DNA from: Candidatus Omnitrophota bacterium
GTDB lineage: Bacteria > Omnitrophota > Gorgyraeia > Tantalellales > Tantalellaceae
DNA: 37,104 bases
Assembly: GCA_043822245.1 (NCBI GenBank)
Contig: JBDRBY010000030.1
Coordinates: 1 to 37,104, forward strand
Direction of reading: 5' to 3'
Numbering within the stretch: position 1 is the first letter of the stretch; the number at the start of each line of letters is the position of its first letter. The notes beneath the pieces were generated by a model. It ran no database searches. It was not told where the DNA came from and saw only the letters and a list, made by a program, of their open reading frames with translations. Shown here piece after piece: positions 1-37,104 of this stretch. The translations under genes were made by a program, and so were the position numbers.

Positions 1-971
1 GTAACATTAGCGATATTTCTTACCTGATTAGTAAGATTCGCGGCCATGGTGTTGACGTTATCCGTTAACGCTTTCCATGTTCCGGCAACTCCCGGAACAG
101 CCGCCTGTCCGCCAAGTTTTCCTTCGGTTCCCACTTCTTTGGCAACGCGGGTAACTTCACTTCCAAACGCGTTCAAATTATCAACCATTCGATTGATTGT
201 ATTTTTAAGTTCCAAGACCTCACCGGATACGTTAACCGTGATTTTCTGAGATAAGTCTCCATTAGCGACCGCGGTGGTAACCGTGGCAATATTTCTTACC
301 TGGCTGGTAAGGTTTCCCGCCAAAGTATTAACGTTATCCGTTAGGTTTTTCCATATTCCGGCTACCCCTGGAACAGCCGCCTGGCCGCCAAGTTTTCCTT
401 CGGTTCCCACTTCTTTGGCAACGCGGGTAACCTCATTAGCGAATGTGTTGAGTGAATCAACCATGTTATTAATTGTATCTTTTAACTGCAGTATTTCGCC
501 TTGAGCCTCGACCGTGATCTTCTGTGAGAGGTCTCCTTTAGCTACCGCGGTGGTAACATTGGCGATATTTCTTACCTGGTTTGTTAAGTTCGCGGCTAAA
601 GTGTTGACGTTATCGGTTAAATCTTTCCATGTACCGGCAACACCCTCTACTTTTGCCTGTCCGCCGAGCTTTCCGTCGGTGCCGACTTCTTTTGCCACGC
701 GGGTAACTTCGCCGCCGAACCGGTTAAGAAGGTCAACCATACCGTTATAAGATTCCGCGAGATCTCCAAAAATATCTTCTCTACGGCTTTTAAGTTTTCT
801 TGTCAGATCTCCTTTTCGCACCGCCTCCATCGCTTCGAGAAGGTCTCTCAACTGCTGTTCCATTCCCTCAGCGCTCCCTACTCCTATCCCCCTTTCTACC
901 ACGGCTGTCCCTACTCCTCCTCCATCGTCAAACAATGCTTTTCTCGCCGGTTTCCTCAATGGTTCTGACAT
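1..971 (-). CDS. Multi-HAMP (poly-HAMP) signalling protein, N-terminal part; the C-terminus runs off the window start
   Basis: I translated the minus strand by hand. It starts at the ATG that is the complement of 969-971 ([16 protein letters not shown]...). After that come at least three ~76-aa tandem HAMP-type repeats, e.g. ...[60 protein letters not shown].... The plus-strand ORFs at 46-249, 274-504 and 514-750 are antisense translations of these repeats. There is no in-frame stop before position 1. Confidence 0.85.
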
Positions 972-995
972 ATTTTCCCCCTCCATTTTTTTTAG

Positions 996-1066
996 CGTAT
1001 AGCGGATAGCGTTTAGCGTATGGTAAAAACTTCATCTTTCCTACACGCTATCCGCTATACATTATA
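996..1066 (-). promoter_or_regulatory. Intercistronic inverted repeat (stem CGTATAGCGGATAGCGT / ACGCTATCCGCTATACG, ~28-nt loop) between the ParA-like stop and the poly-HAMP start
   Basis: The arms are exact reverse complements, read directly from the sequence at 1000-1016 and 1044-1060. The function (attenuator or RNA-processing site) is inferred. Confidence 0.4.
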
Positions 1067-1885
1067 CGCTATCAAATACCTCGCTATTCTCTTATACGCC
1101 CTGCCCGCGTCACTAAACGACGCGTAATGAGATATGGGCCGGCCTCTCATTTGCGCTTTGTAAATTTTTCTGGAAAACGGTATGTTAAAAATGTTTACTT
1201 CCGAAATATTATTTCTCCTTAAAAATTCTTTTAACATTTTTTTAATTTCCGCAGTTAGTCCGCGGTCAAAAAGCGTAGTCGCGTATTCTTTCAAAAGAAA
1301 CATCATTATGCTAGGTTGAATCCCTAATTCATCACTAAGATCTAAAATTACCGTTTTAAGCGTTTCTAAAGTTTCATAAGCGAACACGCCTGAATCTAAA
1401 GGTATAATGATGTTCTCCGCCGCGGCGATTCCGTTAATCATTAGTAGAGTTGAACCTGGGGGAACATCGATTAAGATGTAATCGAAATATTCTTCTACAT
1501 TAGTTAGACTTTCTCTAAGAATTTTTGTATTGTTTTTTTGTCCGGCCATATGAATTTCAGCCGCGAGTAAATCTAAAGAAGAGGGCGCAAGATAAATGCC
1601 GGAATCGGTTTCTACGATTACGTCTTCTATCTTATGTTGCCCAAATAACACGTCATAAACTGAAACGTCCAAACTTTTCCGGTCAACACCTAACCCCGCT
1701 GTAGCGTTTCCCTGCGGGTCTAAATCCACAACCAATACTTTCTTTTGCATCCTTACCAGCCATCCGGCAATATTTATACACGCTGTCGTTTTTCCCGTGC
1801 CGCCCTTATGATGCACAAAGGCAATAGTTTTAACACCTTGAGAGTGGCTGCCAACTATCTTTCTCGAAAACTTATTCTTTCCCAT
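1055..1885 (-). CDS. ParA/MinD-family P-loop ATPase
   Basis: 276 aa. It has the deviant Walker A motif KGGTGKTT (VKTIAFVHHKGGTGKTTACINIAG), then VVDLDPQGNAT and a ParA-like C-terminus. It lies 83 nt upstream of the poly-HAMP gene and in the same orientation. Confidence 0.85.
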   Translation of the reverse strand: MGKNKFSRKIVGSHSQGVKTIAFVHHKGGTGKTTACINIAGWLVRMQKKVLVVDLDPQGNATAGLGVDRKSLDVSVYDVLFGQHKIEDVIVETDSGIYLAPSSLDLLAAEIHMAGQKNNTKILRESLTNVEEYFDYILIDVPPGSTLLMINGIAAAENIIIPLDSGVFAYETLETLKTVILDLSDELGIQPSIMMFLLKEYATTLFDRGLTAEIKKMLKEFLRRNNISEVNIFNIPFSRKIYKAQMRGRPISHYASFSDAGRAYKRIARYLIAYNV

Positions 1886-1956
1886 AATATCGTTGCCTCT
1901 CTTTATCTAAAAACAAAAAACCAAATCCCTGTTTCAATCAAAAACAGAAATTTGGT

Positions 1957-1993
1957 TTCCAATAAAAAATCCCGCGTTTTTTAAAATCGCGGG
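1957..1993 (-). terminator. Rho-independent terminator-like hairpin (AAATCCCGCG-loop-CGCGGGATTT followed by a T-run on the minus strand)
   Basis: Perfect 10-bp inverted repeat with a T/A-rich loop and flanking T-tracts on both strands. A second weaker hairpin lies at ~1915-1955. Confidence 0.5.
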
Positions 1994-2036
1994 ATTTATA
2001 TAAAAATAATTTTTTCGTTTGGCAGATATTCTTACT

Positions 2037-2100
<64 letters not shown>

Positions 2101-2404
2101 AAACGCCATTTACATTTCCCCCCTTTTTTTACTCCTCGCTTAATCATTCTTCCCCCGTACATTATACCTTCACACAAGTTCAAAAACAAATAAATAGTAC
2201 GGAAACTATGTTTCCTCAAAAAGAGCTTATTGCAACCGCTCTAAAAGAATATGTCAGGAATCATAGCCGTTTGGATCTGCGGGACTTAAATAGACTGTAT
2301 TATTGTCCAAATCGCTTTGGAACATAATTTAAAGTTGCTTAATAATGATAAAGATTTAAAAAAAATCCAGCAGGTTGTGCCTGCGCTTGTTTTTTATTAA
2401 TAAA

Positions 2405-2434
2405 TGTAGAGACACAAGATTTTGTGTCTCTACA
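2405..2434. repeat. Variant palindromic hairpin TGTAGAGACACAA-GATT-TTGTGTCTCTACA, a GCG->ACA relative of the dispersed REP-like element
   Basis: 13-bp perfect arms. It shares the GTAGAGAC...GTCTCTAC termini with the main element. Confidence 0.7.
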
Positions 2435-2454
2435 TTTGCGTGGTTCATCTTTTA

Positions 2455-2650
2455 TTGAGACGCGATAAATCGCGTCTCTACTGGGTTGCATTTTTCCTTA
2501 CCGGCGAATCGTATCTGTGTAGAGACGCGATTTATCGCGTCTTTACGAGGTTGCATTTTTCGATACCAGCGAATCGTATTTGCATTGAGACGCGATAAAT
2601 CGCGTCTCTACGGGGTTGCATTTTTCCTTACCGGCGAATCGCGTCTTTAC
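2455..2650. repeat. REP/BIME-like cluster: three full palindromes plus one half-copy, in alternating orientation
   Basis: The copies are at 2455-2481 (AAAT loop), 2519-2546 (TTTA loop) and 2585-2611 (AAAT loop), with a half-copy at 2634-2650. Each copy is followed by a conserved ~38-bp spacer GGGTTGCATTTTTCCTTACCGGCGAATCGTATCTG. The core is GAGACGCGAT-NN-ATCGCGTCTC, with 10-13 bp arms. Confidence 0.9.
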
Positions 2651-3033
2651 GGGGTGACTAGCGCTTTTTTGATTTTTTCTAATAGTTTTTGCGGGGTGAA
2701 GGGTTTTACTACGTAATCCGCGGCGCCGAGTTCCGCGGCGCGGGATACGTCGTTATTTCGCGTTTTAGAAGTGAACATAATAACCGGGATATGTTTGGTC
2801 TTTTCGTTATCTTTTAGCCTCGCGAGCGTTGTAAGGCCGTCTGTTCCGGGCATCATAATGTCTAATAAGATTATATCGGGTTTCTCTGATATTGCCTTAT
2901 TCAACCCTTCTTCAGAGTTAAGCGCCGCGCAGGTTTTATATCCGCTCGCTTCAAGCCTAAAAACTGCCAAATCAATCAGATCCTGCTCGTCATCAATTAG
3001 TAAAATGTTTTTTTTGAGCGATAATACGGCCAT
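2647..3033 (-). CDS. Single-domain response regulator (CheY-like receiver)
   Basis: 128 aa. It has NILLIDDEQD, a phospho-acceptor Asp context ILLDIMMPGTDG, and a conserved Lys in VVKPF. Confidence 0.9.
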   Translation of the reverse strand: MAVLSLKKNILLIDDEQDLIDLAVFRLEASGYKTCAALNSEEGLNKAISEKPDIILLDIMMPGTDGLTTLARLKDNEKTKHIPVIMFTSKTRNNDVSRAAELGAADYVVKPFTPQKLLEKIKKALVTP

Positions 3034-3048
3034 TTTTATTTTTCTCCC

Positions 3049-3220
3049 GTAGAGACGCGATTTATCGCGTCTCTGTCTTTTCGGGTTTCATTTTTCATTG
3101 AGACGCGATGAATCGCGTCTCTACATTTTTGCGTTTCGTCCTTCATTGAGACGCGATGAATCGCGTCTCTACATTTTTGCGTTTCGTCCTTCATTGAGAC
3201 GCGATGAATCGCGTCTCTAC
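3049..3220. repeat. REP-like cluster: one copy at 3049-3075 and three direct 48-bp-period copies with a GA loop at 3098-3124, 3146-3172 and 3194-3220
   Basis: The unit TTGAGACGCGATGAATCGCGTCTCTAC plus ATTTTTGCGTTTCGTCCTTCA is repeated exactly three times. The last copy overlaps the stop codon of the 3217-4353 CDS. Confidence 0.9.
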
Positions 3221-4353
3221 GATAAAATTTCAGGGAGGCGCTTTAGCGCGTCGGGGATCGGGATGATGGAAATTTTGCCGTCCCGCGCCTCGCGGCTGCC
3301 TCCGTACATAAAATATGTTTTTGACATCGGGTAATCCTGTTGAAAGGATTTTAACCCTTTCAACATAGCCCCTGAAACCCTGGCTGTCCGCTTGATCTCA
3401 AAAGCCCGTATTCCCCTGTCTCCATACAACACAAAATCCACTTCCGCGTTGCCGGCCGTCCTCCAGTAGTGTATCTTGTATCCCAAGCCATAACCGGTAT
3501 TCACCGCGTTGAGTTCCTGGAAAAGAAGAGTTTCAAGGCTAATCCCTTCAATTTCTTCAGGCATATCCAAAGGGCCGGCAGGCCTTAAAGTACGGTAAAC
3601 TCCCGTGTCGAAATAATAGAATTTAGGATGTCCCGCCATGCGCCTCTTCGCCTTTTTGGTAAAAACAGGCACCCTATAAGCTATGAGCAGGTCTTCTAGT
3701 ATTGAAAAATAGTTCTCCACAACCTTGCGCTCAACGGAACACTCTCTGGCAACCGAAGAAATGTTAAGGGCCGCTCCTTGTGAAAAACTTGCCGCTTCAA
3801 GAAATCGGGCAAACCCTGCCAGATTTCTGGTTAGTCCCTCCTGCTGTATCTCTTCTTCCAGATAGGTCTTTACATAACTCTCAAGATACGCCTTGGGGTC
3901 ATTTTCTATGTGGACACTGGGCAATTGCCCGTATTTAAGCGAACGCGTTAAACTAAAATCTTTACCCAATTCCGGCACGGTAAGCGGGTGCATATAACAG
4001 GTAAGAGCGCGGCCGGCCAGTAAATTTTGTCCTTTTCTCTTTATCTTCCTCGCGTTTGAACCCGTCAGAATAAATTTGTATTTGTATTTTTCTATCAGGC
4101 GGTGAACCTCATTCAACAATTCAGGAACTCTTTGCACTTCATCTATGATAATCCAATCCCTGAAATTTTCAGGGATTAAGTTTTCTACACGCTGGGGATC
4201 AGCCAAAAGACTATTGAAAAGTCCTGCCTCCAGTAAGTCTATGTATACGGCTTTTGGAAAAGCGGATTTTACCCACGTAGTTTTTCCTGTCCCGCGCGGG
4301 CCAAATAAGAAGAAACTTTTGCCTTCAGGCGTTTTAATCAATCTGGAATACAT
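3217..4353 (-). CDS. AAA_14 / DUF4143-family ATPase of unknown function
   Basis: 378 aa. It has the Walker A motif LFGPRGTGKTT, a Walker B motif WIIIDEVQ, and a C-terminal region typical of DUF4143 proteins. REP clusters flank it on both sides. Confidence 0.85.
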   Translation of the reverse strand: MYSRLIKTPEGKSFFLFGPRGTGKTTWVKSAFPKAVYIDLLEAGLFNSLLADPQRVENLIPENFRDWIIIDEVQRVPELLNEVHRLIEKYKYKFILTGSNARKIKRKGQNLLAGRALTCYMHPLTVPELGKDFSLTRSLKYGQLPSVHIENDPKAYLESYVKTYLEEEIQQEGLTRNLAGFARFLEAASFSQGAALNISSVARECSVERKVVENYFSILEDLLIAYRVPVFTKKAKRRMAGHPKFYYFDTGVYRTLRPAGPLDMPEEIEGISLETLLFQELNAVNTGYGLGYKIHYWRTAGNAEVDFVLYGDRGIRAFEIKRTARVSGAMLKGLKSFQQDYPMSKTYFMYGGSREARDGKISIIPIPDALKRLPEILS

Positions 4354-4399
4354 AGTTCCATTTTACACGTATTTTTGGAATTGTCAAGTAAGTCCCGCC

Positions 4400-4475
4400 G
4401 TAGAGACGCGATTTATCGCGTCTCTGTCTTTTCGGGTTTCATTTTTCATTGAAACGCGATAAATCGCGTCTCTAC
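4400..4475. repeat. REP-like pair at 4400-4426 and 4449-4475, in opposite orientation
   Basis: GTAGAGACGCGATTTATCGCGTCTCTG and TTGAAACGCGATAAATCGCGTCTCTAC. Confidence 0.9.
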
Positions 4476-4490
4476 ATGATGCCCGCGTGA

Positions 4491-5894
4491 CTATCTGCGG
4501 ACTCTTAAATTCTTGGGCAAATTAACGGTAAATTTACTGCCTACTTCAACTTCGGACTCAACGATTATATCTCCTCCGTGTATGTCTATTATGTCCTTGG
4601 CAATCGCGAGGCCAAGGCCTGTTCCTTCAATTTTACCTTTTACGATTTCTTCTACCCTCTTAAATCTGTCAAATATCTTGTCAAAATCTTCCTTAGGGAT
4701 TCCGATTCCGGTATCAGCGACACAAAGTTTAATTGAGCTATCTAAATTCACAAGGCTTACTTCTATTTTTCCCTTTGGAGTATTATACTTTATCGCGTTA
4801 TCGATAAGATTAGTAACAACCTGGGAAAGCCTGTCTTCATCTCCCCATATCTCTACTTTTTCACGCGGCAGTTTATGATTCATGAGTTTTATTTGTTTTT
4901 GCTCGGCTAAAGGTTTCAATGTTTCAATGGCTAAATTAACCATTCCGGCCACATTGAAAAGCGACCTTTTCATTGTTTTCCGTTCCGCTTCAGACTTGGA
5001 AAAATCCAGCAAGTTATCAATCAATCGGTTCAAACGGTCAATATTTTTTTCAGCTAGCTTCAAAACCTTTTTCTGCTTATCCGTTACTTTACCCGTTATC
5101 TCATCAAGCATAATCCCTACCGACTCCTTTAACGCGGTTAATGGAGTTTTTAACTCATGAGAAACATTAGCTATGAAATCAGCCCTCAATTCATCCAGCT
5201 TTTCCACCTCTTCCCGCAAGCCAGCATTCACAACTGTTGCCGCGGACGCGTCCGCTATTGTTTTTAACAAGCTTAGGTCTTCTTCATCAAACGGCGCCCT
5301 GGATATCTTATTGTTAACGTTTATCACGCCAATAACTTTATCCCTTGATTTCAAAGGCACACTCAACAACGAATTGGTATGGTAATTGCCACTTCTTTTC
5401 TGAAATCTTGAATCTTTGCTGATGTCTTTTATTAGAAGCGGCTCGCCCGTTTGAGCCACCCATCCTGAAACGCCTTCGCCTAATTTCACTTTTCCATTTT
5501 CCGCTGCCTTACTATCAAGCCCCTTTGCCAAACGCATTACAAGTTCGCCCTTGTTTTTACTTACAAGCATAAACGATACTATCTCAACGGACATAATTTG
5601 AGAAATCTTATCCACAAACAGATTAAGAGTATCTTCAAAACCATTGGCTTTTAGGATGTCTTCACTTACGGAATAGGCAACCTTAAGCCTAAACAAATCC
5701 CGCTCTAAAGACCGCCGGGTTTGGCTTCTCAAGGCCCGTCTCAAAGCTTTCAAGCTGATTGGGGAAATCTTCGCCCTATTTTTCCAGGCCTTGTACCAAA
5801 CAGCTATCCTGCTAAAAATTCCAAACCGTGGGGGCGAAAAATTATTCGTTCCCGCGAATTTCGCGCGGTATTTGTTTTTAGGGAATATAATCAT
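4491..5894 (-). CDS. GAF-domain sensor histidine kinase
   Basis: It has a GAF-like region (EDTLNLFVDKISQIMSVEIVSFMLV...), a HisKA H-box FIANVSHELKTPLT, and a HATPase_c domain with DNAIKY, VADTGIGIP and GTGLGLAIAK. The exact start is uncertain because the N-terminal ~60 aa may be non-coding. Confidence 0.82.
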   Translation of the reverse strand: MIIFPKNKYRAKFAGTNNFSPPRFGIFSRIAVWYKAWKNRAKISPISLKALRRALRSQTRRSLERDLFRLKVAYSVSEDILKANGFEDTLNLFVDKISQIMSVEIVSFMLVSKNKGELVMRLAKGLDSKAAENGKVKLGEGVSGWVAQTGEPLLIKDISKDSRFQKRSGNYHTNSLLSVPLKSRDKVIGVINVNNKISRAPFDEEDLSLLKTIADASAATVVNAGLREEVEKLDELRADFIANVSHELKTPLTALKESVGIMLDEITGKVTDKQKKVLKLAEKNIDRLNRLIDNLLDFSKSEAERKTMKRSLFNVAGMVNLAIETLKPLAEQKQIKLMNHKLPREKVEIWGDEDRLSQVVTNLIDNAIKYNTPKGKIEVSLVNLDSSIKLCVADTGIGIPKEDFDKIFDRFKRVEEIVKGKIEGTGLGLAIAKDIIDIHGGDIIVESEVEVGSKFTVNLPKNLRVRR

Positions 5895-5907
5895 TTTTTT
5901 CTTTCCA

Positions 5908-5934
5908 TTGAGACGCGATAAATCGCGTCTCTAC
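5908..5934. repeat. REP-like palindrome (single copy) abutting the permease stop
   Basis: TTGAGACGCGATAAATCGCGTCTCTAC. Confidence 0.9.
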
Positions 5935-7764
5935 CTACCTTTGGCGCTTGCCTAGTAGGATGATATCTCTTAGGGCTTCCTTATCTTTGGCTCGCATCCA
6001 TCTTTCCTTAAAATCCAAGTCCTGGGCGATTTGAGCGATCGCGGATAAAGCTCCGAGATGGAAAATACGTTCATCTTTGGTACCGGCGATCACAAAAACT
6101 ATGTGAACTTTATCCGTTTTCGCGGGGAATACAATTCCCCCTTTGCAACGCGCCAAAAGTATCACGAACAGATTCGCCCCTTCGACTATTACATGCGGAA
6201 TAGCCAAAGAGGGGCTCAAAACGGTACTACTTTGTTCTTCCCTATCCAGGAGAAGTTTGAATATCTCCGCGGGATTTACTCCGAGTTTCGGGGCTATGCT
6301 ATCTGCCGCCAGTTTGAAAAAATCTCCAACGGCAAGAGAACCTTCTATGTCTAAAATTACGCTGTCCTCTATTACACCGTCAAATCGGTCTTTTATAATA
6401 TCGTCTCTCTCTCTAATTATCTGTTTCAATTCCTCTTCTAATGAAACATCCACAAACTCTTTTGCCGTAACCCGCTCAATAAGATGAAGAAGCGCGAAGT
6501 CTTTCCCCGCCTTCCGCCTGCCATAAAACCAGAATACCGCTAACCCGCACGCGAAAAGAAGCGATCCAAAAAATAGCGCTTCTTTACCCATGTTAACTGC
6601 TAAAAGCCAGCATCCGAAAATCCCGATAATTTGCGTCCATGGATATAGCGGAGAGTAAAACTTTGGCTGATAATTTTGCACACGGCTTTCTCTCATAATA
6701 ATCACACATACGCACGAGAATATGAAAGTAAGGATAAGAACCGTTGACGCGACCTCAACAAGCACATATAGATCCAGAAATAAAGCGGCTATCATAAAAA
6801 TTCCTGTAGCAAAAATCGCCACAACAGGTGTTTTAAAACGCCGGCTGATTTTACCGAAAACTTTCGGTAGGAGAAAATCGCGGCTTAAAGCCAGCGGATA
6901 CCTGGAAGCCGCCATAATGCCGGCATTCGCGGTTGAAACAAACGCGAGCACAGCCGCTATACCCAAAATAAGTTTACCGGCTTCTCCCATAAAAACATAC
7001 GCGGCGTCAGAAATCGGAGTAAGTGAATTGTCAAGTTGCCCCGCGCCAAGTACTCCGGTTGTTACAAAAACAACTAACGCGTAAAAAACAACAACAACAA
7101 GAAAAGAAAGTATCATGCCTAAAGGTACCGTCTTTCCAGGGTTCTTTACTTCTTCAGCAATGCTGGCAACCTTAAGAAGCCCTCCGTATGAAACAAAGAC
7201 AAACCCTGCTGTGGAAAAAACCGCGGGAATTCCAAAAGGGATAAAAGGTTTGAAATTCTGATAATCTACGGCAGGAATGCCTTTTATAACGTACACCGCG
7301 AGAAGCAGTAACAGAAAAACTACCAGGCCGATTTGAACTCTGCCCGCGGATTTGATGCCGATGACGTTAATGACTACGAAAAACAAACAAAAGCCTATCG
7401 TGATTAGATGAGTATCATATCCCCCAATCAACCGCGTAAACGCGGCCATGCCTATGAGGGCAAACGAACTTTTAAGCGACACCGCTAACCACGTAAGAAG
7501 CCCGTCAATTGTGCCAAAAACCGGGCCCATACTACGCATAACATAAAACACGTCACCTCCGGCCTTCGGCATGGCGGAAACAAGTTCAGCCTGGCTCAAC
7601 ATGCCTGTCATAGCTAAAAGCCCTGCCAATATATAAGAAACAACTACCGCCGGACCTGCCTGCGCGTGCGCGAGTCCTGGCAGGATAAAAAGCCCGGAAC
7701 TAATCATCGCTCCGGTCGCGACGCAAAATACGTCTAGTAGGGTTAGTTCTCTTTTGAGTTTCAT
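5935..7764 (-). CDS. APC-family amino-acid permease fused to a C-terminal PTS EIIA type-2 (PtsN-like) domain
   Basis: 609 aa. The N-terminal ~430 aa is polytopic and typical of APC transporters. The C-terminal ~150 aa carries the EIIA-2 signature (LAIPHVIVEG...VHIVFVIAG). Confidence 0.82.
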   Translation of the reverse strand: MKLKRELTLLDVFCVATGAMISSGLFILPGLAHAQAGPAVVVSYILAGLLAMTGMLSQAELVSAMPKAGGDVFYVMRSMGPVFGTIDGLLTWLAVSLKSSFALIGMAAFTRLIGGYDTHLITIGFCLFFVVINVIGIKSAGRVQIGLVVFLLLLLAVYVIKGIPAVDYQNFKPFIPFGIPAVFSTAGFVFVSYGGLLKVASIAEEVKNPGKTVPLGMILSFLVVVVFYALVVFVTTGVLGAGQLDNSLTPISDAAYVFMGEAGKLILGIAAVLAFVSTANAGIMAASRYPLALSRDFLLPKVFGKISRRFKTPVVAIFATGIFMIAALFLDLYVLVEVASTVLILTFIFSCVCVIIMRESRVQNYQPKFYSPLYPWTQIIGIFGCWLLAVNMGKEALFFGSLLFACGLAVFWFYGRRKAGKDFALLHLIERVTAKEFVDVSLEEELKQIIRERDDIIKDRFDGVIEDSVILDIEGSLAVGDFFKLAADSIAPKLGVNPAEIFKLLLDREEQSSTVLSPSLAIPHVIVEGANLFVILLARCKGGIVFPAKTDKVHIVFVIAGTKDERIFHLGALSAIAQIAQDLDFKERWMRAKDKEALRDIILLGKRQR

Positions 7765-7771
7765 GTTTTAC

Positions 7772-7960
7772 TAAGACGCGATAAATAGCTTCTCTACCTT
7801 TTTCACGGGTCGTTTTACTAAGACGCGATTTATAGCGTCTCTACGGGTCAGCTCCATGTTTTCAGGGGTAGGGACGAGGCAATACTTCGTCCCTTCGGGT
7901 TGCATTTTTCAATACCTGCGAATCGTATCTGCGTAGAGACGCGATTTATCGCGTCTCTAC
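7772..7960. repeat. REP-like cluster: two degenerate copies (7772-7797, 7819-7844) and one intact copy with its conserved 38-bp spacer (7933-7960)
   Basis: The copies are TAAGACGCGATAAATAGCTTCTCTAC, TAAGACGCGATTTATAGCGTCTCTAC, and GGGTTGCATTTTTCAATACCTGCGAATCGTATCTGCGTAGAGACGCGATTTATCGCGTCTCTAC. Confidence 0.85.
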
Positions 7961-7972
7961 CTTTTTCGCGAG

Positions 7973-9358
7973 TCATTCTTCATAAACAAAAGAAAAGTCG
8001 CTCATAACACGGGAATCGGCATTTCTTCTCATGTAATCTATATAGTACCTCGCCATACCCGCCAAATTGGTGGTAGAATCGATTTCAATTACTTTTTGAA
8101 GTTCGCTGTAAGCCAACGAACGATTATGGTAGTAGGTGTAGTAACTAACCGCAGTGTTATAGTGCGCGGTTTGATCATCCGGCTTTATTTTCAATATCCC
8201 TTTGCACTCTTCCAAGGCTTTGTCATACTCCTTTACGGTTGAGTACATATAACACAAATAATGCAGAGTTGATACATAAAAATCAATTGTCCCCTTGTCC
8301 ATTTTCGGAAGAGTTTTCATCTTCTCTTTAAAAGCGGAAAACTCTTCTACCCCTTTTTCAAACTTTTGTTCAAAAAAATAGGCCTTGCCCAGCCATAAAC
8401 GCGATATAGGATAATCCGGGGCCATTTTTACGGCTCTTTTAAAAAGTTTTACCGCCGCTTTTCTGTTTTTCTTTTCCCAAAAAACCTGTCCCAACTGAGT
8501 AATCGCCGCGTAGTCACCGGGATTAAGCGATATCCTCCTCTTACAAATCTCTTCCGCTTCCAAGAGCCGCCTCTTGTTGATTAAATCAGCGATATCTTCG
8601 TATTTTTTGGGAAGGGCCTGCTTTATTTTTTTTAGCCGGGAAACCTCAGAGTTGTCTTCATCTACTTCTTTTTCAAGATAGAGATTTATCGCTTTTTGAT
8701 AATTCTCTCCCGCCTCATCAAACTTTCCCGTAGCTGTTTGACAATCCGCGATAACTTTATATAACTGAATGTTTCCCAAATCCAGCGTTACCGCTTTTTC
8801 GTAATCTTCTATGGCTTTTCCGTAAAGCATTGCGGAATAATACACATTGCCTGAAAGTTCGTATATGCCCGGCACATCCGGCGTATTTTGCTTAAGCCAC
8901 ATTACGTGCGGCATTACGATAGCCGGGTAATAATACTTCGCGCCCATAAGCTTATTAAGCATAACCAAATGCCCGCTCATGATTAAATTTCGTTCCTTGG
9001 CGGATTCTATTGTATTAAGCACTCCTTTATTTTTTTCAATTTTTGACATAGCATAAACCCGTAATTCCTTAAATTCTCCCGAATTATCCATATTTTCGGA
9101 TTTTTTAAAATACTCGCTGGCGTGTTCATATTCCATAAGCCCGTAAAGCGCCACTGCCAGGTTCATGCATACTCTAGCGTCGAAAGGAGAGGATTCAAGC
9201 ATCAATTTCAATTCAGCGGCAGAATCTTTGTAATTACCCTCTATCAGCATTGACCGTTCGATATCTTTCACGCGTAAAGACAGGCCCTCTTTATCGCAAA
9301 AAGCCTGTGGGCAGATTAGAATTGCTGACAAAAATATCATTACAACTATTGTTTTCAT
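7973..9358 (-). CDS. Secreted or periplasmic TPR-repeat protein
   Basis: It has an N-terminal signal peptide (MKTIVVMIFLSAILICPQAFC) and multiple TPR-like helical repeats, rich in Y, A, L and K with a ~34-aa periodicity. Confidence 0.72.
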   Translation of the reverse strand: MKTIVVMIFLSAILICPQAFCDKEGLSLRVKDIERSMLIEGNYKDSAAELKLMLESSPFDARVCMNLAVALYGLMEYEHASEYFKKSENMDNSGEFKELRVYAMSKIEKNKGVLNTIESAKERNLIMSGHLVMLNKLMGAKYYYPAIVMPHVMWLKQNTPDVPGIYELSGNVYYSAMLYGKAIEDYEKAVTLDLGNIQLYKVIADCQTATGKFDEAGENYQKAINLYLEKEVDEDNSEVSRLKKIKQALPKKYEDIADLINKRRLLEAEEICKRRISLNPGDYAAITQLGQVFWEKKNRKAAVKLFKRAVKMAPDYPISRLWLGKAYFFEQKFEKGVEEFSAFKEKMKTLPKMDKGTIDFYVSTLHYLCYMYSTVKEYDKALEECKGILKIKPDDQTAHYNTAVSYYTYYHNRSLAYSELQKVIEIDSTTNLAGMARYYIDYMRRNADSRVMSDFSFVYEE

Positions 9359-9399
9359 AATTTAGGATTATAGACCCCGGGATTTCGAGATCTATACCA

Positions 9400-9810
9400 T
9401 TAAAATCTGGCTATCACATAATCCACAAAACCCATCCCCACATAGATTAAATTATACAGATGATGCATGATAATCGCAATCATAGTCGAACCTGAAAATA
9501 TTACCGCAATGTTCCCTATAATTTTAGCTTCCACAAACACTGAATCAAACGGTATCCGCGCGAAGAGAGGATTTGTCCAACTGATCAGATTCAATATTAT
9601 CGTGTGTATGTGTATTGTGAGGTAATAAAACAGTTTTGGTTCTTTGGTAAGAATAAAAAAATGCGGCCATAAGAATTTCAGGACATTCGAGCCTAGATGG
9701 AAAGGATCATTAAACAAAAAAACACCGATAATCCCCGTCAAGACCAAAACATCCAAGATGGCCAAGCGTACATCACTTGATGTTTCCTTGGAACAATAGG
9801 CAAGCTCCAT
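9400..9810 (-). CDS. Hypothetical small integral membrane protein (~4 TM)
   Basis: Hydrophobic ORF. The track ORF 9400-9996 extends through two REP copies, whose translation gives DAINRVST and DAINLVST, so the real start is probably the internal Met at ~9810 or a non-ATG codon below 9899. Confidence 0.4.
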   Translation of the reverse strand: MELAYCSKETSSDVRLAILDVLVLTGIIGVFLFNDPFHLGSNVLKFLWPHFFILTKEPKLFYYLTIHIHTIILNLISWTNPLFARIPFDSVFVEAKIIGNIAVIFSGSTMIAIIMHHLYNLIYVGMGFVDYVIARF

Positions 9811-9898
9811 ATTGATATAATACCACGTTATGATGAAAAGAGGAAATATTTCCGGAAAGTGCCCATAATATGTTACACTATCGGAGGTGGTTATGTTT

Positions 9899-9974
9899 GT
9901 GGAGACAAGATTTATCGCGTCTTTACATTTCAGAATCATATCCGGCGTAGAGACGCGATTTATCGCGTCTTTAC
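9899..9974. repeat. REP-like pair at 9899-9926 (degenerate) and 9948-9974, plus a partial copy at 10062-10070
   Basis: GTGGAGACAAGATTTATCGCGTCTTTAC and GTAGAGACGCGATTTATCGCGTCTTTAC. Confidence 0.85.
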
Positions 9975-10097
9975 GTTTCGGGCGAGGGAAGGACAATCGC
10001 GGGAAGTTATCGGCAAAGGCATGCCTTTGCCCTCCGTTGCATCGCGTTATTTTTCCATCATGTAGAGACGTACTTGCGTAATGCTGATGAAGATTTT

Positions 10098-10358
10098 TTA
10101 CATATCACCTATGTTAATAATTAAATCCGCGGTTTTTTTACGCAGGCCCGCGATGAAATGGCACTTTTTGCAATCAAAATTGTTGCTATCATATTTTGAG
10201 CAGGAAAAAAGCACATTTACCGCTTCTTGTAATTCTTTCGCGAATTTCGTTTTTTCCCGCGCTTCATCCTCTTTATTGATTTTATCTACCAGGGTATTTA
10301 TCTTTTCCTCACGTTTCACGAATATAGGACATCTAATCTTAGATTCTTCCCTATACAT
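10098..10358 (-). CDS. Hypothetical small Lys/Cys-containing protein (86 aa) at the distal end of the gvp cluster
   Basis: ORF with a C-X7-C-X2-C-H motif (CSKYDSNNFDCKKCH). The region is AT-rich. It is on the same strand as the neighbouring genes. I found no recognisable family. Confidence 0.3.
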   Translation of the reverse strand: MYREESKIRCPIFVKREEKINTLVDKINKEDEAREKTKFAKELQEAVNVLFSCSKYDSNNFDCKKCHFIAGLRKKTADLIINIGDM

Positions 10359-10378
10359 ATTCGTTTCTCCTTCTTGTT

Positions 10379-11059
10379 TTATTCAACAGGCGCGGTGAGA
10401 TATTCGGTCAATTTTTTGAATTCTTCTTTATCCCGGTTGAGACAAAGAAACAACCTTTGATACTCCCTTACTTTATTTACCCGTTTTATTTCAATTACAC
10501 GCATTCTTTTAGACAATTTAGGCAAAATGTTATGATACGCTCCCATAAACAGTATACCGGTATGTTCGTCATCTAAAGTTTCACATATCCTTTTAATTAC
10601 GTAGTCGTCCCTCTTTCTAAGTAGTCCGTTCTTTACCATTTTATAGGCGAAATAAGCTATTAATTTGCTAAGAACAGTTTTAGCGCGGCTGATTCTAACA
10701 ATACAATCCCTTTCTTTTTTGACAAGAGAAAAATCCTCTGTTTTCACTAAAACCGCTCCACGCTTAAGAAAAGAGGCGACCAACTCATAGTTTTTGCTGG
10801 CTAATTTTACTCCTTCTTCAACTATCGCTCTAGCCACTTCGCCCTCAGCTATCATTCCGTCCTGATAGATTTTCATCCCTGATACATTCATAGAATCAAA
10901 ATACCGTGCCAGACTATCCCAAAAACTTTCTACGGCTTTTAAATGTTGATCCCAAAAATCCCTGCCTAACTCAGCGATCCCTTTTTTGCTGACATCCTCA
11001 GCCAAGGAACCCATATCCGCGTTTGTGTGTATAACAGGAACATAAATAAGTGTTCTCAT
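10379..11059 (-). CDS. Hypothetical protein (226 aa), directly upstream of and co-oriented with gvpJ
   Basis: Long clean ORF. It is separated from gvpJ by 10 nt. I did not recognise a family. Confidence 0.6.
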   Translation of the reverse strand: MRTLIYVPVIHTNADMGSLAEDVSKKGIAELGRDFWDQHLKAVESFWDSLARYFDSMNVSGMKIYQDGMIAEGEVARAIVEEGVKLASKNYELVASFLKRGAVLVKTEDFSLVKKERDCIVRISRAKTVLSKLIAYFAYKMVKNGLLRKRDDYVIKRICETLDDEHTGILFMGAYHNILPKLSKRMRVIEIKRVNKVREYQRLFLCLNRDKEEFKKLTEYLTAPVE

Positions 11060-11069
11060 AAAAATTTGT

Positions 11070-11369
11070 TTATTTTATTTTGGCTTCCAAATTCTCTAAT
11101 CTTTTTTTTAATTTTTTATTCTCATTTTCAATTTCTTTATCTTTTGCCTTTGAAGATAAATAGCTATCCTGTTGCCACCAATTTATTCCCATTTCCATAG
11201 CTTTATCAACTGAAGCTATCAAAAGCCTTATCTTTATATTAAGAAGATCAATATCAGCAAGTCGAATCTTAATATCTCCGGCGATTACAATTCCTTTATC
11301 TAAAACCCGCTCTAAGATATCAGCAAGATTGGTAGCTTCAGTAGCATGCATCATTCTTTGTTGTGTCAT
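11070..11369 (-). CDS. gvpJ: GvpJ/GvpM-type gas vesicle protein (GvpA-family core plus a charged coiled-coil C-terminal extension)
   Basis: LADILERVLDKGIVIAGDIKIRLADIDLLNIKIRLLIASVDKA matches the GvpA/J/M hydrophobic core. Confidence 0.82.
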   Translation of the reverse strand: MTQQRMMHATEATNLADILERVLDKGIVIAGDIKIRLADIDLLNIKIRLLIASVDKAMEMGINWWQQDSYLSSKAKDKEIENENKKLKKRLENLEAKIK

Positions 11370-11386
11370 ATTTGCCTCTCCTTTTT

Positions 11387-11710
11387 TTACATTAAATTTC
11401 CTAAAGGGCCTAAATTTATGTTCAGGTCTTCATCTTTTACGTCAAAAATCTTTTTTAACTCATCCATCTTATCTTCCAACAACATCAATGTCTCCCCTAT
11501 TCTTTCTACTTCTCTATCGGTAAGAGATCCGCCGTCAACTCTTCTCATAGCCTGTTTTTCCAGAAGCCTTCTTATCAACTCTACAAGCGTAAGAACCAAT
11601 TTTCCTAATCCTTTTTCTACATCTTTAGGATCAAGATTGATCCTCCCGGGATTAGAATTTTCTATTTCCGACGGATCTTTAGCAATTATCGCTATGGATG
11701 ATTTACTCAT
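11387..11710 (-). CDS. gvpK: Gas vesicle protein GvpK
   Basis: GLGKLVLTLVELIRRLLEKQAMRRVDGGSLTDREVERIGETLMLLE matches the conserved GvpK core. Confidence 0.85.
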   Translation of the reverse strand: MSKSSIAIIAKDPSEIENSNPGRINLDPKDVEKGLGKLVLTLVELIRRLLEKQAMRRVDGGSLTDREVERIGETLMLLEDKMDELKKIFDVKDEDLNINLGPLGNLM

Positions 11711-11711
11711 T

Positions 11712-11930
11712 TTAAGTCGATTCCCTCATCGGGCCCTCAAGCGGAGCGCCTCTTGAATTCTCCATAGTTTCTACCGAACTAAGCATAATCCTTAATCCTA
11801 TGTATATGAGGTCCACGTCGGCAACAGAAATAACTATGTCACCGGACGCGACCATCCCCTTCTCTAAAACCCTATCTAAAATCTCTAACAGGGTTACATC
11901 TTTGGTTTTCGCGTGAATGTCCGTTGTCAT
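11712..11930 (-). CDS. Second GvpA-family small gas vesicle protein (GvpA2/S/M-like)
   Basis: LLEILDRVLEKGMVASGDIVISVADVDLIYIGLRIMLSSVET. It lies 1 nt from gvpK. Confidence 0.8.
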   Translation of the reverse strand: MTTDIHAKTKDVTLLEILDRVLEKGMVASGDIVISVADVDLIYIGLRIMLSSVETMENSRGAPLEGPMREST

Positions 11931-11937
11931 CTCAGGT

Positions 11938-12771
11938 TTAAGACCTTTCGTCGCCTGGTTTTATAAATCCATCACAAAAATTATACGCCGGCCAAGGGCC
12001 TGTCCAATCAAATTCTAAACCTTTAGGAACATACCTTGATTTTAGATATGCTATGGTATTGTCAAATTCTTTTATTCTTTTCTTATTTATCAAAAATGCC
12101 GCGTTTAAAATCATTTTTTCTTGTTTTTGAGTTATTTCCGCCGGTAACAGTTTGTTAAGCTTCGCGTTCTGGGATAGTTTTTCTAATCTGTTAAAACTAT
12201 CCTGAGTAAATTCAGAAATTTTTTTATCTAAAACATTCTTTACAATGTCTTCTCTCTTCTTTCTTAAAAAAAACGCCCTCCCTTTGCCGCTAGACGCGAT
12301 CTCATCGTCAATCTTTTTAATGTCCTCATTTTCTACGGGAAGGGTGTCACTGATTCTTTTGGGATCGCAATATATCTTTAGCCCCCACTCTTCCTTACCG
12401 TTTAATTCTTCTATCGTCCTTCTAAATTCCGTACCGCGCGCCTTAAGCAATTGCAGTACGTTTTCTTCAGTATTGAAAATCGTGCCAAATTTAAAAGGCA
12501 AAACCGTTGTCTCTTGTACAATTCTTTCTATCACATTCTCATGCCGCCTAACCTTTTCCTCAAGCCAATTCATATCGTCTAAACCTTTTTTAAAATTTTC
12601 CTCATCGAATTCGTTTGAGGAAACCTCGCTAATAACCGCGCAAATACCCTGAAAATAAATTAAAGCCAATTTAACGCCTATATCTTTGAAATCATTACAA
12701 ACCGGCTTTGATTTCGTAATACAGTATAAATAAGTCAGTTCTTTTTCTTCGCTCATCGCGCACCCCGCCAT
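11938..12771 (-). CDS. GvpF/GvpL-family gas vesicle assembly protein (paralog 1)
   Basis: The N-terminus (YLYCITKSK...) and the overall length and pattern are typical of GvpF/L, including FKFGTIF, VLQLL and a KEEWGLKIY motif. Confidence 0.82.
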   Translation of the reverse strand: MAGCAMSEEKELTYLYCITKSKPVCNDFKDIGVKLALIYFQGICAVISEVSSNEFDEENFKKGLDDMNWLEEKVRRHENVIERIVQETTVLPFKFGTIFNTEENVLQLLKARGTEFRRTIEELNGKEEWGLKIYCDPKRISDTLPVENEDIKKIDDEIASSGKGRAFFLRKKREDIVKNVLDKKISEFTQDSFNRLEKLSQNAKLNKLLPAEITQKQEKMILNAAFLINKKRIKEFDNTIAYLKSRYVPKGLEFDWTGPWPAYNFCDGFIKPGDERS

Positions 12772-12789
12772 CTGTTAAGGCTTATTCAG

Positions 12790-13041
12790 TTACGCCTGGC
12801 CTTTACGCTCATACGACTCAACTTCTAAACTATTATTCAGTTTAACAACATAAATATTTCTGTCCTGCACTCTTGTGGAAAGGCCTAAGGATTTGATAAA
12901 CGAGCTTTCCTCATATACTTCCGCCTCAGTTTCCCAGCCGTTACCGCTCACAGCCGCCTTGATCACTTTTACATCTTTAACACTAAGAGTCTTTTTTAAA
13001 AATTCCGCCGATGCCTTTCGGGCATTTTCAATGTCCGCCAT
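12790..13041 (-). CDS. Hypothetical small protein (83 aa) embedded in the gvp operon
   Basis: Clean ORF whose stop overlaps the gvpG start by 1 nt. No recognised family. Confidence 0.55.
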   Translation of the reverse strand: MADIENARKASAEFLKKTLSVKDVKVIKAAVSGNGWETEAEVYEESSFIKSLGLSTRVQDRNIYVVKLNNSLEVESYERKGQA

Positions 13042-13280
13042 TATTCTCCCCCCTCTTTACTCTCTCTGATAGAATCTAACCGCGCTAAAAGTTCTTGCTC
13101 TTGTTTTTTATATTCCGCTTCGGCTATTTCATCCATCTCAAAACGCATCTGTAATTCCATAAGTTTCTCTTTTATCCGGCCTTCGTCAGAAAATTCCTTT
13201 TCCACAAGATCGTTAATCTTTTTACCTATCCAAGTCACACCGTTTATAGGCATAAACAATAGGTCATCAATCAAGAACAT
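13041..13280 (-). CDS. gvpG: Gas vesicle protein GvpG
   Basis: The N-terminus MFLIDDLLFMP and the charged helical tail (EAEYKKQEQELLARLDSIRE) match GvpG. Confidence 0.8.
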   Translation of the reverse strand: MFLIDDLLFMPINGVTWIGKKINDLVEKEFSDEGRIKEKLMELQMRFEMDEIAEAEYKKQEQELLARLDSIRESKEGGE

Positions 13281-13281
13281 A

Positions 13282-14046
13282 TTAGTATTCCTTTGTCTCT
13301 ATCGTTATACTCACAAAATTGAACGGAGGAAGCGTACCTACATACTTAAACTTTATCTTGTCTCCATATTTTTCGTCAAGCTGTTGGATATTCCGATCAA
13401 ATTCCGCCTCTTTGTTTTTGACTACCAAAAAAGCGGCATTTATGATCATCCTTTCACCATAGGTATCATTTATCTTTACATTCTCCGCTAAAGGGCTTAG
13501 GGCATCCAACATTGCTTTTTTATATTTTTCCTTTTCCTCATTCAGAGCCTGTTCCACCAAATTTCCAATCTCCATACGTTGGTAATAACTCTTTGCCGGC
13601 GGCACAGACACTATTTCCTGCTTAAGCTTTTTAATCTTCTCATATCTTTCCAATATTTCTTTGTAAATCATGTCTTCTCTAAATATCGCCTTAAGCCCTA
13701 GCTCCTTTTTATCTCTAACCTTATTAAAAAGTTCTTTAAGTTTATCGTATTCCCTTGCTAATATCTTCCTGATCTTTTCCTCATCTTCAGCAATTGTGGC
13801 AAATCTTACAGGCAAAACTGTACGCGTTTTCATTACTTCCTCAATCGCCTTTTCATGGGCAAACGCATTTTCACTCGAAATAGCGTATTTTTTAATCGGG
13901 GAATTACTGACCACAGCCGCAATATCGTTAAAACATACCGTATAAAGAACATCTCCCCTGCCTCCGATGCCTAAAGGGCCAAAAGATTGAACCTGATTCG
14001 AATCAATTATGCAGTAAATATATTTGCCCTCGTTCATTTTTCCCAT
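13282..14046 (-). CDS. GvpF/GvpL-family protein (paralog 2)
   Basis: KYIYCIIDS...FGPLGIGGRGDVLYTV...AAVVSNSP...LPVRFATI. Confidence 0.85.
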   Translation of the reverse strand: MGKMNEGKYIYCIIDSNQVQSFGPLGIGGRGDVLYTVCFNDIAAVVSNSPIKKYAISSENAFAHEKAIEEVMKTRTVLPVRFATIAEDEEKIRKILAREYDKLKELFNKVRDKKELGLKAIFREDMIYKEILERYEKIKKLKQEIVSVPPAKSYYQRMEIGNLVEQALNEEKEKYKKAMLDALSPLAENVKINDTYGERMIINAAFLVVKNKEAEFDRNIQQLDEKYGDKIKFKYVGTLPPFNFVSITIETKEY

Positions 14047-14813
14047 TCCTCGGGGTATATAGCAAGATTAACAAAATTGAATACCGGTAAGGGGCCCGCG
14101 TATAGAAATTTTACTTTCTCTTTACGGCGTTCGCTTAAATCATCCATTATGTTATCAAACTCTTTTTCCCTGGCTTTAGAAATCAAAAAAGACGCGTTCA
14201 TAAACATCTCTTCACTCATATTATTGTTAAGCCTGTAATCCACCGCTAATCTCTTTAAGATGTTTATGATTTCTTCCGCAGATTCTTCTTTTTTCTTACC
14301 AAGTGCCTGCTCAACCATCCTGCCCAATTCCACTCCATCTTGGATATCTTTCTTGCCCTTATGATTTTGTATGTTTTCTTTCGCATCCTTAATCATTTTG
14401 TTTTCGCGCGCAATTTCCTTAAAAATCGCGTACATATTCTTCCATATCGCTTTGACGCCTACTTCTACCTTGTGATCCATATCTTTCAGCGCGTTTTTAA
14501 ATTCCCGGCCCCTTCTATCTAAAAGATTCCTTATTTCATCGGCATTTGAAGCAAGCGTGCCAAACCTAACCGGAAGCACACTATCAAATTCCTTCATCAC
14601 TTCCTCAATTACTTTCTGATGAGCCAGCATATTCTCCCGATTTACAACAAATCTACCCATAGGATGATTACTGACAACCATACTCAAATCGTCGTGCCCA
14701 ACAGTTAAAACCTCATCGTTTCTGCCTCCGATGCCGATAGGCCCAAAATTTCGCTCTTGTTTTGTCCCGATAACGCAATAGATATATTTTCCTTCTTTCT
14801 CCAGAATACTCAT
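14034..14813 (-). CDS. GvpF/GvpL-family protein (paralog 3)
   Basis: KYIYCVIGT...FGPIGIGGRNDEVLTV...LSMVVSNHP...LPVRFGTL. It overlaps the downstream paralog by 13 nt. Confidence 0.85.
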   Translation of the reverse strand: MSILEKEGKYIYCVIGTKQERNFGPIGIGGRNDEVLTVGHDDLSMVVSNHPMGRFVVNRENMLAHQKVIEEVMKEFDSVLPVRFGTLASNADEIRNLLDRRGREFKNALKDMDHKVEVGVKAIWKNMYAIFKEIARENKMIKDAKENIQNHKGKKDIQDGVELGRMVEQALGKKKEESAEEIINILKRLAVDYRLNNNMSEEMFMNASFLISKAREKEFDNIMDDLSERRKEKVKFLYAGPLPVFNFVNLAIYPEEWEK

Positions 14814-14815
14814 AC

Positions 14816-15874
14816 TTAATCCTTTATTTTGACCAGTACCGCGTTTTTATTAAAATCTTTCTCATCAAAGAAACATCTGTCAATATGCCCTTCCTGCATG
14901 CATGCTCTGTAATATTCGATAAGTATCTTATGCGCCTTAGTTATCTCGTCAAATTCTCCCTCTTTACTTTGTATCCCGGAATTTTTGTCCGGATGCGCGG
15001 AAAGCGACAAAGCATGATGCGCTTTTTTAATTTCTTCTTCGGTTGTAACATCGTTCAGCCCGAATCTTTTTTGAGCCCAGATTACTTGTTCAAAATTTAT
15101 CTTCTTTATCTCCAGAGTGTAAAAACTATACGGCGGAAGAGGGCCTATACATCTGAATTTTAGTTTTTCATTAAATTCAGCATTTAAGCCCTCTACCTCA
15201 TTATCAAAATCCTTCCGTTTTGTTTTGTCTACCAAAAAGGCGCAATTCATAACCATTTTATCATCCATGCGTTCTCCGGCCCTAAAATCCTCGCTTAGTC
15301 CGCTTAAACAAGCTACAAGACGAGAACTGTGCCCCTCCCTTCGCTCATCTAACGCTTTCTTAACCATAACTCCTATTTTCATCTGATCTTCCACGGTCAC
15401 GCCTCCGGGATTGGATAAGGCTATTTGCTTGTATCTACTGATTTCTTCCCGCTTTCCGATCTCATTGAGAACCGCCGTAAAATCACTCCATGTAACGGCG
15501 ACATCAATCTCTATCTTCCCTGCCGCTTTTTTAAACACATCCTTTATGAGGGGATATCCCTTCCGTAAGACATCTTCAACATGGCTGTCCTCTTGAGCAA
15601 ATGTACCAAGCCGCATAGGAATAACCGTATGCTCCAAAGCCATTATCCGCTCAAGCACTTTCTGATGCCTGACCAACAGCCTGGCTAGAGCGTCTCTGTG
15701 CAGACAAGCACATTCAACAACCGGCAAGTCACATACTACGGCAGAAATATCCCGATAAGGAATTGTATAAACTAAATCAGTCCCCGTTTTTTCTACTGAC
15801 TCCATAGGAACAAAAAGGCGCATCCCCGCGTTAGAGCCTACTACGCCATAAATATATCTGCCTATTTCACTCAC
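14816..15874 (-). CDS. GvpF/GvpL-family protein fused to a C-terminal DnaJ-type J-domain (paralog 4)
   Basis: The N-terminal ~250 aa is GvpF/L-like (RYIYGVVGS..., IPMRLGTF). The C-terminal ~70 aa is FGLNDVTTEEEIKKAHHALSLSAHPDKNSG...ITKAHKILIEYY, which has the HPD motif and the J-domain helix II/III pattern. It apparently starts at a GTG. Confidence 0.8.
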   Translation of the reverse strand: MSEIGRYIYGVVGSNAGMRLFVPMESVEKTGTDLVYTIPYRDISAVVCDLPVVECACLHRDALARLLVRHQKVLERIMALEHTVIPMRLGTFAQEDSHVEDVLRKGYPLIKDVFKKAAGKIEIDVAVTWSDFTAVLNEIGKREEISRYKQIALSNPGGVTVEDQMKIGVMVKKALDERREGHSSRLVACLSGLSEDFRAGERMDDKMVMNCAFLVDKTKRKDFDNEVEGLNAEFNEKLKFRCIGPLPPYSFYTLEIKKINFEQVIWAQKRFGLNDVTTEEEIKKAHHALSLSAHPDKNSGIQSKEGEFDEITKAHKILIEYYRACMQEGHIDRCFFDEKDFNKNAVLVKIKD

Positions 15875-15956
15875 CCTTTACGCCTTCTTTCTTTTTAGAC
15901 TTGCGTTTGAATTTACTGCTCAAGAATCCTTTGATCATTTTTAAAATTTTAAACAT
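15867..15956 (-). CDS. Candidate 29-aa Lys-rich micro-ORF ([29 protein letters not shown]) bridging the CDC48-like and GvpF/L-J genes
   Basis: I translated it by hand. Its ATG overlaps the CDC48-like TAA stop by 8 nt, and its TGA overlaps the GTG start of the downstream gene. A GGAGG lies 5 nt upstream of the ATG. It is too short for the ORF track. Confidence 0.3.
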
Positions 15957-18102
15957 CTCCGCCTCCTTTCTGATTATTGAGTAAGTTAATCGCATCTTTA
16001 AAATGTCTCATGGCTATCTCTAGTCGCGGCTTCCCTCTGCTTGGTAATGACCGGCCGTTTATATATTCTCTTATTGCAAGCATAGCGGCCTTGCGGCAAA
16101 TAAATTCAATATCAGACCCTACTTTTTTATCCGTCTCTTTAGCGAGGCTCTTAAAATCAACATCCTCGGTAAGTGGTTTATTCCTAGTATGTATTTTGAA
16201 AATCTCTTCTCTGGTTTCCTCACTCGGCACGGACAGTTCGAATAAAAGGTCAAATCTTCCGCTTCTGAGCAAGGCCGGGTCAATTAAATCTATCCTATTG
16301 GTAGCGGCTAAGACCACCACTCCTCTAAGCTCTTCAATACCATCCATCTCTGTTAAAAACTGGCTTATCACCCTTTCCGTGACATGCGTACCGGTAGAAT
16401 CCGAACCGCGCCTGGGCACAAGGCTGTCTATCTCATCAAGAAAAAGTATTGTTGGCGCCGCTTGCTTCGCCTTTTTAAATATCTCCCTTACGCCCCGCTC
16501 CGATTCGCCGACATAACGATTCAAAAGCTCAGGGCCTTTAACAGAGATAAAGTTTACTCCGCTTTCCGAGGCAACCGCTTTGCCCAAGAGTGTTTTCCCC
16601 GTTCCCGGCTTACCATAAAGCAAGATTCCTTTAGGCGGCGAGGTGTTCGCTTTTTTGAAAACATCAGAATATTTAAGGGGCCACTCTATTATCTCTTTAA
16701 GTTCTTCCTTGACATCCTTAAGGCCCCCCACGTCACCCCATTTTACATTCGGCACTTCAACAAAAACTTCTCTAATAGCCGAGGGTTCTACCTCTTTCAT
16801 GGCTGCTAAAAAATCATCCATGGTTACTTCCAATTCCATCAAAGTCTCATAGGGGATATCAGCCATTTCAAAATCGATTTTAGGCAAAATCTTCCGCAGA
16901 GCCGCCATTGCCGCTTCTCTTGCTAATGCCTCCAAATCCGCTCCCACAAATCCATGAGTTATTTCCGATAACTTTTCTAAACCAACATCTTTTGCTAACG
17001 GCATACCTCTGGTATGAATTTGAAGCACCTCGTATCTCGCGTTTTTATCAGGGATAGGAATGGATATTTCTCTATCAAATCTCCCCGGCCGTCTTAGAGC
17101 CGGGTCTATAACATTTGGCAGATTGGTCGCGGCGATAACAATAACGTGGCCTCTGGATTCCAATCCATCCATTAACGCTAAAAGTTGAGAAACTACTCTA
17201 CGCTCAACCTGTTTTTCAGCGCCCATGTCTTCTCTTTTCGGAGCGATTGCCTCAATTTCATCTAAAAAGACGATGCTCGGAGCGTTGGCCTGGGCGTTTT
17301 GGAATATTGAACGTAAACGGCCTTCACTTTCTCCATAAAATTTTCCCATAATCTCCGGGCCGCTTATGCTGATAAAACACGCGTCAGTCTCATTCGCTAC
17401 TGCTCGGGCAATTAACGTTTTTCCCGTACCCGGGGGGCCATAGAGGAGTACCCCTTTGGGCGCGCCAATACCCAATCTCTCAAACACCTGAGGATATCTT
17501 AAAGGAAGCTCTATCATCTCTCTAATCCTTTGAATCTGCGTAGTGAGCCCGCCAATATCTTCATATGAAATCTTAGCCGGGCCCGCTTCCTTAACTTCCT
17601 CTACCTCAATTTTTATGAGGGTAGCCGGGCTTATTGAAACTATACCGCCGGGAACAGTATCCAATACCTTAAAATCACAAGATTTTGAACCAAAAAGCGC
17701 GGCTCTAACTCTGTCGCCACAAGTTACCGGCAGTCCTTCTATGAGAGAACCTATGTATTTACTGTCTTTGTCCTTCTGAAGAGAACCTGATAAAGTTAGC
17801 GGTGAAAGCCTGATTTTGTCCGCGGGTTTACAAACAACTTTCTTGATTTTTATCTTTTCATCTAATCCAACCCGCGCGTTTTCGCGTAAGATTCCGTCAA
17901 TCTGCGCGATCTTTTTTCCCCTTTCTTCGGCATAGCAGAGCATTACCTTAGCCGGAGTCTCTCTTTTTCCTTTAATCACCGCGATATCACCCGCTTCTAA
18001 TCCAAGGCTCTTCATATCTTCCGGATCGAGCCTGGCAACCGCCCTGCCTACATCCTTTGATAATGCCTCTTTTACTTTTAGTGTTAACGAATTGGCCGTC
18101 AT
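15949..18102 (-). CDS. CDC48/VCP-like double-ring AAA+ ATPase
   Basis: 717 aa. It has a CDC48 N-domain-like N-terminus and two AAA modules with Walker A motifs GPPGTGKTL and GKPGTGKTL, Walker B motifs FLDEID, and SRH regions ([22 protein letters not shown] and [19 protein letters not shown]). Confidence 0.9.
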
Positions 18103-18638
18103 TTCTGTACTCTAATTTCTAATATCCCGTTCCTATAATTTGATGTTAGGGTTTTGGCTTGAACTTTAGCCGGCAATAAGACTTCTTTGCGGTATTTTCT
18201 ATCCTTACTCACTGCTTTTATTTCCAATATATCCTCTTTTAAATCCAAGGAGATAGCTTCCTGTTTAACTCCCGGCATCTCCGCCATAACAACCACTTCA
18301 TCTTTCTCATTAAATATGTCAACAATCGGCTCTCTTTCTTCTTCAACCTTTGGCCCTTTAGGGGTTTTTTTAACATTACCAAAGGGTTCAACCACAGTCT
18401 TACCTCCCATGGCTGTTTTTACCGAAAACCCAAAAACCCCTTTCATGCCCTCTTTGAGACGGCCCAGGTCTATTTCTCCTTCTTTTTTAACTTCTCCTCC
18501 GGCCTCTTTTAAATCCCCTGCCAAATCAACTAATTTCTCAATACCACGGAATAATCCGCCTAAGCTTAATTTCCCTATACCAAAATCAAGATCTAAATCC
18601 TGTTTTTCGTTTTTGGTTTTTCTTTTGCCCTTGTTCAT
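18099..18638 (-). CDS. Hsp20/alpha-crystallin family protein with an N-terminal Lys/Gly-rich extension
   Basis: The C-terminal alpha-crystallin domain is [38 protein letters not shown]...[25 protein letters not shown]. It overlaps the CDC48-like start by 4 nt. Confidence 0.8.
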
Positions 18639-18694
18639 TTTCTTCCCCCCATTTCGCCTACATTTTTAGATTTTTCGAACATGAACCGTTTTTA

Positions 18695-18721
18695 TAGAGA
18701 CGCGATAAATCGCGTCTCTAC
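18695..18721. repeat. REP-like palindrome
   Basis: TAGAGACGCGATAAATCGCGTCTCTAC. Confidence 0.9.
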
Positions 18722-18737
18722 TGTACAAAACACAGCC

Positions 18738-18958
18738 CGCGAAATACCGCGCGACGTAAAAAACGTAATTCGCGAAACACCGCGCACCGTAAAAAACGTA
18801 ATCCGCGAAACACCGCGCACCGTAAAAAATGCAATCCGCGAAACACCGCGCACCGTAAAAAATGCAATCCGCGAAACACCGCACACCGTAAAAAATGCAA
18901 TCCGCGAAATACCGCGCGACGTAAAAAACGTTGCCAGCGAAATGTCGCATACCGTAAA
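18738..18958. repeat. 33-bp tandem repeat array (6 full units plus 1 degenerate unit) bracketed by REP hairpins
   Basis: The units start at 18738, 18771, 18804, 18837, 18870 and 18903. The consensus is CGCGAAACACCGCGCACCGTAAAAAATGCAATC. The outer units are the variant CGCGAAATACCGCGCGACGTAAAAAACGT..., giving an A-B-B-B-B-A arrangement. All six reading frames are open across the array, so the listed ORFs (18666-18950, 18681-18968 and others) are artefacts. Confidence 0.9.
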
Positions 18959-19027
18959 GACGCGATAAATCGCGTCGCTACCTTATATAATATGGCGCAC
19001 CGTAGAGACGCGATTTATCGCGTCTCC
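18956..19027. repeat. REP-like pair at 18956-18981 (degenerate) and 19002-19027
   Basis: AAAGACGCGATAAATCGCGTCGCTAC and GTAGAGACGCGATTTATCGCGTCTCC. Confidence 0.85.
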
Positions 19028-19037
19028 TTTAACCGAA

Positions 19038-19343
19038 CTAATAGCTTAGAGAGAACGTCTTAAGAGGTTTTGTGGTTAATTTTACAGAGGGTTTAACCTT
19101 TTTCTCTTGCGATGTTTCTTCTTGAGAATTTTCAATTCGTTTAAGAATTTCATCTAGTTGTTTTTCCGCCCTATCTTTCCTCTTACTTAAGCCAAACACC
19201 TCTTTTTCCAATCTATCCTTTTCTCTTCTGAGAATGTACAGCTCCAAATAACCCGATCTTTGGATTTTTGGGATAGAACCCGTGCCTATGCTATGAATAC
19301 TCTTTATATCACTAGTCCCTGCGATTTGTAACATCCCTTTCAT
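19038..19343 (-). CDS. Hypothetical charged/coiled-coil protein (101 aa), downstream of and co-oriented with gvpN
   Basis: Clean ORF 15 nt after the gvpN stop. No recognised family. It has a GvpG-like charged helical character but a different N-terminus. Confidence 0.55.
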   Translation of the reverse strand: MKGMLQIAGTSDIKSIHSIGTGSIPKIQRSGYLELYILRREKDRLEKEVFGLSKRKDRAEKQLDEILKRIENSQEETSQEKKVKPSVKLTTKPLKTFSLSY

Positions 19344-19358
19344 CTGTCAGTCCCCCTT

Positions 19359-20330
19359 TTATACGAAAACTTCATCAACTTTTAGTGTCTCTTCCTCTGT
19401 AACCTCTCTGATAGCGCATACTTCGACCAACCCTTGAACTATATCTTTTACCTTGGATTGATTCGTCTTTGACCCGACCCTGCTTGTCTCAGACGCTAGT
19501 ATATCCTGGCATATTTGCGCGAAGGCCTTGTTCGATTTCCCCGGAGATATGTTCAGCACTTTAAGAGTTTTAGCGATCATAATACATCCGCGGACTGTCG
19601 GCGCGAATTCACATTTTCCGGATTCTCTCAATCCTCTCACAATATTCACTATCGTTTCCGCGTATCTTTTGGAAAGCTTAGATTTTGCCCGGGTTATAGC
19701 CACCTCCGTCTCATAATCAAAACAATCTAAATCCATTGTTATCATCCTGTCCCTCAAAGCGTCCTGGCTTCTGTGGACTCCGGCATATTCCTCCGGGTTA
19801 GAGGTAAAAATAGCGGTAAAATTAGGGTCAACCCTCAAATATGGTTCTTCACCGCCCCGCCCCACCGGCAAATCCATCATCTTTTCCTGTAAAATGGAAA
19901 GAAGGATATTGTTTGCCTCAGGCCGTGAACGGGTAAATTCGTCATAAATCAAAGTGAACCCGTATCTGCAAGCAACTGTTAAACGATTATCTACCCAGCG
20001 TTTTACCATATCTTCTTCTGTTTTTAACACCCTGGAGATAAACCTATCCACTACTTTTCTAACCCTGTAACCATATTCACCACCGACTAAATCCGATGTA
20101 GTAAATTCTTCATCTCCATGAATCATCACAACGGGCCTCGCTATTTTGCCGGCAATGTGCATAGCCATAGTAGTTTTGCCTGTACCGGAAACTCCCCGAA
20201 AATGAATGGGAAAACCCGCTTTAATGTAGGAAAGGGCTCTTCTGGTAACATCTTTGACGTATTTCGTCTCCACAAAGTCAGGTAAAGCGCTGGGTTCCAG
20301 CACTGTTGTCATTTCATCTATCATTTTCAC
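19359..20330 (-). CDS. gvpN: GvpN AAA+ ATPase (CbbQ/NirQ/GvpN family)
   Basis: 323 aa. It has the Walker A motif GVSGTGKTT, a Walker B motif LIYDEF and a MoxR/CbbQ-like arrangement. It follows the A-C-N gene order seen in other gvp clusters. It starts at GTG 20330, or at ATG 20324. Confidence 0.88.
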   Translation of the reverse strand: MKMIDEMTTVLEPSALPDFVETKYVKDVTRRALSYIKAGFPIHFRGVSGTGKTTMAMHIAGKIARPVVMIHGDEEFTTSDLVGGEYGYRVRKVVDRFISRVLKTEEDMVKRWVDNRLTVACRYGFTLIYDEFTRSRPEANNILLSILQEKMMDLPVGRGGEEPYLRVDPNFTAIFTSNPEEYAGVHRSQDALRDRMITMDLDCFDYETEVAITRAKSKLSKRYAETIVNIVRGLRESGKCEFAPTVRGCIMIAKTLKVLNISPGKSNKAFAQICQDILASETSRVGSKTNQSKVKDIVQGLVEVCAIREVTEEETLKVDEVFV

Positions 20331-20462
20331 TCACCTCCTATTTTTCCCCATCGAGGAAATAACCCCTTTGCCGCCGCAAACCTGGCAATTCGCGAGTTTA
20401 GAAAGAAAATCAAAAGGATCTTTGCCTTTACCATGGCAAAATGCGCGCCCTATCTTTTTCAT
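20331..20462 (-). CDS. Candidate 43-aa zinc-ribbon micro-protein (MKKIGRAFCHGKGKDPFDFLSKLANCQVCGGKGVISSMGKNRR)
   Basis: I translated it by hand. It has a CxH...CxxC motif. Its TGA stop directly abuts the gvpN GTG start. It starts 24 nt downstream of the GvpC-like gene. It is too short for the ORF track. Confidence 0.45.
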   Translation of the reverse strand: MKKIGRAFCHGKGKDPFDFLSKLANCQVCGGKGVISSMGKNRR

Positions 20463-20486
20463 CCCTACCTCCCTCGGCTCTTGATT

Positions 20487-21176
20487 TTATTTCTTCTTTT
20501 TTTTGTTTTTTTTCGCGCTTTTTCTGGATTTTGTGCTTTTCTCCGGCAAACCTTCTTCAAGAACATCTCTACTTTTTCTGGATTTTGACAAAAGGAAACT
20601 CACACTCTGCCATGCCTCTTTTGCTCCAGACACATCTCTCTTGTATTCACTCATAACCTTTCGCGTACTACTCACTATACTCTTTACTTCTTTCGCGAGC
20701 TTAGACCTTAATTGTTTTTCCATTTTATCCCGATCGTCACGAAATGTTTCTAAAAGCGTTTCTACTTTCTTTTTCAGTTCCCCAGCAAACGTTTTCAATT
20801 CTTTGGAAAACTTCGCGAAACTTTCCGCCTGTTCCTTGCTCATCTCTTTACGGTTTTTTCGAAACACCTTAAGCATCGCGGCCACGTCTTCAGACAAAGC
20901 CTGGAAAAAATCATCTAACACTTTCGCCTGTTCCTTCCCCATTTTTGTTCGATTCTTGCTGAACGTCCCAATCATATCTCCCACGCTCTCTGACAAATTT
21001 TTGGCAAAATTAGCCAAATTTCGAGCCTGCTCTGAACCCATTTTTTTCCTGTCCGAAGCAAATTCCTTTAAGGTGTCATGAGTATCTGACATTATCCCCC
21101 CCAGTTCTTTTACCCGTACGTCACGCGAAGCAATAACATTTTCCGCAATTTTTTTCATTTCATCCGCCATTCCCAT
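20487..21176 (-). CDS. GvpC-like repeat protein (about four ~33-aa amphipathic repeats and a poly-Lys tail)
   Basis: The repeats are DTLKEFASDRKKMGSEQARNLANFAKNLSESVGDMIG, TFSKNRTKMGKEQAKVLDDFFQALSEDVAAMLK, VFRKNRKEMSKEQAESFAKFSKELKTFAGELKK and KVETLLETFRDDRDKMEKQLRSKLAKEVKSIVSS. The start was reassigned to the ATG at 21176, which is preceded by AAAGGAGG (MGMADEM...). It sits between gvpA and gvpN, as gvpC does in cyanobacteria. Confidence 0.72.
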   Translation of the reverse strand: MGMADEMKKIAENVIASRDVRVKELGGIMSDTHDTLKEFASDRKKMGSEQARNLANFAKNLSESVGDMIGTFSKNRTKMGKEQAKVLDDFFQALSEDVAAMLKVFRKNRKEMSKEQAESFAKFSKELKTFAGELKKKVETLLETFRDDRDKMEKQLRSKLAKEVKSIVSSTRKVMSEYKRDVSGAKEAWQSVSFLLSKSRKSRDVLEEGLPEKSTKSRKSAKKNKKKKK

Positions 21177-21284
21177 TTTTCCTCCTTTTGTAAGTTTTGG
21201 TATTGTCAAAAGTTTATACCCAAATTTTTCTTAATCCTTCGCATTTAAAACAGTTATCTAAGATTAACTTCTCTCCCCCCTTAA

Positions 21285-21440
21285 AATTCCCCCTTTGGAA
21301 AAGGGGGTTAGGGGGATTTTGTCATTTCTCTCCACAATTGACACGCATTTGATCTCAGATTCATTTCGCGGTTCAACATCTTGTATCAAATCCCCCTGGC
21401 CCCCTTTTTCAAAGGGGGGAAAGATCTGCCCTTTTTCAAA
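21285..21440. mobile_element. MITE-like element: ~35-bp terminal inverted repeats (CCCCCTTTGRAAAAGGGGGYYAGGGGGATTT) flanking a ~70-bp core
   Basis: Left arm 21290-21325, right arm 21395-21430 (reverse complement). Each arm itself contains an 8-bp-stem hairpin CCCCCTTT-NNN-AAAGGGGG. A solo arm recurs at 26445-26480. Confidence 0.5.
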
Positions 21441-21532
21441 AAATAGAAGGGAAACTACTTCATTATTTCTTTCATAATTCTTTCATTTTAATTTTGACAT
21501 TATCTAAGTTTTTACTTTTCCCATATCCAAAG

Positions 21533-22141
21533 TTACAAAGTATTTCTACTAAACTTCCTCCACTCTTTTTTTATTTTAAACTCTTCCAGCATGGATTTGA
21601 GGTCTTTTACTCTGAGCTCTCTTCCTTTGGCTAAAAGATTCTTAAGCCTCTTCGACATTACCTGCTGTTCTTCTCTAAATTGCTTTAGTTTAACGGTAAC
21701 TTCTTCTTTCCGCACGTCTTGCTGAGAAAGAATCCGTTCAATTAAAACCTGAAAGTCTTTAATTCTTTTAGTTTCTCCCTTACTAAGGTCATCTTTTACT
21801 GAAGTCAAATTACGAGCTAACATATGCGCCATTTCTTTTTGTTCCGTTATGTACCCATTCAACAAACTTTTTGCTTCTTTTTCTTTTTCCTTTTGAGCCC
21901 AAACAATCTCTTTCATCATATTGTCAAAATCTTTTTTCCGAAGAGAACTGATCTTCGCAAGGCTTTCTCTCAATTCCATAGTAACTATTTCTCTTTCTTG
22001 TCTCGCATCGAGAAAGGAATCCTGAAAACTCCAGAGAAACTGCTCTCCTGTATCAGCGGCCGCCTCTATTCTGTCCATCTTAGCGACATAAGAACTAACA
22101 ACGTTCTCAACAATACCATGTATACCCTCTCTTGAAAGCAT
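21533..22141 (-). CDS. Coiled-coil protein, a paralog of the GvpC-like repeat protein
   Basis: Its C-terminal segments KDFQVLIERIL...KQFREEQQVMSKRLKNLLAKGRELRVKDLKSMLEEFK share the F-R-x-x-R/Q-x-x-M-S-K motif and periodicity of the 20487-21176 protein. Confidence 0.6.
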   Translation of the reverse strand: MLSREGIHGIVENVVSSYVAKMDRIEAAADTGEQFLWSFQDSFLDARQEREIVTMELRESLAKISSLRKKDFDNMMKEIVWAQKEKEKEAKSLLNGYITEQKEMAHMLARNLTSVKDDLSKGETKRIKDFQVLIERILSQQDVRKEEVTVKLKQFREEQQVMSKRLKNLLAKGRELRVKDLKSMLEEFKIKKEWRKFSRNTL

Positions 22142-22271
22142 TAGCCTCTCTCTGCCTCTTCTTTAGAAAAGAATCCTTTGGCGGATTATGCTTTTTTAAG
22201 CACAAATTGCTTTACTCGTTATCATGCGCTTACAAGGATAATCCGGCAAGAATCCTCTATCGCTCCTATCC

Positions 22272-22478
22272 TTACGCGGCTGACGCTGTTAACCCAATAG
22301 CTTCCGCATACTTCAGATAAGTCTCAACTGATGCCACCACAACTCTAGCTTCGATAGCGAGTATTTCAATACCCACCAAAGAAACTCTTACCCAAGCATC
22401 AACCACAACACCCTTATCCAGGATACGGTCGACAACTTCAACCAGACTCGACGAACCGATTGCCTTTTCTACAGCCAT
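22272..22478 (-). CDS. gvpA: Major gas vesicle structural protein GvpA
   Basis: [63 protein letters not shown] is near-identical to the canonical GvpA core. The ATG at 22478 is preceded by GGGAGGAGGTGAGAAAA. The track's extra MRK comes from an upstream GTG. Confidence 0.95.
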
Positions 22479-22518
22479 TTTTCTCACCTCCTCCCATTTT
22501 AGAAATTAAAGGTCAAAA

Positions 22519-22560
22519 AGCAGAAGCCTGAACTCTATCCTCTAACTTCTAACCTCTAAC
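22519..22560. promoter_or_regulatory. Exact 11-bp direct repeat GAAGTTAGAGG x2 (14-bp spacing; minus-strand reading) plus a third partial repeat, 45-80 bp upstream of the gvpA start
   Basis: Seen as the plus-strand CCTCTAACTTCTAACCTCTAACTTCC. It sits in the gvpA leader/promoter region. A regulatory function is inferred. Confidence 0.35.
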
Positions 22561-22627
22561 TTCCATTTACTTCCATTTTTTGAACACATCACCCAAAAAC
22601 TTACCTGTTTTTTCTTTCTCGCCAATA

Positions 22628-22682
22628 ACAAAAAAAACCGTTTTCTAACTTTCTTATGTAGTTAGAAGACGGTTTTAAAAAT
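22628..22682 (-). terminator. Strong hairpin (15-bp stem AACCGTYTTCTAACT, 9-nt loop) followed by a T-run on the minus strand
   Basis: AAAAAAAACCGTTTTCTAACTTTCTTATGTAGTTAGAAGACGGTTTTAAAAA. 14 of 15 stem positions pair, and the minus strand has a run of eight T after the stem. It lies ~150 bp upstream of gvpA. Confidence 0.55.
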
Positions 22683-22720
22683 CACACCAATTTTGTAAAA
22701 ATTTTTTTTTAAAAAGTTAA

Positions 22721-22752
22721 CTGCTTGCTTGCTTGATTGCTTGCTTGCTTAT
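22721..22752. repeat. Second (TTGC)n microsatellite (3+3 units with one TTGA interruption)
   Basis: CTGCTTGCTTGCTTGATTGCTTGCTTGCTT, ~240 bp upstream of gvpA. Confidence 0.9.
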
Positions 22753-23090
22753 TACCATCTTGAGCCCTTCCGCTTTATCTTTTTACCTTTGCTGTCACAC
22801 CAAGATGTTACTTCGTAATGTACCCCATTAAGTTTTTGTTGTCAAGTTTTGTTTGTTTGAAAACTGTAATGCTTATTAAATCTTAACTTTGAAAAGTTTT
22901 TTATTTTTTAAAAAGGCTTACTTGCGGTAATTGTATCAATTTAAAAAAATAAATGTGCACATTTTTCAAGGTGGTGGGAAATTGTGGGCATTTAATTTTT
23001 AGATTTGGTATAAATAGCCATAAGGGGATCCTCTGACAGCATTGATTCTTGGTAATAAAAAGAGGAACTATTTCCGCGGGTTTATGTTTA

Positions 23091-23213
23091 TTGAGACGCG
23101 ATAAATCGCGTCTCTACATTTCAGAATCATATCCGGTGTAGAGACGCGATTTATCGCGTCTTTACATCTCAGAATCATATCCGGTGTAGAGACGCGATAA
23201 ATCGCGTCTTTAC
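23091..23213. repeat. REP-like triplet in alternating orientation with a 47-bp period (23091-23117, 23138-23165, 23185-23213)
   Basis: Each copy is followed by the conserved ATTTCAGAATCATATCCGGT spacer. The last copy overlaps the stop of the 23210-23854 CDS. Confidence 0.9.
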
Positions 23214-23854
23214 ATTTCAGCTCCGTCTACCGTTTTCATGTTTTCCGGTGTAGAGGAGGGTTCGCTGGGGTTTTCTTCCGGGAGAGGTTTGTCTGAGATT
23301 AGGTTGCTATTTACGAGATCGGATTCTTTGGGGTCTCCGTAGAGGCCTAACAATTGGAAGATATTTTTGTTAACAATGTAAACTTCTTTTGAGCCGGGTT
23401 TTCTTAAGAATGAACTTCCATATCCAGGGGTTTTCGTGCCCGCCAGAAATGTTTCTTTGACATTACCGTCTTTGTCTAACGCTTCTATGATAACCGCTTC
23501 TTCGTCAGAAATGCCGTAATCCGCTAGGAGTTCCGCATCACTTGAGCGCAGTTCCCCTTTCAAGCCGGCTATTTCTTTTATAAAGTTTTCTATTTTTTCC
23601 GCGTCAGCCTGTTTGTTTTCGTGAGAAGAAACTTGCCACTGGCCTTGCTCGTCTTTTTTTAATTCCAAAGAATCCTCTTTTTCTCCTGTCTTACGTACCT
23701 CTATGATGTGAACATCCGAGGGGTTAATTTGAATTTGAAGGCTTTTGTATTCCGTTTCAAAAATCTCCGGTTTAAAAAATGTTTTCTTCGCGATTGTTAC
23801 GGCCAAAAGAACGGCGAATATGATTCCTAAAATTAAGATATGTTTAAACTTCAT
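23210..23854 (-). CDS. Membrane-anchored protein with an N-terminal TM helix, possibly DUF4340-like and GldG-associated
   Basis: MKFKHILILGIIFAVLLAVTIA is a signal anchor. The gene lies downstream of the GldG-like gene in the same orientation. The start was moved to the internal Met because the upstream residues are REP-derived. The family call is weak. Confidence 0.5.
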   Translation of the reverse strand: MKFKHILILGIIFAVLLAVTIAKKTFFKPEIFETEYKSLQIQINPSDVHIIEVRKTGEKEDSLELKKDEQGQWQVSSHENKQADAEKIENFIKEIAGLKGELRSSDAELLADYGISDEEAVIIEALDKDGNVKETFLAGTKTPGYGSSFLRKPGSKEVYIVNKNIFQLLGLYGDPKESDLVNSNLISDKPLPEENPSEPSSTPENMKTVDGAEM

Positions 23855-23889
23855 GTTGCTCCTCCTGCACATGGAGACATTTCATCCGT

Positions 23890-23967
23890 GTGGAGACGCG
23901 ATAAATCGCGTCTCTACATTTTTCGCGGGTCATTTCTTCATAGAGACGCGATAAATCGCGTCTCTAC
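23890..23967. repeat. REP-like pair at 23890-23917 and 23941-23967
   Basis: TGGAGACGCGATAAATCGCGTCTCTAC and TAGAGACGCGATAAATCGCGTCTCTAC. Confidence 0.9.
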
Positions 23968-26429
23968 TGGACTTTCCATTTCGCGCGGCGGCGCATGAAG
24001 ATTCTTATTCCGCCGATAATACACAAGATTATTGGCACGAAGAAAGTTGTGAACATCCGCCATCCGGCTCTAACCGCCGAAGAAAACTTCCTTAAAGACC
24101 GGTCTACGGGCTGTTTGCTTCTTACCTCGATAAGCTTTTCACCAAGAGTAAGAGCGTCAATGGAATTTAGGAAAAAAGCCGCGTGCCCTCCATTGCCTAT
24201 AAGTTCTTTTGTAAACATTCTTGAACACCCTATGAGTATGAGTTTGCCCGGGTTGGGAGTGGTTTCGGACAAGGCATGCCTTGTCCCTACGAGTTGGTCC
24301 TCTTTTTTCGGCCAGTCAGGTATTTCTTTGTCTTTAAAGGCGTCAGGAAACTGGCCTTTAACCAATACGGCTAGAGGATACTCTTTGAGCACCGAAGATG
24401 CCGGGCTGGTTATATCTTCCCGCGTAAGCGCGCCCCCGTGATATGGGATTTCCCACGCGTACCGGCTGGAAGTAAAAAGAAGTTTTTTCTCTAAATCCAG
24501 TTTATTAAGCCTTTCAGAATCTATCGTAAGCGCGCTACCCCACAGGTATAATAAACTCGAAAGCCGGGATGTTATGGAAATGTTTTTGTTCATTTGCTCT
24601 TCAATAATTTTTAACTGCATAGGAAATTTCACGGGAGAAGAAACCGGCATAACACCGGGAAACGCTCCGCCCGTTATTGATATCATATCGCTTTGCCTAT
24701 CCATCAAAAGATCATCGCTGATGCCAAGAGCCCATTCGTTAATAAGGCTGTTTATTTGCGGCCCTTTATCTCTTGCCTTAACACTCATCCCTCTTGTTGA
24801 GGCCTCGTAGCCATATTCGTATTTCTGAACAGCCAGGAACACAGAACCGCCGTTTACTAAAAATTTGTTTATTTCAAACCTTTGGCGCTCATTGAGATTT
24901 TCGGGTTCCAGGACGATAAGAGTGGACACCAGGTATTGCCCCGTTTCCGCGTCTTTCGGAATAGGTTCTTCTTCCGTAAGCCTTACGCGAAAAGTTTTAT
25001 ACCCCTCGTATTCAAGAAGTTTCTCAACAAAGTCATACGCGTCTTCTCTGTACTGTTCCGCGGCGTTCTGGCCGAACATAGCCAAAACCTGCCGCATTTT
25101 TGGATCGATTTGGCGTTCAAAATAAGGAGCAACCACGGCCACGGACGGGCTTTTATCGAGAGAAAGCCGGTATATCTTCGCGAGAAGGCTGTATTCTAGC
25201 CCCGGTAAATCCTGTAGCGTAATAGCGGGAATAACTTCTTCCGGCTTTTCTTTGTAGGCTACGGATATTGCCGCGTAAATCAACTTTACTCCAACCTCAT
25301 CAGCTTCTATGCTCCTTACCTGAAAAGGCCTGATACCCTTTTTTTTGATAGATTCTTCCAAATCTTTTTGGTTTTCCTCAGCCACGTTAGCGGCTTCCAT
25401 ATGAAACACCTTATACCCAAATTTACCGTTTGACGCTACTTTAAATTCATCGAGCTTATCCCTTACTTCGCGCTCAAGAGTTTTCATCTCTGTGGGCATC
25501 TTATCCTGCGGAGAAATGAACAGTTTTACCGTTACGGGCGACTTAAGTTCACCCAGGATCTCGTGTGTCGCTTTGGAAATCGTGTAAATCTTGCCGCTAG
25601 TCCAGTCAAACCGGCCCACGGGCATATCGGAAAAAATAAAATTGGTAAGGCTAAAAATTCCCACGCTTATGAGGCAAGCTGTAATAAACGTGGTTTTTGA
25701 TTTTGGCCGCATTCGGCCGTCAAGCCAGAACCTGTTAAGTCCCAGAAAAATCACCGTGCCCATTACAAAATAAAGCGCGTCGCGAGTATCAATAATTCCT
25801 TTTTGAAAGGTGTCAAAGTGCTGAATCATGCCGACGGAACTTCTAAAAAAAGAACCCGCCCCGGGTATCCATCCATCTATAGACCCGGCGGTAAAATCCA
25901 TCCCTAAAAGAAAAACCGCGAAACATGCTACCATTGCCAAAATAAACGACACTATCTGATCTTTACAAAATCCTGAAATAAGGATTCCAAGCGCGAGAAA
26001 AAAACTTCCCATAAGGATACTTCCGATATACTGGCAGATAATGGAACCTATGTCAGGATTCCCCAAAACGGCAATCATTATAGGAATAGTCAGCGTGGAA
26101 AAAAGAGCGATTATGTAAAATGCCAGGCTGGCGAAAAATTTCCCAAGGACAAGCTCATGTGTTTTCACCGGGAATGTAAGCAAAAGTTCCAGCGTATTGC
26201 CTTTCCTGTCTTCTGACCACAGGCGCATTGTGACTGCCGGAAGAAAAATACACAGGATAATCGGAAGCATGTAAAAGAACCCTCTCATATCCGCTGATGA
26301 CATGAGAAAAAACTGTGTCATAAAAAGCCCTGCTGACATCAAGAGAAAGACAACGATGAAGATATACGCTATGGCTGAATTAAAATACGCCTTTATTTCT
26401 CTATTAAGTATGGTGGTAGTGTTGTTCAT
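23964..26429 (-). CDS. ABC-2 type permease fused to a GldG-like auxiliary domain (ABC_transp_aux) with a C-terminal TM anchor
   Basis: 821 aa. The first ~260 aa form 6 TM helices typical of ABC-2 permeases. The central part (KIYTISKATHEILGELKSPVTVKLFISPQD...) resembles GldG-family components. There is a hydrophobic helix near the C-terminus. Confidence 0.78.
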   Translation of the reverse strand: MNNTTTILNREIKAYFNSAIAYIFIVVFLLMSAGLFMTQFFLMSSADMRGFFYMLPIILCIFLPAVTMRLWSEDRKGNTLELLLTFPVKTHELVLGKFFASLAFYIIALFSTLTIPIMIAVLGNPDIGSIICQYIGSILMGSFFLALGILISGFCKDQIVSFILAMVACFAVFLLGMDFTAGSIDGWIPGAGSFFRSSVGMIQHFDTFQKGIIDTRDALYFVMGTVIFLGLNRFWLDGRMRPKSKTTFITACLISVGIFSLTNFIFSDMPVGRFDWTSGKIYTISKATHEILGELKSPVTVKLFISPQDKMPTEMKTLEREVRDKLDEFKVASNGKFGYKVFHMEAANVAEENQKDLEESIKKKGIRPFQVRSIEADEVGVKLIYAAISVAYKEKPEEVIPAITLQDLPGLEYSLLAKIYRLSLDKSPSVAVVAPYFERQIDPKMRQVLAMFGQNAAEQYREDAYDFVEKLLEYEGYKTFRVRLTEEEPIPKDAETGQYLVSTLIVLEPENLNERQRFEINKFLVNGGSVFLAVQKYEYGYEASTRGMSVKARDKGPQINSLINEWALGISDDLLMDRQSDMISITGGAFPGVMPVSSPVKFPMQLKIIEEQMNKNISITSRLSSLLYLWGSALTIDSERLNKLDLEKKLLFTSSRYAWEIPYHGGALTREDITSPASSVLKEYPLAVLVKGQFPDAFKDKEIPDWPKKEDQLVGTRHALSETTPNPGKLILIGCSRMFTKELIGNGGHAAFFLNSIDALTLGEKLIEVRSKQPVDRSLRKFSSAVRAGWRMFTTFFVPIILCIIGGIRIFMRRRAKWKVQ

Positions 26430-26536
26430 TTTTTTGGGTTTTTAAATCCCCCTAGCCCCCTTTTTCAAAGGGGGGAAAGACATTGAGGCCATTTTTCAAA
26501 TATGGATTTCGTATCTATTCCAAATTCGCTAGACGA

Positions 26537-27247
26537 TTACCTCTCGCTTAAAAGACTGATGAAGGCTTCTTCTAAATTAGCCGAGCCTCCTACTATTTCC
26601 TTAAGAGTGCCGTCAGCGATGAGCTGTCCGTTGTTTAATATTGCAATCCTCTCAGCTAAAACTTCTGCTTCTTGGAGAATATGAGTTGAAAATATTATAG
26701 TTTTTTCTTTGGACAAACCCTTAACAAGCTCTCTTATGGTAATAATTTGGAGAGGGTCCAGCCCCGTCATCGGCTCGTCGAGAATAAGCACTTTCGGATC
26801 ATGAATAAGCGCCTGGGCAAGCCCTACTCTCTGGCGGAACCCTTTAGAAATTTCAGAAATTCCATGCCGCCACACGGGCCCTACGGCACAATTTTCTTTT
26901 ACCCACTTTAAGCGCCTTGTCAAATCAACTCCGGAAAGTCCCCTGGCTTTTCCGATGAATGTAAGGTATTCGTCAACAAGCATATCATCATACAACGGAA
27001 CATTCTCCGGCATATAGCCGATAATCCGGCGCACTGGAAGAGAATCCCCTGTAATATCGAAACCGTCAATAACAGCTGTTCCCTTTGACGGATACAGGTA
27101 ACTCGTCAATATGCGCATAAGCGTTGTCTTACCCGCTCCGTTCGGCCCAAGAAGTCCCAGAATCTTGCCTTTTTCCGTCGTGAACGAAACTCCGTCCAGC
27201 GCCAATGTCCGGCCGTAATTCATACTCACAGATTTAACTTCTATCAT
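26537..27247 (-). CDS. ABC transporter ATP-binding protein
   Basis: It has a Walker A motif GPNGAGKTT, a signature sequence FSKGFRQRVGLA, a Walker B motif LILDEP and an H-loop STH. The start was reassigned to MIEVKSV (~27247) because the upstream 25 codons of track ORF 26537-27322 cover promoter-like sequence, including TTGACA-17-TATGAT. Confidence 0.85.
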   Translation of the reverse strand: MIEVKSVSMNYGRTLALDGVSFTTEKGKILGLLGPNGAGKTTLMRILTSYLYPSKGTAVIDGFDITGDSLPVRRIIGYMPENVPLYDDMLVDEYLTFIGKARGLSGVDLTRRLKWVKENCAVGPVWRHGISEISKGFRQRVGLAQALIHDPKVLILDEPMTGLDPLQIITIRELVKGLSKEKTIIFSTHILQEAEVLAERIAILNNGQLIADGTLKEIVGGSANLEEAFISLLSER

Positions 27248-27307
27248 ACCGCCCTCGCTTTTTTTGATATCATAATAAACCTGTTTTTTTGTGTCAAGAA
27301 AAAAAAT

Positions 27308-27350
27308 TACACATAGTGTCAAGAATTATGGACACTTTAACCTGGTGTCA
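27308..27350. promoter_or_regulatory. Conserved 40-bp element containing the inverted repeat GTGTC-N10-GACAC, copy 1
   Basis: ACATAGTGTCAAGAATTATGGACACTTTAACCTGGTGTCAT. It matches 33806-33846 at ~33 of 40 positions and sits just upstream of the predicted -35 of the ABC operon. Confidence 0.45.
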
Positions 27351-27407
27351 TCACTGCGCGAAGTCCCCGAAGTGGGAAAACGGGGACCTGTAATATCCAC
27401 AATCTCA

Positions 27408-27434
27408 TAGAGACGCGATAAATCGCGTCTCTAC
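27408..27434. repeat. REP-like palindrome
   Basis: TAGAGACGCGATAAATCGCGTCTCTAC. It is preceded by a small hairpin TCCCCG-N11-CGGGGA at 27364-27387. Confidence 0.9.
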
Positions 27435-27485
27435 ATTTGCGGAGTAAAAAAAGCGAAGGGGCGGGAGAAATCGGCGGATGTATTG

Positions 27486-29261
27486 TTATCTGAATTTTCT
27501 TAACACATGCATCGCTTTAAGCTCGCCTAACGCTTTTACGATCAAACTTCTATTCGCAGGGTTACCGTATTGGAGGAGAGCTCTTTGCATTTTTCGCTCG
27601 TCTAATGTTTTTGGTACATAAATTTTTTTACCGGTAAAAGGGTCAGTTTCAGTGTAATAAATACATGCCGCCAAAGTCATGGGGGAAGGGATAAAATCCT
27701 GTATCTGCTGGGGCCGGACTCTTCTTTTTGCCAGGTATAAAGCCAGTTTTAACGCTTCATTCAAAGTCGAACCCGGATGGGCGGAAATAAAATAGTTCAC
27801 AATAAAAATATTTTTCCCTAGTTTATGGGCAGTCTCCTTAAAAATCCGGACAAATTTTTCATATACGGAAAAACCCGGTTTATTCATAATCCGCAAAACA
27901 TTATCTGAACAATGTTCCGGGGCAATCTTCAATAAACCGCTCACATGATGCGCGCAAATTTCCTCAAGATACTTACTCGCGTATTTATCCACCATCAAAT
28001 CATACCGGAATCCACTGCCGATAAAAACATGTTTGACCTTGGGCACCTGCCTTAATTTCCGGTATAAATCAATACTATCTGTATATCCCAGCTTAAGGTT
28101 ATCGCATTTTTGAGGCACTAAACATTTTCTATTTAAACAAAATCCTATTTTATCCCACAATCGGCATCCTGCCGCGTATAAATTCGCGGTAGGGCCTCCT
28201 ATGTCAGTAATCGTACCCTTGAAATCCACCCTCAAAGACATTGCCCGCGCCTCATTCAGGATAGAATCTTTACTTCTGCTTTGGACAATCCTGCCCTGGT
28301 GAAAATATAAGGAGCAAAAAGAACATTCTCCGCAGCATCCTCTATGGGAGATAATAGAAAACCTCACGGTCTCAAGCCCTTTCACTCCCCCTAAAGCGTC
28401 AAAAACAGGGTGCCATTTATAAGTATAGGGTAGCTCATATATGTCGTCTAATTCTCTCGTGGTAAGAGGATACGCGGGAGGGAACTGAACAACAAACAAA
28501 TTCGAGTGCGGCTGAACGATAATTTTAGCATTGTGAGGATTCATCTGCTTGTACATCGCGGCAAACGCGATGCCGAACTTTTTCTTGTCCTTAGCCGTTT
28601 CTTCAAAAGAAGGAATTACCTCGCACTTGTCTTTGATTGAATCTATATTTTTACGCACAACAACCGTGCCTTGAATATCATCTAAAGTTTGAGCTGATTC
28701 GCCTTTGTCAAGCCGGCGCGCGATTTCCACAATCTGCTTTTCTCCCATTCCATATACCAAAATAGCCGCTCGAGAATCGCACAAAATCGAACGCCGCACA
28801 CAATCATCCCAATAATCATAATGGCCCAGCCGCCGCAAGCTGGCCTCAATCCCGCCCAGCACAATAGGCACGTCTTTGTACGCTTCTCGCGCGCGATTGG
28901 CATAATTAATTACCGCCCTATCAGGGCGCAGACCGGTTTTTTCTCCGGGGGAATACTCGTCAGTCTTACGCGGCCTCTTGTTGGCCGTGTAGTTCGCGAT
29001 CATAGAATCAACATTTCCAGAAGTAATCCCAAAAAATAACCGCGGTTTTCCCAACCTCTTAAATTCTTCCACATTTTGCCAGTCAGGCTGAGCGATAATG
29101 CCTACCTTAAACCCATTATGTTCAAGCACTCTGCCGATTACAGCCGCGCCGTAAGAAGGATGATCAACATAAGCGTCTCCGCTGATGAGGATGACGTCTA
29201 ATTCCTGCCACCCTCTATCTTTCATGTCCTGTTTTGAAATGGGTAAAAAAGTTTTTTTCAT
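27486..29261 (-). CDS. YgiQ-family (UPF0313) radical SAM protein
   Basis: The N-terminus (FLPISKQDMKDRGWQELDVILISGDAYVDHPSYGAAVIGRVLE) is characteristic of YgiQ. The Cys cluster is HRGCCGECSFCS. Confidence 0.88.
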   Translation of the reverse strand: MKKTFLPISKQDMKDRGWQELDVILISGDAYVDHPSYGAAVIGRVLEHNGFKVGIIAQPDWQNVEEFKRLGKPRLFFGITSGNVDSMIANYTANKRPRKTDEYSPGEKTGLRPDRAVINYANRAREAYKDVPIVLGGIEASLRRLGHYDYWDDCVRRSILCDSRAAILVYGMGEKQIVEIARRLDKGESAQTLDDIQGTVVVRKNIDSIKDKCEVIPSFEETAKDKKKFGIAFAAMYKQMNPHNAKIIVQPHSNLFVVQFPPAYPLTTRELDDIYELPYTYKWHPVFDALGGVKGLETVRFSIISHRGCCGECSFCSLYFHQGRIVQSRSKDSILNEARAMSLRVDFKGTITDIGGPTANLYAAGCRLWDKIGFCLNRKCLVPQKCDNLKLGYTDSIDLYRKLRQVPKVKHVFIGSGFRYDLMVDKYASKYLEEICAHHVSGLLKIAPEHCSDNVLRIMNKPGFSVYEKFVRIFKETAHKLGKNIFIVNYFISAHPGSTLNEALKLALYLAKRRVRPQQIQDFIPSPMTLAACIYYTETDPFTGKKIYVPKTLDERKMQRALLQYGNPANRSLIVKALGELKAMHVLRKFR

Positions 29262-29345
29262 GCGGCTTTAAATTGTTTAAACGGAAGATATCAGGCGGGG
29301 GAACACCGCCCCTGGGAAAAATATTACAAAAATCCAAATGTTACA

Positions 29346-29372
29346 TAGAGACGCGATGAATCGCGTCTCTAC
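29346..29372. repeat. REP-like palindrome (GA-loop variant); last copy in the window
   Basis: TAGAGACGCGATGAATCGCGTCTCTAC. It is flanked by two copies of a ~19-bp direct repeat GCGGGGGAACMCCGSCCCT at 29297-29316 and 29434-29453. Confidence 0.9.
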
Positions 29373-29455
29373 AATTTTCAACGGTACGTTTGACCTCATG
29401 AAATCACAAATGGTACAAATATCAATTTCGGGCGGGGGAACCCCGGCCCTGCTGT

Positions 29456-31279
29456 TTAATAATTTTTAACAATCTGGATGAAGGTGTCGGCGTATAATTC
29501 TAACTTGTTTTCGCCTACGCCGTACATACCGGCGAATTCTTCAATAGTTTTGGGTTTTCTCGAGGCTATGTCTCTCAAGGTTTTATCACTGAATATTATG
29601 TATGCCGGAACCCGTTTTTCCCGCGCGAGAAACGCGCGTTTTTCGCGAAGTTCCTGAAACAATCCCTGGTCGATATCCTCCCACTCTATCTCTTTTCTTT
29701 TTTTTGCTTTTTTCGCGCTTTCTTTATTTTTTGCCGCAAGTACCGGCTTAGCCAATACCGGCATCGTTTCTCCGGCCAATAAATTTTCTCCGGCATCCGT
29801 CACTGAAAGCGTCGAATATTCTCCTTCTTTAAACAAAAAACCCTGCCCGACCAACTGCTCTATCATATGCCGGATAAACACATCGGATTCATCGCTCATT
29901 ATGCCGAAAACCGACAGAGTGTTATGCCCCGTCTTCTCTATTTTTTCCGTCAGGCGCCCTTTCAGCACATTAATCACATGCCCTGCACCAAAACCGTAAT
30001 TTTTACCGCGTACTCTTAAAACACATGATAATATCTTCTGCCCGATAATAAGCGCTTCACTCACCATATCAAGTTCGTTTAAACAATAATCACAGGCCCC
30101 ACAGGAACTTTTTTCATGAGCTTGCCCGAAATAATTGACAAGCACCTTGTGCCGGCATTGGGGGCGCGTGCAAAAATTATACATCGCGTTTAACTTTTCT
30201 ATAATGGTTCCCCTGTCGGAAGATTCTTCCGCGAAAAAATTCCATAACCTGTAATCGCCTCCGCCGTAAAACATATAACAAAAAGCGTCAAGGGCGTCCC
30301 TGCCGGCGCGGCCGGTTTCCTGCTGATAGTGTTCAAGACTCTTGGGCATGCCCGCGTGAATAATAAACCGGATATTTGAACGGTCGATACCCATGCCAAA
30401 CGCTATTGTCGCGACAATAATGTCGACTTCTTCACGGGAAAACATCTCCTGCGACATGCGGCGCTCCTCATCCGGCATACCGGCATGGTACCGGACATTG
30501 TTAATGCCTAAATTTTTTAAATTTTCCGAAAGCGCGTCAACATCTTTGCGTCGCAGGCAGTAAATAATCCCCGCCTCCTTGTAATGTTTCTCTAAAACTT
30601 GTGTTATTTGTTTTAAAACCTGTCCGCGCGGGAACACGCGATAAGTTAGATTCGGCCGGTCAACTTTGCCAATGTGCGTTTTATAATCGGAAAATTTCAA
30701 TTGCTTCACAATATCTTTCTGTACCTTACACGTGGCCGTAGCGGTAAACGCGTGCACGCTCGCCGTCTTAAACACTTCTTTAATCATCCAAAGATTCCGG
30801 TAACTTGCTCTAAAATCATGCCCCCAATGGCTGATACAATGCGCTTCATCAACCGCAAAAAAAGAAAGTTTGACGTAATTTAACAAATCTATTGTTTCTT
30901 CGTTTTGCAAGCGTTCCGGAGATATATATAAAAGTTTTATTTTGCCGCGCCGGATTTCGTCTATTACCAAATTTTGCTGCCCGTAAGTTAAGCTTGAATT
31001 TAAAAAATCAGCTTGTATCCCCATATCCTTAAGCGTATCCACCTGATCTTTCATTAAAGATATAAGCGGTGAAACTACGACAGCCATGCCTTCCCTCAAT
31101 AAAGCCGGAAGCTGAAAACATAACGATTTTCCTCCCCCGGTGGGAAGAACCGTTAAACTGTCCTCATCCATCAAAATAGAAGAAATCGCTTCCTCCTGTA
31201 AGGGCAGGAATGAATCATACCCCCAATACCGTTTAAGCGCCGCGAAAATTTCTTCTTTTTTTGTAGTATCTACAATCAT
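29456..31279 (-). CDS. recQ: ATP-dependent DNA helicase RecQ
   Basis: It has ALKRYWGYDSFLPLQEEAI, the motif I sequence PTGGGKSLCFQLPAL, a DEAH box (VDEAHCISHWGHDFR), an RQC Zn-binding Cys cluster and a C-terminal HRDC-like region. Confidence 0.92.
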   Translation of the reverse strand: MIVDTTKKEEIFAALKRYWGYDSFLPLQEEAISSILMDEDSLTVLPTGGGKSLCFQLPALLREGMAVVVSPLISLMKDQVDTLKDMGIQADFLNSSLTYGQQNLVIDEIRRGKIKLLYISPERLQNEETIDLLNYVKLSFFAVDEAHCISHWGHDFRASYRNLWMIKEVFKTASVHAFTATATCKVQKDIVKQLKFSDYKTHIGKVDRPNLTYRVFPRGQVLKQITQVLEKHYKEAGIIYCLRRKDVDALSENLKNLGINNVRYHAGMPDEERRMSQEMFSREEVDIIVATIAFGMGIDRSNIRFIIHAGMPKSLEHYQQETGRAGRDALDAFCYMFYGGGDYRLWNFFAEESSDRGTIIEKLNAMYNFCTRPQCRHKVLVNYFGQAHEKSSCGACDYCLNELDMVSEALIIGQKILSCVLRVRGKNYGFGAGHVINVLKGRLTEKIEKTGHNTLSVFGIMSDESDVFIRHMIEQLVGQGFLFKEGEYSTLSVTDAGENLLAGETMPVLAKPVLAAKNKESAKKAKKRKEIEWEDIDQGLFQELREKRAFLAREKRVPAYIIFSDKTLRDIASRKPKTIEEFAGMYGVGENKLELYADTFIQIVKNY

Positions 31280-31355
31280 TTGTTATTCTCTATTGTTCAA
31301 CATATCTTAACGGACAGGCCTTAGGCCTGTCCCTACACAGAATGATGGAATACGG

Positions 31356-32672
31356 TTAATGCTGAAGGACAAAATATCTCACCCAAATATAAATCAAAGA
31401 AATTACCAGAGACTGCAGCATAAAGGGAAACCCATACTTAAAAAAACGGCCGAAGGTTATGGGGCACTTATTCCGAACGCTGATCTTGGCGGCAATAACA
31501 TTGGCCGACGCGCCTATCATTGTGCCGTTTCCTCCTAAACAGGCGCCTAACGCTAACGACCACCACAACGGCTGTGCTACCAAGTTATGTACTAAGGCAG
31601 GTTCACCTATCCCCTGTATCACGGCTATTTTTAACACCAATGTTTTAATCATCGGAACCATTGTTATCACAAAAGGGATATTATCCATTATCGACGAGAA
31701 TAACGCGCTACCGCACAGTATAAGAGCGCAAAGTAAAAAGAAATTATTTCCCGCCAGTTTGATTAACCCGCCTGCGGCAAATTCAATTACACCATTATAT
31801 TCGAGAGCGGCTATAAGCATGAATAACCCGATGAAGAAAAAAATAACATCCCATTCGATTTTTTTAAAAATTTTATCCACTTCCGCCCTGCAGAAAAGCA
31901 TCATAACCGCGCCGCCGCATAAAGCTATTATTCCCGGCTTTAAATTTGTCAGCGTATGAGTAAAAAACCCGATAAATACGACCCCGAGAACTGCCAAAGC
32001 CCTAATCATGTTGGCTTTATTGACTATCGCTAACCTGGGGATAGCCTCAATAACCCTCATTTTAATCGTATCATCAATTTTCCATCGTTTTCGAAACAAA
32101 AAATACACGGTTAAGGAAAAAACGGAAAATATAATCACTATGACGGGGCCAAGATGCACGAGAAAATCATTGAAAGATAATCCCGCCTGAGAGCCGATTA
32201 TTATATTGGGAGGGTCTCCTATTAAAGTAGCGGTGCCTCCGATATTTGAAGCCACCGCTTCAAGTATCAAAAATGGAATCGCGGATATTTCAAGCAACTG
32301 CGCGATAAGAATTGTTACCGGCGCAAGCAACAAAATAGTGGTGACATTATCAAGGAAAGCGGAAAAAAAAGTTGTAACTACTAAAAAAAGCAGCAGTATC
32401 CTAAGAGGTTCTCCCTTTGAAGCTTTTGCCACCGTCACAGCCATCCACTCGAAAAATCCGGTCTTGGCAAGCAATGAAACGCAAATCATCATGCCGACAA
32501 GCAGAAATATCACGTTCAAATCTATGGCCTTTACCGCGGTTTCAAAAGGGACTAACCCCAATATAAACATCAGGGATACTCCCAGAATAACGCTTATCGT
32601 CTTATCTACTTTCTCACTACTGATAAGGATATAGGTACCTATAAAAACCGCTACGGAAATCCACATTTGCAT
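31356..32672 (-). CDS. ArsB/NhaD (SLC13-type) permease-superfamily transporter
   Basis: 438 aa, polytopic. Its motifs (FFSAFLDNVTTILLLAPV, GGTATLIGDPPNIIIG) are typical of the ArsB/NhaD/YbiR anion-permease fold. Confidence 0.72.
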   Translation of the reverse strand: MQMWISVAVFIGTYILISSEKVDKTISVILGVSLMFILGLVPFETAVKAIDLNVIFLLVGMMICVSLLAKTGFFEWMAVTVAKASKGEPLRILLLFLVVTTFFSAFLDNVTTILLLAPVTILIAQLLEISAIPFLILEAVASNIGGTATLIGDPPNIIIGSQAGLSFNDFLVHLGPVIVIIFSVFSLTVYFLFRKRWKIDDTIKMRVIEAIPRLAIVNKANMIRALAVLGVVFIGFFTHTLTNLKPGIIALCGGAVMMLFCRAEVDKIFKKIEWDVIFFFIGLFMLIAALEYNGVIEFAAGGLIKLAGNNFFLLCALILCGSALFSSIMDNIPFVITMVPMIKTLVLKIAVIQGIGEPALVHNLVAQPLWWSLALGACLGGNGTMIGASANVIAAKISVRNKCPITFGRFFKYGFPFMLQSLVISLIYIWVRYFVLQH

Positions 32673-32685
32673 AGTAAGCCCTTTT

Positions 32686-33606
32686 TTAAAAAAACAATAC
32701 TTTATCTATCAACGAAAACCGGTCAATTTCTCCGATTAAATGGCCGCCGTTAACAACAAATAATTTCTGGTGATTTTTAACCGCGATCCGGAAAACAATT
32801 TCAGCCAGGGTTGTGTCACTCGCGATTGGAACTTCTTGGTAACAAAAGATATCTTTTACCGTTAACGCTCTCCGAAATTTGAAATATTTTTCAAAAGGGT
32901 CAAAATAACGCACGAAAGATATTGTATGCAGCTGCTTAAAGAAATCGGGCAGGCCGTAATTAAATATCTGGAAACAAGTCACTACCCCGCAAAATACGTT
33001 ATTTTCATCAACAACCGGCAATACATCAAGGCCGTTTAAATGCATAATCCTGGCAACCTTTTCTATCGGCATGATTAACTTCACGGACTTTTTAACCGGG
33101 CGCATTATATCCTGCGCCAGAATAGTCTTCGCGCTCCCTGATTGGTATTTTACCAGTTCCTGAACGATAGCCTTTGGATCTTGATTTTTGAAGAAATATT
33201 TCGCTTGTTCATTTTGCTTCAAAGCCCTGACAATGGCGGCCATCGTTTGTAAAACAATATACGGCTCATCGGAAGATGAAATCATTAAACAAACAAAACG
33301 CACAGGCACGGCGTCGATACTGCCAAAATCAATCCCATTTTCAAGGATCCCGATCACTACGGAAAATTTTGTCCACCCTTCAATCCTGGCATGAGGGAAA
33401 GCTACCCCTTCTCCAACTCCCGTAGTCTGCAATTTTTCGCGGTTCAAAACCTCTTGCACCGCCGCGTCAACAGACAAAGCCCCAAACGCTTTAGAATCGA
33501 CCTTATGCAACCTTTCGATCAGTGTTTTTATAACATCCTTTTTCGACTCAGCGGCAATGCCGACAACAACTAATTCCGGGTTAACATATTTGTCTAACTG
33601 GTACAT
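32686..33606 (-). CDS. PTS EIIA type-2 (PtsN-like) domain followed by a tandem CBS pair
   Basis: It has the EIIA-2 signature GVAFPHARIEG and two CBS motifs (ILAQDIMRPV...LDVLPVVDENNVFCGVVT and LTVKDIF...KLFVVNGGHLIGEI). Confidence 0.8.
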   Translation of the reverse strand: MYQLDKYVNPELVVVGIAAESKKDVIKTLIERLHKVDSKAFGALSVDAAVQEVLNREKLQTTGVGEGVAFPHARIEGWTKFSVVIGILENGIDFGSIDAVPVRFVCLMISSSDEPYIVLQTMAAIVRALKQNEQAKYFFKNQDPKAIVQELVKYQSGSAKTILAQDIMRPVKKSVKLIMPIEKVARIMHLNGLDVLPVVDENNVFCGVVTCFQIFNYGLPDFFKQLHTISFVRYFDPFEKYFKFRRALTVKDIFCYQEVPIASDTTLAEIVFRIAVKNHQKLFVVNGGHLIGEIDRFSLIDKVLFF

Positions 33607-33805
33607 ACTTACCCTTCTTTTACTATGCCCTATGCCCCGATAAAAGCCGATTATTGTTTATCTAAACTTCACCAGAACAAACTTCATTAATTGTACTACA
33701 AGCGTTGTAGCTGGCACAACGCTTATTCTAGACCACTCCACTCACTTCGTTCGGTCGGGATGACAATCGGAAAGTGCCCAAAATATATTACACTAGCTAT
33801 GATAA

Positions 33806-33846
33806 CATAGTGTCGAGAATATGGGCACTTTTACCTGATGTCATTT
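33806..33846. promoter_or_regulatory. Conserved 40-bp element (GTGTC-N10-GCAC inverted-repeat variant), copy 2
   Basis: ACATAGTGTCGAGAATATGGGCACTTTTACCTGATGTCAT. It lies ~200 bp upstream of the EIIA-CBS gene start and 37 bp after the metal-ABC permease stop. Confidence 0.45.
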
Positions 33847-33882
33847 CCGCACATTTCCAATCCGGCAGGACTATTACTTCTT

Positions 33883-34728
33883 TTACGCCTTATTTGGTAA
33901 AAATCGTGCGCTAAAAGTTACAAGCACGTACACAAACGCGCACAATAGCACAATTGTCGCTCCGGACGCGGTATTCCAATAGTATGAAGCGATAAGGCCG
34001 CTTGCCCCGCAGACAAGGCTGATGCCAATGCTGTAAAAAGTGTACCTGGAAGTGTCGCGCGCAATCAGGCGGGAAGTCGCCGCGGGAAGGATCAAAAGAG
34101 AATTAATAATTAAAATTCCAACTAACCGTATGGAAATCGCGACAATTACCGCCAACACAATCACAAAGCTCGTCTCAACCCAAAATACCTTCACCCCCCG
34201 GCTGCGCGCGAGGCTCGGGTTAACACTCACCAACAAAAGGCTATTGCCAAATACACACCAGTATCCTGTCACCAGCAAGAATGCCATTATCAACAATTTA
34301 ATCTCTCTTCCGGAAATAGCCAAAATATCGCCTATGAGATACGTCGTGTATTTACTAAATCCGCCATTTCTGCTTAGAATGACAACCCCCCCCGCGACCA
34401 CCATAGCAAAAAACACACCCAAAGTTGTATCCGGCGAGGATTTGGTAACTCTTTTGAAATAATTAACCGCGACGGCAAGTATAATTGTGAAGATTAGGAG
34501 CGCCCAAAAAGGATCCCCCACGCCAAGCATAACACCCAGCGCTATGCCGGTTAACGCGGAATGCCCCAGCACATCGGAGAAAAAAGCCATACGGTTGTTG
34601 ACTACCATTGTGCCCAAAAGCGCGAATAGCGGGGTGATGAAGATAACCGCCAAAAGAGCGTTCTTCATAAAATCATACTGCATCCAACTAAAATGACAGC
34701 ATACTATCGGGCTGCAAAATTCATTCAT
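33883..34728 (-). CDS. Metal (Zn/Mn) ABC transporter permease, ZnuB/TroCD family
   Basis: Polytopic, with ABC-3 family motifs. The start was reassigned to ATG 34728 (MNEFCS...), which overlaps the upstream ATPase stop by 8 nt (AATAATGAATGA). Confidence 0.82.
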   Translation of the reverse strand: MNEFCSPIVCCHFSWMQYDFMKNALLAVIFITPLFALLGTMVVNNRMAFFSDVLGHSALTGIALGVMLGVGDPFWALLIFTIILAVAVNYFKRVTKSSPDTTLGVFFAMVVAGGVVILSRNGGFSKYTTYLIGDILAISGREIKLLIMAFLLVTGYWCVFGNSLLLVSVNPSLARSRGVKVFWVETSFVIVLAVIVAISIRLVGILIINSLLILPAATSRLIARDTSRYTFYSIGISLVCGASGLIASYYWNTASGATIVLLCAFVYVLVTFSARFLPNKA

Positions 34729-35494
34729 TATTTTTCGCTCCCGTAAAAATCGACAAACGGGCCACATTTAATAAATCCAACTGAAACGCCTCAACCAGTT
34801 TCCTGTCTGAGAGAATCTCGCGAGGCGATCCTTCCGCGAGAACTGAACGATTAAGGAGAATCATTCTATCGGCATAAGGAGCGATTCCCGCCAAATCATG
34901 AGTCACCATAATGATAGAAATATCGTACTCTTTTTTAAGCCTCGTTACGATCTCGTAAAATAAAGAGAGCCCCTTCGCGTCAACTGCCGAAACCGGCTCA
35001 TCAAGCAAAAGTAAATCCGGCGTTGGTATCATCGCCAGCGCCAGAAGCACGCGCTGTAACTCACCACCCGACAACGATCCGACGGCACGATCTATAAGGC
35101 GCGCCACGGAAAACTGCCGAAGGGCGGCTTGTATTCTTTTTCTAAGGCCCGCTCCCACCCCGCACCATACAGGCGAGCGGGTTAAGGACGCGGCTATTAA
35201 ATCTTGAACACTTACAGGAGCGCCATAGTCAAAATTAAGTTTTTGCGGGACGTAGCCTATTTTAGGATTCTGATTCTTCTGACCTTTTATCTGAAACTGA
35301 ATACTTCCCGAATAAACGGTATCACCCAAGATCGCTTTAAGCAAAGTGGTTTTTCCCGCCCCGTTGGGCCCTACAATCGATAGGATTTCTTTGCAGTCCG
35401 TGTGCAGATGGACATTTTCAAGTATCCGATTGCCGTCAATCGACACGTTTAAATTTTCGATTTTCACACAACAATGTCCGCAGGATTGGTTCAT
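34721..35494 (-). CDS. Metal ABC transporter ATP-binding protein (ZnuC-like)
   Basis: It has a Walker A motif GPNGAGKTT, a signature sequence LSGGELQRVLLA and a Walker B motif LLLDEP. Confidence 0.85.
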   Translation of the reverse strand: MNQSCGHCCVKIENLNVSIDGNRILENVHLHTDCKEILSIVGPNGAGKTTLLKAILGDTVYSGSIQFQIKGQKNQNPKIGYVPQKLNFDYGAPVSVQDLIAASLTRSPVWCGVGAGLRKRIQAALRQFSVARLIDRAVGSLSGGELQRVLLALAMIPTPDLLLLDEPVSAVDAKGLSLFYEIVTRLKKEYDISIIMVTHDLAGIAPYADRMILLNRSVLAEGSPREILSDRKLVEAFQLDLLNVARLSIFTGAKNNE

Positions 35495-35495
35495 A

Positions 35496-36371
35496 TTAAT
35501 TCTTCAACGCCCCTTTAAGTGTTTCTAAGTTCATTTCCATGATCTTGATATACGCGTCCGGTTGTTCCGGGCCGGTTACCGCGGGATCCAAGATATAAAC
35601 TTTCGCGCCGGTCTCTTCAGCAATACTCTTCGCGACTATCACGGGGTATTGCGGCTCCGCGAATAAGGCCTTGATACCCGCTTCGCGGACTAAATCTATT
35701 GTTTTAGCGAGTTCCCGCGCACTGGGCTCACTGCCAGGCTCTCTTTCCACAACCGCGGCAATCTCTAATCCGAATTCTCGCGCGAAATAAGGAAACGCCT
35801 CGTGAAACGTCACTATCTTCCGGCCTCTATACCGATCCAAGGCAATATGCATCCTTTGGCGCAAAAACTCTAACCTAGAAACGTATTCATCCGTATTCTT
35901 TTGGTACGCGTCGCCGCGCGAGGGGTCAAACGCCCGCAAGGCGTTACAAAGATTTTTTACCTGCGTGATCGCGTTAGAAATGCTTACCCATACGTGAGGA
36001 TTATCACCGTCTTCCTCTCCGCCTTTTATTAAGGGAATCCCTTCTGATAATTTAGCTATTTTTAATTCGGGATACCGCGCTGTTACCCTCTCCAAAAAAG
36101 ACTCCATCCCCGCGCCGTTCACGACAAGGATATCCGCGTCAACAATTTTCTTCATATCATTGACCGTTAACGCGTAATCATGCAAACAGCCGGTTGAAGG
36201 CGAAGTTAGATTCATCACGGTAACGCCCGGCACATCCCTCGCGACATTTAAAGCCATAATGTACATCGGATAAAATGACGCGAGTATCTTCGTCCGGCCT
36301 TCACACCACCCACAATTCAGCGGCAGAACTACAAATAACGTTACTAGAAAACAACGCCTAATCATTTTCAT
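35496..36371 (-). CDS. Metal ABC transporter substrate-binding protein (ZnuA/TroA family)
   Basis: It has a signal peptide MKMIRRCFLVTLFVVLPLNCGWC, a TroA-like fold pattern, and an acidic loop with His (GGEEDGDNPHVW). Confidence 0.8.
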   Translation of the reverse strand: MKMIRRCFLVTLFVVLPLNCGWCEGRTKILASFYPMYIMALNVARDVPGVTVMNLTSPSTGCLHDYALTVNDMKKIVDADILVVNGAGMESFLERVTARYPELKIAKLSEGIPLIKGGEEDGDNPHVWVSISNAITQVKNLCNALRAFDPSRGDAYQKNTDEYVSRLEFLRQRMHIALDRYRGRKIVTFHEAFPYFAREFGLEIAAVVEREPGSEPSARELAKTIDLVREAGIKALFAEPQYPVIVAKSIAEETGAKVYILDPAVTGPEQPDAYIKIMEMNLETLKGALKN

Positions 36372-36412
36372 AACACCGCACCCCCAGCAAGTCCTGTTCG
36401 TTTAACTATCAC

Positions 36413-36928
36413 CTATTTTATTACTTTAGTCAACATCTGCGCGATTAAACCCGCGACAGGCGGGAAAATAAGCACACTCATCATTCGTATAACCGTAAAC
36501 CTCCACCCCATGATCCCTACTTCCAAAGGCACCCGGTTTAATGCCCAGAGCGACCACCCCGTTAAAAACGCGACCATGGTTCCCAGACTGGCTCCTGAAC
36601 GTAAAAGAGCCGCGGCTATCGGCAAACAAACAAAAGGCCCGCCCGGAGCAAACGCGCCTGCCGCCGTGCCAATAAGGACTCCTCGCGCGCCGGATTCCGT
36701 GCCTAACATCTTCGCCAAAAATTCCTGCGGAATAAGCACTCGAACCATTCCCGAAACAACAAATGAAAAGAATAACAACGGCAGTATTTCTACCGCCATC
36801 TTAAAGCCCAATTTTATGCCCTCCATATGCTGGCCTTTAGAATAGCCTATAGAAACCAGAACCAAAGCAAGCATCCCCATTATTATCGTCGGTATCAACA
36901 TATTTAAATTTCTCCCATTTTTGTCCAC
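36413..36928 (-). CDS. Predicted permease, DUF318/YraQ-like small membrane protein
   Basis: 171 aa with ~5 TM helices and Gly/Ala-rich helices (IGTAAGAFAPGGPFVCLPIAAALLRSGA). It is co-oriented upstream of the metal ABC operon. Confidence 0.6.
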   Translation of the reverse strand: MDKNGRNLNMLIPTIIMGMLALVLVSIGYSKGQHMEGIKLGFKMAVEILPLLFFSFVVSGMVRVLIPQEFLAKMLGTESGARGVLIGTAAGAFAPGGPFVCLPIAAALLRSGASLGTMVAFLTGWSLWALNRVPLEVGIMGWRFTVIRMMSVLIFPPVAGLIAQMLTKVIK

Positions 36929-37104
36929 TATATCCTCTTTAACCAGGTTAAATTAACATTACAAATCACTAGTGTCCCATTATAAGTCGAACAACAATAA
37001 CTGGTTACAAGAATCACCCATTTCTTTTTTGTGGTCAAGCGTCGCAAACACCTGTAAAATGGGGGTTTTCTCGAATATGGTAACACTCAAAATCTGTAAT
37101 ATTG

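Follow-up and report, generated by a model that had tools for sequence, protein, structure and literature searches.

The window analysed here, one complete 37.1-kb contig from a Candidatus Omnitrophota MAG, carries every gene on its - strand, including a gas-vesicle (gvp) operon, ygiQ, recQ, a CitMHS transporter gene and the znu genes, and its intergenic DNA is populated by a family of palindromic repeats. Each unit comprises a 5'-GTAG guide tetranucleotide (the foot), a stem of 9-12 bp (AGACGCGAT/ATCGCGTCT) and a 2-nt loop. When at most two mismatches are allowed, the half-site GTAGAGACGCGAT was found 46 times in the window as against 0.70 matches expected by chance (shuffles; largest 3), and the predicted palindromic family is thus real. 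With up to four substitutions allowed, the full core GAGACGCGAT-NN-ATCGCGTCTC occurs 25 times between 2457 and 29369, 16 of the 25 being exact; one compensated variant (2406-2433) and one half copy (2638-2650) bring the main family to 27 over 2406-29372, in agreement with the ~27 copies of the original prediction and corresponding to a local density of ~0.7 per kb. A rule-based scan for GT[AG]G at a distance of 0-2 nt on the 5' side of a hairpin whose stem is perfectly paired over 7 bp or more and whose loop measures 2-5 nt returned 28 matches, of which 26 belong to the main family, the 2406 variant included, and two to the second family described below. Main-family copies in the window are almost all intergenic, CDS ends being overlapped by feet only. 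They occupy 11 of the 17 intergenic gaps before 29.4 kb and 11 of 21 across the window, fewer than the "nearly every intergenic gap" initially claimed. An Rfam scan at gathering thresholds assigned no family to the window and a tRNA scan of it returned none.

The copies display several arrangements along the contig. The leftmost is the double-footed variant GTAGAGACACAAGATTTTGTGTCTCTAC (2406-2433), which is followed by a 65-bp array whose first unit, located by motif search, has its GTAG on the - strand (2454-2481); the next unit carries GTAG on the + strand and GTAA as its other foot (2519-2546) and forms an inverted doublet with 2584-2611 (GTAG on -). The half copy at 2638-2650 (- strand) retains the right arm only. 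A unit with GTAG on the + strand (3049-3076) provides the outer arm of an inverted doublet (3049-3124), in which its partner is the first of three head-to-tail - strand units (3097-3124, 3145-3172 and 3193-3220) with a 48-bp period. A further inverted doublet, 4400-4475, consists of 4400-4427 (+) and 4448-4475 (-) separated by the same 20-bp spacer as in 3049-3124, and a single - strand REP at 5907-5934 adjoins the TAG stop of CDS 5935-7764. Two degenerate - strand units, 7770-7797 and 7817-7844, lie 47 bp apart, followed at 7933-7960 by GTAGAGACGCGATTTATCGCGTCTCTAC, the sole perfect 28-bp double-foot palindrome. On the + strand, 9899-9926 (degenerate) and 9947-9974 are 48 bp apart, with spacer ATTTCAGAATCATATCCGG, and are located upstream of the point at which ORF 9400-9996 probably starts. 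Beyond the gvp genes, a single - strand REP (18694-18721) borders a block of 33-bp tandem repeats on its left, and the units 18954-18981 (degenerate) and 19002-19029 (+) are again 48 bp apart. The cluster 23090-23213 contains 23090-23117 (-), 23138-23165 (+) and 23186-23213 (+) with a 48-bp period and the spacer type of 9899-9974, while 23890-23917, with a GTGG/GTAG double foot, and 23940-23967 (-) are 50 bp apart. Two single - strand REPs complete the family, one 52 bp 3' of the ygiQ stop (27407-27434) and the last main-family copy between recQ and ygiQ (29345-29372). Spurious ORFs overlie some of the repeats, examples being 18666-18950 and, at its 5' end, 9400-9996.

Four genes, the CDSs ending at 2647, 3217, 23210 and 23964, take their stop codon from a GTAG or GTAA foot. 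The GTAA foot of the half copy supplies the TAA stop of CDS 2647-3033, the TAG stop of CDS 3217-4353 is the last GTAG of the 3097-3220 array, the TAA stop of CDS 23210-23872 is the GTAA foot of the 23090-23213 cluster, and the TAG stop of CDS 23964-26429 is the GTAG of unit 23940-23967. The overlap with stop codons originally noted for the CDSs ending at 3217 and 23210 was therefore correct, both stops lying inside a foot. Use of the foot TAG as a stop codon is reported for GTAG REPs (PMC3733652), and insertions are tolerated directly at gene ends because GTAG itself contains a stop codon.

A second GTAG-REP family is represented by three copies. They are GTAGGGACGAGGCAATACTTCGTCCC (D5; 7868-7893, +), which is joined to the 37-bp linker of the 65-bp array; GTAGGGACAAGGCATGCCTTGTCC (24267-24290, -), which lies in frame in CDS 23964-26429 and reads VGTRHALS; and GTAGGGACAGGCCTAAGGCCTGTCC (31312-31336, -), located between recQ and the CitMHS transporter gene, with an RNA fold of -18.3 kcal/mol. 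Its presence bears on the proposal that the elements are confined to the first 29.4 kb and absent from the final 7.7 kb, which holds for the main family, with no copy beyond 29372 in the window, and not for the second, given the copy at 31312-31336. The terminal stretch free of the main family (7.76 kb) is shorter than an internal one of 8.75 kb across the gas-vesicle operon (9950-18697). The probability that no site falls in the last part is 0.23 when sites are weighted by intergenic length, and a Fisher test on gaps gives p = 0.035. GC content is steady at 0.41-0.48 on both sides of 29.4 kb, and the compositional break that had been suggested as a check is thus not observed. Regional confinement is within chance and the 29.4-kb boundary is not significant.

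Unit structure, folding and linkers

Most copies have 10-12 paired bases, with an intact GTAG foot on one side and ATT or ATA on the other. Perfect 13-bp arms, initially attributed to the family as a whole, were observed only at 7933-7960, while the 2406 variant displays 16-bp arms, retaining the 8-bp foot although the upper stem is altered on both arms in a compensatory manner. A double foot (5' GT[AG]G plus 3' C[TC]AC) is present in three window copies, 2406-2433, 7933-7960 and 23890-23917. The RNAMotif rule for short REPs in PMC6006769 asks either for a minimum of three G/C among the four basal bases of the stem or for a stem GC of at least 50%; the basal bases AGAC contain two G/C of four, which misses the three-of-four rule, while the stem AGACGCGAT contains five of nine (56%), which satisfies the alternative. 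Single units are predicted to fold as RNA with energies of -18.5 to -22.2 kcal/mol (z -5.9 to -9.5), the lower end being reached by the 2406 variant (-22.2 kcal/mol, z -9.5), and as DNA with -11 to -14 kcal/mol. The inverted doublet 3049-3124 folds as one RNA hairpin of -41.7 kcal/mol (z -8.9) and is thus REPIN-like.

Measured from start to start, neighbouring units are 47-50 bp apart in 11 cases, while in two cases the distance is 65 bp. As the element measures 28 bp, the spacers are therefore ~20 or ~37 bp and not the 38-48 bp previously stated. These correspond to two linker classes, the 20-bp class comprising two sequence types. Units are arranged as singletons, inverted doublets and head-to-tail arrays with a 48- or 65-bp period, the arrays containing at most four units. 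Composite structures recur at distant sites: the doublets 3049-3124 and 4400-4475 are near-identical and those at 9899-9974 and 23090-23165 are 89% identical, while the joining of one 37-bp linker to two different REP heads reveals a mosaic construction. The linker modules of the window are absent from all fetched loci of other genomes. Taken together, the GTAG foot, the stable hairpin, the mostly intergenic location, the organisation in singletons, inverted doublets and tandem clusters, and the reuse of linker modules bear out the REP/BIME-like nature proposed for the family.

Direct reading of the flanks revealed no visible target-site duplication at single copies, as expected from IS200/IS605-like chemistry. 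By hand count, 14 copies have the GTAG foot on the - strand only and seven on the + strand only, a difference that is not significant. All six singletons, second family included, carry GTAG on the - strand, which is G-rich and coding; this orientation is compatible with action on the lagging-strand template, although the copies are too few and their orientation is confounded with the direction of transcription.

The core and RAYT genes in other genomes

The exact core was identified in at least 117 genome stretches, whose flanks are unrelated and whose hosts span many phyla; Cyanobacteria, Bacteroidota, candidate-phyla-radiation groups, Chlorobiota and methanotrophs are among the groups that carry it. 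Exact cores in the genome loci are bordered by GTA and TAC feet in 73 of 128 cases. A RAYT-like ORF is present at 8 of the 117 genome loci and at 18 of 120 metagenome loci, the latter having been chosen for REP doublets. At 26 fetched loci the core is thus either contained in frame in a RAYT-like gene with subclass-2.4 motifs or no more than 2.4 kb away from one, and at 24 of these a REP lies inside the gene or at most 500 bp away (in-frame REP within the ORF, 21; REP within 500 bp of the ORF, 17). One locus, L214, is a classic REPtron with two REPs upstream and six downstream of the gene. The RAYT-like ORFs display the motifs MPNHxH, WQ/WH and YIxxNP, and their only NCBIfam match is NF047646, REP-associated tyrosine transposase. 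The proposed link to such a transposase accordingly holds elsewhere, with the same core in and around RAYT-like genes of other genomes, while the 37.1-kb window itself contains no RAYT-like ORF. RAYTs carrying the core share 33-64% identity, and the 28-bp core is identical across at least 10 phyla.

Among relatives of the host, one Omnitrophota MAG encodes a subclass-2.4-type RAYT whose gene has a REP of its own, GTAGGGACAGGC..., within it as well as next to it, and this second REP type also has copies in the window. The main family is absent from three Omnitrophota relatives, L118, L120 and L275, two of which are 20-kb loci; L275, a 77% relative, is REP-free and differs from the window in gene order. 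A further contig, L274, with an 87%-identical YgiQ, extends only 46 and 59 bp beyond the gene and so affords no empty-site test. A profile search with the cognate RAYT sub-lineage returned no Omnitrophota name among the 120 best matches, which include Flavobacterium, Methylobacter, Chitinophagales and Ignavibacteriota. A literature search with the core sequence gave unrelated primer matches only, and GAGACG is absent from the supplementary files of PMC3733652.

Origin and function of the repeats

These features are best explained by GTAG-tagged REPs such as accompany the tyrosine HUH transposases of RAYT/TnpA_REP subclass 2.4 (Bertels group 4), the double-foot form of that subclass included, a reading to which we assign a probability of about 0.8. 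Since the window contains no RAYT, a transposase acting in trans is inferred. In the mechanism proposed, the REP hairpin and its GTAG foot would be bound and cut while the DNA is single-stranded, as on the template of the lagging strand, by a cognate RAYT that, judging from the family, would be encoded elsewhere in the genome. The enzyme would insert single units and doublets in intergenic DNA, by copying or by moving them, and would generate no target duplications; arrays could afterwards grow or shrink via slippage or recombination. Once transcribed, the stable hairpins may protect mRNA 3' ends.

Whether such an enzyme still acts in this lineage is where a first alternative departs from the RAYT-driven reading. 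The copies may be relics, spread by a RAYT since lost from the lineage and now persisting passively or through use at the host level. The window without a RAYT, the degenerate copies at 7770-7844, 9899-9926 and 18954-18981 and the half copy at 2638 all agree with such a history, yet 16 of 25 cores are exact and near-identical composite doublets lie far apart (3049-3124 and 4400-4475; 9899-9974 and, at 89%, 23090-23165). RAYTs are usually single-copy, so absence from 37 kb says little. Loss of REPtrons in some strains is described in PMC3733652, and on balance we consider the relic history improbable. Judged from the exact cores and distant doublets of a window that has no RAYT, active spreading is plausible. 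A different alternative places selection at the RNA level, with the repeats maintained by the host as terminators or 3'-end stabilising hairpins and mobility being secondary. The RNA hairpins are very stable, the copies lie between transcription units, with none in the tight gvp and znu operons, several are located exactly at stop codons, and E. coli REPs stabilise upstream mRNA, as cited in PMC6006769. However, the sense (-) strand lacks a U-tract after the hairpin, and the same 28-mer occurs in coding sequences and unrelated contexts across phyla, for which host-specific RNA selection is inadequate. As a primary explanation the RNA role thus appears rather unlikely, while a role as an RNA-stabilising hairpin is possible. 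The terminator function that had been suggested fails in the sense direction: only on the + strand does the hairpin run into a T-rich tail, and the REP-derived terminator-like matches, confined to that strand, are therefore antisense to all window genes. A sense-strand intrinsic terminator was rejected, the U-tract being absent from the transcribed strand.

Two further readings treat the palindrome as something other than a mobile unit. A near-perfect inverted repeat in intergenic DNA, in some copies just 5' of gene starts (15 nt lie between 3049-3076 and the ATG at 3033), could be the double-stranded operator of a dimeric regulator controlling many operons. Against this stand gaps with as many as four tandem copies, copies on stop codons and downstream of genes, a common GTAG foot accompanied by compensatory stem variants, and the occurrence of the core in frame in transposase genes and, across dozens of phyla, beside unrelated neighbour genes; these features fit no transcription-factor logic, and the operator, which we hold to be very improbable, was rejected. 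Palindromic 28-bp repeats with a regular 48-bp period also recall CRISPR-like arrays or an ordinary minisatellite, but the spacers are ~20 or 37 bp and recur between arrays instead of being unique, no array exceeds four units, many copies are singletons, and Pfam scans of 30 ORFs revealed no Cas domains. With short recurring spacers and no cas genes among the 30 ORFs, a CRISPR array was rejected, and readings of this kind have next to no probability.

Returning to GTAG-tagged REPs mobilised by a RAYT, the core is identical in at least 10 phyla, the RAYTs have diverged and the core usually lies in frame in the transposase, which together suggest joint travel. RAYT and REP may, on this tentative and somewhat doubtful extension, form a single self-contained module that moves horizontally and in which the DNA partner is far more tightly constrained than the protein, the Omnitrophota genome representing a burst. 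REPs are usually viewed as species-specific, and joint travel, if true, would run contrary to that view. An exact core combined with diverged transposases also constitutes a natural data set on hairpin recognition by Y1 HUH enzymes. At the level of the contig, the repeats account for the dense palindromes, the overlying spurious ORFs and the borrowed stop codons, and such repeats may fragment assemblies of the lineage.

Relation to known REP systems

In IS200/IS605 elements such as IS608 and ISDra2, a subterminal hairpin and a guide tetranucleotide form the single-stranded DNA target of a Y1 HUH enzyme. The window repeats share the hairpin with its adjacent guide tetranucleotide and the lack of target duplication, whereas REPs are dispersed non-autonomous units with no transposase between two ends. 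Inverted pairs, short reused linkers, the possibility of forming one long hairpin and a mosaic organisation are common to the repeats, E. coli BIMEs and Pseudomonas REPINs, although the sequences are unrelated and the RAYTs of those systems belong to subclasses 2.2 and 2.5. Head-to-tail arrays, common in the window, are rare in most published REP families.

GTAG REPs associated with RAYTs are already described. The GTAG-tagged REP superfamily (Di Nocera et al. 2013, PMC3733652), with 24 published family consensus sequences, shares with the window repeats the terminal GTAG, a stem of 6-13 bp and a loop of 2-3 nt, the occurrence of singletons, HH/TT/HT dimers and clusters in which flanking DNA is reiterated, the foot TAG as stop and occasional in-frame genic copies. 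The closest correspondence is with TnpA_REP subclass 2.4/RAYT group 4 (Quentin et al. 2018, PMC6006769; Bertels et al. 2017, PMC5581495), with which the repeats share the 5' GT[AG]G foot, in some copies the 3' C[TC]AC foot, a long perfect hairpin and the same core around or in RAYT genes of other genomes. Subclass 2.4 is there characterised by the motifs NH[IFV]H, WQ and YIxNNP, by double-foot REPs and by in-frame REP insertions in tnpA_REP (PMC6006769). The window differs in that most copies are single-footed and arranged in doublets or arrays, and in that its host belongs to Omnitrophota, which go unmentioned in the available portions of both papers and here become a further host group for GTAG REPs of this RAYT subclass. 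Its REPs are also locally dense, although low copy numbers have been reported for this RAYT group: in group 4 the flanking 16-mer occurs only ~14 times per replicon (PMC5581495), as against ~0.7 per kb locally in the window, a density that, if it held genome-wide, would amount to more than 1000 copies in a genome of a few Mb compared with the ~14 typical of group 4.

Anatomy and arrangement of the GTAG hairpins

The repeat family is real and, as the original prediction rightly recognised, REP-like; it is of an already known kind, displaying a GTAG foot, a hairpin and an organisation in singletons, doublets and arrays. The half-site GTAGAGACGCGAT has 46 matches with at most two mismatches in the whole window, against a mean of 0.70 and a maximum of 3 in dinucleotide shuffles. 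Twenty-five copies of the full core, GAGACGCGAT-NN-ATCGCGTCTC, extend from 2457 to 29369 (16 of 25 exact), and together with a variant copy (2406-2433) and a half copy (2638-2650) they account for the ~27 copies of the original prediction. Arms of 13 bp, described there as a general rule, are perfect only at 7933-7960, the single perfect 28-bp palindrome among main-family copies; in most copies GTAG is intact on one side only, the opposite side reading ATT or ATA. In the variant at 2406 the 8-bp foot GTAGAGAC is kept and the arm changes are compensatory on both sides. A rule-based scan of the window for GTAG hairpins (GT[AG]G, 0-2 nt, perfect stem of at least 7 bp, loop of 2-8 nt) gave 10 matches on the + strand and 18 on the - strand. 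Computed folds of single units reach -18.5 to -22.2 kcal/mol as RNA (z of -5.9 to -9.5) and -11 to -14 kcal/mol as DNA, while an inverted doublet folds into one hairpin of -41.7 kcal/mol.

Within clusters, start-to-start spacing is 47-50 bp (n = 11) or 65 bp (n = 2), and three types of linker sequence are present, two of 20 bp (one T-rich, for example CTTTTCGGGTTTCATTTTTC, the second ATTTCAGAATCATATCCGG) and one of 37 bp (GGGGTTGCATTTTTCCTTACCGGCGAATCGTATCTG). The same linkers recur at distant sites of the window. The doublets at 3049-3124 and 4400-4475 are nearly equal, 9899-9974 and 23090-23165 match at 89%, and the 37-bp linker adjoins a different REP head at 7868-7930. Copies overlap stop codons as predicted: the CDSs ending at 3217 and 23210, as well as those ending at 2647 and 23964, take their stop from a GTAG or GTAA foot, and the REP at 5907-5934 abuts the stop of a fifth CDS. 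At 18723-18958, between two gas-vesicle-cluster genes, 6-7 tandem units of 33 bp (GTAAAAAACGCAATCCGCGAAACACCGCGCACC) have a REP on either side; on the - strand each unit carries a small hairpin with a T-rich tail, and the block gives rise to the spurious ORFs 18666-18950 and 18681-18968.

Distribution along the window and a second hairpin family

All credible genes of the window lie on the - strand and include those for a ParA-like ATPase, a response regulator, a histidine kinase, an ABC transporter, ygiQ, recQ, a CitMHS transporter and znuABC-like genes. This Omnitrophota MAG also carries a complete gas-vesicle cluster (10098-22487), with gvpA (22272-22487, longest ORF), a gvpN-like gene (19359-20330) and four paralogues of gvpF/L, of which one is a fusion with a DnaJ domain. 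Small gvpG/J/K-like ORFs and genes for an Hsp20/GvpH-like protein and a CDC48-like double AAA ATPase also belong to it. At the contig start, a 276-bp unit repeated ~3 times (1-828; 66-77% identity) probably represents repetitive coding sequence cut off by the contig end, and a perfect (TTGC)15 microsatellite (2037-2098) lies in a doubtful + strand ORF (2019-2327).

Of the 17 intergenic gaps before 29.4 kb, 11 contain the main family, and of the four beyond it none does (Fisher p = 0.035). Intergenic DNA beyond 29.4 kb amounts to 569 bp only, and length-weighting of sites gives P = 0.23. The gas-vesicle cluster is without REPs from 10.1 to 18.7 kb, with one REP cluster inside (18694-19029), and the internal REP-free stretch of the gvp operon (8.75 kb) exceeds the terminal one (7.76 kb). 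GC ranges from 0.37 to 0.48 with no shift at 29.4 kb across the window profile, and + strand GC skew is negative throughout. The proposed boundary is not supported; the elements avoid tight operons.

A second family of GTAG hairpins, with a stem unlike that of the main family, has three copies in the window: 7868-7893; 24267-24290, in frame (VGTRHALS) in the CDS 23964-26429 of an 821-residue ABC-transporter auxiliary protein; and 31312-31336 (GTAGGGACAGGCCTAAGGCCTGTCC), between recQ and the CitMHS transporter gene. The last lies in the stretch past 29372 formerly called free of elements, a description that holds for the main family only.

The core and RAYT genes in other genomes

A search for the exact pattern in one genome per species gave at least 117 stretches with the core. 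The matches listed include Cyanobacteria (Nostoc, Calothrix, Fischerella), Bacteroidota, Chlorobiota, Cloacimonadota, the candidate-phyla-radiation groups Moranbacteria, Peribacteria, Gracilibacteria and Parcubacteria, and Methylococcales, Deferribacteres, Spirochaetia and others; the palindrome alone is common to these stretches, the flanks being unrelated. Among the matches listed, 8 of the at least 117 loci contain an IS200-like Y1 ORF, and in five of these the palindrome is an in-frame part of the ORF, translated as RDAxxRVST or ETRxIAS. Metagenomes scanned for REP doublets yielded 120 loci, 18 of which carry a RAYT-like ORF with a REP inside, within 500 bp, or both; one (L214) is a textbook REPtron, with two REPs upstream and six downstream. 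The RAYT-like ORFs bear MPNHxH, WQ/WH and YIxxNP motifs. Their sole NCBIfam match is NF047646 (REP-associated tyrosine transposase), with scores under the equivalog cut-off, and 3 of 6 tested reach Pfam Y1_Tnp. Near-duplicates apart, core-carrying RAYTs share 33-64% identity in conserved columns, and despite this divergence the 20 specified core bases are identical. In the genome sample, double-foot singletons with a TA or GC loop predominate; in doublet-rich contigs and in the window, single-foot copies with an AA/TT or GA/TC loop do so. Among IMG/VR viral contigs, 33 contain the exact core, in up to three copies each, and none of the 33 has a RAYT-like ORF.

The predicted transposase link is supported by comparison with other genomes, where RAYT genes accompany the core; no RAYT was found in the window, and for its own genome the link is putative. 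Of the 120 best matches to a profile of the cognate RAYT sub-lineage, none bears the name Omnitrophota. The relative GCA_043822625.1 (YgiQ 69% identical) is without the main family and encodes a RAYT similar to subclass 2.4, whose own REP, GTAGGGACAGGC..., is present both within the gene, in frame as GQAQGPVPT, and immediately upstream of it. Omnitrophota therefore hosts a RAYT/REP system, a new host phylum for such REPs, and the second family of the window resembles this REP. The main family was not found in two further Omnitrophota relatives, and its absence from relatives fits a lineage-specific expansion. In the related Omnitrophota MAG (locus L120, 11968-13837), ygiQ adjoins genes for a D12-class methyltransferase and an EcoRV-like endonuclease, and the RAYT adjoins a CopG-like gene.

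Proposed mechanism and relation to known REP systems

Hairpin, foot, organisation and RAYT association in other genomes are shown. Inference from the family suggests that a trans-acting RAYT would bind and cut the GTAG hairpin in single-stranded DNA, thereby spreading units and doublets, and arrays might then change length by slippage. Such array dynamics are backed by near-identical Flavobacterium RAYTs (P0241-P0250), which differ only in how many units of 14 residues (ETRFIASNNSNTTD) they contain, from 2 to 4, so that a 42-bp REP-plus-spacer unit varies in copy number, in frame, within the transposase gene. RNA roles of the hairpins are possible. The suggested terminator role is not supported for sense transcripts, since no U-tract was found 3' of the hairpin on the sense strand in the window and terminator-like matches of the REPs lie on the antisense strand.

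Main-family density, 0.7 per kb as a local value for this single contig, is high next to group 4 REPs, for which PMC5581495 reports low abundance, the flanking 16-mer occurring ~14 times per replicon. The RAYT-like ORFs and core-bearing loci agree with TnpA_REP subclass 2.4 (Bertels group 4) as described in PMC6006769, with NH[IFV]H, WQ and YIxNNP motifs, a distribution over Cyanobacteria, Bacteroidetes and scattered phyla, long and "double-foot" REPs (5' GT[AG]G ... C[TC]AC 3') and frame-keeping REP insertions within the tnpA_REP gene. Stop codon use and dimers in the window parallel the GTAG REPs of PMC3733652, which describes REPs supplying TAG stops and HH, TT and HT dimers.

Follow-up and report, generated by a model that had tools for sequence, protein, structure and literature searches.

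A GvpF-type gas-vesicle protein with a C-terminal J-domain in a conserved gvp operon

A GvpF-type assembly factor with an intact J-domain is a real and widely conserved gene of gas-vesicle (gvp) operons. We characterised this gene in a 37,104-nt stretch of DNA, referred to at its full length as the window. An initial annotation of this DNA had proposed a full GvpF/L body fused to a genuine HPD J-domain, and profile HMMs, the sequence itself, the predicted fold, family conservation and selection all agree with this proposal. As an intact Hsp70-recruiting module, the J-domain points to an undescribed role for DnaK in the building or recycling of gas vesicles. The fusion has a defined architecture and fold, keeps the conserved features with which J-domains contact Hsp70, is subject to purifying selection and lies in a consistent operon context; we infer DnaK as the partner, GvpA-family proteins as the clients, and assembly instead of disassembly as the process served. 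Searches of the openly accessible full-text literature returned no paper linking a Gvp protein to a J-domain, DnaJ or Hsp40 and no relevant paper for the Pfam name GvpL_GvpF, and Gvp is absent from the main text of a large survey of J-domain proteins (PMC10410713). The claim of the initial annotation that such a link had not been described for gas vesicles held within the scope of these searches, though public databases already list both Pfam domains for these proteins.

The fusion gene and its parts are laid out as follows:

14816-15874, minus strand: fusion gene encoding GvpF/L body, J-domain and conserved tail, 352 amino acids plus stop (open reading frame listing)
15101-15874, minus strand: GvpF/L body, residues 1-258, two alpha+beta domains (Pfam PF06386, Foldseek)
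14894-15100, minus strand: J-domain, residues 259-327 (Pfam PF00226, phmmer, AF2, Foldseek)
14987-14995, minus strand: HPD tripeptide H294 P295 D296, codons cat ccg gac (inspection of the sequence)
14819-14893, minus strand: conserved C-terminal tail, residues 328-352 (family conservation, AF2)

The reading frame opens with a GTG codon. A TAA in the same frame two codons before it, together with a GAAGG Shine-Dalgarno sequence 9-13 nt upstream, fixes this start. The coordinates of the frame are exactly those given by the initial annotation, whose quoted peptide FGLNDVTTEEEIKKAHHALSLSAHPDKNSGIQSKEGEFDEITKAHKILIEYY corresponds to residues 271-322. A protein 100% identical to the fusion (P0001) is annotated as [quoted passage not shown]. 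The AlphaFold model of the full fusion has a pLDDT of 92.1 and a pTM of 0.83. In both the AF2 model and the sequence the body is joined to the J-domain without a linker, helix I beginning three residues past the last GvpF strand.

The N-terminal body matched Pfam PF06386 (GvpL_GvpF) over residues 5-252 with 184.6 bits against a gathering cut-off of 23.6 (E=4e-54), covering positions 1-244 of the 245-position profile. Foldseek comparison of the fusion model with GvpF crystal structures gave E=9e-15 and a target TM-score of 0.80 for 6L5D_B, and E=3e-13 and 0.78 for 4QSG, the predicted body having their two-domain alpha+beta fold. The strict NCBIfam equivalogs scored below their cut-offs, at 82.2 against 350 for GvpF (NF052351) and 52.7 against 200 for GvpL (NF045778), and the cyanobacterial GvpF model outscored the GvpL model on the body. 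Judged by these profile scores, the fusion is a distinct paralog clade leaning towards GvpF. It shares a full-length domain match, the two-domain fold and a place inside a gvp operon beside GvpF/L, GvpG, GvpK and GvpJ genes with the known GvpF and GvpL proteins (PF06386; 4QSG from Microcystis, 6L5D from Anabaena, and the haloarchaeal proteins), and by homology it probably also shares their role as GvpA-family binder or assembly platform (PMC7688916, PMC6107691). The haloarchaeal GvpF is the sole accessory protein that binds GvpA, and the accessory complex has been proposed to attract GvpA via GvpF (PMC7688916); GvpM is bound by both GvpF and GvpL, and its aggregation is prevented by the Hsp20-like GvpH (PMC6107691). 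Within the family, such binding and a requirement for vesicle formation are known from the haloarchaeal homologs only. In contrast to these proteins, the fusion has about 95 additional C-terminal residues, made up of J-domain and tail, that occur in no characterised GvpF or GvpL, and it is one of four paralogs where two is the usual number. It is 26-31% identical to the three other GvpF/L paralogs of its operon.

The J-domain was recognised by Pfam PF00226 (DnaJ) over residues 272-319 with 43.8 bits (E=2.8e-11; profile positions 7-54 of 63), so that the HMM score named as a check by the initial annotation lies above its gathering cut-off of 27.8 bits. When the PDB sequences were searched by phmmer with residues 255-352, the top match was the J-domain of E. 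coli DnaJ (E=2.3e-7), aligned without gaps over 60 residues, a similarity far past chance. The spacing from HPD to helix III is therefore canonical, and H294-P295-D296 aligns to DnaJ H33-P34-D35 in the loop between helices II and III. This tripeptide is invariant in the family (193/193 unique sequences; 54/54 in a smaller set). AF2 places helix I at 261-270, helix II at 279-293 and a long helix III at 302-327, and the model contains the antiparallel hairpin of helices II and III with helix I packed on it. Foldseek matched the full model to the DnaK-bound E. coli J-domain 5NRO_B with an rmsd of 2.1 Å (59 columns), and the module modelled by itself reached 1.1 Å (52 columns); identity was 32-35%, and the probability was 1.00 for this and many other J-domains. 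The predicted fold agrees with that of J-domains in helices I-III. In both predicted models, DSSP assigns an unbroken helix (residues 302-327 of the fusion, 49-73 of the module alone) to the stretch that in DnaJ comprises helix III, a turn and helix IV. Helix IV is not known to be required for Hsp70 stimulation.

Features with which DnaJ contacts Hsp70 are conserved in the family. K283 and K284, equivalent to DnaJ R22 and K23, are K or R in 93% and 89% of the family and give this member a positively charged helix II surface, and the equivalents of N37, F47 and Y54 are N in 96%, F in 96% and Y in 93%. The R27 equivalent is R or K in 66%. The family majority has Y at the Y25 equivalent and R or K at that of R27; in this member H286, H287 and A288 replace Y25, K26 and R27, so helix II is partly eroded and presents a weaker surface than that of the family consensus. 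To our knowledge, stimulation of the Hsp70 ATPase is the only function of HPD-bearing J-domains, and the HPD is typically gone from J-like domains that no longer act with Hsp70. The class A DnaJ equivalog (TIGR02349) gave 28.7 bits against a cut-off of 377.2, with the match confined to 49 residues, and the other NCBIfam DnaJ equivalogs likewise matched at the J-domain only, far under their cut-offs. Only PF06386 and PF00226 were found in the fusion; Pfam and NCBIfam detected no G/F region, CxxCxGxG zinc finger or DnaJ C-terminal domains, and the protein is therefore a class C (type III) J-domain protein. Compared with the E. coli DnaJ J-domain (1XBL, 1BQZ; 5NRO with DnaK), the HPD loop, basic helix II and the Phe and Tyr of helix III are common to both, whereas the J-domain lies at the C-terminus instead of the N-terminus, is followed by a family-specific tail and lacks the G/F region, zinc-finger and C-terminal substrate-binding domains that accompany it in DnaJ.

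This tail of 25 residues has the consensus F-x-E-E-E-F-K-K-N-A-I-L-V-K-V-R-E and ends in a beta-strand; F336 (82%), F341 (84%), N344 (87%), L347 (91%) and V348 (92%) are its conserved positions in the family. The tail seems to pair with the last GvpF strand in the model, tying the J-domain back to the body, because DSSP assigns strands there and the pLDDT of residues 346-350 drops from about 94 in the full model to about 60 when the body is removed. Among 1.84 billion representatives, searched exhaustively with phmmer, no standalone or otherwise fused J-domain-plus-tail module turned up: the whole module was matched solely at the C-terminal end of proteins of about 330-415 aa or within shorter ones, and the five of these shorter proteins that were read (88-183 aa) were all fragments of the fusion gene.

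Both domains were present in 120/120 homologs among the matches listed, at 47-80% identity and from independent assemblies, with PF00226 precomputed for all. Relatives were found in 161 species-representative genomes, whose labels span at least 12 phyla. Loci were fetched from these genomes and 80 were kept, in which 77/77 complete fusion genes had both domains and the HPD. All carriers are metagenome-assembled or single-amplified genomes (MAGs or SAGs), and the formation of gas vesicles from these operons is a prediction. In pairs at 80-91% identity, dN/dS was about 0.06-0.2 for the J-domain plus tail and about 0.11-0.25 for the body, which indicates that the J-domain and tail are under purifying selection, with a ratio no higher than that of the body. 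The source contig is metagenome-assembled, which raises the question of an artefact, and no supporting sign of one was found. A frameshift, sequencing error or misassembly that merged a GvpF gene with an independent small gene for a J-protein is excluded by the 120/120 listed homologs and 77/77 complete genes, and the single uninterrupted frame, the tight junction and the lack of any standalone module among the 1.84 billion representatives leave this explanation a vanishingly small chance. What the initial annotation had named as a refuting outcome, an artificial fusion of two genes, is thus replaced by a conserved family.

The neighbouring genes of the operon are listed below from its first gene onwards:

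22272-22487, minus strand: GvpA, major shell protein, first operon gene and presumed client (Pfam Gas_vesicle, 57.1 bits)
19359-20330, minus strand: GvpN-type AAA+ ATPase (Pfam AAA_5, 66.5 bits; conserved operon position)
18099-18638, minus strand: Hsp20/GvpH-like small heat-shock protein (Pfam HSP20 34.3 bits, GvpH 28.2 bits, ArsA_HSP20)
15949-18102, minus strand: Cdc48-family double-ring AAA+ ATPase, 717 aa (Pfam CDC48_N, CDC48_2 and two AAA)
14034-14813, minus strand: second GvpF-like paralog, 259 aa (PF06386, 213.5 bits)
13282-14046, minus strand: third GvpF-like paralog, 254 aa (PF06386, 229.4 bits; NCBIfam GvpF above GvpL)
11070-13280, minus strand: rest of the accessory block (Pfam; gene order conserved across loci)
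13041-13280, minus strand: GvpG (Pfam)
12790-13041, minus strand: weak GvpO-like (Pfam)
11938-12771, minus strand: GvpL-like paralog, 277 aa (PF06386, 207 bits; NCBIfam GvpL 96.7 vs GvpF 51.7)
11712-11930, minus strand: GvpA-family (Pfam)
11387-11710, minus strand: GvpK (Pfam)
11070-11369, minus strand: GvpJ-like (Pfam)

The fusion gene is therefore part of a gvp cluster with GvpA, GvpN, GvpG, GvpK, a GvpJ-like protein and three other GvpF/L proteins, all on the same strand, and the same gene order is found in related loci. GvpA is 88-94% identical in L068, L080 and L016, the related loci with listed per-gene values. The second GvpF-like paralog, 31% identical to the fusion body, begins with its ATG 2 nt past the stop of the fusion gene, and the median of this gap over 71 loci is 1 nt. 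On the other side, the Cdc48-type gene (NCBIfam TIGR01243 CDC48, 926 bits against a cut-off of 802) lies directly upstream of the fusion gene in 52/55 loci with room for it, and is itself overlapped by 4 nt by the Hsp20/GvpH-like gene, whose position is conserved in related loci. Locus L068 has, in place of Hsp20 and Cdc48, genes for a zinc-finger protein of the DnaJ type (CxxCxGxG) and an ATPase of the ArsA/Get3 type, and the fusion keeps its J-domain with the HPD; the J-domain is therefore independent of Cdc48, and the slot amounts to an exchangeable chaperone module. A 94-aa open reading frame at 18666-18950 was considered as a small chaperone like the L068 zinc-finger protein and rejected, since it translates a 33-bp tandem DNA repeat. 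Pfam found no Hsp70 gene in the window, and tblastn with an E. coli DnaK probe found none within 10 kb of the fusion gene in the 80 loci.

We propose, with a probability slightly better than even (about 0.55), that the fusion is a client-specific class C J-domain protein that brings the housekeeping DnaK to GvpA-family subunits on its GvpF body. The initial annotation had suggested a delivery of GvpA-family clients to DnaK, which is a reasonable reading. The GvpF/L body would hold these small, very hydrophobic subunits, or the accessory-protein complex, and the rigidly attached J-domain would dock on ATP-bound DnaK through the HPD loop and the basic helix II. Docking would trigger ATP hydrolysis and DnaK would clamp onto the subunit held by the body, so that Hsp70 holding and release would be coupled to gas-vesicle nucleation or growth. 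The fusion would work alongside the Hsp20 holdase and the Cdc48-type unfoldase of the operon as a built-in proteostasis module. Going by the model, the linker-less join and the tail tie-back could restrict docking of the J-domain on DnaK. Points that we counted against a DnaK partnership are the lack of a nearby Hsp70, the eroded helix II, the linker-less join, the lack of a separate helix IV, and the carriers being solely MAGs or SAGs.

The proposed arrangement resembles that of client-dedicated class C proteins such as HscB, which passes the scaffold protein IscU on to HscA, and auxilin, by which Hsc70 is brought to clathrin lattices: a J-domain placed on a binder of a specific client or assembly would direct a general Hsp70 to one pathway. 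The likeness is one of analogy, as there is no sequence or fold kinship with HscB or auxilin beyond the J-domain and the client domain is here a gas-vesicle protein; unlike in hscB-hscA, no dedicated Hsp70 is encoded beside the fusion. Small heat-shock proteins, DnaK and ClpB form a known disaggregation network, and here neighbouring genes likewise encode a small heat-shock protein, a double-ring AAA+ unfoldase and a J-domain protein, though inside the operon of a structural organelle. The AAA+ protein belongs to the Cdc48 family and not to ClpB, and is therefore by family definition without the DnaK-binding middle domain of ClpB. By analogy with the sHsp-DnaK/DnaJ-ClpB bi-chaperone network, we conjecture that the Hsp20, Cdc48-type and J-domain proteins of the operon may cooperate.

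These observations bear on the long-standing question of how the extremely hydrophobic, aggregation-prone GvpA is kept soluble and inserted into the growing wall, and on the roles of GvpF/L-type factors. A GvpF paralog with a conserved J-domain gives the testable hypothesis that Hsp70 takes part in gas-vesicle biogenesis or turnover, with GvpF-type proteins as client adaptors. It would add a new client-specific class to the bacterial J-domain proteins, and a widespread type of gvp operon carries its own chaperone set of Hsp20, Cdc48-like AAA+ and J-protein. In E. coli an excess of shell protein leads to proteotoxic stress, and many gas-vesicle clusters fail to assemble, or prove toxic, when moved into the heterologous hosts that are used for acoustic reporter genes (PMC12848028). 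If DnaK and these chaperones are needed or helpful, this could guide gas-vesicle engineering.

A J-domain with the same evidence behind it might also serve the opposite process. By analogy with auxilin, the GvpF body would recognise the shell, or misassembled or collapsed vesicles, and the J-domain would recruit DnaK to strip or extract GvpA-family subunits from them. The neighbouring Cdc48-type unfoldase and Hsp20 would take part, much as in the sHsp-DnaK-ClpB network, and the outcome would be quality control, recycling or an active loss of buoyancy. We regard this opposite direction as rather unlikely but as a serious competitor. The Cdc48-family unfoldase directly upstream in 52/55 loci, with Hsp20 ahead of it, and the tight operon coupling would suit such a role, and Microcystis GvpF is reportedly associated with the gas-vesicle wall. 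Against it, the gene sits in the middle of the accessory assembly block beside GvpF/L, GvpG, GvpK and GvpJ and is co-directional with gvpA, a position that suits co-expression during assembly, and L068 retains the fusion without Cdc48 or Hsp20. The near-invariant adjacency to Cdc48 could also be read in a different way, in which the J-domain is a structural or docking module that acts without Hsp70 and binds the Cdc48-like ATPase or another Gvp, or stabilises the GvpF fold together with the tail. The rigid, linker-less attachment, the apparent pairing of the tail with the last GvpF strand in the model, the merging of helices III and IV and the lack of an Hsp70 in any neighbourhood examined would fit this explanation. 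We consider it improbable: the absolutely conserved HPD, the basic helix II and the kept N37 and F47 equivalents are the signature of an Hsp70-stimulating J-domain, L068 holds the HPD without Cdc48, and we know of no partnership of a J-domain with an AAA+ protein.

A bolder extension, which we think unlikely, makes the whole operon a self-contained and swappable proteostasis cassette, in which an Hsp20 holdase and a Cdc48-type unfoldase would be combined with a GvpF-J adaptor that enlists the DnaK of the host. Its adaptor would act like auxilin on a protein lattice, serving both ATP-driven insertion and active extraction and recycling of shell subunits. The DnaJ-type zinc-finger protein and Get3/ArsA-type ATPase of L068 would then represent, in the same slot, a second solution to this problem. 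If true, such a cassette would imply that a protein organelle filled with gas is remodelled or taken apart in a regulated way, of which we know no example in gas vesicles. The multi-phylum family, the Hsp20 and Cdc48-type neighbours, the C-terminal tail and the merged helix III were not mentioned in the initial annotation and are additions of the present analysis.

The fusion gene occupies 14816..15874 of the minus strand, exactly as the initial annotation had placed it, and encodes 352 amino acids from a GTG start codon. This start is unambiguous: the reading frame is closed by a TAA two codons before it, the Shine-Dalgarno sequence GAAGG precedes it by 9-13 nt, and the N-terminus of the product fits the family consensus MxxxGKYIYGII. 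The stop codon TAA (14816-14818) is followed 2 nt on by the ATG of the next gene. The peptide quoted in the initial annotation corresponds to residues 271-322, and the HPD codons cat-ccg-gac are at 14987-14995.

The product had been described as a full GvpF/L body attached to a J-domain, and Pfam searches agreed on both counts. GvpL_GvpF was found complete at residues 5-252 (profile 1-244 of 245, 184.6 bits), and the DnaJ J-domain match spans residues 272-319 (profile 7-54 of 63, E = 2.8e-11), its 43.8 bits exceeding the gathering score of 27.8. The body scored 82.2 with the NCBIfam GvpF model (cut-off 350) and 52.7 with the GvpL model (cut-off 200), and was classed as neither a strict GvpF nor a strict GvpL, being an equivalog of neither. 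NCBIfam DnaJ equivalogs matched at the J-domain only and far under their cut-offs, so the fusion protein is not DnaJ itself. When residues 255-352 (J-domain plus tail, hereafter the J+tail module) were compared with all PDB sequences using phmmer, the top match was the J-domain of E. coli DnaJ (E = 2.3e-7). This alignment extends over 60 residues without gaps, so helix II, HPD and helix III follow one another at canonical spacing, as had been read from the sequence.

The full-length AlphaFold2 model, built from a 54-sequence family alignment, had a mean pLDDT of 92.1 and a pTM of 0.83. With this model, Foldseek searches of the PDB retrieved two crystal structures of GvpF, 6L5D and 4QSG (E 1e-13 to 1e-14, target TM 0.78-0.80), then 5NRO_B, the E. 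coli J-domain of a DnaK-J complex (probability 1.00, target TM 0.79, rmsd 2.1 Å over 59 columns, 32% identity), with many other J-domains ranking behind it. Residues 255-352 also folded when modelled alone (pLDDT 80.5); 5NRO_B again came first (rmsd 1.1 Å over 52 columns, 35% identity), and the remaining top matches were, with few exceptions, J-domains. In the model, helix III continues as a single long helix (302-327) at the place where DnaJ has a separate helix IV. A further difference from a textbook J-domain is the presence of 25 additional residues after it. Body and J-domain are joined without a linker in the model, the last GvpF strand ending at 258 and helix I beginning at 261. Strands of at least three residues occur in the isolated module at 256-258 and 346-348 only, and the pLDDT of the tail falls from ~94 in the full-length model to ~60 without the body; from these two features the C-terminal strand is predicted to pair with the last body strand, clamping the J-domain onto the body. 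On every sequence and fold criterion that could be assessed, the fusion protein is a member of both Pfam GvpL_GvpF and the J-domain superfamily.

The surrounding genes, from 22487 down to ~9400 and all on the minus strand, were assigned by Pfam and NCBIfam as a gas-vesicle operon, listed here in operon order.

Genes of the gas-vesicle operon ("no family": no significant Pfam/NCBIfam family)
22272-22487, minus: GvpA, first in operon order
21533-22141, minus: 202-aa protein, no family, after GvpA
20487-21209, minus: 240-aa apolipoprotein-like coiled coil, no family, before GvpN
19359-20330, minus: GvpN
19038-19343, minus: 101-aa coiled coil, no family
18099-18638, minus: Hsp20/GvpH-like small heat-shock protein, also matching the 'HSP20-like domain found in ArsA' model
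15949-18102, minus: Cdc48-family AAA+ ATPase (CDC48_N, CDC48_2, two AAA domains; TIGR01243 926 bits, cut-off 802)
14816-15874, minus: fusion gene
14034-14813, minus: GvpF-like paralog
13282-14046, minus: GvpF-like paralog
13041-13280, minus: GvpG
12790-13041, minus: GvpO-like protein, weak
11938-12771, minus: GvpL-like paralog
11712-11930, minus: GvpA-family protein
11387-11710, minus: GvpK
11070-11369, minus: GvpJ-like protein
10379-11059, minus: 226-aa protein, no family
10098-10358, minus: 86-aa protein, no family
9400-9996, minus: 198-aa ORF without family, end of block

The proteins of 202, 240, 101, 226 and 86 aa are family-less yet conserved within this operon type, and the 240-aa coiled coil may be a GvpC analogue; the 198-aa ORF had no detectable match in any of 80 related loci. 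Whereas the usual gvp set has one pair of GvpF/L proteins, four paralogs are encoded at 11938-15874 (minus; three GvpF-like and one GvpL-like, 26-41% mutual identity) and a fifth in some related loci. The fusion body shares 26-31% identity with the other three.

Word-indexed searching of 5.8 billion proteins yielded 843 relatives of the fusion protein, and PF06386 and PF00226 were both present in all 120 relatives listed (47-80% identity; NCBI, JGI, ENA and Logan assemblies). The database entry identical to the fusion product, encoded on a contig that is the window itself, bears the title 'GvpL/GvpF family gas vesicle protein [Candidatus Omnitrophota bacterium]'. Within the species-representative genome collection, relatives are encoded on 161 stretches, the best 80 of which are from MAGs or SAGs and none from isolates. 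Their labels comprise ~27 Planctomycetota (Pirellulales, Phycisphaerae, others), ~15 Omnitrophota, Nitrospirota, Nitrospinota, Ignavibacteriales or Melioribacteraceae, Elusimicrobia, Atribacterota, Aminicenantes, Latescibacter, Desantisbacteria, Sumerlaeota, Kiritimatiellaeota and others. HPD stands at the expected place in 77/77 complete fusion genes of these 80 loci, and is missing from three ORFs, two cut at a contig end (L074, L077) and one an N-terminal piece (L072). The initial annotation had cautioned that a frameshift or sequencing error might have joined two genes; a large family in which every listed relative has both domains and every complete gene its HPD excludes such an artefact with near certainty. 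In L072 (3831-4991, plus; a MAG labelled Pseudomonadota) the fusion gene falls into two ORFs (136 and 202 aa) within a rearranged cluster, probably through a frameshift or as a pseudogene.

Exhaustive phmmer searching of 1.84 billion representatives with the J+tail module gave 206 matches at E<=1e-3. Whole-module matches fell at the C-terminus of ~330-415-aa proteins or in short sequences, five of which were inspected and proved to be truncated copies in which the last part of the GvpF body is retained; generic J-domains matched at weaker E-values only. Judged by sequence, the module is specific to the GvpF-J fusion family.

H294, P295 and D296 show 100% conservation across the 193 unique sequences of the family, which bears out the invariant HPD noted initially. 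K283 and K284 (DnaJ R22 and K23) are K/R in 93% and 89%, and the equivalents of DnaJ N37, F47, A53 and Y54 are N in 96%, F in 96%, A in 93% and Y in 93%. Helix II of the window's protein is somewhat atypical, with H286, H287 and A288 where the family majority has Y, then R, K or Q, then R or K. The tail is also conserved (F336 82%, F341 84%, N344 87%, L347 91%, V348 92%). For locus gene pairs of 80-91% identity, Nei-Gojobori dN/dS was ~0.06-0.20 in the J+tail region against ~0.11-0.25 in the GvpF body, a trend uniform across these non-independent pairs.

The gene order of the operon was found again in the 80 related loci. Longer loci keep the ~20-gene order in MAGs labelled with at least 12 phyla, with the fusion protein at 41-55% identity, which suggests whole-cluster horizontal transfer among anaerobic aquatic/sediment bacteria, or some mis-binned contigs (e.g. 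those labelled Patescibacteria or Actinomycetota). The Cdc48 gene lies directly 5' of the fusion gene in 52 of the 55 loci whose upstream sequence extends to 2.4 kb or more, and the median gap to the following GvpF-like gene is 1 nt. The ATPase encoded at 15949-18102 is a bona fide double-ring Cdc48-family member within a bacterial gas-vesicle operon, alongside the usual GvpN ATPase; the classical gvp set, in contrast, is without one. Its gene overlaps the Hsp20/GvpH-like gene by 4 nt, suggesting translational coupling, and in one locus a second, divergent Hsp20-like gene lies between Cdc48 and the fusion gene (L016:8709-9179, plus). No Hsp70 gene was detected in the window by Pfam, nor by tblastn (E<=1e-5, E. 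coli DnaK probe) in any of the 80 loci up to 10 kb from the fusion gene.

The only known role of J-domains with an intact HPD loop is to activate the Hsp70 ATPase, and the closest structural match of the fusion J-domain is the DnaK-J complex 5NRO. Among haloarchaeal accessory proteins GvpF alone binds GvpA, and it is through GvpF that the accessory complex has been proposed to draw GvpA in (PMC7688916); GvpM, a GvpA-family protein, is bound by GvpF and GvpL and kept from aggregating by the Hsp20-like GvpH (PMC6107691). On these grounds we favour, with a probability of roughly 0.55, a class-C J-domain protein whose GvpF body is the client binder; architecture, fold, conservation, selection and synteny are observed directly, whereas the DnaK partner, the client and the direction of action are inferred. 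The body would bind a GvpA-family subunit or take its place in the accessory complex, while the J-domain would fire the ATPase of housekeeping DnaK; DnaK would then capture the subunit, coupling Hsp70 cycles to vesicle nucleation or growth. Such a protein would resemble in its logic HscB and auxilin, which are client-dedicated class-C J-proteins.

The main alternative, possible but rather improbable, leaves the chemistry unchanged but turns it to the opposite end: DnaK would be recruited in an auxilin-like manner and, with the neighbouring Cdc48 unfoldase and Hsp20, would pull subunits out of vesicles that are misassembled or collapsed. Taken together, Hsp20, the J-protein and the double-ring AAA+ may by analogy recall the sHsp-DnaK-ClpB network, although the AAA+ there is ClpB and here of the Cdc48 family. 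A J-domain acting apart from Hsp70, for instance by docking to Cdc48, is very unlikely: HPD is invariant, and the locus of a marine MAG (L068) also argues against it. There (4645-6364, plus) the place of Hsp20 and Cdc48 ahead of the fusion gene is taken by an ArsA/Get3-type ATPase (262.9 bits) and a 126-aa protein whose six CxxCxGxG motifs make up a DnaJ-type zinc finger (Pfam DnaJ_CXXCXGXG, PF00684, 38.3 bits vs 32.7; also matching Anti-TRAP), a pair that resembles another kind of chaperone module. This slot therefore acts as a chaperone module that can be exchanged, and since the L068 fusion retains its J-domain and HPD, J-domain retention is independent of Cdc48.

The two Pfam domains of these fusion proteins are already recorded in public databases. 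Among 7.7 million freely readable PMC papers and the bioRxiv preprints, we found none that places DnaJ, Hsp40 or a J-domain on a Gvp protein or gives DnaK a role in gas-vesicle assembly, and the main text of a survey of ~280,000 J-domain proteins makes no mention of Gvp (PMC10410713). Both domains are familiar, the function is inferred and the carriers are all uncultivated, but the fusion is conserved, has a clear biological rationale and makes the chaperoning of hydrophobic shell subunits, a long-standing question, directly testable.

Between the 101-aa gene and the Hsp20 gene lies a 33-bp tandem repeat (18723-18958, ~6-7 copies, 89% matches), and the ~94-aa ORFs at 18666-18950 (minus) and 18681-18968 (plus) were rejected as spurious products of it. 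The same strand also encodes, downstream of the operon, a TPR protein, a histidine kinase with a GAF domain and a response regulator (2647-3033, 4491-5894, 7973-9358, minus), which are possible regulators of the gvp cluster.

Follow-up and report, generated by a model that had tools for sequence, protein, structure and literature searches.

Few protein assemblies are known to be as stable as gas-vesicle shells. Among the proteins encoded with them, GvpF was found to bind monomeric GvpA (PMC9501494), and GvpH keeps GvpM soluble and prevents its aggregation (PMC6107691). The expression of gas vesicles in E. coli causes proteotoxic stress (PMC12848028), and the collapse of gas vesicles in Dolichospermum was shown to induce clpB, dnaK and J-protein genes; the same 2026 preprint sought proteins recognising collapsed vesicles, with no strong candidates emerging (bioRxiv 10.64898/2026.05.31.729101). 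In archaea, the Phr/HSR1 heat-shock regulons combine a small heat-shock protein (sHsp) with an AAA+ ATPase (PMC10653856). Castillo and Saier had already reported in 2010 that ArsA and hsp20 genes occur together with gvp genes (PMC2963123), and no description of a CDC48/Hsp20/J-domain/ArsA module in gas-vesicle clusters was found in the open-access literature.

The window, meaning the whole stretch of 37,104 nucleotides that was analysed, belongs to an Omnitrophota metagenome-assembled genome (MAG) and carries a gvp operon of 19 genes on the minus strand, with an Hsp20 and a CDC48 gene inside it. The features concerned are the following:

22272..22487, minus strand: gvpA, encoding the major shell protein; first cluster gene (Pfam Gas_vesicle, 57.1 bits)
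19359..20330, minus strand: GvpN, AAA_5/MoxR-type AAA+ ATPase (TIGR02640, 338 bits, cutoff 267; Pfam AAA_5)
18639..19037, minus strand: repeat-filled spacer of 399 nt, 5′ of Hsp20 (repeats, hairpins)
18099..18638, minus strand: GvpH-like small heat-shock protein Hsp20, 179 aa (Pfam HSP20, GvpH)
15949..18102, minus strand: CDC48/VAT-type double-ring AAA+ ATPase, 717 aa (family scores, motifs)
15867..15956, minus strand: conserved small ORF, 29 aa, bridging the CDC48 stop and the GvpF::J start
14816..15874, minus strand: GvpF/L paralogue with a C-terminal J domain, GvpF::J (Pfam GvpL_GvpF, DnaJ)
14034-14813 and 13282-14046, minus strand: two further GvpF/L paralogues (Pfam)
10098..14813, minus strand: remaining tightly packed operon, with GvpF, GvpF, GvpG, GvpO-like (83 aa), GvpL, GvpS, GvpK, GvpJ, p226 and p86 (Pfam; order conserved across loci)
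10379..11059, minus strand: p226, conserved protein whose predicted fold resembles EreA/ChaN/Tiki/TraB (candidate hydrolase/protease)

GvpA, GvpN, GvpF/L, GvpG, GvpJ/S (GvpA family) and GvpK were all recognised on one strand by Pfam and NCBIfam models, and GvpA is 88-99% identical between the window and related loci. As had been predicted from the DNA, the Hsp20-CDC48 pair is flanked by gvpN (19359-20330) on one side and by three GvpF/L paralogues on the other, and the coordinates of the two genes match exactly the 4-nt overlap claimed for them, an ATGA junction reading GTA CAG AAA TGA / ATG ACG GCC. The overlap is ordinary operon packing (other junctions of the operon are -13, -1, +1 and +2 nt) and is compatible with translational coupling but no proof of it. 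The direct junction of Hsp20 with CDC48, on which the original prediction based its coupling, is present in the window but is a minority arrangement, since an ArsA-like gene intervenes in 47 of 59 related loci and is absent from the window and 12 other loci. The ATGA overlap was found in the window and in the loci L003, L096 and L109, and in most others the spacing around ArsA is -4 to +3 nt. The interval from gvpN to Hsp20 is made up of a 101-aa ORF (p101) and the 399-nt spacer, which is located where relatives have other genes and contains a 22-nt palindromic REP-like element in three copies and a 33-nt tandem repeat in 6.3 copies, whose sense strand has terminator-like hairpins (fold z-score -4.85). 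Apart from the hairpins of this repeat, promoter and terminator scans of the window stayed at chance level, and an Rfam search of the window gave no match and no RNA thermometer 5′ of Hsp20.

The ATPase was assigned to the CDC48 family by the NCBIfam model TIGR01243 'CDC48 family', with 926.2 bits against a cutoff of 802.65, and by the standard of such profile scores the assignment is firm; this was the family check that the original prediction had named beforehand as a possible refutation. An FtsH identity was rejected at 504 bits (cutoff 600), a ClpX identity at 38-42 bits (cutoff about 360-370) and a PAN identity because the PAN models cover single rings only (all NCBIfam). Neither a peptidase M41 nor a ClpX zinc-finger domain was among the best 25 of the 38 Pfam families listed, and no ClpB-type model was among the Pfam and NCBIfam matches listed for this protein. 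The architecture claimed for it, an N domain plus D1 and D2 rings with intact Walker A/B motifs and arginine fingers, was borne out by both Pfam and motif inspection. The N domain, a double-psi beta-barrel with a beta-clam according to Pfam (CDC48_N, 84.8 bits, cutoff 35.1; CDC48_2, 34.1 bits, cutoff 22.4), is followed by two AAA domains (306 bits) and two AAA_lid_3 domains, all exceeding the Pfam cutoffs, with approximate spans of 17578-18102 for N, 16753-17577 for D1 and 15949-16752 for D2. The D1 ring presents Walker A GPPGTGKT, Walker B FLDEIE, sensor-1 AATN and arginine fingers RRPGRFDR, and the D2 ring GKPGTGKT, FLDEID, AATNR and RSGRFD, respectively; the Walker B glutamates are E282 in D1 and E557 in D2. 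The pore loops are aromatic in both rings (KFYG in D1, RYVG in D2), which fits a processive unfoldase, and all of these motifs, pore loops included, are kept in both rings in 36 of 36 clade members. The closest PDB entry is Thermoplasma VAT (5g4f, E 3e-220, residues 4-687), and this match, together with 50-60% identity to archaeal homologues, suggests that the protein forms a hexameric double ring capable of ATP-dependent unfolding. Divergence from the archaeal homologues is greatest in the N domain, with 35% identity versus 66% for D1. The C-terminus (...QKGGGDV) has no HbYX motif, and an HbYX-like tail was found in none of 35 gvp-clade CDC48s versus 16 of 31 archaeal sequences; docking to the 20S proteasome is thus not expected.

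The partner encoded 5′ of CDC48 contains an alpha-crystallin domain (Pfam HSP20, 34.3 bits, cutoff 20.8, residues 107-179) and also matches the GvpH family (PF05455, 28.2 bits, cutoff 22), where residues 26-178 align to positions 10-166 of a profile 177 positions long; its orthologue in L002 has a GvpH score of 22.9. As the window Hsp20 is of the GvpH type, an Hsp20 in a gvp cluster is not new. With the NCBIfam model NF041800 'archaeal heat shock protein Hsp20' it reached 139.4 bits (cutoff 140), and an archaeal Hsp20 encoded directly 5′ of a CDC48 is 39% identical to it (E 1e-27). The alpha-crystallin domain lies at about 18102-18320 and a conserved N-terminal region at about 18321-18638, and across loci conservation is higher in the N-terminal half than in the crystallin domain. 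On the other side of CDC48, GvpF::J scored 184.6 bits for Pfam GvpL_GvpF and 43.8 bits for DnaJ (cutoff 27.8), with the J domain at roughly 14918-15061 and the HPD motif present. Nearly all main-clade loci have a J domain with HPD 3′ of CDC48, in fusion with the GvpF that follows, and a J domain with HPD was also found 3′ of CDC48 in one Bathyarchaeota locus. No Hsp70 gene lies within the window, so the partner of this J domain must be encoded elsewhere; among the relatives, L029, L030, L033 and L034 have an Hsp70 gene where the cluster ends, and L040 has one immediately 3′ of GvpF::J.

A micro-ORF had also been predicted at the CDC48 stop. It exists, is conserved and overlaps that stop, but its start lies later than listed: the listed version has 42 aa (15867-15995), and the internal ATG at 15956, preceded by a GGAGG Shine-Dalgarno (SD) sequence (AAAGGAGG), is the better start and gives 29 aa. 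The ORF thus overlaps a neighbour at each end, its start the stop of CDC48 and its stop the GTG start of GvpF::J. The 29-aa peptide consists of an amphipathic N-terminal helix and a basic tail and matched no Pfam family, and tblastn with the 42-aa version gave no matches. That it is a chance ORF was rejected after the DNA 3′ of CDC48 in relatives had shown homologous peptides of 27-50 aa. Of 18 other loci, 17 have the peptide beginning -16 to +33 nt from the CDC48 stop; in the eighteenth (L021), the small peptide gene is placed after a second Hsp20. An SD-like motif precedes the ORF in 18 of 19 loci. A strict regular expression for the peptide, built on the genome set, failed to match metagenome copies.

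The neighbourhood in other genomes agreed with the prediction. The genome search gave at least 434 hits. All bacterial CDC48 homologues of at least 60% identity with sufficient flanking DNA were found in the same syntenic gvp cluster, with a one-strand order of GvpA-p202-p240-GvpN-p101-Hsp20-[ArsA]-CDC48-GvpF::J-GvpF-.... CDC48 has this synteny in about 35 genome loci, some of them on contigs of 0.2-1.3 Mb, in more than 12 phyla by label, these labels resulting from MAG binning and being unreliable for mobile islands on short contigs. In an independent metagenome sample seeded with GvpN, CDC48 was present in 26 of 28 loci having at least 3 kb downstream; the remaining two stop short of its expected position, so that all 26 informative loci are positive. 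In a neighbour-joining tree with midpoint rooting and no outgroup, the gvp-linked CDC48s formed one clade (bootstrap 165/200; core clade 186/200). Gvp-linked lineages outside the main clade (Bacillota, Desulfosporosinus, Bathyarchaeota) may reflect several captures or an uncertain root. Two cultured strains differ in spacing: in SRJS8 CDC48 is near the gvp genes, and in Desulfosporosinus fructosivorans 63.6F it lies some 6.5 kb 3′ of them. Pairwise distances of CDC48 correlate with those of GvpN (r 0.69), Hsp20 (0.71) and GvpA (0.73), with a Mantel p of 0.001, as expected from co-inheritance. The gvp context of CDC48 is therefore conserved and not accidental. Of the dedicated unfoldase originally proposed, the dedication is well supported by the conserved synteny and the GvpN-seeded sample; the unfolding of Gvp proteins stays an inference. 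The accompanying claim that bacterial CDC48 homologues are uncommon needs qualifying, since outside gvp clusters they are less rare than this implies, with examples of about 50% identity on Rhizobium, Methylocella and Methylosinus plasmids. No close relatives of the window CDC48 were found among PLSDB plasmids (best 52.6%), and IMG/VR gave one 25% match only, so these searches gave no evidence of a plasmid or phage vector.

The module composition appears flexible, as the window is a reduced variant of the cluster. Most relatives encode an ArsA/Get3-like ATPase of 311 aa directly after Hsp20 and a DnaJ-type zinc-finger protein, and both are absent from the window. The constant presence of CDC48 in the cluster type, its location between GvpN (needed for bicone enlargement, PMC9501494) and the GvpF paralogues, the handling of hydrophobic segments by the ArsA/Get3 family and the proposal that ArsA homologues energise gas-vesicle biogenesis (PMC2963123) would all suit an obligatory assembly factor, in which CDC48, with the ArsA/Get3-like protein where present, powers biogenesis by extracting newly made GvpA from a holding complex or membrane or by feeding it to the growing shell. 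ArsA is nevertheless dispensable in the window and 12 other loci, and the sequence does not discriminate assembly from disassembly. Furthermore, to our knowledge the model clusters of Anabaena, B. megaterium, Serratia and Halobacterium, well studied as they are, assemble vesicles without CDC48, which is therefore not universally required, and this explanation is considered unlikely.

Archaeal loci with Hsp20 followed by CDC48 and no gvp genes were also found (L041, L042, L047, L050, L051 and L072). On the Natrinema plasmid H2, Hsp20 likewise adjoins CDC48, with no gvp genes. Such loci would suit a generic stress module, an archaeal heat-shock cassette captured by a mobile gvp island and buffering whole-cell proteotoxic stress with no specific Gvp substrates. 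The pairing of sHsp with AAA+ ATPase in the Phr/HSR1 regulons (PMC10653856), the proteotoxicity of gas-vesicle expression in a foreign host (PMC12848028) and the presence of the cluster in many phyla are consistent with it. It was considered rather unlikely, given the strict retention in the cluster type (26/26 informative loci), the fixed mid-operon position with overlapping junctions, the match of the sHsp to the GvpH family, the J domain being fused to a GvpF and not free-standing, and the strong divergence of the N domain from archaeal homologues.

The reading preferred here, to which a probability of roughly 0.55 is given, is that CDC48 is a VAT-like hexameric unfoldase and a fixed, co-inherited part of a widely transferred type of gvp cluster, working with sHsp and J-domain partners in a Gvp-directed mechanism. 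The Hsp20-CDC48 pair probably handles aggregation-prone gas-vesicle shell proteins; the substrates, the physical interactions and whether the outcome is rescue, recycling or degradation are proposed from the gene content. The GvpH-type sHsp would hold exposed hydrophobic surfaces of GvpA, GvpJ and GvpS, and CDC48 would engage aggregates or mis-assembled or collapsed shell through its diverged N domain and use ATP to thread subunits out through its two rings, whose pore loops are aromatic. The J domain fused to the downstream GvpF paralogue, kin of a known GvpA-binding chaperone, would recruit Hsp70 for the released chains. Since CDC48 has lost the proteasome-docking tail, the extracted subunits are proposed to go back into use, or possibly to be cut by the Tiki/TraB-like protein of the cluster. 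The module may thus operate like the sHsp/DnaK-DnaJ/ClpB disaggregase, made from an archaeal Hsp20-CDC48 heat-shock gene pair. In evolution, a bacterial organelle operon seems to have incorporated this archaeal pair and then to have spread to many phyla.

The candidate hydrolase conserved at the operon end bears on a further alternative, in which CDC48 is a regulator that unfolds or removes a regulatory or nucleation protein, in the manner of the haloarchaeal NTPase GvpD lowering the activator GvpE, with p226 as a possible protease. GvpE is degraded when GvpD is present, and the NTP-binding domain of GvpD is essential (PMC9501494); neither gvpD nor gvpE was among the Pfam matches in the window cluster. 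The cluster, however, encodes no transcription factor or obvious regulatory target, the neighbours (sHsp, J domain, ArsA, DnaJ-type zinc finger) form a chaperone set and not a regulatory one, and GvpD is not a CDC48 homologue, making this role highly improbable.

Within the preferred Gvp-directed mechanism, a more specific version can be put forward tentatively, and is itself doubtful: that the cluster type brings its own gas-vesicle dismantling machine, in which the sHsp marks exposed shell, CDC48 extracts GvpA-family subunits and the J domain of GvpF calls Hsp70, in most relatives with the ArsA/Get3-like and zinc-finger proteins and possibly with the Tiki/TraB-like hydrolase and the small amphipathic peptide. 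If this were true, it would represent the first route by which enzymes disassemble or recycle gas vesicles, and its self-sufficiency would explain the free movement of the cluster between phyla. The module bears both on the solubility of GvpA before assembly and on the disposal of collapsed shells, and the cluster type supplies a candidate here, namely an unfoldase that is conserved and encoded in the cluster itself, along with a holdase and a partner for recruiting Hsp70. In acoustic-reporter engineering, a portable chaperone/unfoldase set might ease the proteotoxic stress of heterologous vesicles, and the same set might render vesicles erasable.

Among the known systems, VAT of Thermoplasma acidophilum and archaeal Cdc48 share with the window protein the double-psi barrel and beta-clam N domain, D1 and D2, and the pore loops KFYG (D1) and K/R-Y/W-V-G (D2); the window CDC48 differs in the lack of HbYX, the bacterial host, the gvp operon and an N domain of about 35% identity. 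Cpa of actinobacteria is another bacterial CDC48-like double-ring ATPase, a proteasome interactor in proteasome-bearing actinobacteria. Another relative is the archaeal sHsp and AAA+ pair of the Phr regulon of Pyrococcus and the HSR1 operon of Archaeoglobus, whose AAA+ gene we take to be a CDC48 homologue. Like the archaeal loci L047 and L051, the window has Hsp20 directly 5′ of a CDC48-type gene in the same orientation, and the Hsp20s are homologous, but the window has no Phr/HSR1-type regulator, its sHsp also matches GvpH, and gvp genes lie on both sides. The bacterial sHsp/DnaK-DnaJ/ClpB disaggregase follows the same logic of an sHsp holdase, a J domain for Hsp70 and a two-ring AAA+ threading motor, whereas the motor here is a classic-clade CDC48 and not an Hsp100, without the coiled-coil M domain on which Hsp70 docks, the J domain is fused to GvpF, and Hsp70 is cluster-encoded in some relatives only. 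The window Hsp20 passes the model of haloarchaeal GvpH over nearly its whole length, but haloarchaeal gvpH has no CDC48 gene after it in the gvpDEFGHIJKLM operon (gene list, PMC6107691). Most relatives of the window agree with the ArsA and hsp20 co-occurrence described by Castillo and Saier (PMC2963123), although the ArsA homologues in that study are two-domain proteins of about 600 aa and CDC48 is unmentioned there, as against 311 aa in the relatives and no ArsA in the window. GvpN is also a gvp-encoded AAA+ ATPase, but a single-domain, AAA_5/MoxR-type one with no N domain or second ring, and CDC48 is an addition to it and not a replacement.

The gas-vesicle genes of the window form an operon-like array (minus strand, 22487 down to 10098), as read from ORF calls and Pfam and NCBIfam matches; unnamed proteins are designated by their length in amino acids.

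22272-22487, minus strand, gvpA, first gene of the array
21533-22141, minus strand, p202, repeat/coiled-coil protein, after gvpA
20487-21209, minus strand, p240, repeat/coiled-coil protein, after p202
19359-20330, minus strand, GvpN (TIGR02640, 338 bits)
between GvpN and the spacer, minus strand, 101-aa protein (p101)
between the 101-aa ORF and Hsp20, 399-nt spacer
18099-18638, minus strand, Hsp20
15949-18102, minus strand, CDC48
15867-15956, minus strand, small ORF between CDC48 and GvpF::J
14816-15874, minus strand, GvpF::J, a GvpF paralogue fused C-terminally to a J domain
downstream of GvpF::J, minus strand, two further GvpF/L genes, then GvpG, then an 83-aa GvpO-like protein (p83)
to the array end at 10098, minus strand, GvpL, GvpS, GvpK, GvpJ, then p226 (10379-11059) and p86

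Intergenic distances from Hsp20 to the array end range from -13 to +74 nt, and the flanks consist of ordinary host genes (ParA-like ATPase, GAF histidine kinase, permease, TPR protein, ABC transporter, radical SAM enzyme and RecQ). At the contig start, positions 1-740 contain 2.7 copies of a 276-nt tandem repeat (75% match), and a perfect microsatellite, (TTGC)x15.5, lies at 2037-2098. Downstream of gvpA, p240 and p202 are Lys/Glu-rich and internally repetitive (units of about 35 aa, e.g., KNRxKMxKEQA); neither matched a family, and they may be GvpC-like outer-surface proteins. For p226, which had no Pfam match and 908 homologues, all labelled 'hypothetical', the AlphaFold model (pLDDT 88.9) makes a hydrolase a possible candidate assignment.

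The coordinates and the 4-nt overlap of Hsp20 with CDC48 given in the original prediction were exact, the junction AAATGACGG being ATGA in the window DNA; this overlap is normal operon packing and no proof of translational coupling. CDC48_N, CDC48_2, the two AAA domains and the AAA lids all exceeded Pfam thresholds, the CDC48 family model TIGR01243 of NCBIfam scored 926 bits (cutoff 803), and the closest solved structure was Thermoplasma VAT (5g4f, E 3e-220, residues 4-687), with p97 next. An FtsH/ClpX-like placement was rejected, both NCBIfam scores lying under the family cutoffs (FtsH, 504 bits against 600; ClpX, about 40 bits against about 365). The gene is already auto-annotated as CDC48, its product being 100% identical to the NCBI entry 'CDC48 family AAA ATPase'. 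Both rings were indeed catalytically complete in motif, with Walker A, Walker B, sensor-1 and arginine fingers intact, and the pore-1 loops were aromatic in both (D1 KFYG, D2 RYVG), as in processive VAT-type unfoldases from archaea; D1 of p97 is not known to have an aromatic pore loop. At the motif level, the window CDC48 is a catalytically intact VAT-like unfoldase. A C-terminal end resembling HbYX, the proteasome-docking motif, was found in 0 of 35 gvp-clade CDC48s compared with 16 of 31 archaeal homologues, consistent with hosts that have no 20S proteasome and with a motor that passes no substrate to one. The N domain, the binding site for adaptors and substrates in CDC48 proteins, was the region most diverged from archaeal homologues (identity: N domain 35%, D1 66%, D2 58%), and its identity among gvp-clade CDC48s was 60%.

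The genomic context of CDC48 was evaluated in related loci (L followed by a number) from genome and metagenome searches. A scan with one genome per species gave 434 CDC48 relatives, the best 80 of which were kept and their loci searched by tblastn with every operon protein; among these 80, all bacterial homologues that shared about 60% identity or more and had sufficient flanking sequence lay in a gvp cluster. The placement between gvpN and the gvpF paralogues recurred in relatives, within a near-constant one-strand order of GvpA, p202, p240, GvpN, p101, Hsp20, CDC48, GvpF::J, GvpF, GvpF, GvpG, p83, GvpL, GvpS, GvpK, p86, GvpJ and p226. The loci are labelled Nitrospinota, Latescibacterota, Planctomycetota, Nitrospirota, Chlamydiota, Omnitrophota, Cloacimonadota, Ignavibacteriales, Elusimicrobiota, Atribacterota, Victivallales, Desulfobacterota, Actinomycetota, Eubacteriales and Thermotogae, and since some lie on long contigs (L007, 686 kb; L033, 1.27 Mb; L034, 272 kb; L029, 209 kb), binning artefacts cannot account for all of this breadth. 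This first sample was picked via CDC48; in a second, independent one, seeded with GvpN in metagenomes, 28 loci extended 3 kb or more past GvpN on its downstream side, and CDC48 was present in 26 of them. The other two stop within or just past the ArsA gene that comes before CDC48, so CDC48 is consistently part of this type of cluster. Both samples speak against a conserved neighbourhood of this CDC48 that is unrelated to gvp genes.

Neighbour-joining of 74 full-length sequences placed the window together with 35 gvp-linked bacterial sequences in one clade apart from archaeal CDC48s (bootstrap 165/200; 186/200 for its 29-member core). Gvp-linked CDC48s were also found outside this main clade, in the Bacillota loci L043 and L044, which keep the order GvpN-Hsp20-CDC48-GvpF, in Desulfosporosinus (L038, L039), in L073 and in Bathyarchaeota L040, so that the association either predates the main clade or had several origins, a choice limited by midpoint rooting without an outgroup. 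Within the main clade, CDC48 distances correlated with those of GvpN (r 0.69), Hsp20 (0.71) and GvpA (0.73; Mantel p 0.001 each), and the sequence comparisons indicate that the gvp cluster with CDC48 moves as a unit. The identity of about 75% between CDC48s of different phyla and a topology at odds with taxonomy point to horizontal transfer, and searches of PLSDB and IMG/VR revealed neither a plasmid nor a virus carrying the cluster. The cultured isolates Desulfosporosinus fructosivorans 63.6F (L038) and Desulfosporosinus sp. SRJS8 (L039) carry a CDC48 homologue of 60% identity, about 6.5 kb downstream of the gvp genes with inserted genes in the former and about 1 kb downstream in the latter, and are possible experimental hosts.

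The Hsp20 protein passed two Pfam models, HSP20 and GvpH, and scored 0.6 bits below the cutoff of the NCBIfam 'archaeal Hsp20'. Its N-terminal half (18321-18638, minus strand) was about 70-87% conserved across loci, whereas the alpha-crystallin domain reached about 52-76% (L002, 83% vs 71%; L011, 87% vs 68%); this reverses the usual sHsp pattern and suggests a specific partner. Archaeal loci lacking gvp genes have a homologous Hsp20 immediately upstream of CDC48 in the same orientation (L047, gap of 47 nt; L051, two Hsp20 genes), and Phr/HSR1 heat-shock regulons comprise an sHsp and an AAA+ ATPase (PMC10653856), so the gvp pair appears to be a heat-shock cassette captured from archaea. The J domain of GvpF::J has the HPD motif, and the fusion recurs in nearly all loci. 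An Hsp70 (DnaK) homologue was found on the strand of the gvp genes, at the distal cluster end, in L033 (19168-21006, plus strand), L034 (from 20106), L029 (from 18506) and L030 (from 21591), and directly downstream of GvpF::J in Bathyarchaeota L040 (2-901, minus strand); the loci with Hsp70 by the cluster are deeper-branching.

Compared with its relatives, the window carries a reduced gene set. Of 59 related loci, 47 (for example L002, 9051-9986) encode a single-domain ArsA/Get3-like ATPase (311 aa; Pfam ArsA_ATPase, 277 bits) between Hsp20 and CDC48, with junctions of mostly -4 to +3 nt. The gene is missing from the window, which lost it or never had one, and from 12 other loci, three of which (L003, L096, L109) share the ATGA overlap; in the window, its absence leaves Hsp20 and CDC48 directly overlapping. 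ArsA and hsp20 have been reported in gvp clusters (PMC2963123, PMC7325909), and open-access papers yielded no report of CDC48 there. Also absent is a DnaJ-type CXXCXGXG zinc-finger protein (about 126 aa, with repeats), a further chaperone-like element of the cluster encoded in 95 related loci (including L002, 8104-8484), near GvpN or Hsp20 in most. In the window, the corresponding space upstream of Hsp20 is taken up by REP-like palindromes and by 6.3 tandem copies of a 33-nt repeat (18723-18930, between the 101-aa ORF and Hsp20). Each 33-nt unit is a short GC hairpin then a T-run on the sense strand (region fold z-score -4.85), and the repeat could be an attenuator dividing the operon in two, gvpA to gvpN and Hsp20 to p86. 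A perfect 22-nt palindrome, GAGACGCGATAAATCGCGTCTC, is found at about 26 window sites (0 expected by chance), e.g., 2457, 3052-3217, 4403, 5910, 7936, 9902-9971, 18697, 18957, 19005, 23093-23210, 23893, 23943, 27410 and 29348; copies bracket the gvp island and occur inside it, those near it being intergenic. Some form arrays of period 48 or 65 nt, whose mutually similar spacers ruled out CRISPR in favour of REP-like arrays.

The predicted micro-ORF overlapping the CDC48 stop is present, with a likely start at ATG 15956 (29 aa) behind AAAGGAGG and its own stop overlapping the GTG start of GvpF::J. A tblastn search of related loci with a 42-aa ORF gave no match, but DNA inspection revealed similar peptides of 27-50 aa just after CDC48 in 18 other loci: L002 (12135), L009 (10250), L011 (12195), L017 (7865), L018 (12149), L019 (12231) and L021 (12420), and 11 from the independent GvpN-seeded set (L109, L112, L119, L120, L122, L133, L134, L135, L146, L153 and L159). 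The consensus is M-x-K-I-I-E-K-I-K-x-x-F with a Lys/Glu/Pro-rich tail, and 18 of the 19 copies, window included, have a Shine-Dalgarno-like motif. The small ORF, without a known family match, is a real, unnamed gene, and its amphipathic helix and basic tail suggest surface binding.

No description of CDC48 within a gvp cluster was found in the open-access full-text literature, though one may exist elsewhere; publications on MAGs with the same cluster, among them that on the Latescibacteria SAG of L002 (PMC4454575), mention only 'gas vesicle genes'. Its presence would surprise gas-vesicle specialists and makes the handling of shell proteins by cells a testable question. By gene content and motif, CDC48 occupies a constant position in a gvp cluster that is inherited together, between an upstream GvpH-type sHsp gene and a downstream J-domain GvpF gene, and has lost the proteasome-docking motif. 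We give a probability of roughly 55% to sHsp, CDC48 and GvpF::J being a handling or disaggregation system for gas-vesicle shell proteins. Of the rival readings, a generic stress cassette carried along on a mobile island is unlikely, an obligatory assembly motor somewhat less likely still, and a GvpD-like regulator very improbable. In the favoured reading, the sHsp would hold hydrophobic GvpA-family proteins, as GvpH keeps GvpM soluble (PMC6107691); CDC48 would pull subunits out of aggregates and mis-assembled or collapsed shell; and GvpF::J, whose relative GvpF binds monomeric GvpA (PMC9501494), would recruit Hsp70, which would take over the freed chains. The proposed scheme mirrors the sHsp/DnaK-J/ClpB system, whose genes are induced on vesicle collapse in Dolichospermum (bioRxiv 10.64898/2026.05.31.729101).

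Follow-up and report, generated by a model that had tools for sequence, protein, structure and literature searches.

Our analysis indicates that the 33-bp tandem array at 18723-18953 of the 37,104-nt stretch of DNA studied here (the window) is probably a non-coding minisatellite derived from repetitive extragenic palindromes (REPs, which are GTAG-tagged and linked to the RAYT transposase), lying within a BIME-like cluster and having no function of its own. Structures of this kind are already known, the array being a slightly atypical new case in which the amplified modules have lost the palindrome; because the units are without it, we file the array as a derivative inside a REP cluster and not as a canonical BIME. 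We infer the unit's lack of a sequence-specific function from negative evidence, and a regulatory reading of the array is unsupported. Any effect on the surrounding gas-vesicle operon would be indirect, exerted by 231 nt of extra spacer and by small hairpins placed between strong REP hairpins just 3' of the upstream gene.

The 33-bp array and its flanking palindromes

The array comprises seven head-to-tail units over 231 bp: A-B-B-B-B-A followed by one decayed unit or, with the minor variants told apart, A, B', B, B, B*, A and decayed. Tandem Repeats Finder (TRF) delimits it at 18723-18930 (period 33, 6.3 copies, 89% matches, score 297); a repeat search of the window recovers seven in-register copies spaced by exactly 33 bp; and the unit pattern, with up to three mismatches allowed, has 6 matches in the window vs. 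0 in 100 shuffles. The array of 33-bp units that an earlier note on this DNA had described is therefore real and exceeds chance by a wide margin. In the register of that note the units start at 18741, 18774, 18807, 18840, 18873 and 18906, with the decayed seventh at 18939; TRF and the in-register listing together give units V1-V7 across 18723-18953 in the register GTAAAAAA(C/T)G(T/C)AATCCGCGAAACACCGCGCACC. Variant A, common to units 1 and 6, is GAAATACCGCGCGACGTAAAAAACGT; units 2-5 (variant B) read GAAACACCGC(G/A)CACCGTAAAAAA(CGT/TGC)AATCCGC, with no difference between units 3 and 4. The A-B-B-B-B-A order given in that note is therefore correct. Alignment of V1-V7 gives a mean column identity of 88%, with the outer units diverged and the inner ones nearly identical. 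Each unit carries CCGCG motifs 11 bp apart and an A6 tract; the REP palindrome is present in none of the seven, each of which keeps just a CGCG hairpin of 4-5 pairs. Head-to-tail units of 10-100 bp and high identity characterize a minisatellite, and the array has both properties.

The unit itself was found nowhere else: exact-pattern scans of genome, metagenome and viral contig collections returned 0 matches, blastn found no match among plasmids, and blastn-short against 1.76 Mb of fetched loci together with the masked window returned only chance-level matches of 20 nt or less. A CRISPR array would alternate identical repeats with unique spacers and have cas genes close by. We rejected a CRISPR assignment, as the units abut without spacers and no cas domain occurs among the scanned neighbours; the “spacers” in the other REP-containing arrays of the window are near-identical (84-91% matches by TRF), unlike those of CRISPR.

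Three REP copies bracket the array. Copy 1 (18695-18722) is a 28-nt palindrome, TAGAGACGCGAT-AA-ATCGCGTCTCTA(C), which matches the 22-mer REP core exactly; its arms (18695-18706 and 18709-18720) are 100% complementary, and its GTAG tag lies on the minus strand at the end that faces the array. Copy 2 (18954-18981) is a slightly degenerate version, GTAAAGACGCGATAAATCGCGTCGCTAC, with two mismatches to the REP core and with arms that were found as an inverted repeat; it stands in the 33-bp register of the array and opens a 48-bp REP module that runs to 19001. The remainder of this module is a 20-nt spacer (18982-19001) ending in GCGCACC, the junction that also ends the 33-bp units. Copy 3 (19002-19026), GTAGAGACGCGATTTATCGCGTCTC, matches the REP exactly on the minus strand; it is inverted with respect to copy 1 and lies 11 nt beyond the stop codon of the upstream 101-aa gene. 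Copies 2 and 3 are in opposite orientation 48 bp apart, copy 2 having loop AA and a right-hand tag and copy 3 loop TT and a left-hand tag, and the palindromes at 18695-18720 and 19005-19026 have fully complementary arms of 10-12 nt around a 2-nt loop.

The same palindrome, with the window consensus GTAGAGACGCGAT-WW-ATCGCGTCTCTAC, recurs throughout the window: GAGACGCGATAAATCGCGTCTC has at least 22 sites vs. 0 in 100 shuffles, and within the 37 kb the REP core is matched exactly at 22 sites (46 strand matches), with 0 in shuffles. These REPs are intergenic except for two, both within a doubtful ORF (9400-9996) that has no Pfam match, and they often stand in tandem modules of 48 or 65 bp (2457-2641, 3052-3220 and 23093-23220). 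GTAG, read as CTAC on the opposite strand, directly adjoins the stem in most of the window copies and in the 129 aligned metagenome copies. The flanking palindromes are true RAYT-type, GTAG-tagged REPs, because some REP-bearing contigs encode a Y1 transposase between REPs, which in contig L088 scores above the PF01797 cutoff; the palindromic REP caps reported in the earlier note are thus borne out by the copies at all three positions. GTAG at the hairpin foot marks the GTAG REP super-family, and the E. coli RAYT nuclease requires this foot (PMC3733652, PMC3479197).

The locus resembles BIME/REP clusters such as E. coli BIME-2, the atypical BIMEs and the “grouped elements” of GTAG REPs (Di Nocera et al. 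2013, PMC3733652; Nunvar et al. 2010, PMC2817692) in several respects: GTAG-tagged palindromes are intergenic and lie between unidirectional genes; REPs of opposite orientation are regularly spaced (here 48 bp between 18954 and 19002); and modules are repeated in tandem along with flanking DNA, with length polymorphism to be expected. It differs from them in that seven 33-bp modules have lost the palindrome, leaving most of the array without REPs, and in that this REP is not species-specific, the identical 25-mer occurring in contigs of 29-58% GC.

The outer REPs also recall a REPIN, i.e. two inverted REPs with a spacer that are mobilized by RAYT (Bertels and Rainey 2011, PMC3116915): they are inverted and 96% complementary over 28 nt (18697-18724 and 18999-19026), they pair in the predicted RNA fold of both strands as a long stem, and RAYT-type genes with this REP on either side are found in related contigs. 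However, the 274-nt spacer here holds the array and a third REP, whereas REP dimers have spacers of 20-100 bp (PMC3733652). Moreover, each REP is itself palindromic and pairs with any other copy, so that pairing of the outer REPs is weak evidence for a REPIN.

Origin of the unit and companions of the REP in other contigs

Read from GTA, the units run GTAAAAAA...GCGCACC, and the next 48 nt (18954-19001) run GTAAAGACGCGATAAATCGCGTCGCTACC...GGCGCACC, with REP copy 3 directly after. Global alignment of the unit consensus with this adjacent 48-bp REP module scores 21.4 vs. -4.2 ± 4.3 for shuffles, 0 of 2000 of which reach it, in a gap-tolerant comparison that was chosen after the sequence had been seen; with the GCGCACC end removed, one of 2000 shuffles reaches the score. 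The 10-nt junction GCGCACCGTA occurs four times in the window, namely at three unit junctions and at 18995-19004 before REP copy 3, against a chance expectation of 0.02. The arithmetic agrees: 48 - 15 = 33, and one REP arm plus the loop amounts to 15 nt. These observations suggest that the 33-bp unit arose by deletion from the 48-bp REP module beside it; because the comparison was chosen after inspection of the sequence, we treat the match as good, not decisive, evidence. A direct reading of the unit as a degenerate 28-nt REP was rejected, since its score against the 28-nt consensus alone is matched by 162 of 1000 shuffles when any rotation is allowed and by 218 of 1000 when the register is fixed (p ~0.16-0.22).

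We propose that the array may have arisen in four steps: a REP cluster would have colonized the short interval that separates hsp20 from the 101-aa gene within an otherwise widespread, compact gas-vesicle operon; one copy of the 48-bp “REP plus spacer” module usual in this genome would then have lost ~15 nt, including most of its palindrome; the resulting 33-bp module would have been amplified head to tail, either by replication slippage or unequal exchange helped by the neighbouring hairpins, or by RAYT nicking and strand transfer; and the youngest, near-identical copies would have come to lie in the centre with older, diverged copies at the edges, giving A-B-B-B-B-A. Diverged edges around a near-identical centre are the pattern expected from slippage or unequal exchange. 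Both the order of these events and the mechanism of duplication are reconstructed from the present arrangement.

The exact 25-mer of REP copy 3 is present in more than 120 metagenome contigs spanning 29-58% GC, in which the palindrome alone is conserved and the flanks are unrelated. A gene resembling a Y1/HUH transposase, with REPs upstream and downstream, occurs in 8 of the 120 retrieved REP contigs; the L088 transposase, the sole one of the eight scanned against Pfam, matches PF01797 at 25.8 bits (cutoff 23 bits). The 37-kb window contains no RAYT gene, and a link between REP and transposase in this genome would thus rest on other contigs. Among side observations, the REP is embedded in frame within its presumptive transposase gene, and a literature string search for the REP sequence or its encoded peptides gave no match. 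The REP sequence is also identical across contigs of widely differing base composition; REPs are usually regarded as species-specific.

This REP is repeatedly accompanied by tandem arrays. TRF identifies 108 arrays with a period of at least 12 in the set of 120 unrelated contigs that bear the REP; 29 of them lie within 60 bp of a REP, vs. 5.6 ± 2.3 under random placement in the same contigs (maximum 14 in 2000 trials). Units without the full palindrome make up 16 of these 29 arrays, and six of the REP-adjacent arrays have REPs on both sides, as at 18695-19026. The layouts vary: L132 has a REP, 6.8 copies of an 18-bp unit and then an inverted REP; in L183, 14-bp half-REP units adjoin a REP and an array of 14.8 copies of a 21-bp unit lies 70 bp away; and L088 has 62-bp and ~48-bp arrays around the transposase gene.

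The array in the gas-vesicle operon

The array lies in a minus-strand operon with the gene order gvpN, p101, array, hsp20/gvpH, cdc48 and two gvpF/L genes. The hsp20/gvpH-like gene (18099-18638, minus strand; Pfam HSP20 2.6e-8 and GvpH 2.4e-6; 2753 homologues) directly follows the array in the sense direction and has its own ribosome-binding site, GGGGGGAAG. The upstream neighbour on the sense strand is p101 (19038-19343, minus strand), which encodes a 101-aa coiled-coil protein, and before it comes gvpN (19359-20330, minus strand; AAA_5 ATPase, Pfam AAA_5 3.2e-18), which served as our synteny anchor. The earlier note had placed the array between the hsp20 and gvpN sub-operons: this holds on the hsp20 side, whereas on the other side the neighbour is p101, which follows gvpN.

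GvpN has relatives at 255 loci in many phyla, with 80-88% identity. In tblastn searches p101 directly follows gvpN in most of the loci L001-L080 and in L202, and the order gvpN-p101-hsp20 is conserved in ~60 of the 80 fetched GvpN-anchored loci. The gap between p101 and hsp20 in these ~60 syntenic clusters is mostly below ~125 bp or else ~450-680 bp; the one longer gap that was read, in L202, holds an ORF for a 126-aa CxxC zinc-ribbon protein. Descent of the present spacer from such a zinc-ribbon gene was rejected: tblastn finds no trace of it in 18639-19037, and the sole similarity is a 43-aa ORF at 20331-20462. Neither the REP nor the 33-bp unit is found in any of the 80 GvpN-anchored loci. 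Because these 80 related loci are without REP or unit and the gaps in the syntenic clusters are mostly short, the REP cluster together with the array is a lineage-specific insertion into a normally tight operon junction. The earlier note had named absence of the array from otherwise identical clusters, with no change in expression, as a finding that would refute it; the ~60 syntenic clusters without the array approach this case, although their GvpN is only 80-88% identical.

In the closest relative that we found, L201 (Hsp20 88% identical), hsp20 is directly preceded by an unrelated tandem repeat of ~31 bp, within which the contig breaks off. This could mean either that the site tolerates repeats or that repeats are selected there.

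Coding, DNA-binding, RNA and assembly readings of the array

We find it very unlikely that the array is protein-coding. Two long ORFs cross it: a plus-strand ORF (18681-18968) of 95 aa with RETPRTVKNAI repeats, antisense to the operon, and a minus-strand ORF (18666-18950) of 94 aa with FYGARCFADCI repeats; two further, shorter ORFs on the minus strand also cross the array. These frames raise the question of a small protein of 11-aa repeats, acting as an amphipathic gas-vesicle accessory peptide or as the precursor of multiple core peptides, and three features speak for one: five of the six frames are open through the array, the period is a multiple of three, and the plus-strand ORF has weak repeat-helix matches in Pfam, all of them below threshold (ApoLp-III, 19.5 bits against a cutoff of 36.3; DUF948). 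The sixth frame corrects the earlier statement that no stop codons occur in any frame, as plus-strand frame 2 has a TAA in every unit and eight stops in total. Against a protein, neither the 95-aa nor the 94-aa translation has a homologue or even a self match among 5.8 billion protein clusters; since Hsp20 from the same contig is present in that database, the deposited annotation evidently calls no gene at the array. Codon-usage log-odds are poor in every frame, the best array frames scoring 0.054 and 0.066, both below 0.116, the 5th percentile for 198-nt windows of true coding sequence in the contig (mean 0.29 ± 0.11). Further, neither long ORF has a Shine-Dalgarno sequence before its start, both begin or end within REP palindromes, the plus-strand ORF is antisense to the whole operon, and only ~3 of 11 differences between units, counted by eye, are synonymous in its frame. 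We therefore regard such a protein as extremely improbable; the view of the earlier note that coding is unlikely is upheld by the missing homologues and by codon scores below the 5th percentile.

The gas-vesicle setting, the number 33 and the 11-codon period also bring to mind GvpC-type proteins, with their 33-residue repeats, and 11-mer amphipathic repeat proteins. However, the array has a period of 33 bp, not 33 residues, and it has no homologue, poor codon usage and no ribosome-binding site. A GvpC-like reading was rejected, as the RETPRTVKNAI ORF on the plus strand is antisense to the operon and without a homologue.

A second functional reading would make the array a row of DNA sites upstream of hsp20, bound by a regulator, a nucleoid protein, gyrase or an iteron-binding protein and controlling the downstream sub-operon or DNA topology. 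The regular 33-bp spacing, the CCGCG motifs 11 bp apart and the A6 tract are compatible with such sites, and BIMEs in E. coli bind IHF, gyrase and Pol I (PMC2817692). Nevertheless, we hold this reading to be highly improbable: a dedicated regulator would have a single target, as the unit is in no other place searched; orthologous clusters are without the array; and the units are out of phase on the helix. At 10.5 bp per turn, 33 bp leaves a rotation of 51 degrees per unit, so that the vector sum over seven units is zero and the earlier description of the period as about three helical turns is inexact. For the same reason planar curvature from phased A6 tracts was rejected. Iterons were rejected as well, there being no plasmid match and no replication-initiator gene among the scanned neighbours, which also counts against the wider reading. 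With a unit found nowhere else, phases that cancel and ~60 syntenic clusters lacking the array, the array of protein-binding sites suggested in the earlier note is unsupported.

Transcripts of the array were considered in turn. Each unit of the sense (minus) strand contains a 5-pair hairpin, CGCGGUGUUUCGCG, followed by GAUUGCA and then UUUUUU, and a lenient scan of 18000-19500 for terminator-like sites gives 9 matches vs. 1.2 ± 1.1 in shuffles, 8 of them in the array and all of these on the minus strand. The array might accordingly be read as a sense-strand RNA attenuator or insulator, in which seven weak terminator or pause modules between REP hairpins tune read-through from gvpN/p101 into hsp20-cdc48-gvpF/L and in which copy number would set the ratio of upstream to downstream expression. 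Also in favour of this are the retention of the hairpin in the decayed V7 through a G-U to A-U change, the folding of the 399-nt spacer (z = -5.5 vs. shuffles on the sense strand), and reports that REPs promote Rho-dependent termination and serve as RNA elements (PMC2817692, PMC3733652). On balance we consider the reading unlikely. The eight array matches are one repeated sequence and thus a single independent observation, and the z-score is dominated by the REP palindromes, the antisense strand scoring even better (z = -7.1).

The hairpin itself has a non-canonical geometry. An intrinsic terminator has a G+C-rich stem with a U tract immediately after it; here the stem has 5 pairs, one of them G-U, and the U6 run lies 8 nt past the stem. 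The seven units show no compensatory changes in the hairpin: no pair is changed on both sides, and there are two one-sided changes only. Rfam gives 0 matches at gathering thresholds in the whole window, and at an E-value threshold every match in 18500-19200 is far below its gathering score; two further candidates upstream of hsp20, an RNA thermometer and a known sRNA, were rejected for want of Rfam support. The array is missing from every related cluster, where most gaps are below 125 bp. The structured regulatory RNA put forward in the earlier note is therefore unsupported, with no Rfam match, no covariation and ~60 syntenic clusters missing the array. A promoter scan finds no sigma-70-like site in the array.

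A stronger version, in which the array is a copy-number-variable attenuator whose slippage would heritably and reversibly tune transcription or mRNA survival and thereby gas-vesicle assembly, seems to us most doubtful. If an attenuator were nonetheless at work, the unrelated repeat of L201 at the same site would have met the same need independently.

Because the DNA comes from a MAG contig assembled from short reads (Candidatus Omnitrophota according to NCBI), the assembly could be wrong in how many identical inner units it shows. We regard it as quite unlikely that the array, its copy number or its variant order has been distorted by collapse, expansion or chimeric joining of REP-rich regions. 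The MAG origin, the 231-bp length with two identical units, a flanking repeat that occurs at least 22 times in 37 kb, and the break of the L201 contig in its own repeat at the same site all make such an artefact conceivable; however, the ordered variants (A, B', B, B, B*, A, decayed) allow only one path along most of its length, the gene order on both sides is that of ~60 related clusters, so that the join is not chimeric, and independent assemblies of other REP contigs show the same REP-array-REP layout.

A REP-derived minisatellite would be expected to vary in length, and it is plausible that this array does so as a VNTR, judging in one genome from its near-identical inner units and by analogy with BIME polymorphism; BIMEs are reported to be exceptionally length-polymorphic and to be used for strain typing (PMC2817692). 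Minisatellite/VNTR loci used in MLVA likewise consist of intergenic head-to-tail units of 10-100 bp with homogenized central units and diverged edges, and are expected to vary in copy number. The present array differs from them in that its origin is tied to a mobile REP family and not to an anonymous repeat, and in that it is known from one genome.

In conclusion, our analysis removes an apparent regulatory element from the gas-vesicle cluster: the only large gap of the operon is probably mobile-repeat debris, and related clusters manage without it. For annotators, the open frames through the array are better left uncalled; for studies of this Omnitrophota lineage, the locus probably offers a length-polymorphic marker with which to type strains and is a likely breakpoint for short-read assemblies. 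The identity of the REP across very different genomes, if true, conflicts with the species-specific view of REPs and would be more interesting than the array.

REP copies across contigs and inside open reading frames

In the usual account, REPs are specific to a species and lie outside genes. The REP 25-mer GTAGAGACGCGATTTATCGCGTCTC occurs in identical form in more than 120 metagenome contigs spanning 29-58% GC, and its flanks are unrelated from contig to contig; string searches of published work, covering the REP sequence and the peptides it encodes, found no mention. Among the 120 retrieved contigs (L081-L200), seven of the eight genes for RAYT-like Y1 transposases (REP-associated, with an HUH motif) that lie beside REP carry one to three REP copies that the ORF reads straight through; example locations of the 25-mer and of the RAYT-like gene observation are L088:213-1600, L095:5647-6673, L121:321-1030, L133:3433-4165 and L193:3915-4860. 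The in-gene copies have the HUH motif on one side and the catalytic-tyrosine region on the other, and are translated, depending on REP orientation, as VETRFIAS or RDAINRVST; the genes that contain them share only 41-57% amino-acid identity with the L088 protein.

REP copies also enter an ORF in the window: the start region of a 198-aa ORF at 9400-9996 (minus strand) crosses two of them (9902-9971), which translate as KDAINRVST and KDAINLVST. This ORF had no match in a Pfam search, and it is doubtful that the gene, or its start, was called correctly.

Tandem arrays at REP and other repeats of the window

Tandem arrays are strongly enriched beside REP: among the unrelated contigs L081-L200, 29 of 108 arrays lie within 60 bp of a copy (5.6 expected), and arrays at REP are likewise found in the window at 2457-2641, 3052-3220 and 23093-23220. 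Many REP-adjacent arrays have units in which just the palindrome's 3' arm is repeated, as exemplified by ATCGCGTCTC plus 8-9 nt in L151, L181 and L183. The pattern suggests that duplication at the hairpin leaves a specific signature.

Two further repeats of the window are of other kinds. The repeat at 1-740 (minus strand), with a 276-bp period, is coding and specifies 92-aa repeats; by the look of their sequence, these are putative HAMP domains arranged in tandem in a sensor protein. The gene is cut off by the window start. A perfect intergenic tetranucleotide microsatellite, (TTGC) x 15.5 at 2037-2098, lies about 150 bp upstream of a ParA-like gene (1055-1885) and could be a slippage-prone contingency tract.

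The hsp20 junction and the possible spread of the gas-vesicle cluster

The nearest relative found, a Logan contig of 1415 bp (L201), encodes an Hsp20 88% identical to that of the window. Directly upstream of its hsp20 (L201:1-106), units of about 31 bp (GGGGCCTCAGAATGACGGATGG...) are repeated in tandem; this repeat is unrelated to the window array, and the contig end falls inside it. In a related cluster (L202), the place held by REP and the array in the window, between hsp20 and the coiled-coil gene p101, is occupied by a 126-aa zinc-ribbon ORF with DnaJ-like CxxCxGxG repeats (L202:1016-1396); a 43-aa CxxC ORF just upstream of gvpN in the window (20331-20462, minus strand) resembles part of it (40% identity over 35 aa, E 1e-4).

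Across the GvpN-anchored loci (L001-L080), GvpN is 80-88% identical among MAGs of differing phylum labels (Nitrospinota, Omnitrophota, Planctomycetota, Elusimicrobiota, Desantisbacteria, Thermodesulfobacteriota and others), and the order gvpN-p101-hsp20 is conserved in about 60 of these 80 loci. Together, this identity across labels and the conserved gene order suggest that this type of gas-vesicle cluster has spread widely by horizontal transfer among anaerobic sediment and groundwater lineages.

Follow-up and report, generated by a model that had tools for sequence, protein, structure and literature searches.

A putative divergent GvpC homolog and its distant paralog of 58-residue units in the gas vesicle cluster of a Candidatus Omnitrophota bacterium

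The gas vesicle cluster of a Candidatus Omnitrophota bacterium, located in a 37,104-nucleotide stretch of DNA (contig JBDRBY010000030.1 of assembly GCA_043822245.1; referred to as the window), encodes two adjacent proteins, here called X and Y. Sequence comparison places Y in the GvpC family as a new member, and X is an unnamed variant of the GvpC superfamily and a distant true paralog of Y, with a link to GvpC that is transitive only, through Y. The reading that we consider probable is that Y is the GvpC of this organism on the outside of the vesicle and that X, too, serves to coat or organise the GvpA shell.

As originally predicted, two ORFs occupy the gvpC position on the minus strand between gvpA and gvpN; ORF positions together with Pfam matches give the order gvpA, X, Y and gvpN (Table 1). 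The start of gvpA was taken as the ATG at 22478, the mechanical ORF beginning at the GTG at 22487, and its product is 82% identical to GvpA of Nostoc sphaeroides. Y starts at an ATG at 21176, 5 nt downstream of an AAGGAGG Shine-Dalgarno (SD) sequence. The spacer between X and Y is unusually long (356 bp), and its inverted repeat is probably an inserted repeat element outside both proteins. The zinc-finger ORF between Y and gvpN is homologous to zinc-finger proteins of ~110 aa encoded at the equivalent place in 32 related loci, and gvpN was found in all related loci (phmmer E about 1e-160 to 1e-182). Chaperone-like genes are plentiful in the cluster (Hsp20, a CDC48-type AAA+ protein, a GvpF-DnaJ fusion and a zinc-finger protein). 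A search for a sigma-54 promoter 5' of gvpA gave no convincing site, and a simple scan for promoters and terminators did no better than chance.

Table 1. Coordinates of genes, repeat units and other features between gvpA and gvpN in the window
Feature	Coordinates	Strand	Remarks
gvpA, major shell protein, 68 aa	22272..22478	-	Pfam Gas_vesicle, 57 bits
X, putative GvpC-superfamily paralog, 202 aa	21533..22141	-	Annotated as 'hypothetical protein', ABH844_02815
X unit 1, residues 40-97, 58 aa	21851..22024	-	Lag 58
X unit 2, residues 98-155, 58 aa	21677..21850	-	Includes GE-x-x-R-I-K-D-F insert
X unit 3, residues 156-188, 33 aa	21578..21676	-	REEQQVMSKRLKNLL...MLEEF
31-nt inverted repeat, arms 90% complementary, 68 nt between arms	21289..21418	.	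X-Y spacer
Y, putative divergent GvpC homolog, 229 aa, pI 9.9	20487..21176	-	BLASTP, Smith-Waterman, HMM, period
Y N-terminal segment, residues 7-39	21060..21158	-	Colinear with GvpC residues 1-33 and with X N terminus
Y repeat 1, residues 40-72, 33 aa	20961..21059	-	R43, Q50, L54, F57, L61
Y repeat 2, residues 73-105, 33 aa	20862..20960	-	
Y repeat 3, residues 106-145, 40 aa (33 plus 7-residue insertion)	20742..20861	-	Lags 40, 73
Y repeat 4, residues 146-178, 33 aa, degenerate	20643..20741	-	
Y basic C-terminal tail, residues 196-229, net charge +11	20490..20591	-	Ends KSAKKNKKKKK
43-aa zinc-finger ORF, CxxC...CxxCxGxG, between Y and gvpN	20331..20462	-	Own SD
gvpN (AAA+), end of gvpA-gvpC-gvpN module	19359..20330	-	Pfam AAA_5, 66 bits

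The original prediction held that the sequences of the two proteins are unlike known GvpC and represent an analogous family. For Y, this view fails. By BLASTP, Y aligned to an annotated GvpC of Nostoc sphaeroides with E=1e-14 (55.5 bits, 27% identity over 135 aa), and this single alignment is colinear from the N terminus, has the repeats in register and includes the non-repeat N terminus. Similarity scores can be inflated for amphipathic repeat proteins; the Smith-Waterman score for the same pair was 151, compared with 52 for the reversed sequence and 41±7 for shuffles (z 15). Moreover, an HMM of the Y family scored Nostoc GvpC at 62 bits. Among the matches listed, 49 of 150 Y-family representatives matched this GvpC, and in most of the 49 alignments residue 7-10 of the representative was aligned to GvpC residue 1.

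That no resemblance to GvpC had been noticed is explained by the short 33-position models PF01304 and TIGR02641, which miss the window's Y. In scans of Pfam and NCBIfam, Y matched neither model even at E<=10, and neither was among the matches of the window's X; as a positive control, Nostoc GvpC scored 160 and 133 bits, respectively. One member of the Y family (P0139) passes TIGR02641 with a score of 19.6 at a cutoff of 18.8, and a second (P0142) is below this cutoff with 15.6. Canonical GvpCs rank lower than the 150 Y-profile matches listed, and the bridge between Y and GvpC was, therefore, built by direct comparison. None of ten lower-ranked Y-profile matches had a PF01304 domain, and the exact sequence of Y had no match in the protein collection.

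In agreement with the original prediction, Y contains about four imperfect 33-residue amphipathic repeats. In the BLOSUM62 autocorrelation, lag 33 peaked with z=5.9 for the whole protein and z=6.6 for residues 1-195, above all of 1000 shuffles (largest shuffle z 4.3-4.7). Lags 66, 40 and 73 were likewise high, and in total these lags fit repeats of 33, 33, 40 and 33 residues, which start, in order, with FASDRKKMGSEQAR..., FSKNRTKMGKEQAK..., FRKNRKEMSKEQAE... and FRDDRDKMEKQLRS.... Y is strongly amphipathic (muH z=4.8, spectral peak at 100 degrees), and AF2 predicted X and Y to be all-helical, with Y residues 208-229 non-helical. The AF2 model of Y is of low confidence (pLDDT 44, pTM 0.23, no packing; pLDDT <50 for residues 195-229), which ruled out a fold search. 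The poly-Lys tail that had been described is present, and basic tails are common across the Y family. Lag 33 was the top lag in 27 of 55 proteins of this family, in which lags 11 and 22 were raised too. Several Y homologs have a conserved C-terminal extension of ~45 aa (...EGVKV..MEE.LGV.R.RLG.IAK.LL.EG.VRKEENLYFPL) that is absent from the window's Y, and the GExxR(L/V)KDF insert of the X type is also found in some Y-type proteins.

In GvpC, L4, F11, L12, T15, R19, A23, Q26, L30 and F33 are conserved at >90%, and stabilisation is abolished in the mutants R19A, F11/33A and L4/12/30A (Huber et al. 2023, PMC9994262). R43, Q50, L54, F57 and L61 of Y are the equivalents of GvpC Arg19, Gln26, Leu30, Phe33 and Leu4, and all five are invariant in a 16-sequence family alignment. 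At the matching GvpC positions, repeats 1 and 2 of Y carry R, Q, L, F and L, and positions 11/12 are occupied by M/L and I/L; in repeats 3 and 4, the conserved face is partly degenerate. In repeat 1 of 59 Y-type proteins, the positions that match the conserved GvpC residues had R in 45, A/S/G in 54, Q in 47, L in 52, F in 41, L in 45, M/L in 47 and L/I in 48. On the partner side, residues 51-61 of GvpA helix α2, defined as the GvpC contact site per PMC9994262, are identical between the GvpAs of the window and of Nostoc at 10 of 11 positions, including E52 and E59.

X carries the FR..R..MSK..L motif ascribed to it earlier, in the form of FREEQQVMSKRLKNLL. The proposed paralogy of X and Y was borne out: in the pairwise comparison the relation is barely visible (BLASTP E=0.009 over 45 aa), and the profiles of the two families aligned with an hhalign probability of 98.7% and E=2.2e-16 over 193 columns. 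Unit 3 of X aligned to repeat 4 of Y in both pairwise BLASTP and hhalign. Compared directly with GvpC, X gave no significant similarity (HMM 2 bits, hhalign probability 1.6%, Smith-Waterman z 0.5). The 33-residue periodicity, which had been equated with that of cyanobacterial GvpC, holds for Y but not for X, in which lag 33 was not significant (z 2.7). Instead, lag 58 was the top lag in 51 of 63 proteins of the X family (mean z 5.8), and the window's X is laid out as N + 58 + 58 + 33, with invariant pairs 58 residues apart (R68/R126, F72/F130, Y97/F155, L108/L166 and L112/L170).

Homologs of X number more than 330, and neither Pfam nor NCBIfam has a family for it. X is better conserved than Y, with ~120 homologs at >=50% identity as opposed to a best identity of 45% for Y. 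The AF2 model of X (pLDDT 73, pTM 0.60) has four long helices that form a folded bundle and not a rod. A Foldseek search of the PDB with this model returned nothing below E=0.49 and generic long-helix proteins only, and the X profile had no match among PDB sequences. X retains R50, L61 and F72, and the insertions between these positions disrupt the helical phase. The broken helical phase and the predicted bundle suggest that X may not bind as GvpC does.

In each of the 44 species-level genomes whose gvpA-gvpN interval is complete, all of them MAGs or single-cell genomes, X lies immediately after gvpA, and at least one further paralog follows X in 43 of the 44. These genomes are labelled as about 15-20 phyla. 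The location 3' of gvpA and 5' of gvpN is shared by the window and all 44 related genomes, and no family gene was found apart from gvpA and gvpN. MAGs or SAGs are the source of all 65 related loci; the X/Y-type superfamily is also present on a plasmid of cultured Methylocella. A literature search on the X/Y family, or on gvpC in clusters of Omnitrophota, Nitrospirota and Deltaproteobacteria, returned nothing specific.

We propose that Y is an elongated, amphipathic, all-helical protein made up of an N-terminal segment, four repeats of ~33 residues and a Lys-rich tail. Homology with cyanobacterial GvpC would place Y outside the gas vesicle along the GvpA ribs, with one 33-residue repeat spanning about four GvpA subunits and a single conserved face of Arg, Gln, Leu and Phe docking on GvpA helix α2; this binding would thicken the wall and raise the collapse pressure. 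X would be a more constrained paralog, predicted to be co-transcribed directly after gvpA, in which two repeats are enlarged to 58 residues (33 plus a GExxRxKDF insert of ~25 residues). Most probably it, too, covers or organises the GvpA shell, and it may open from a helical bundle onto the vesicle surface. Homology, repeat structure, the conserved binding face and GvpA site, and the universal synteny are observations; external reinforcement of the GvpA shell as the function of X and Y, their physical binding, its stoichiometry and any division of labour between them are inferred.

Alternatively, Y could be a shell-bound GvpC and X a soluble helical-bundle assembly factor that is not a permanent component of the shell, which we consider unlikely. 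In this capacity, X might, with as little likelihood, keep GvpA or Y from aggregating, or template or nucleate rib growth, and then be released. The packed four-helix model of X as opposed to the unpacked model of Y, the better conservation of X, its lack of direct similarity to GvpC and the chaperone-like genes in the cluster are consistent with such a function. However, the N-terminal segment and the R/L/F repeat core are common to X and Y, X occupies the classic gvpC slot after the highly expressed gvpA in all 44 genomes, and AF2 often folds surface-binding amphipathic helices as bundles.

If helical and extended, a unit of X would measure 58 x 1.5 Å = 87 Å, the length of ~seven GvpA subunits as opposed to four per 33-residue repeat. 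A two-component outer skeleton, in which the 58-residue units of X form one layer or register and the 33-residue repeats of Y another, is doubtful for the gas vesicles of this widespread lineage of clusters; if it did exist, shell mechanics or width would be set by a heteromeric lattice and not by a single GvpC.

It is highly improbable that X and Y serve as generic coats of the apolipoprotein or phasin type for a hydrophobic surface such as lipid or PHA, the likeness to GvpC being the product of a convergent 11-mer periodicity. All of 16 Y-family members had sub-threshold matches to Apolipoprotein A1/A4/E (PF01442; best E 3.1e-08, 90-bit cutoff), the Y profile matched ApoA-IV in the PDB with E 1.8e-9, and lags 11 and 22 are raised as described above. 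By contrast, the single-sequence comparison of Y with ApoA-IV gave 22 bits in fragments, compared with the one colinear alignment to GvpC, and the non-repeat N terminus aligns to GvpC as well; moreover, Nostoc GvpC itself has a similarly weak likeness to ApoA-I (E 0.005), and the genes are never apart from gvpA and gvpN. Because a bona fide GvpC matches ApoA-I too, the matches of the Y profile to ApoA-IV and ApoA-I were rejected as evidence of homology. Exchangeable apolipoproteins (ApoA-I/A-IV/E, apoLp-III) resemble X and Y in their tandem amphipathic helices with an 11-residue sub-period, in bundles that are able to open onto a hydrophobic surface and in weak sub-threshold profile similarity; they differ in that Y is far under the Pfam cutoffs (17.1 bits at a cutoff of 90 for PF01442, 22.1 bits at 36.3 for PF07464) and in that the target of X and Y would be a protein lattice and not lipid.

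Neither X nor Y matched the phasin family PhaP_Bmeg (PF09602) or haloarchaeal-type GvpC (PF05465). Weak matches to YtxH/GvpP (PF12732) in 9 of 16 Y-family members (best E 0.009) did not amount to family membership, and coiled-coil-type matches (ApoLp-III, ZorA, xenorhabdolysin and others), all sub-threshold in Pfam and NCBIfam, were set aside as noise that stems from composition and periodicity. The evidence named beforehand as speaking against the original prediction, a confident match to apolipoproteins or phasins without gvp association, was not found: the likeness to apolipoproteins is sub-threshold and is seen in bona fide GvpC as well, and the association with gvp genes is universal. That X and/or Y are regulators or nucleic-acid binders and not structural proteins is scarcely credible. 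The charge of the Y tail, the conserved C-terminal extension of several Y homologs and the zinc-finger-like C-terminal domain of haloarchaeal GvpC (a ROS_MUCR match) could point in this direction, but no DNA-binding family was matched, the extension is missing in the window's Y and it is the GvpC repeat region that forms the conserved core.

Taking Y as the candidate GvpC, the closest known system is that of cyanobacterial GvpC (Anabaena/Dolichospermum flos-aquae; Nostoc sphaeroides WP_118171794.1; PF01304, TIGR02641). In both, the gene lies between gvpA and gvpN, the protein consists of an N-terminal segment, 4-5 repeats of 33 residues and a short C terminus, the Arg/Gln/Leu/Phe face and the predicted amphipathic helix are equal, and the partner helix α2 of GvpA is near-identical. 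However, Y is divergent and under the cutoffs of both curated models, is basic whereas Nostoc GvpC is acidic (pI 5.8), has one 40-residue repeat and a Lys-rich tail, and has Phe at repeat position 15, where cyanobacterial GvpC has Thr. Also, Y is always accompanied by a second paralog, X, of 58-residue units, and we know of no such paralog in cyanobacteria.

Length variants of gvpC occur in Planktothrix. In Microcystis, vesicle width rises and vesicle strength falls with the repeat number of gvpC (review PMC9501494). In these variants, more than one form or repeat content of GvpC is tied to vesicle width and collapse pressure, and they provide a precedent for the earlier suggestion that two paralogs may tune width and strength, which is reasonable speculation. 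The cyanobacterial variants represent a single gene, as alleles or copies with unequal repeat numbers, whereas X and Y are deeply diverged paralogs with different unit lengths, both of them fixed across all genomes. Haloarchaeal GvpC (Halobacterium salinarum pNRC100; PF05465) shares the gvpA-gvpC-gvpN slot, helical repeats of 32-40 aa and an additional C-terminal module in some members; however, it is very acidic and has no detectable similarity to X or Y (HMM <=6 bits, hhalign probability 0.4%, Smith-Waterman z 3.2).

A common description of GvpC confines it to a subset of gas vesicle clusters, mainly those of cyanobacteria and haloarchaea. Our observations support that the gap between gvpA and gvpN in MAGs of roughly 15-20 labelled bacterial phyla is filled by an unannotated GvpC superfamily that the curated short repeat models miss. 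A family model for Y, X and a short 113-aa paralog would mend many 'hypothetical protein' calls. Moreover, the 58-residue unit of X and the several paralogs fixed per cluster provide a natural experiment on repeat length versus the GvpA lattice. Finally, GvpC is the main handle for engineering acoustic reporter gas vesicles, and divergent basic GvpC variants for a near-identical GvpA helix α2 would be directly testable on Anabaena vesicles.

The gas-vesicle cluster lies on the minus strand of the 37,104-bp Candidatus Omnitrophota MAG contig, from ~22.5 kb down to 11 kb, and its gene order, i.e. gvpA, X (the 202-aa product), Y (the 229-aa product), a zinc-finger ORF and gvpN, confirms that X and Y are in the gvpC position. 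The start codon of Y is the ATG at 21176, with an AAGGAGG site upstream, and Y homologs share the same N-terminal start, MGIAE...

Genes of the gas-vesicle cluster and internal segments of Y
Feature	Position	Strand	Remark
gvpA	22272-22478	-
X	21533-22141	-	202 aa
Y	20487-21176	-	229 aa
Y N-terminal segment	residues 7-39
Y repeat 1	residues 40-72
Y repeat 2	residues 73-105
Y repeat 3	residues 106-145		33 + 7-residue insertion
Y repeat 4	residues 146-178
Zinc-finger ORF	20331-20462	-	43 aa
gvpN	19359-20330	-
Conserved protein	19038-19343	-	101 aa
Hsp20/GvpH	18099-18638	-
CDC48-type AAA+	15949-18102	-
GvpF-DnaJ fusion	14816-15874	-
Two further GvpF/L, GvpG, GvpO-like, GvpL/F, GvpA/J-like, GvpK, GvpJ-like	11070-14813	-

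Y was expected to have a 33-residue periodicity, and its BLOSUM62 autocorrelation peaked at lag 33 (z 5.9 over the full length, 6.6 over residues 1-195; largest z in 1000 shuffles at most 4.7); lags 66, 40 and 73 were raised too. As also expected, four repeats were found and the C-terminal region ends in a poly-Lys tail, KKNKKKKK. Y is a basic protein (net +20, pI 9.9) with pronounced amphipathicity: its mean helical hydrophobic moment has z 4.8 and the spectrum peaks at 100 degrees. Its AF2 model is helical throughout with low confidence (pLDDT 44, pTM 0.23); low-confidence, all-helix models are usual for a helix that requires a partner surface.

The original prediction held that these sequences do not resemble known GvpC and form an analogous family. 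By contrast, Y matched the GvpC of Nostoc sphaeroides in BLASTP (E=1e-14, 27% identity over 135 residues), and Smith-Waterman and Y-family HMM comparisons likewise support homology. The BLASTP alignment pairs Y residue 7 with residue 1 of GvpC and runs without a gap through its first 120 positions; thus, the N-termini and repeats of the two proteins are in register. The Smith-Waterman score was 151, compared with 52 for reversed Y and 40.8±7.2 for shuffles (z 15). Nostoc GvpC scored 62 bits against the Y-family HMM and was matched by 49/150 Y-family cluster representatives, with most matches starting at representative residue 7-10 opposite GvpC residue 1. The reference GvpCs were annotated proteins taken from plasmid records, and both behaved as such (Nostoc, 160 bits to Pfam Gas_vesicle_C and 133 bits to TIGR02641; Halobacterium salinarum, 245 bits to Halo_GVPC). 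One representative, P0139, was noted above the TIGR02641 cutoff (19.6 vs 18.8 bits), window Y had no registered match to this model, and no link was found between the H. salinarum GvpC and either X or Y. Y also has a sub-threshold similarity to apolipoproteins; however, Nostoc GvpC itself matches ApoA-I equally weakly, and therefore we rejected this similarity as an argument against homology. It reflects the common 11-residue sub-period of amphipathic helices, and the Y family likewise has elevated autocorrelation at lags 11 and 22. In total, these comparisons place Y within the GvpC family, as a new and divergent homolog rather than an analog.

In the 33-residue GvpC repeat, L4, F11, L12, T15, R19, A23, Q26, L30 and F33 are >90% conserved (Huber et al. 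2023, PMC9994262); all nine lie on a single helical face, and the R19A, F11A/F33A and L4A/L12A/L30A mutants each lost vesicle stabilisation (PMC9994262). Each repeat extends across four GvpA subunits, and its contact site is helix alpha2 (residues 51-61, Glu52 and Glu59 among them; PMC9994262). By register transfer, R43, Q50, L54, F57 and L61 of Y repeat 1 are the equivalents of R19, Q26, L30, F33 and L4; none of the five varies in the Y-family alignment. Among 59 Y-type proteins from independent genomes, repeat 1 has R at the R19 equivalent in 45, A/S/G at A23 in 54, Q at Q26 in 47, L at L30 in 52, F at F33 in 41, L at L4 in 45, M/L at F11 in 47 and L/I at L12 in 48. Repeat 2 resembles repeat 1 at these positions while repeats 3-4 are more degenerate, and the main systematic difference from cyanobacterial GvpC is Thr15 to Phe. 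The partner site is kept: window GvpA shares 82% identity with that of Nostoc, and 10 of the 11 residues of its alpha2 segment are identical when aligned against Nostoc alpha2. Independently of this, cryo-ET showed GvpC running along the ribs, over the negatively charged GvpA C-terminus (PMC10185304). A basic Y suits this location.

X has the same sequence as MFH1798265.1 ('hypothetical protein ABH844_02815'), and its family has >330 members in the protein collection, bears arbitrary names in the sources and is matched by no Pfam or NCBIfam model. The motif that X was said to share with Y is present as FREEQQVMSKRLKNLL. In X, lag 33 was not significant (z 2.7, autocorrelation); the dominant internal period of the family is 58 residues (top lag in 51/63 proteins, mean z 5.8). 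Window X is laid out as N-segment + 58 + 58 + 33 + short C-terminus, with invariant residues 58 apart (R68/R126, F72/F130, Y97/F155, L108/L166 and L112/L170). In the profile alignment, R50, L61 and F72 are the equivalents of the GvpC Arg, Leu and Phe but are separated by insertions. The AF2 model (120 sequences) has moderate confidence (pLDDT 73, pTM 0.60) with four predicted long helices (4-62, 69-120, 125-175 and 178-201), and a Foldseek search with it returned generic long-helix proteins only. X is more conserved than Y, with ~120 homologs at ≥50% identity vs a best of 45% for Y.

Direct pairwise similarity between X and Y is marginal (BLASTP E=0.009, 45 aa); their family profiles, built from 35 and 16 sequences, respectively, align in hhalign with 98.7% probability (E=2.2e-16, 193 columns), bearing out that they are paralogous. 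Both have an N-terminal M-x-x-I-x-E-N-I-x-S-Y motif, the repeat cores and a C-terminal Trp motif, and the GExxR(L/V)KDF insert typical of X also occurs in some Y-type proteins. The same superfamily includes p113, a 113-aa protein that precedes gvpN in many relatives and is absent from the window. We conclude that X represents a variant subfamily that has no name, differs in unit length and is fixed beside gvpA; clusters of this type are known from uncultured bacteria only.

Scanning a single genome for each species gave 65 related loci, all from MAGs or single-cell genomes, with submitter labels of Nitrospirota, Planctomycetota, Thermodesulfobacteriota, Omnitrophota, Elusimicrobiota, Actinomycetota, Ignavibacteria/Bacteroidota, Latescibacterota, Nitrospinota, Sumerlaeota, Spirochaetota, Victivallales and several candidate phyla. 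Local HMMs were run on all ORFs. The gvpA-gvpN interval is complete in 44 of these loci; X is immediately 3' of gvpA in all 44 and accompanied by at least one additional paralog in 43. The architecture is A-X-Y-N, as in the window, in 16, A-X-Y-p113-N in 12, A-X-Y-Y-p113-N in six and other in 10; metagenome contigs have the same gene order. An exhaustive search with the Y-alignment profile gave 1227 cluster representatives at E≤1e-3, of which 518 reached E≤1e-10. A 'hypothetical protein' in the gvpA-gvpN slot of a plasmid from the alphaproteobacterium Methylocella tundrae (WP_134492831.1; locus L075, 3791-4534) scored 44 bits against the Y-family HMM and, thus, unannotated GvpC-type proteins exist in cultured bacteria too; same-slot proteins of Octadecabacter (L074) and Spartinivicinus (L076) had no match to this HMM. 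Some Y-type GvpC homologs (P0001, P0006, P0012 and L005 7855-8739) have a conserved ~45-aa C-terminal extension (...HPEGVKV.DMEEPLGV.R.RLG.IAK.LL.EG.VRKEENLYFPL) that has no Pfam match, may be a small winged-helix-like module and recalls the additional C-terminal domain of haloarchaeal GvpC.

Clusters of this type carry many chaperones (Hsp20, CDC48-like AAA+, GvpF-DnaJ fusion and zinc-finger protein). The zinc-finger ORF has CxxC...CxxCxGxG motifs and its own SD, and is much shorter than its homologs, DnaJ-type zinc-finger proteins of ~110 aa that occupy this position in 32 related loci, with 44 ORF hits. The coiled-coil 101-aa protein immediately 3' of gvpN ends in ...SLSY, recurs in almost every related locus (phmmer E as low as 1e-35) and is without family assignment; in the Methylocella and Spartinivicinus plasmids, gvpN is followed by small proteins that resemble it and end in ...QLSY and ...IMRY. 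In the window, the AAA+ gene immediately follows Hsp20 (15949-18638), and the ArsA/ParA-like ATPase between them in the four relatives read there (L001, L003, L004 and L006) is absent. Upstream of gvpA, L001, L003 and L006 have two-component or sigma-54 activator genes and MEDS-domain histidine kinases; the window instead has genes for a DUF4340 protein and an ABC-2 transporter, and no convincing sigma-54 promoter was found there.

The X-Y spacer (21177-21532) is unusually long at 356 bp, being far shorter in most relatives, and contains what looks like an inserted repeat element, a 31-nt inverted repeat (21289-21319 and 21388-21418, CCCCCTTTGGAAAAGGGGG...GGGGGATTT) with arms 90% complementary and 68 nt apart; in L001, this spacer has a 61-aa Cys-rich ORF. 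Tandem arrays of the perfect palindrome GAGACGCGATAAATCGCGTCTC with periods of 48-65 nt lie at 2457-2641, 3052-3220 and 23093-23236, and are not CRISPR because the 'spacers' are near-identical within each array. ORFs 9400-9996 and 23745-24063 encode the same ...DAINRVST.../...VETRFIAS... peptides and, therefore, probably hold more copies of the palindrome element. A 33-nt tandem repeat (18723-18958; 6.3 copies, 89% matches) between the 101-aa gene and Hsp20 creates spurious repetitive ORFs at 18666-18950 (-) and 18681-18968 (+), and a 276-nt tandem repeat (2.7 copies, 75% matches) occupies the contig end (1-740).

The Y-GvpC homology, the 33-residue repeat, the conserved mutation-defined face and its GvpA target, amphipathic helicity and obligatory gvpA/gvpN linkage are established. 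As in Anabaena, Y would lie on the vesicle exterior along the GvpA ribs with four GvpA per repeat, and would raise wall thickness and collapse pressure; its Lys-rich tail may touch the acidic C-terminus of GvpA or adjacent molecules. For X, we favour a related shell-coating role over the main rival, i.e. that X is a soluble assembly factor. GvpA subunits are spaced 12.1-12.7 A apart (PMC9994262); the 58-residue X unit, if an extended helix, would measure 87 A, or ~seven GvpA, which for now is numerology. Altogether, we consider it quite probable that Y is GvpC and X a related shell coat, with higher confidence for Y than for X. The suggestion that two paralogs could tune vesicle width and strength is consistent with the precedent of Microcystis, in which GvpC repeat number tracks both (review PMC9501494). 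Our literature search found no paper describing X or Y. Rather than a new kind of system, X and Y represent a find that is useful for annotation and gas-vesicle engineering.
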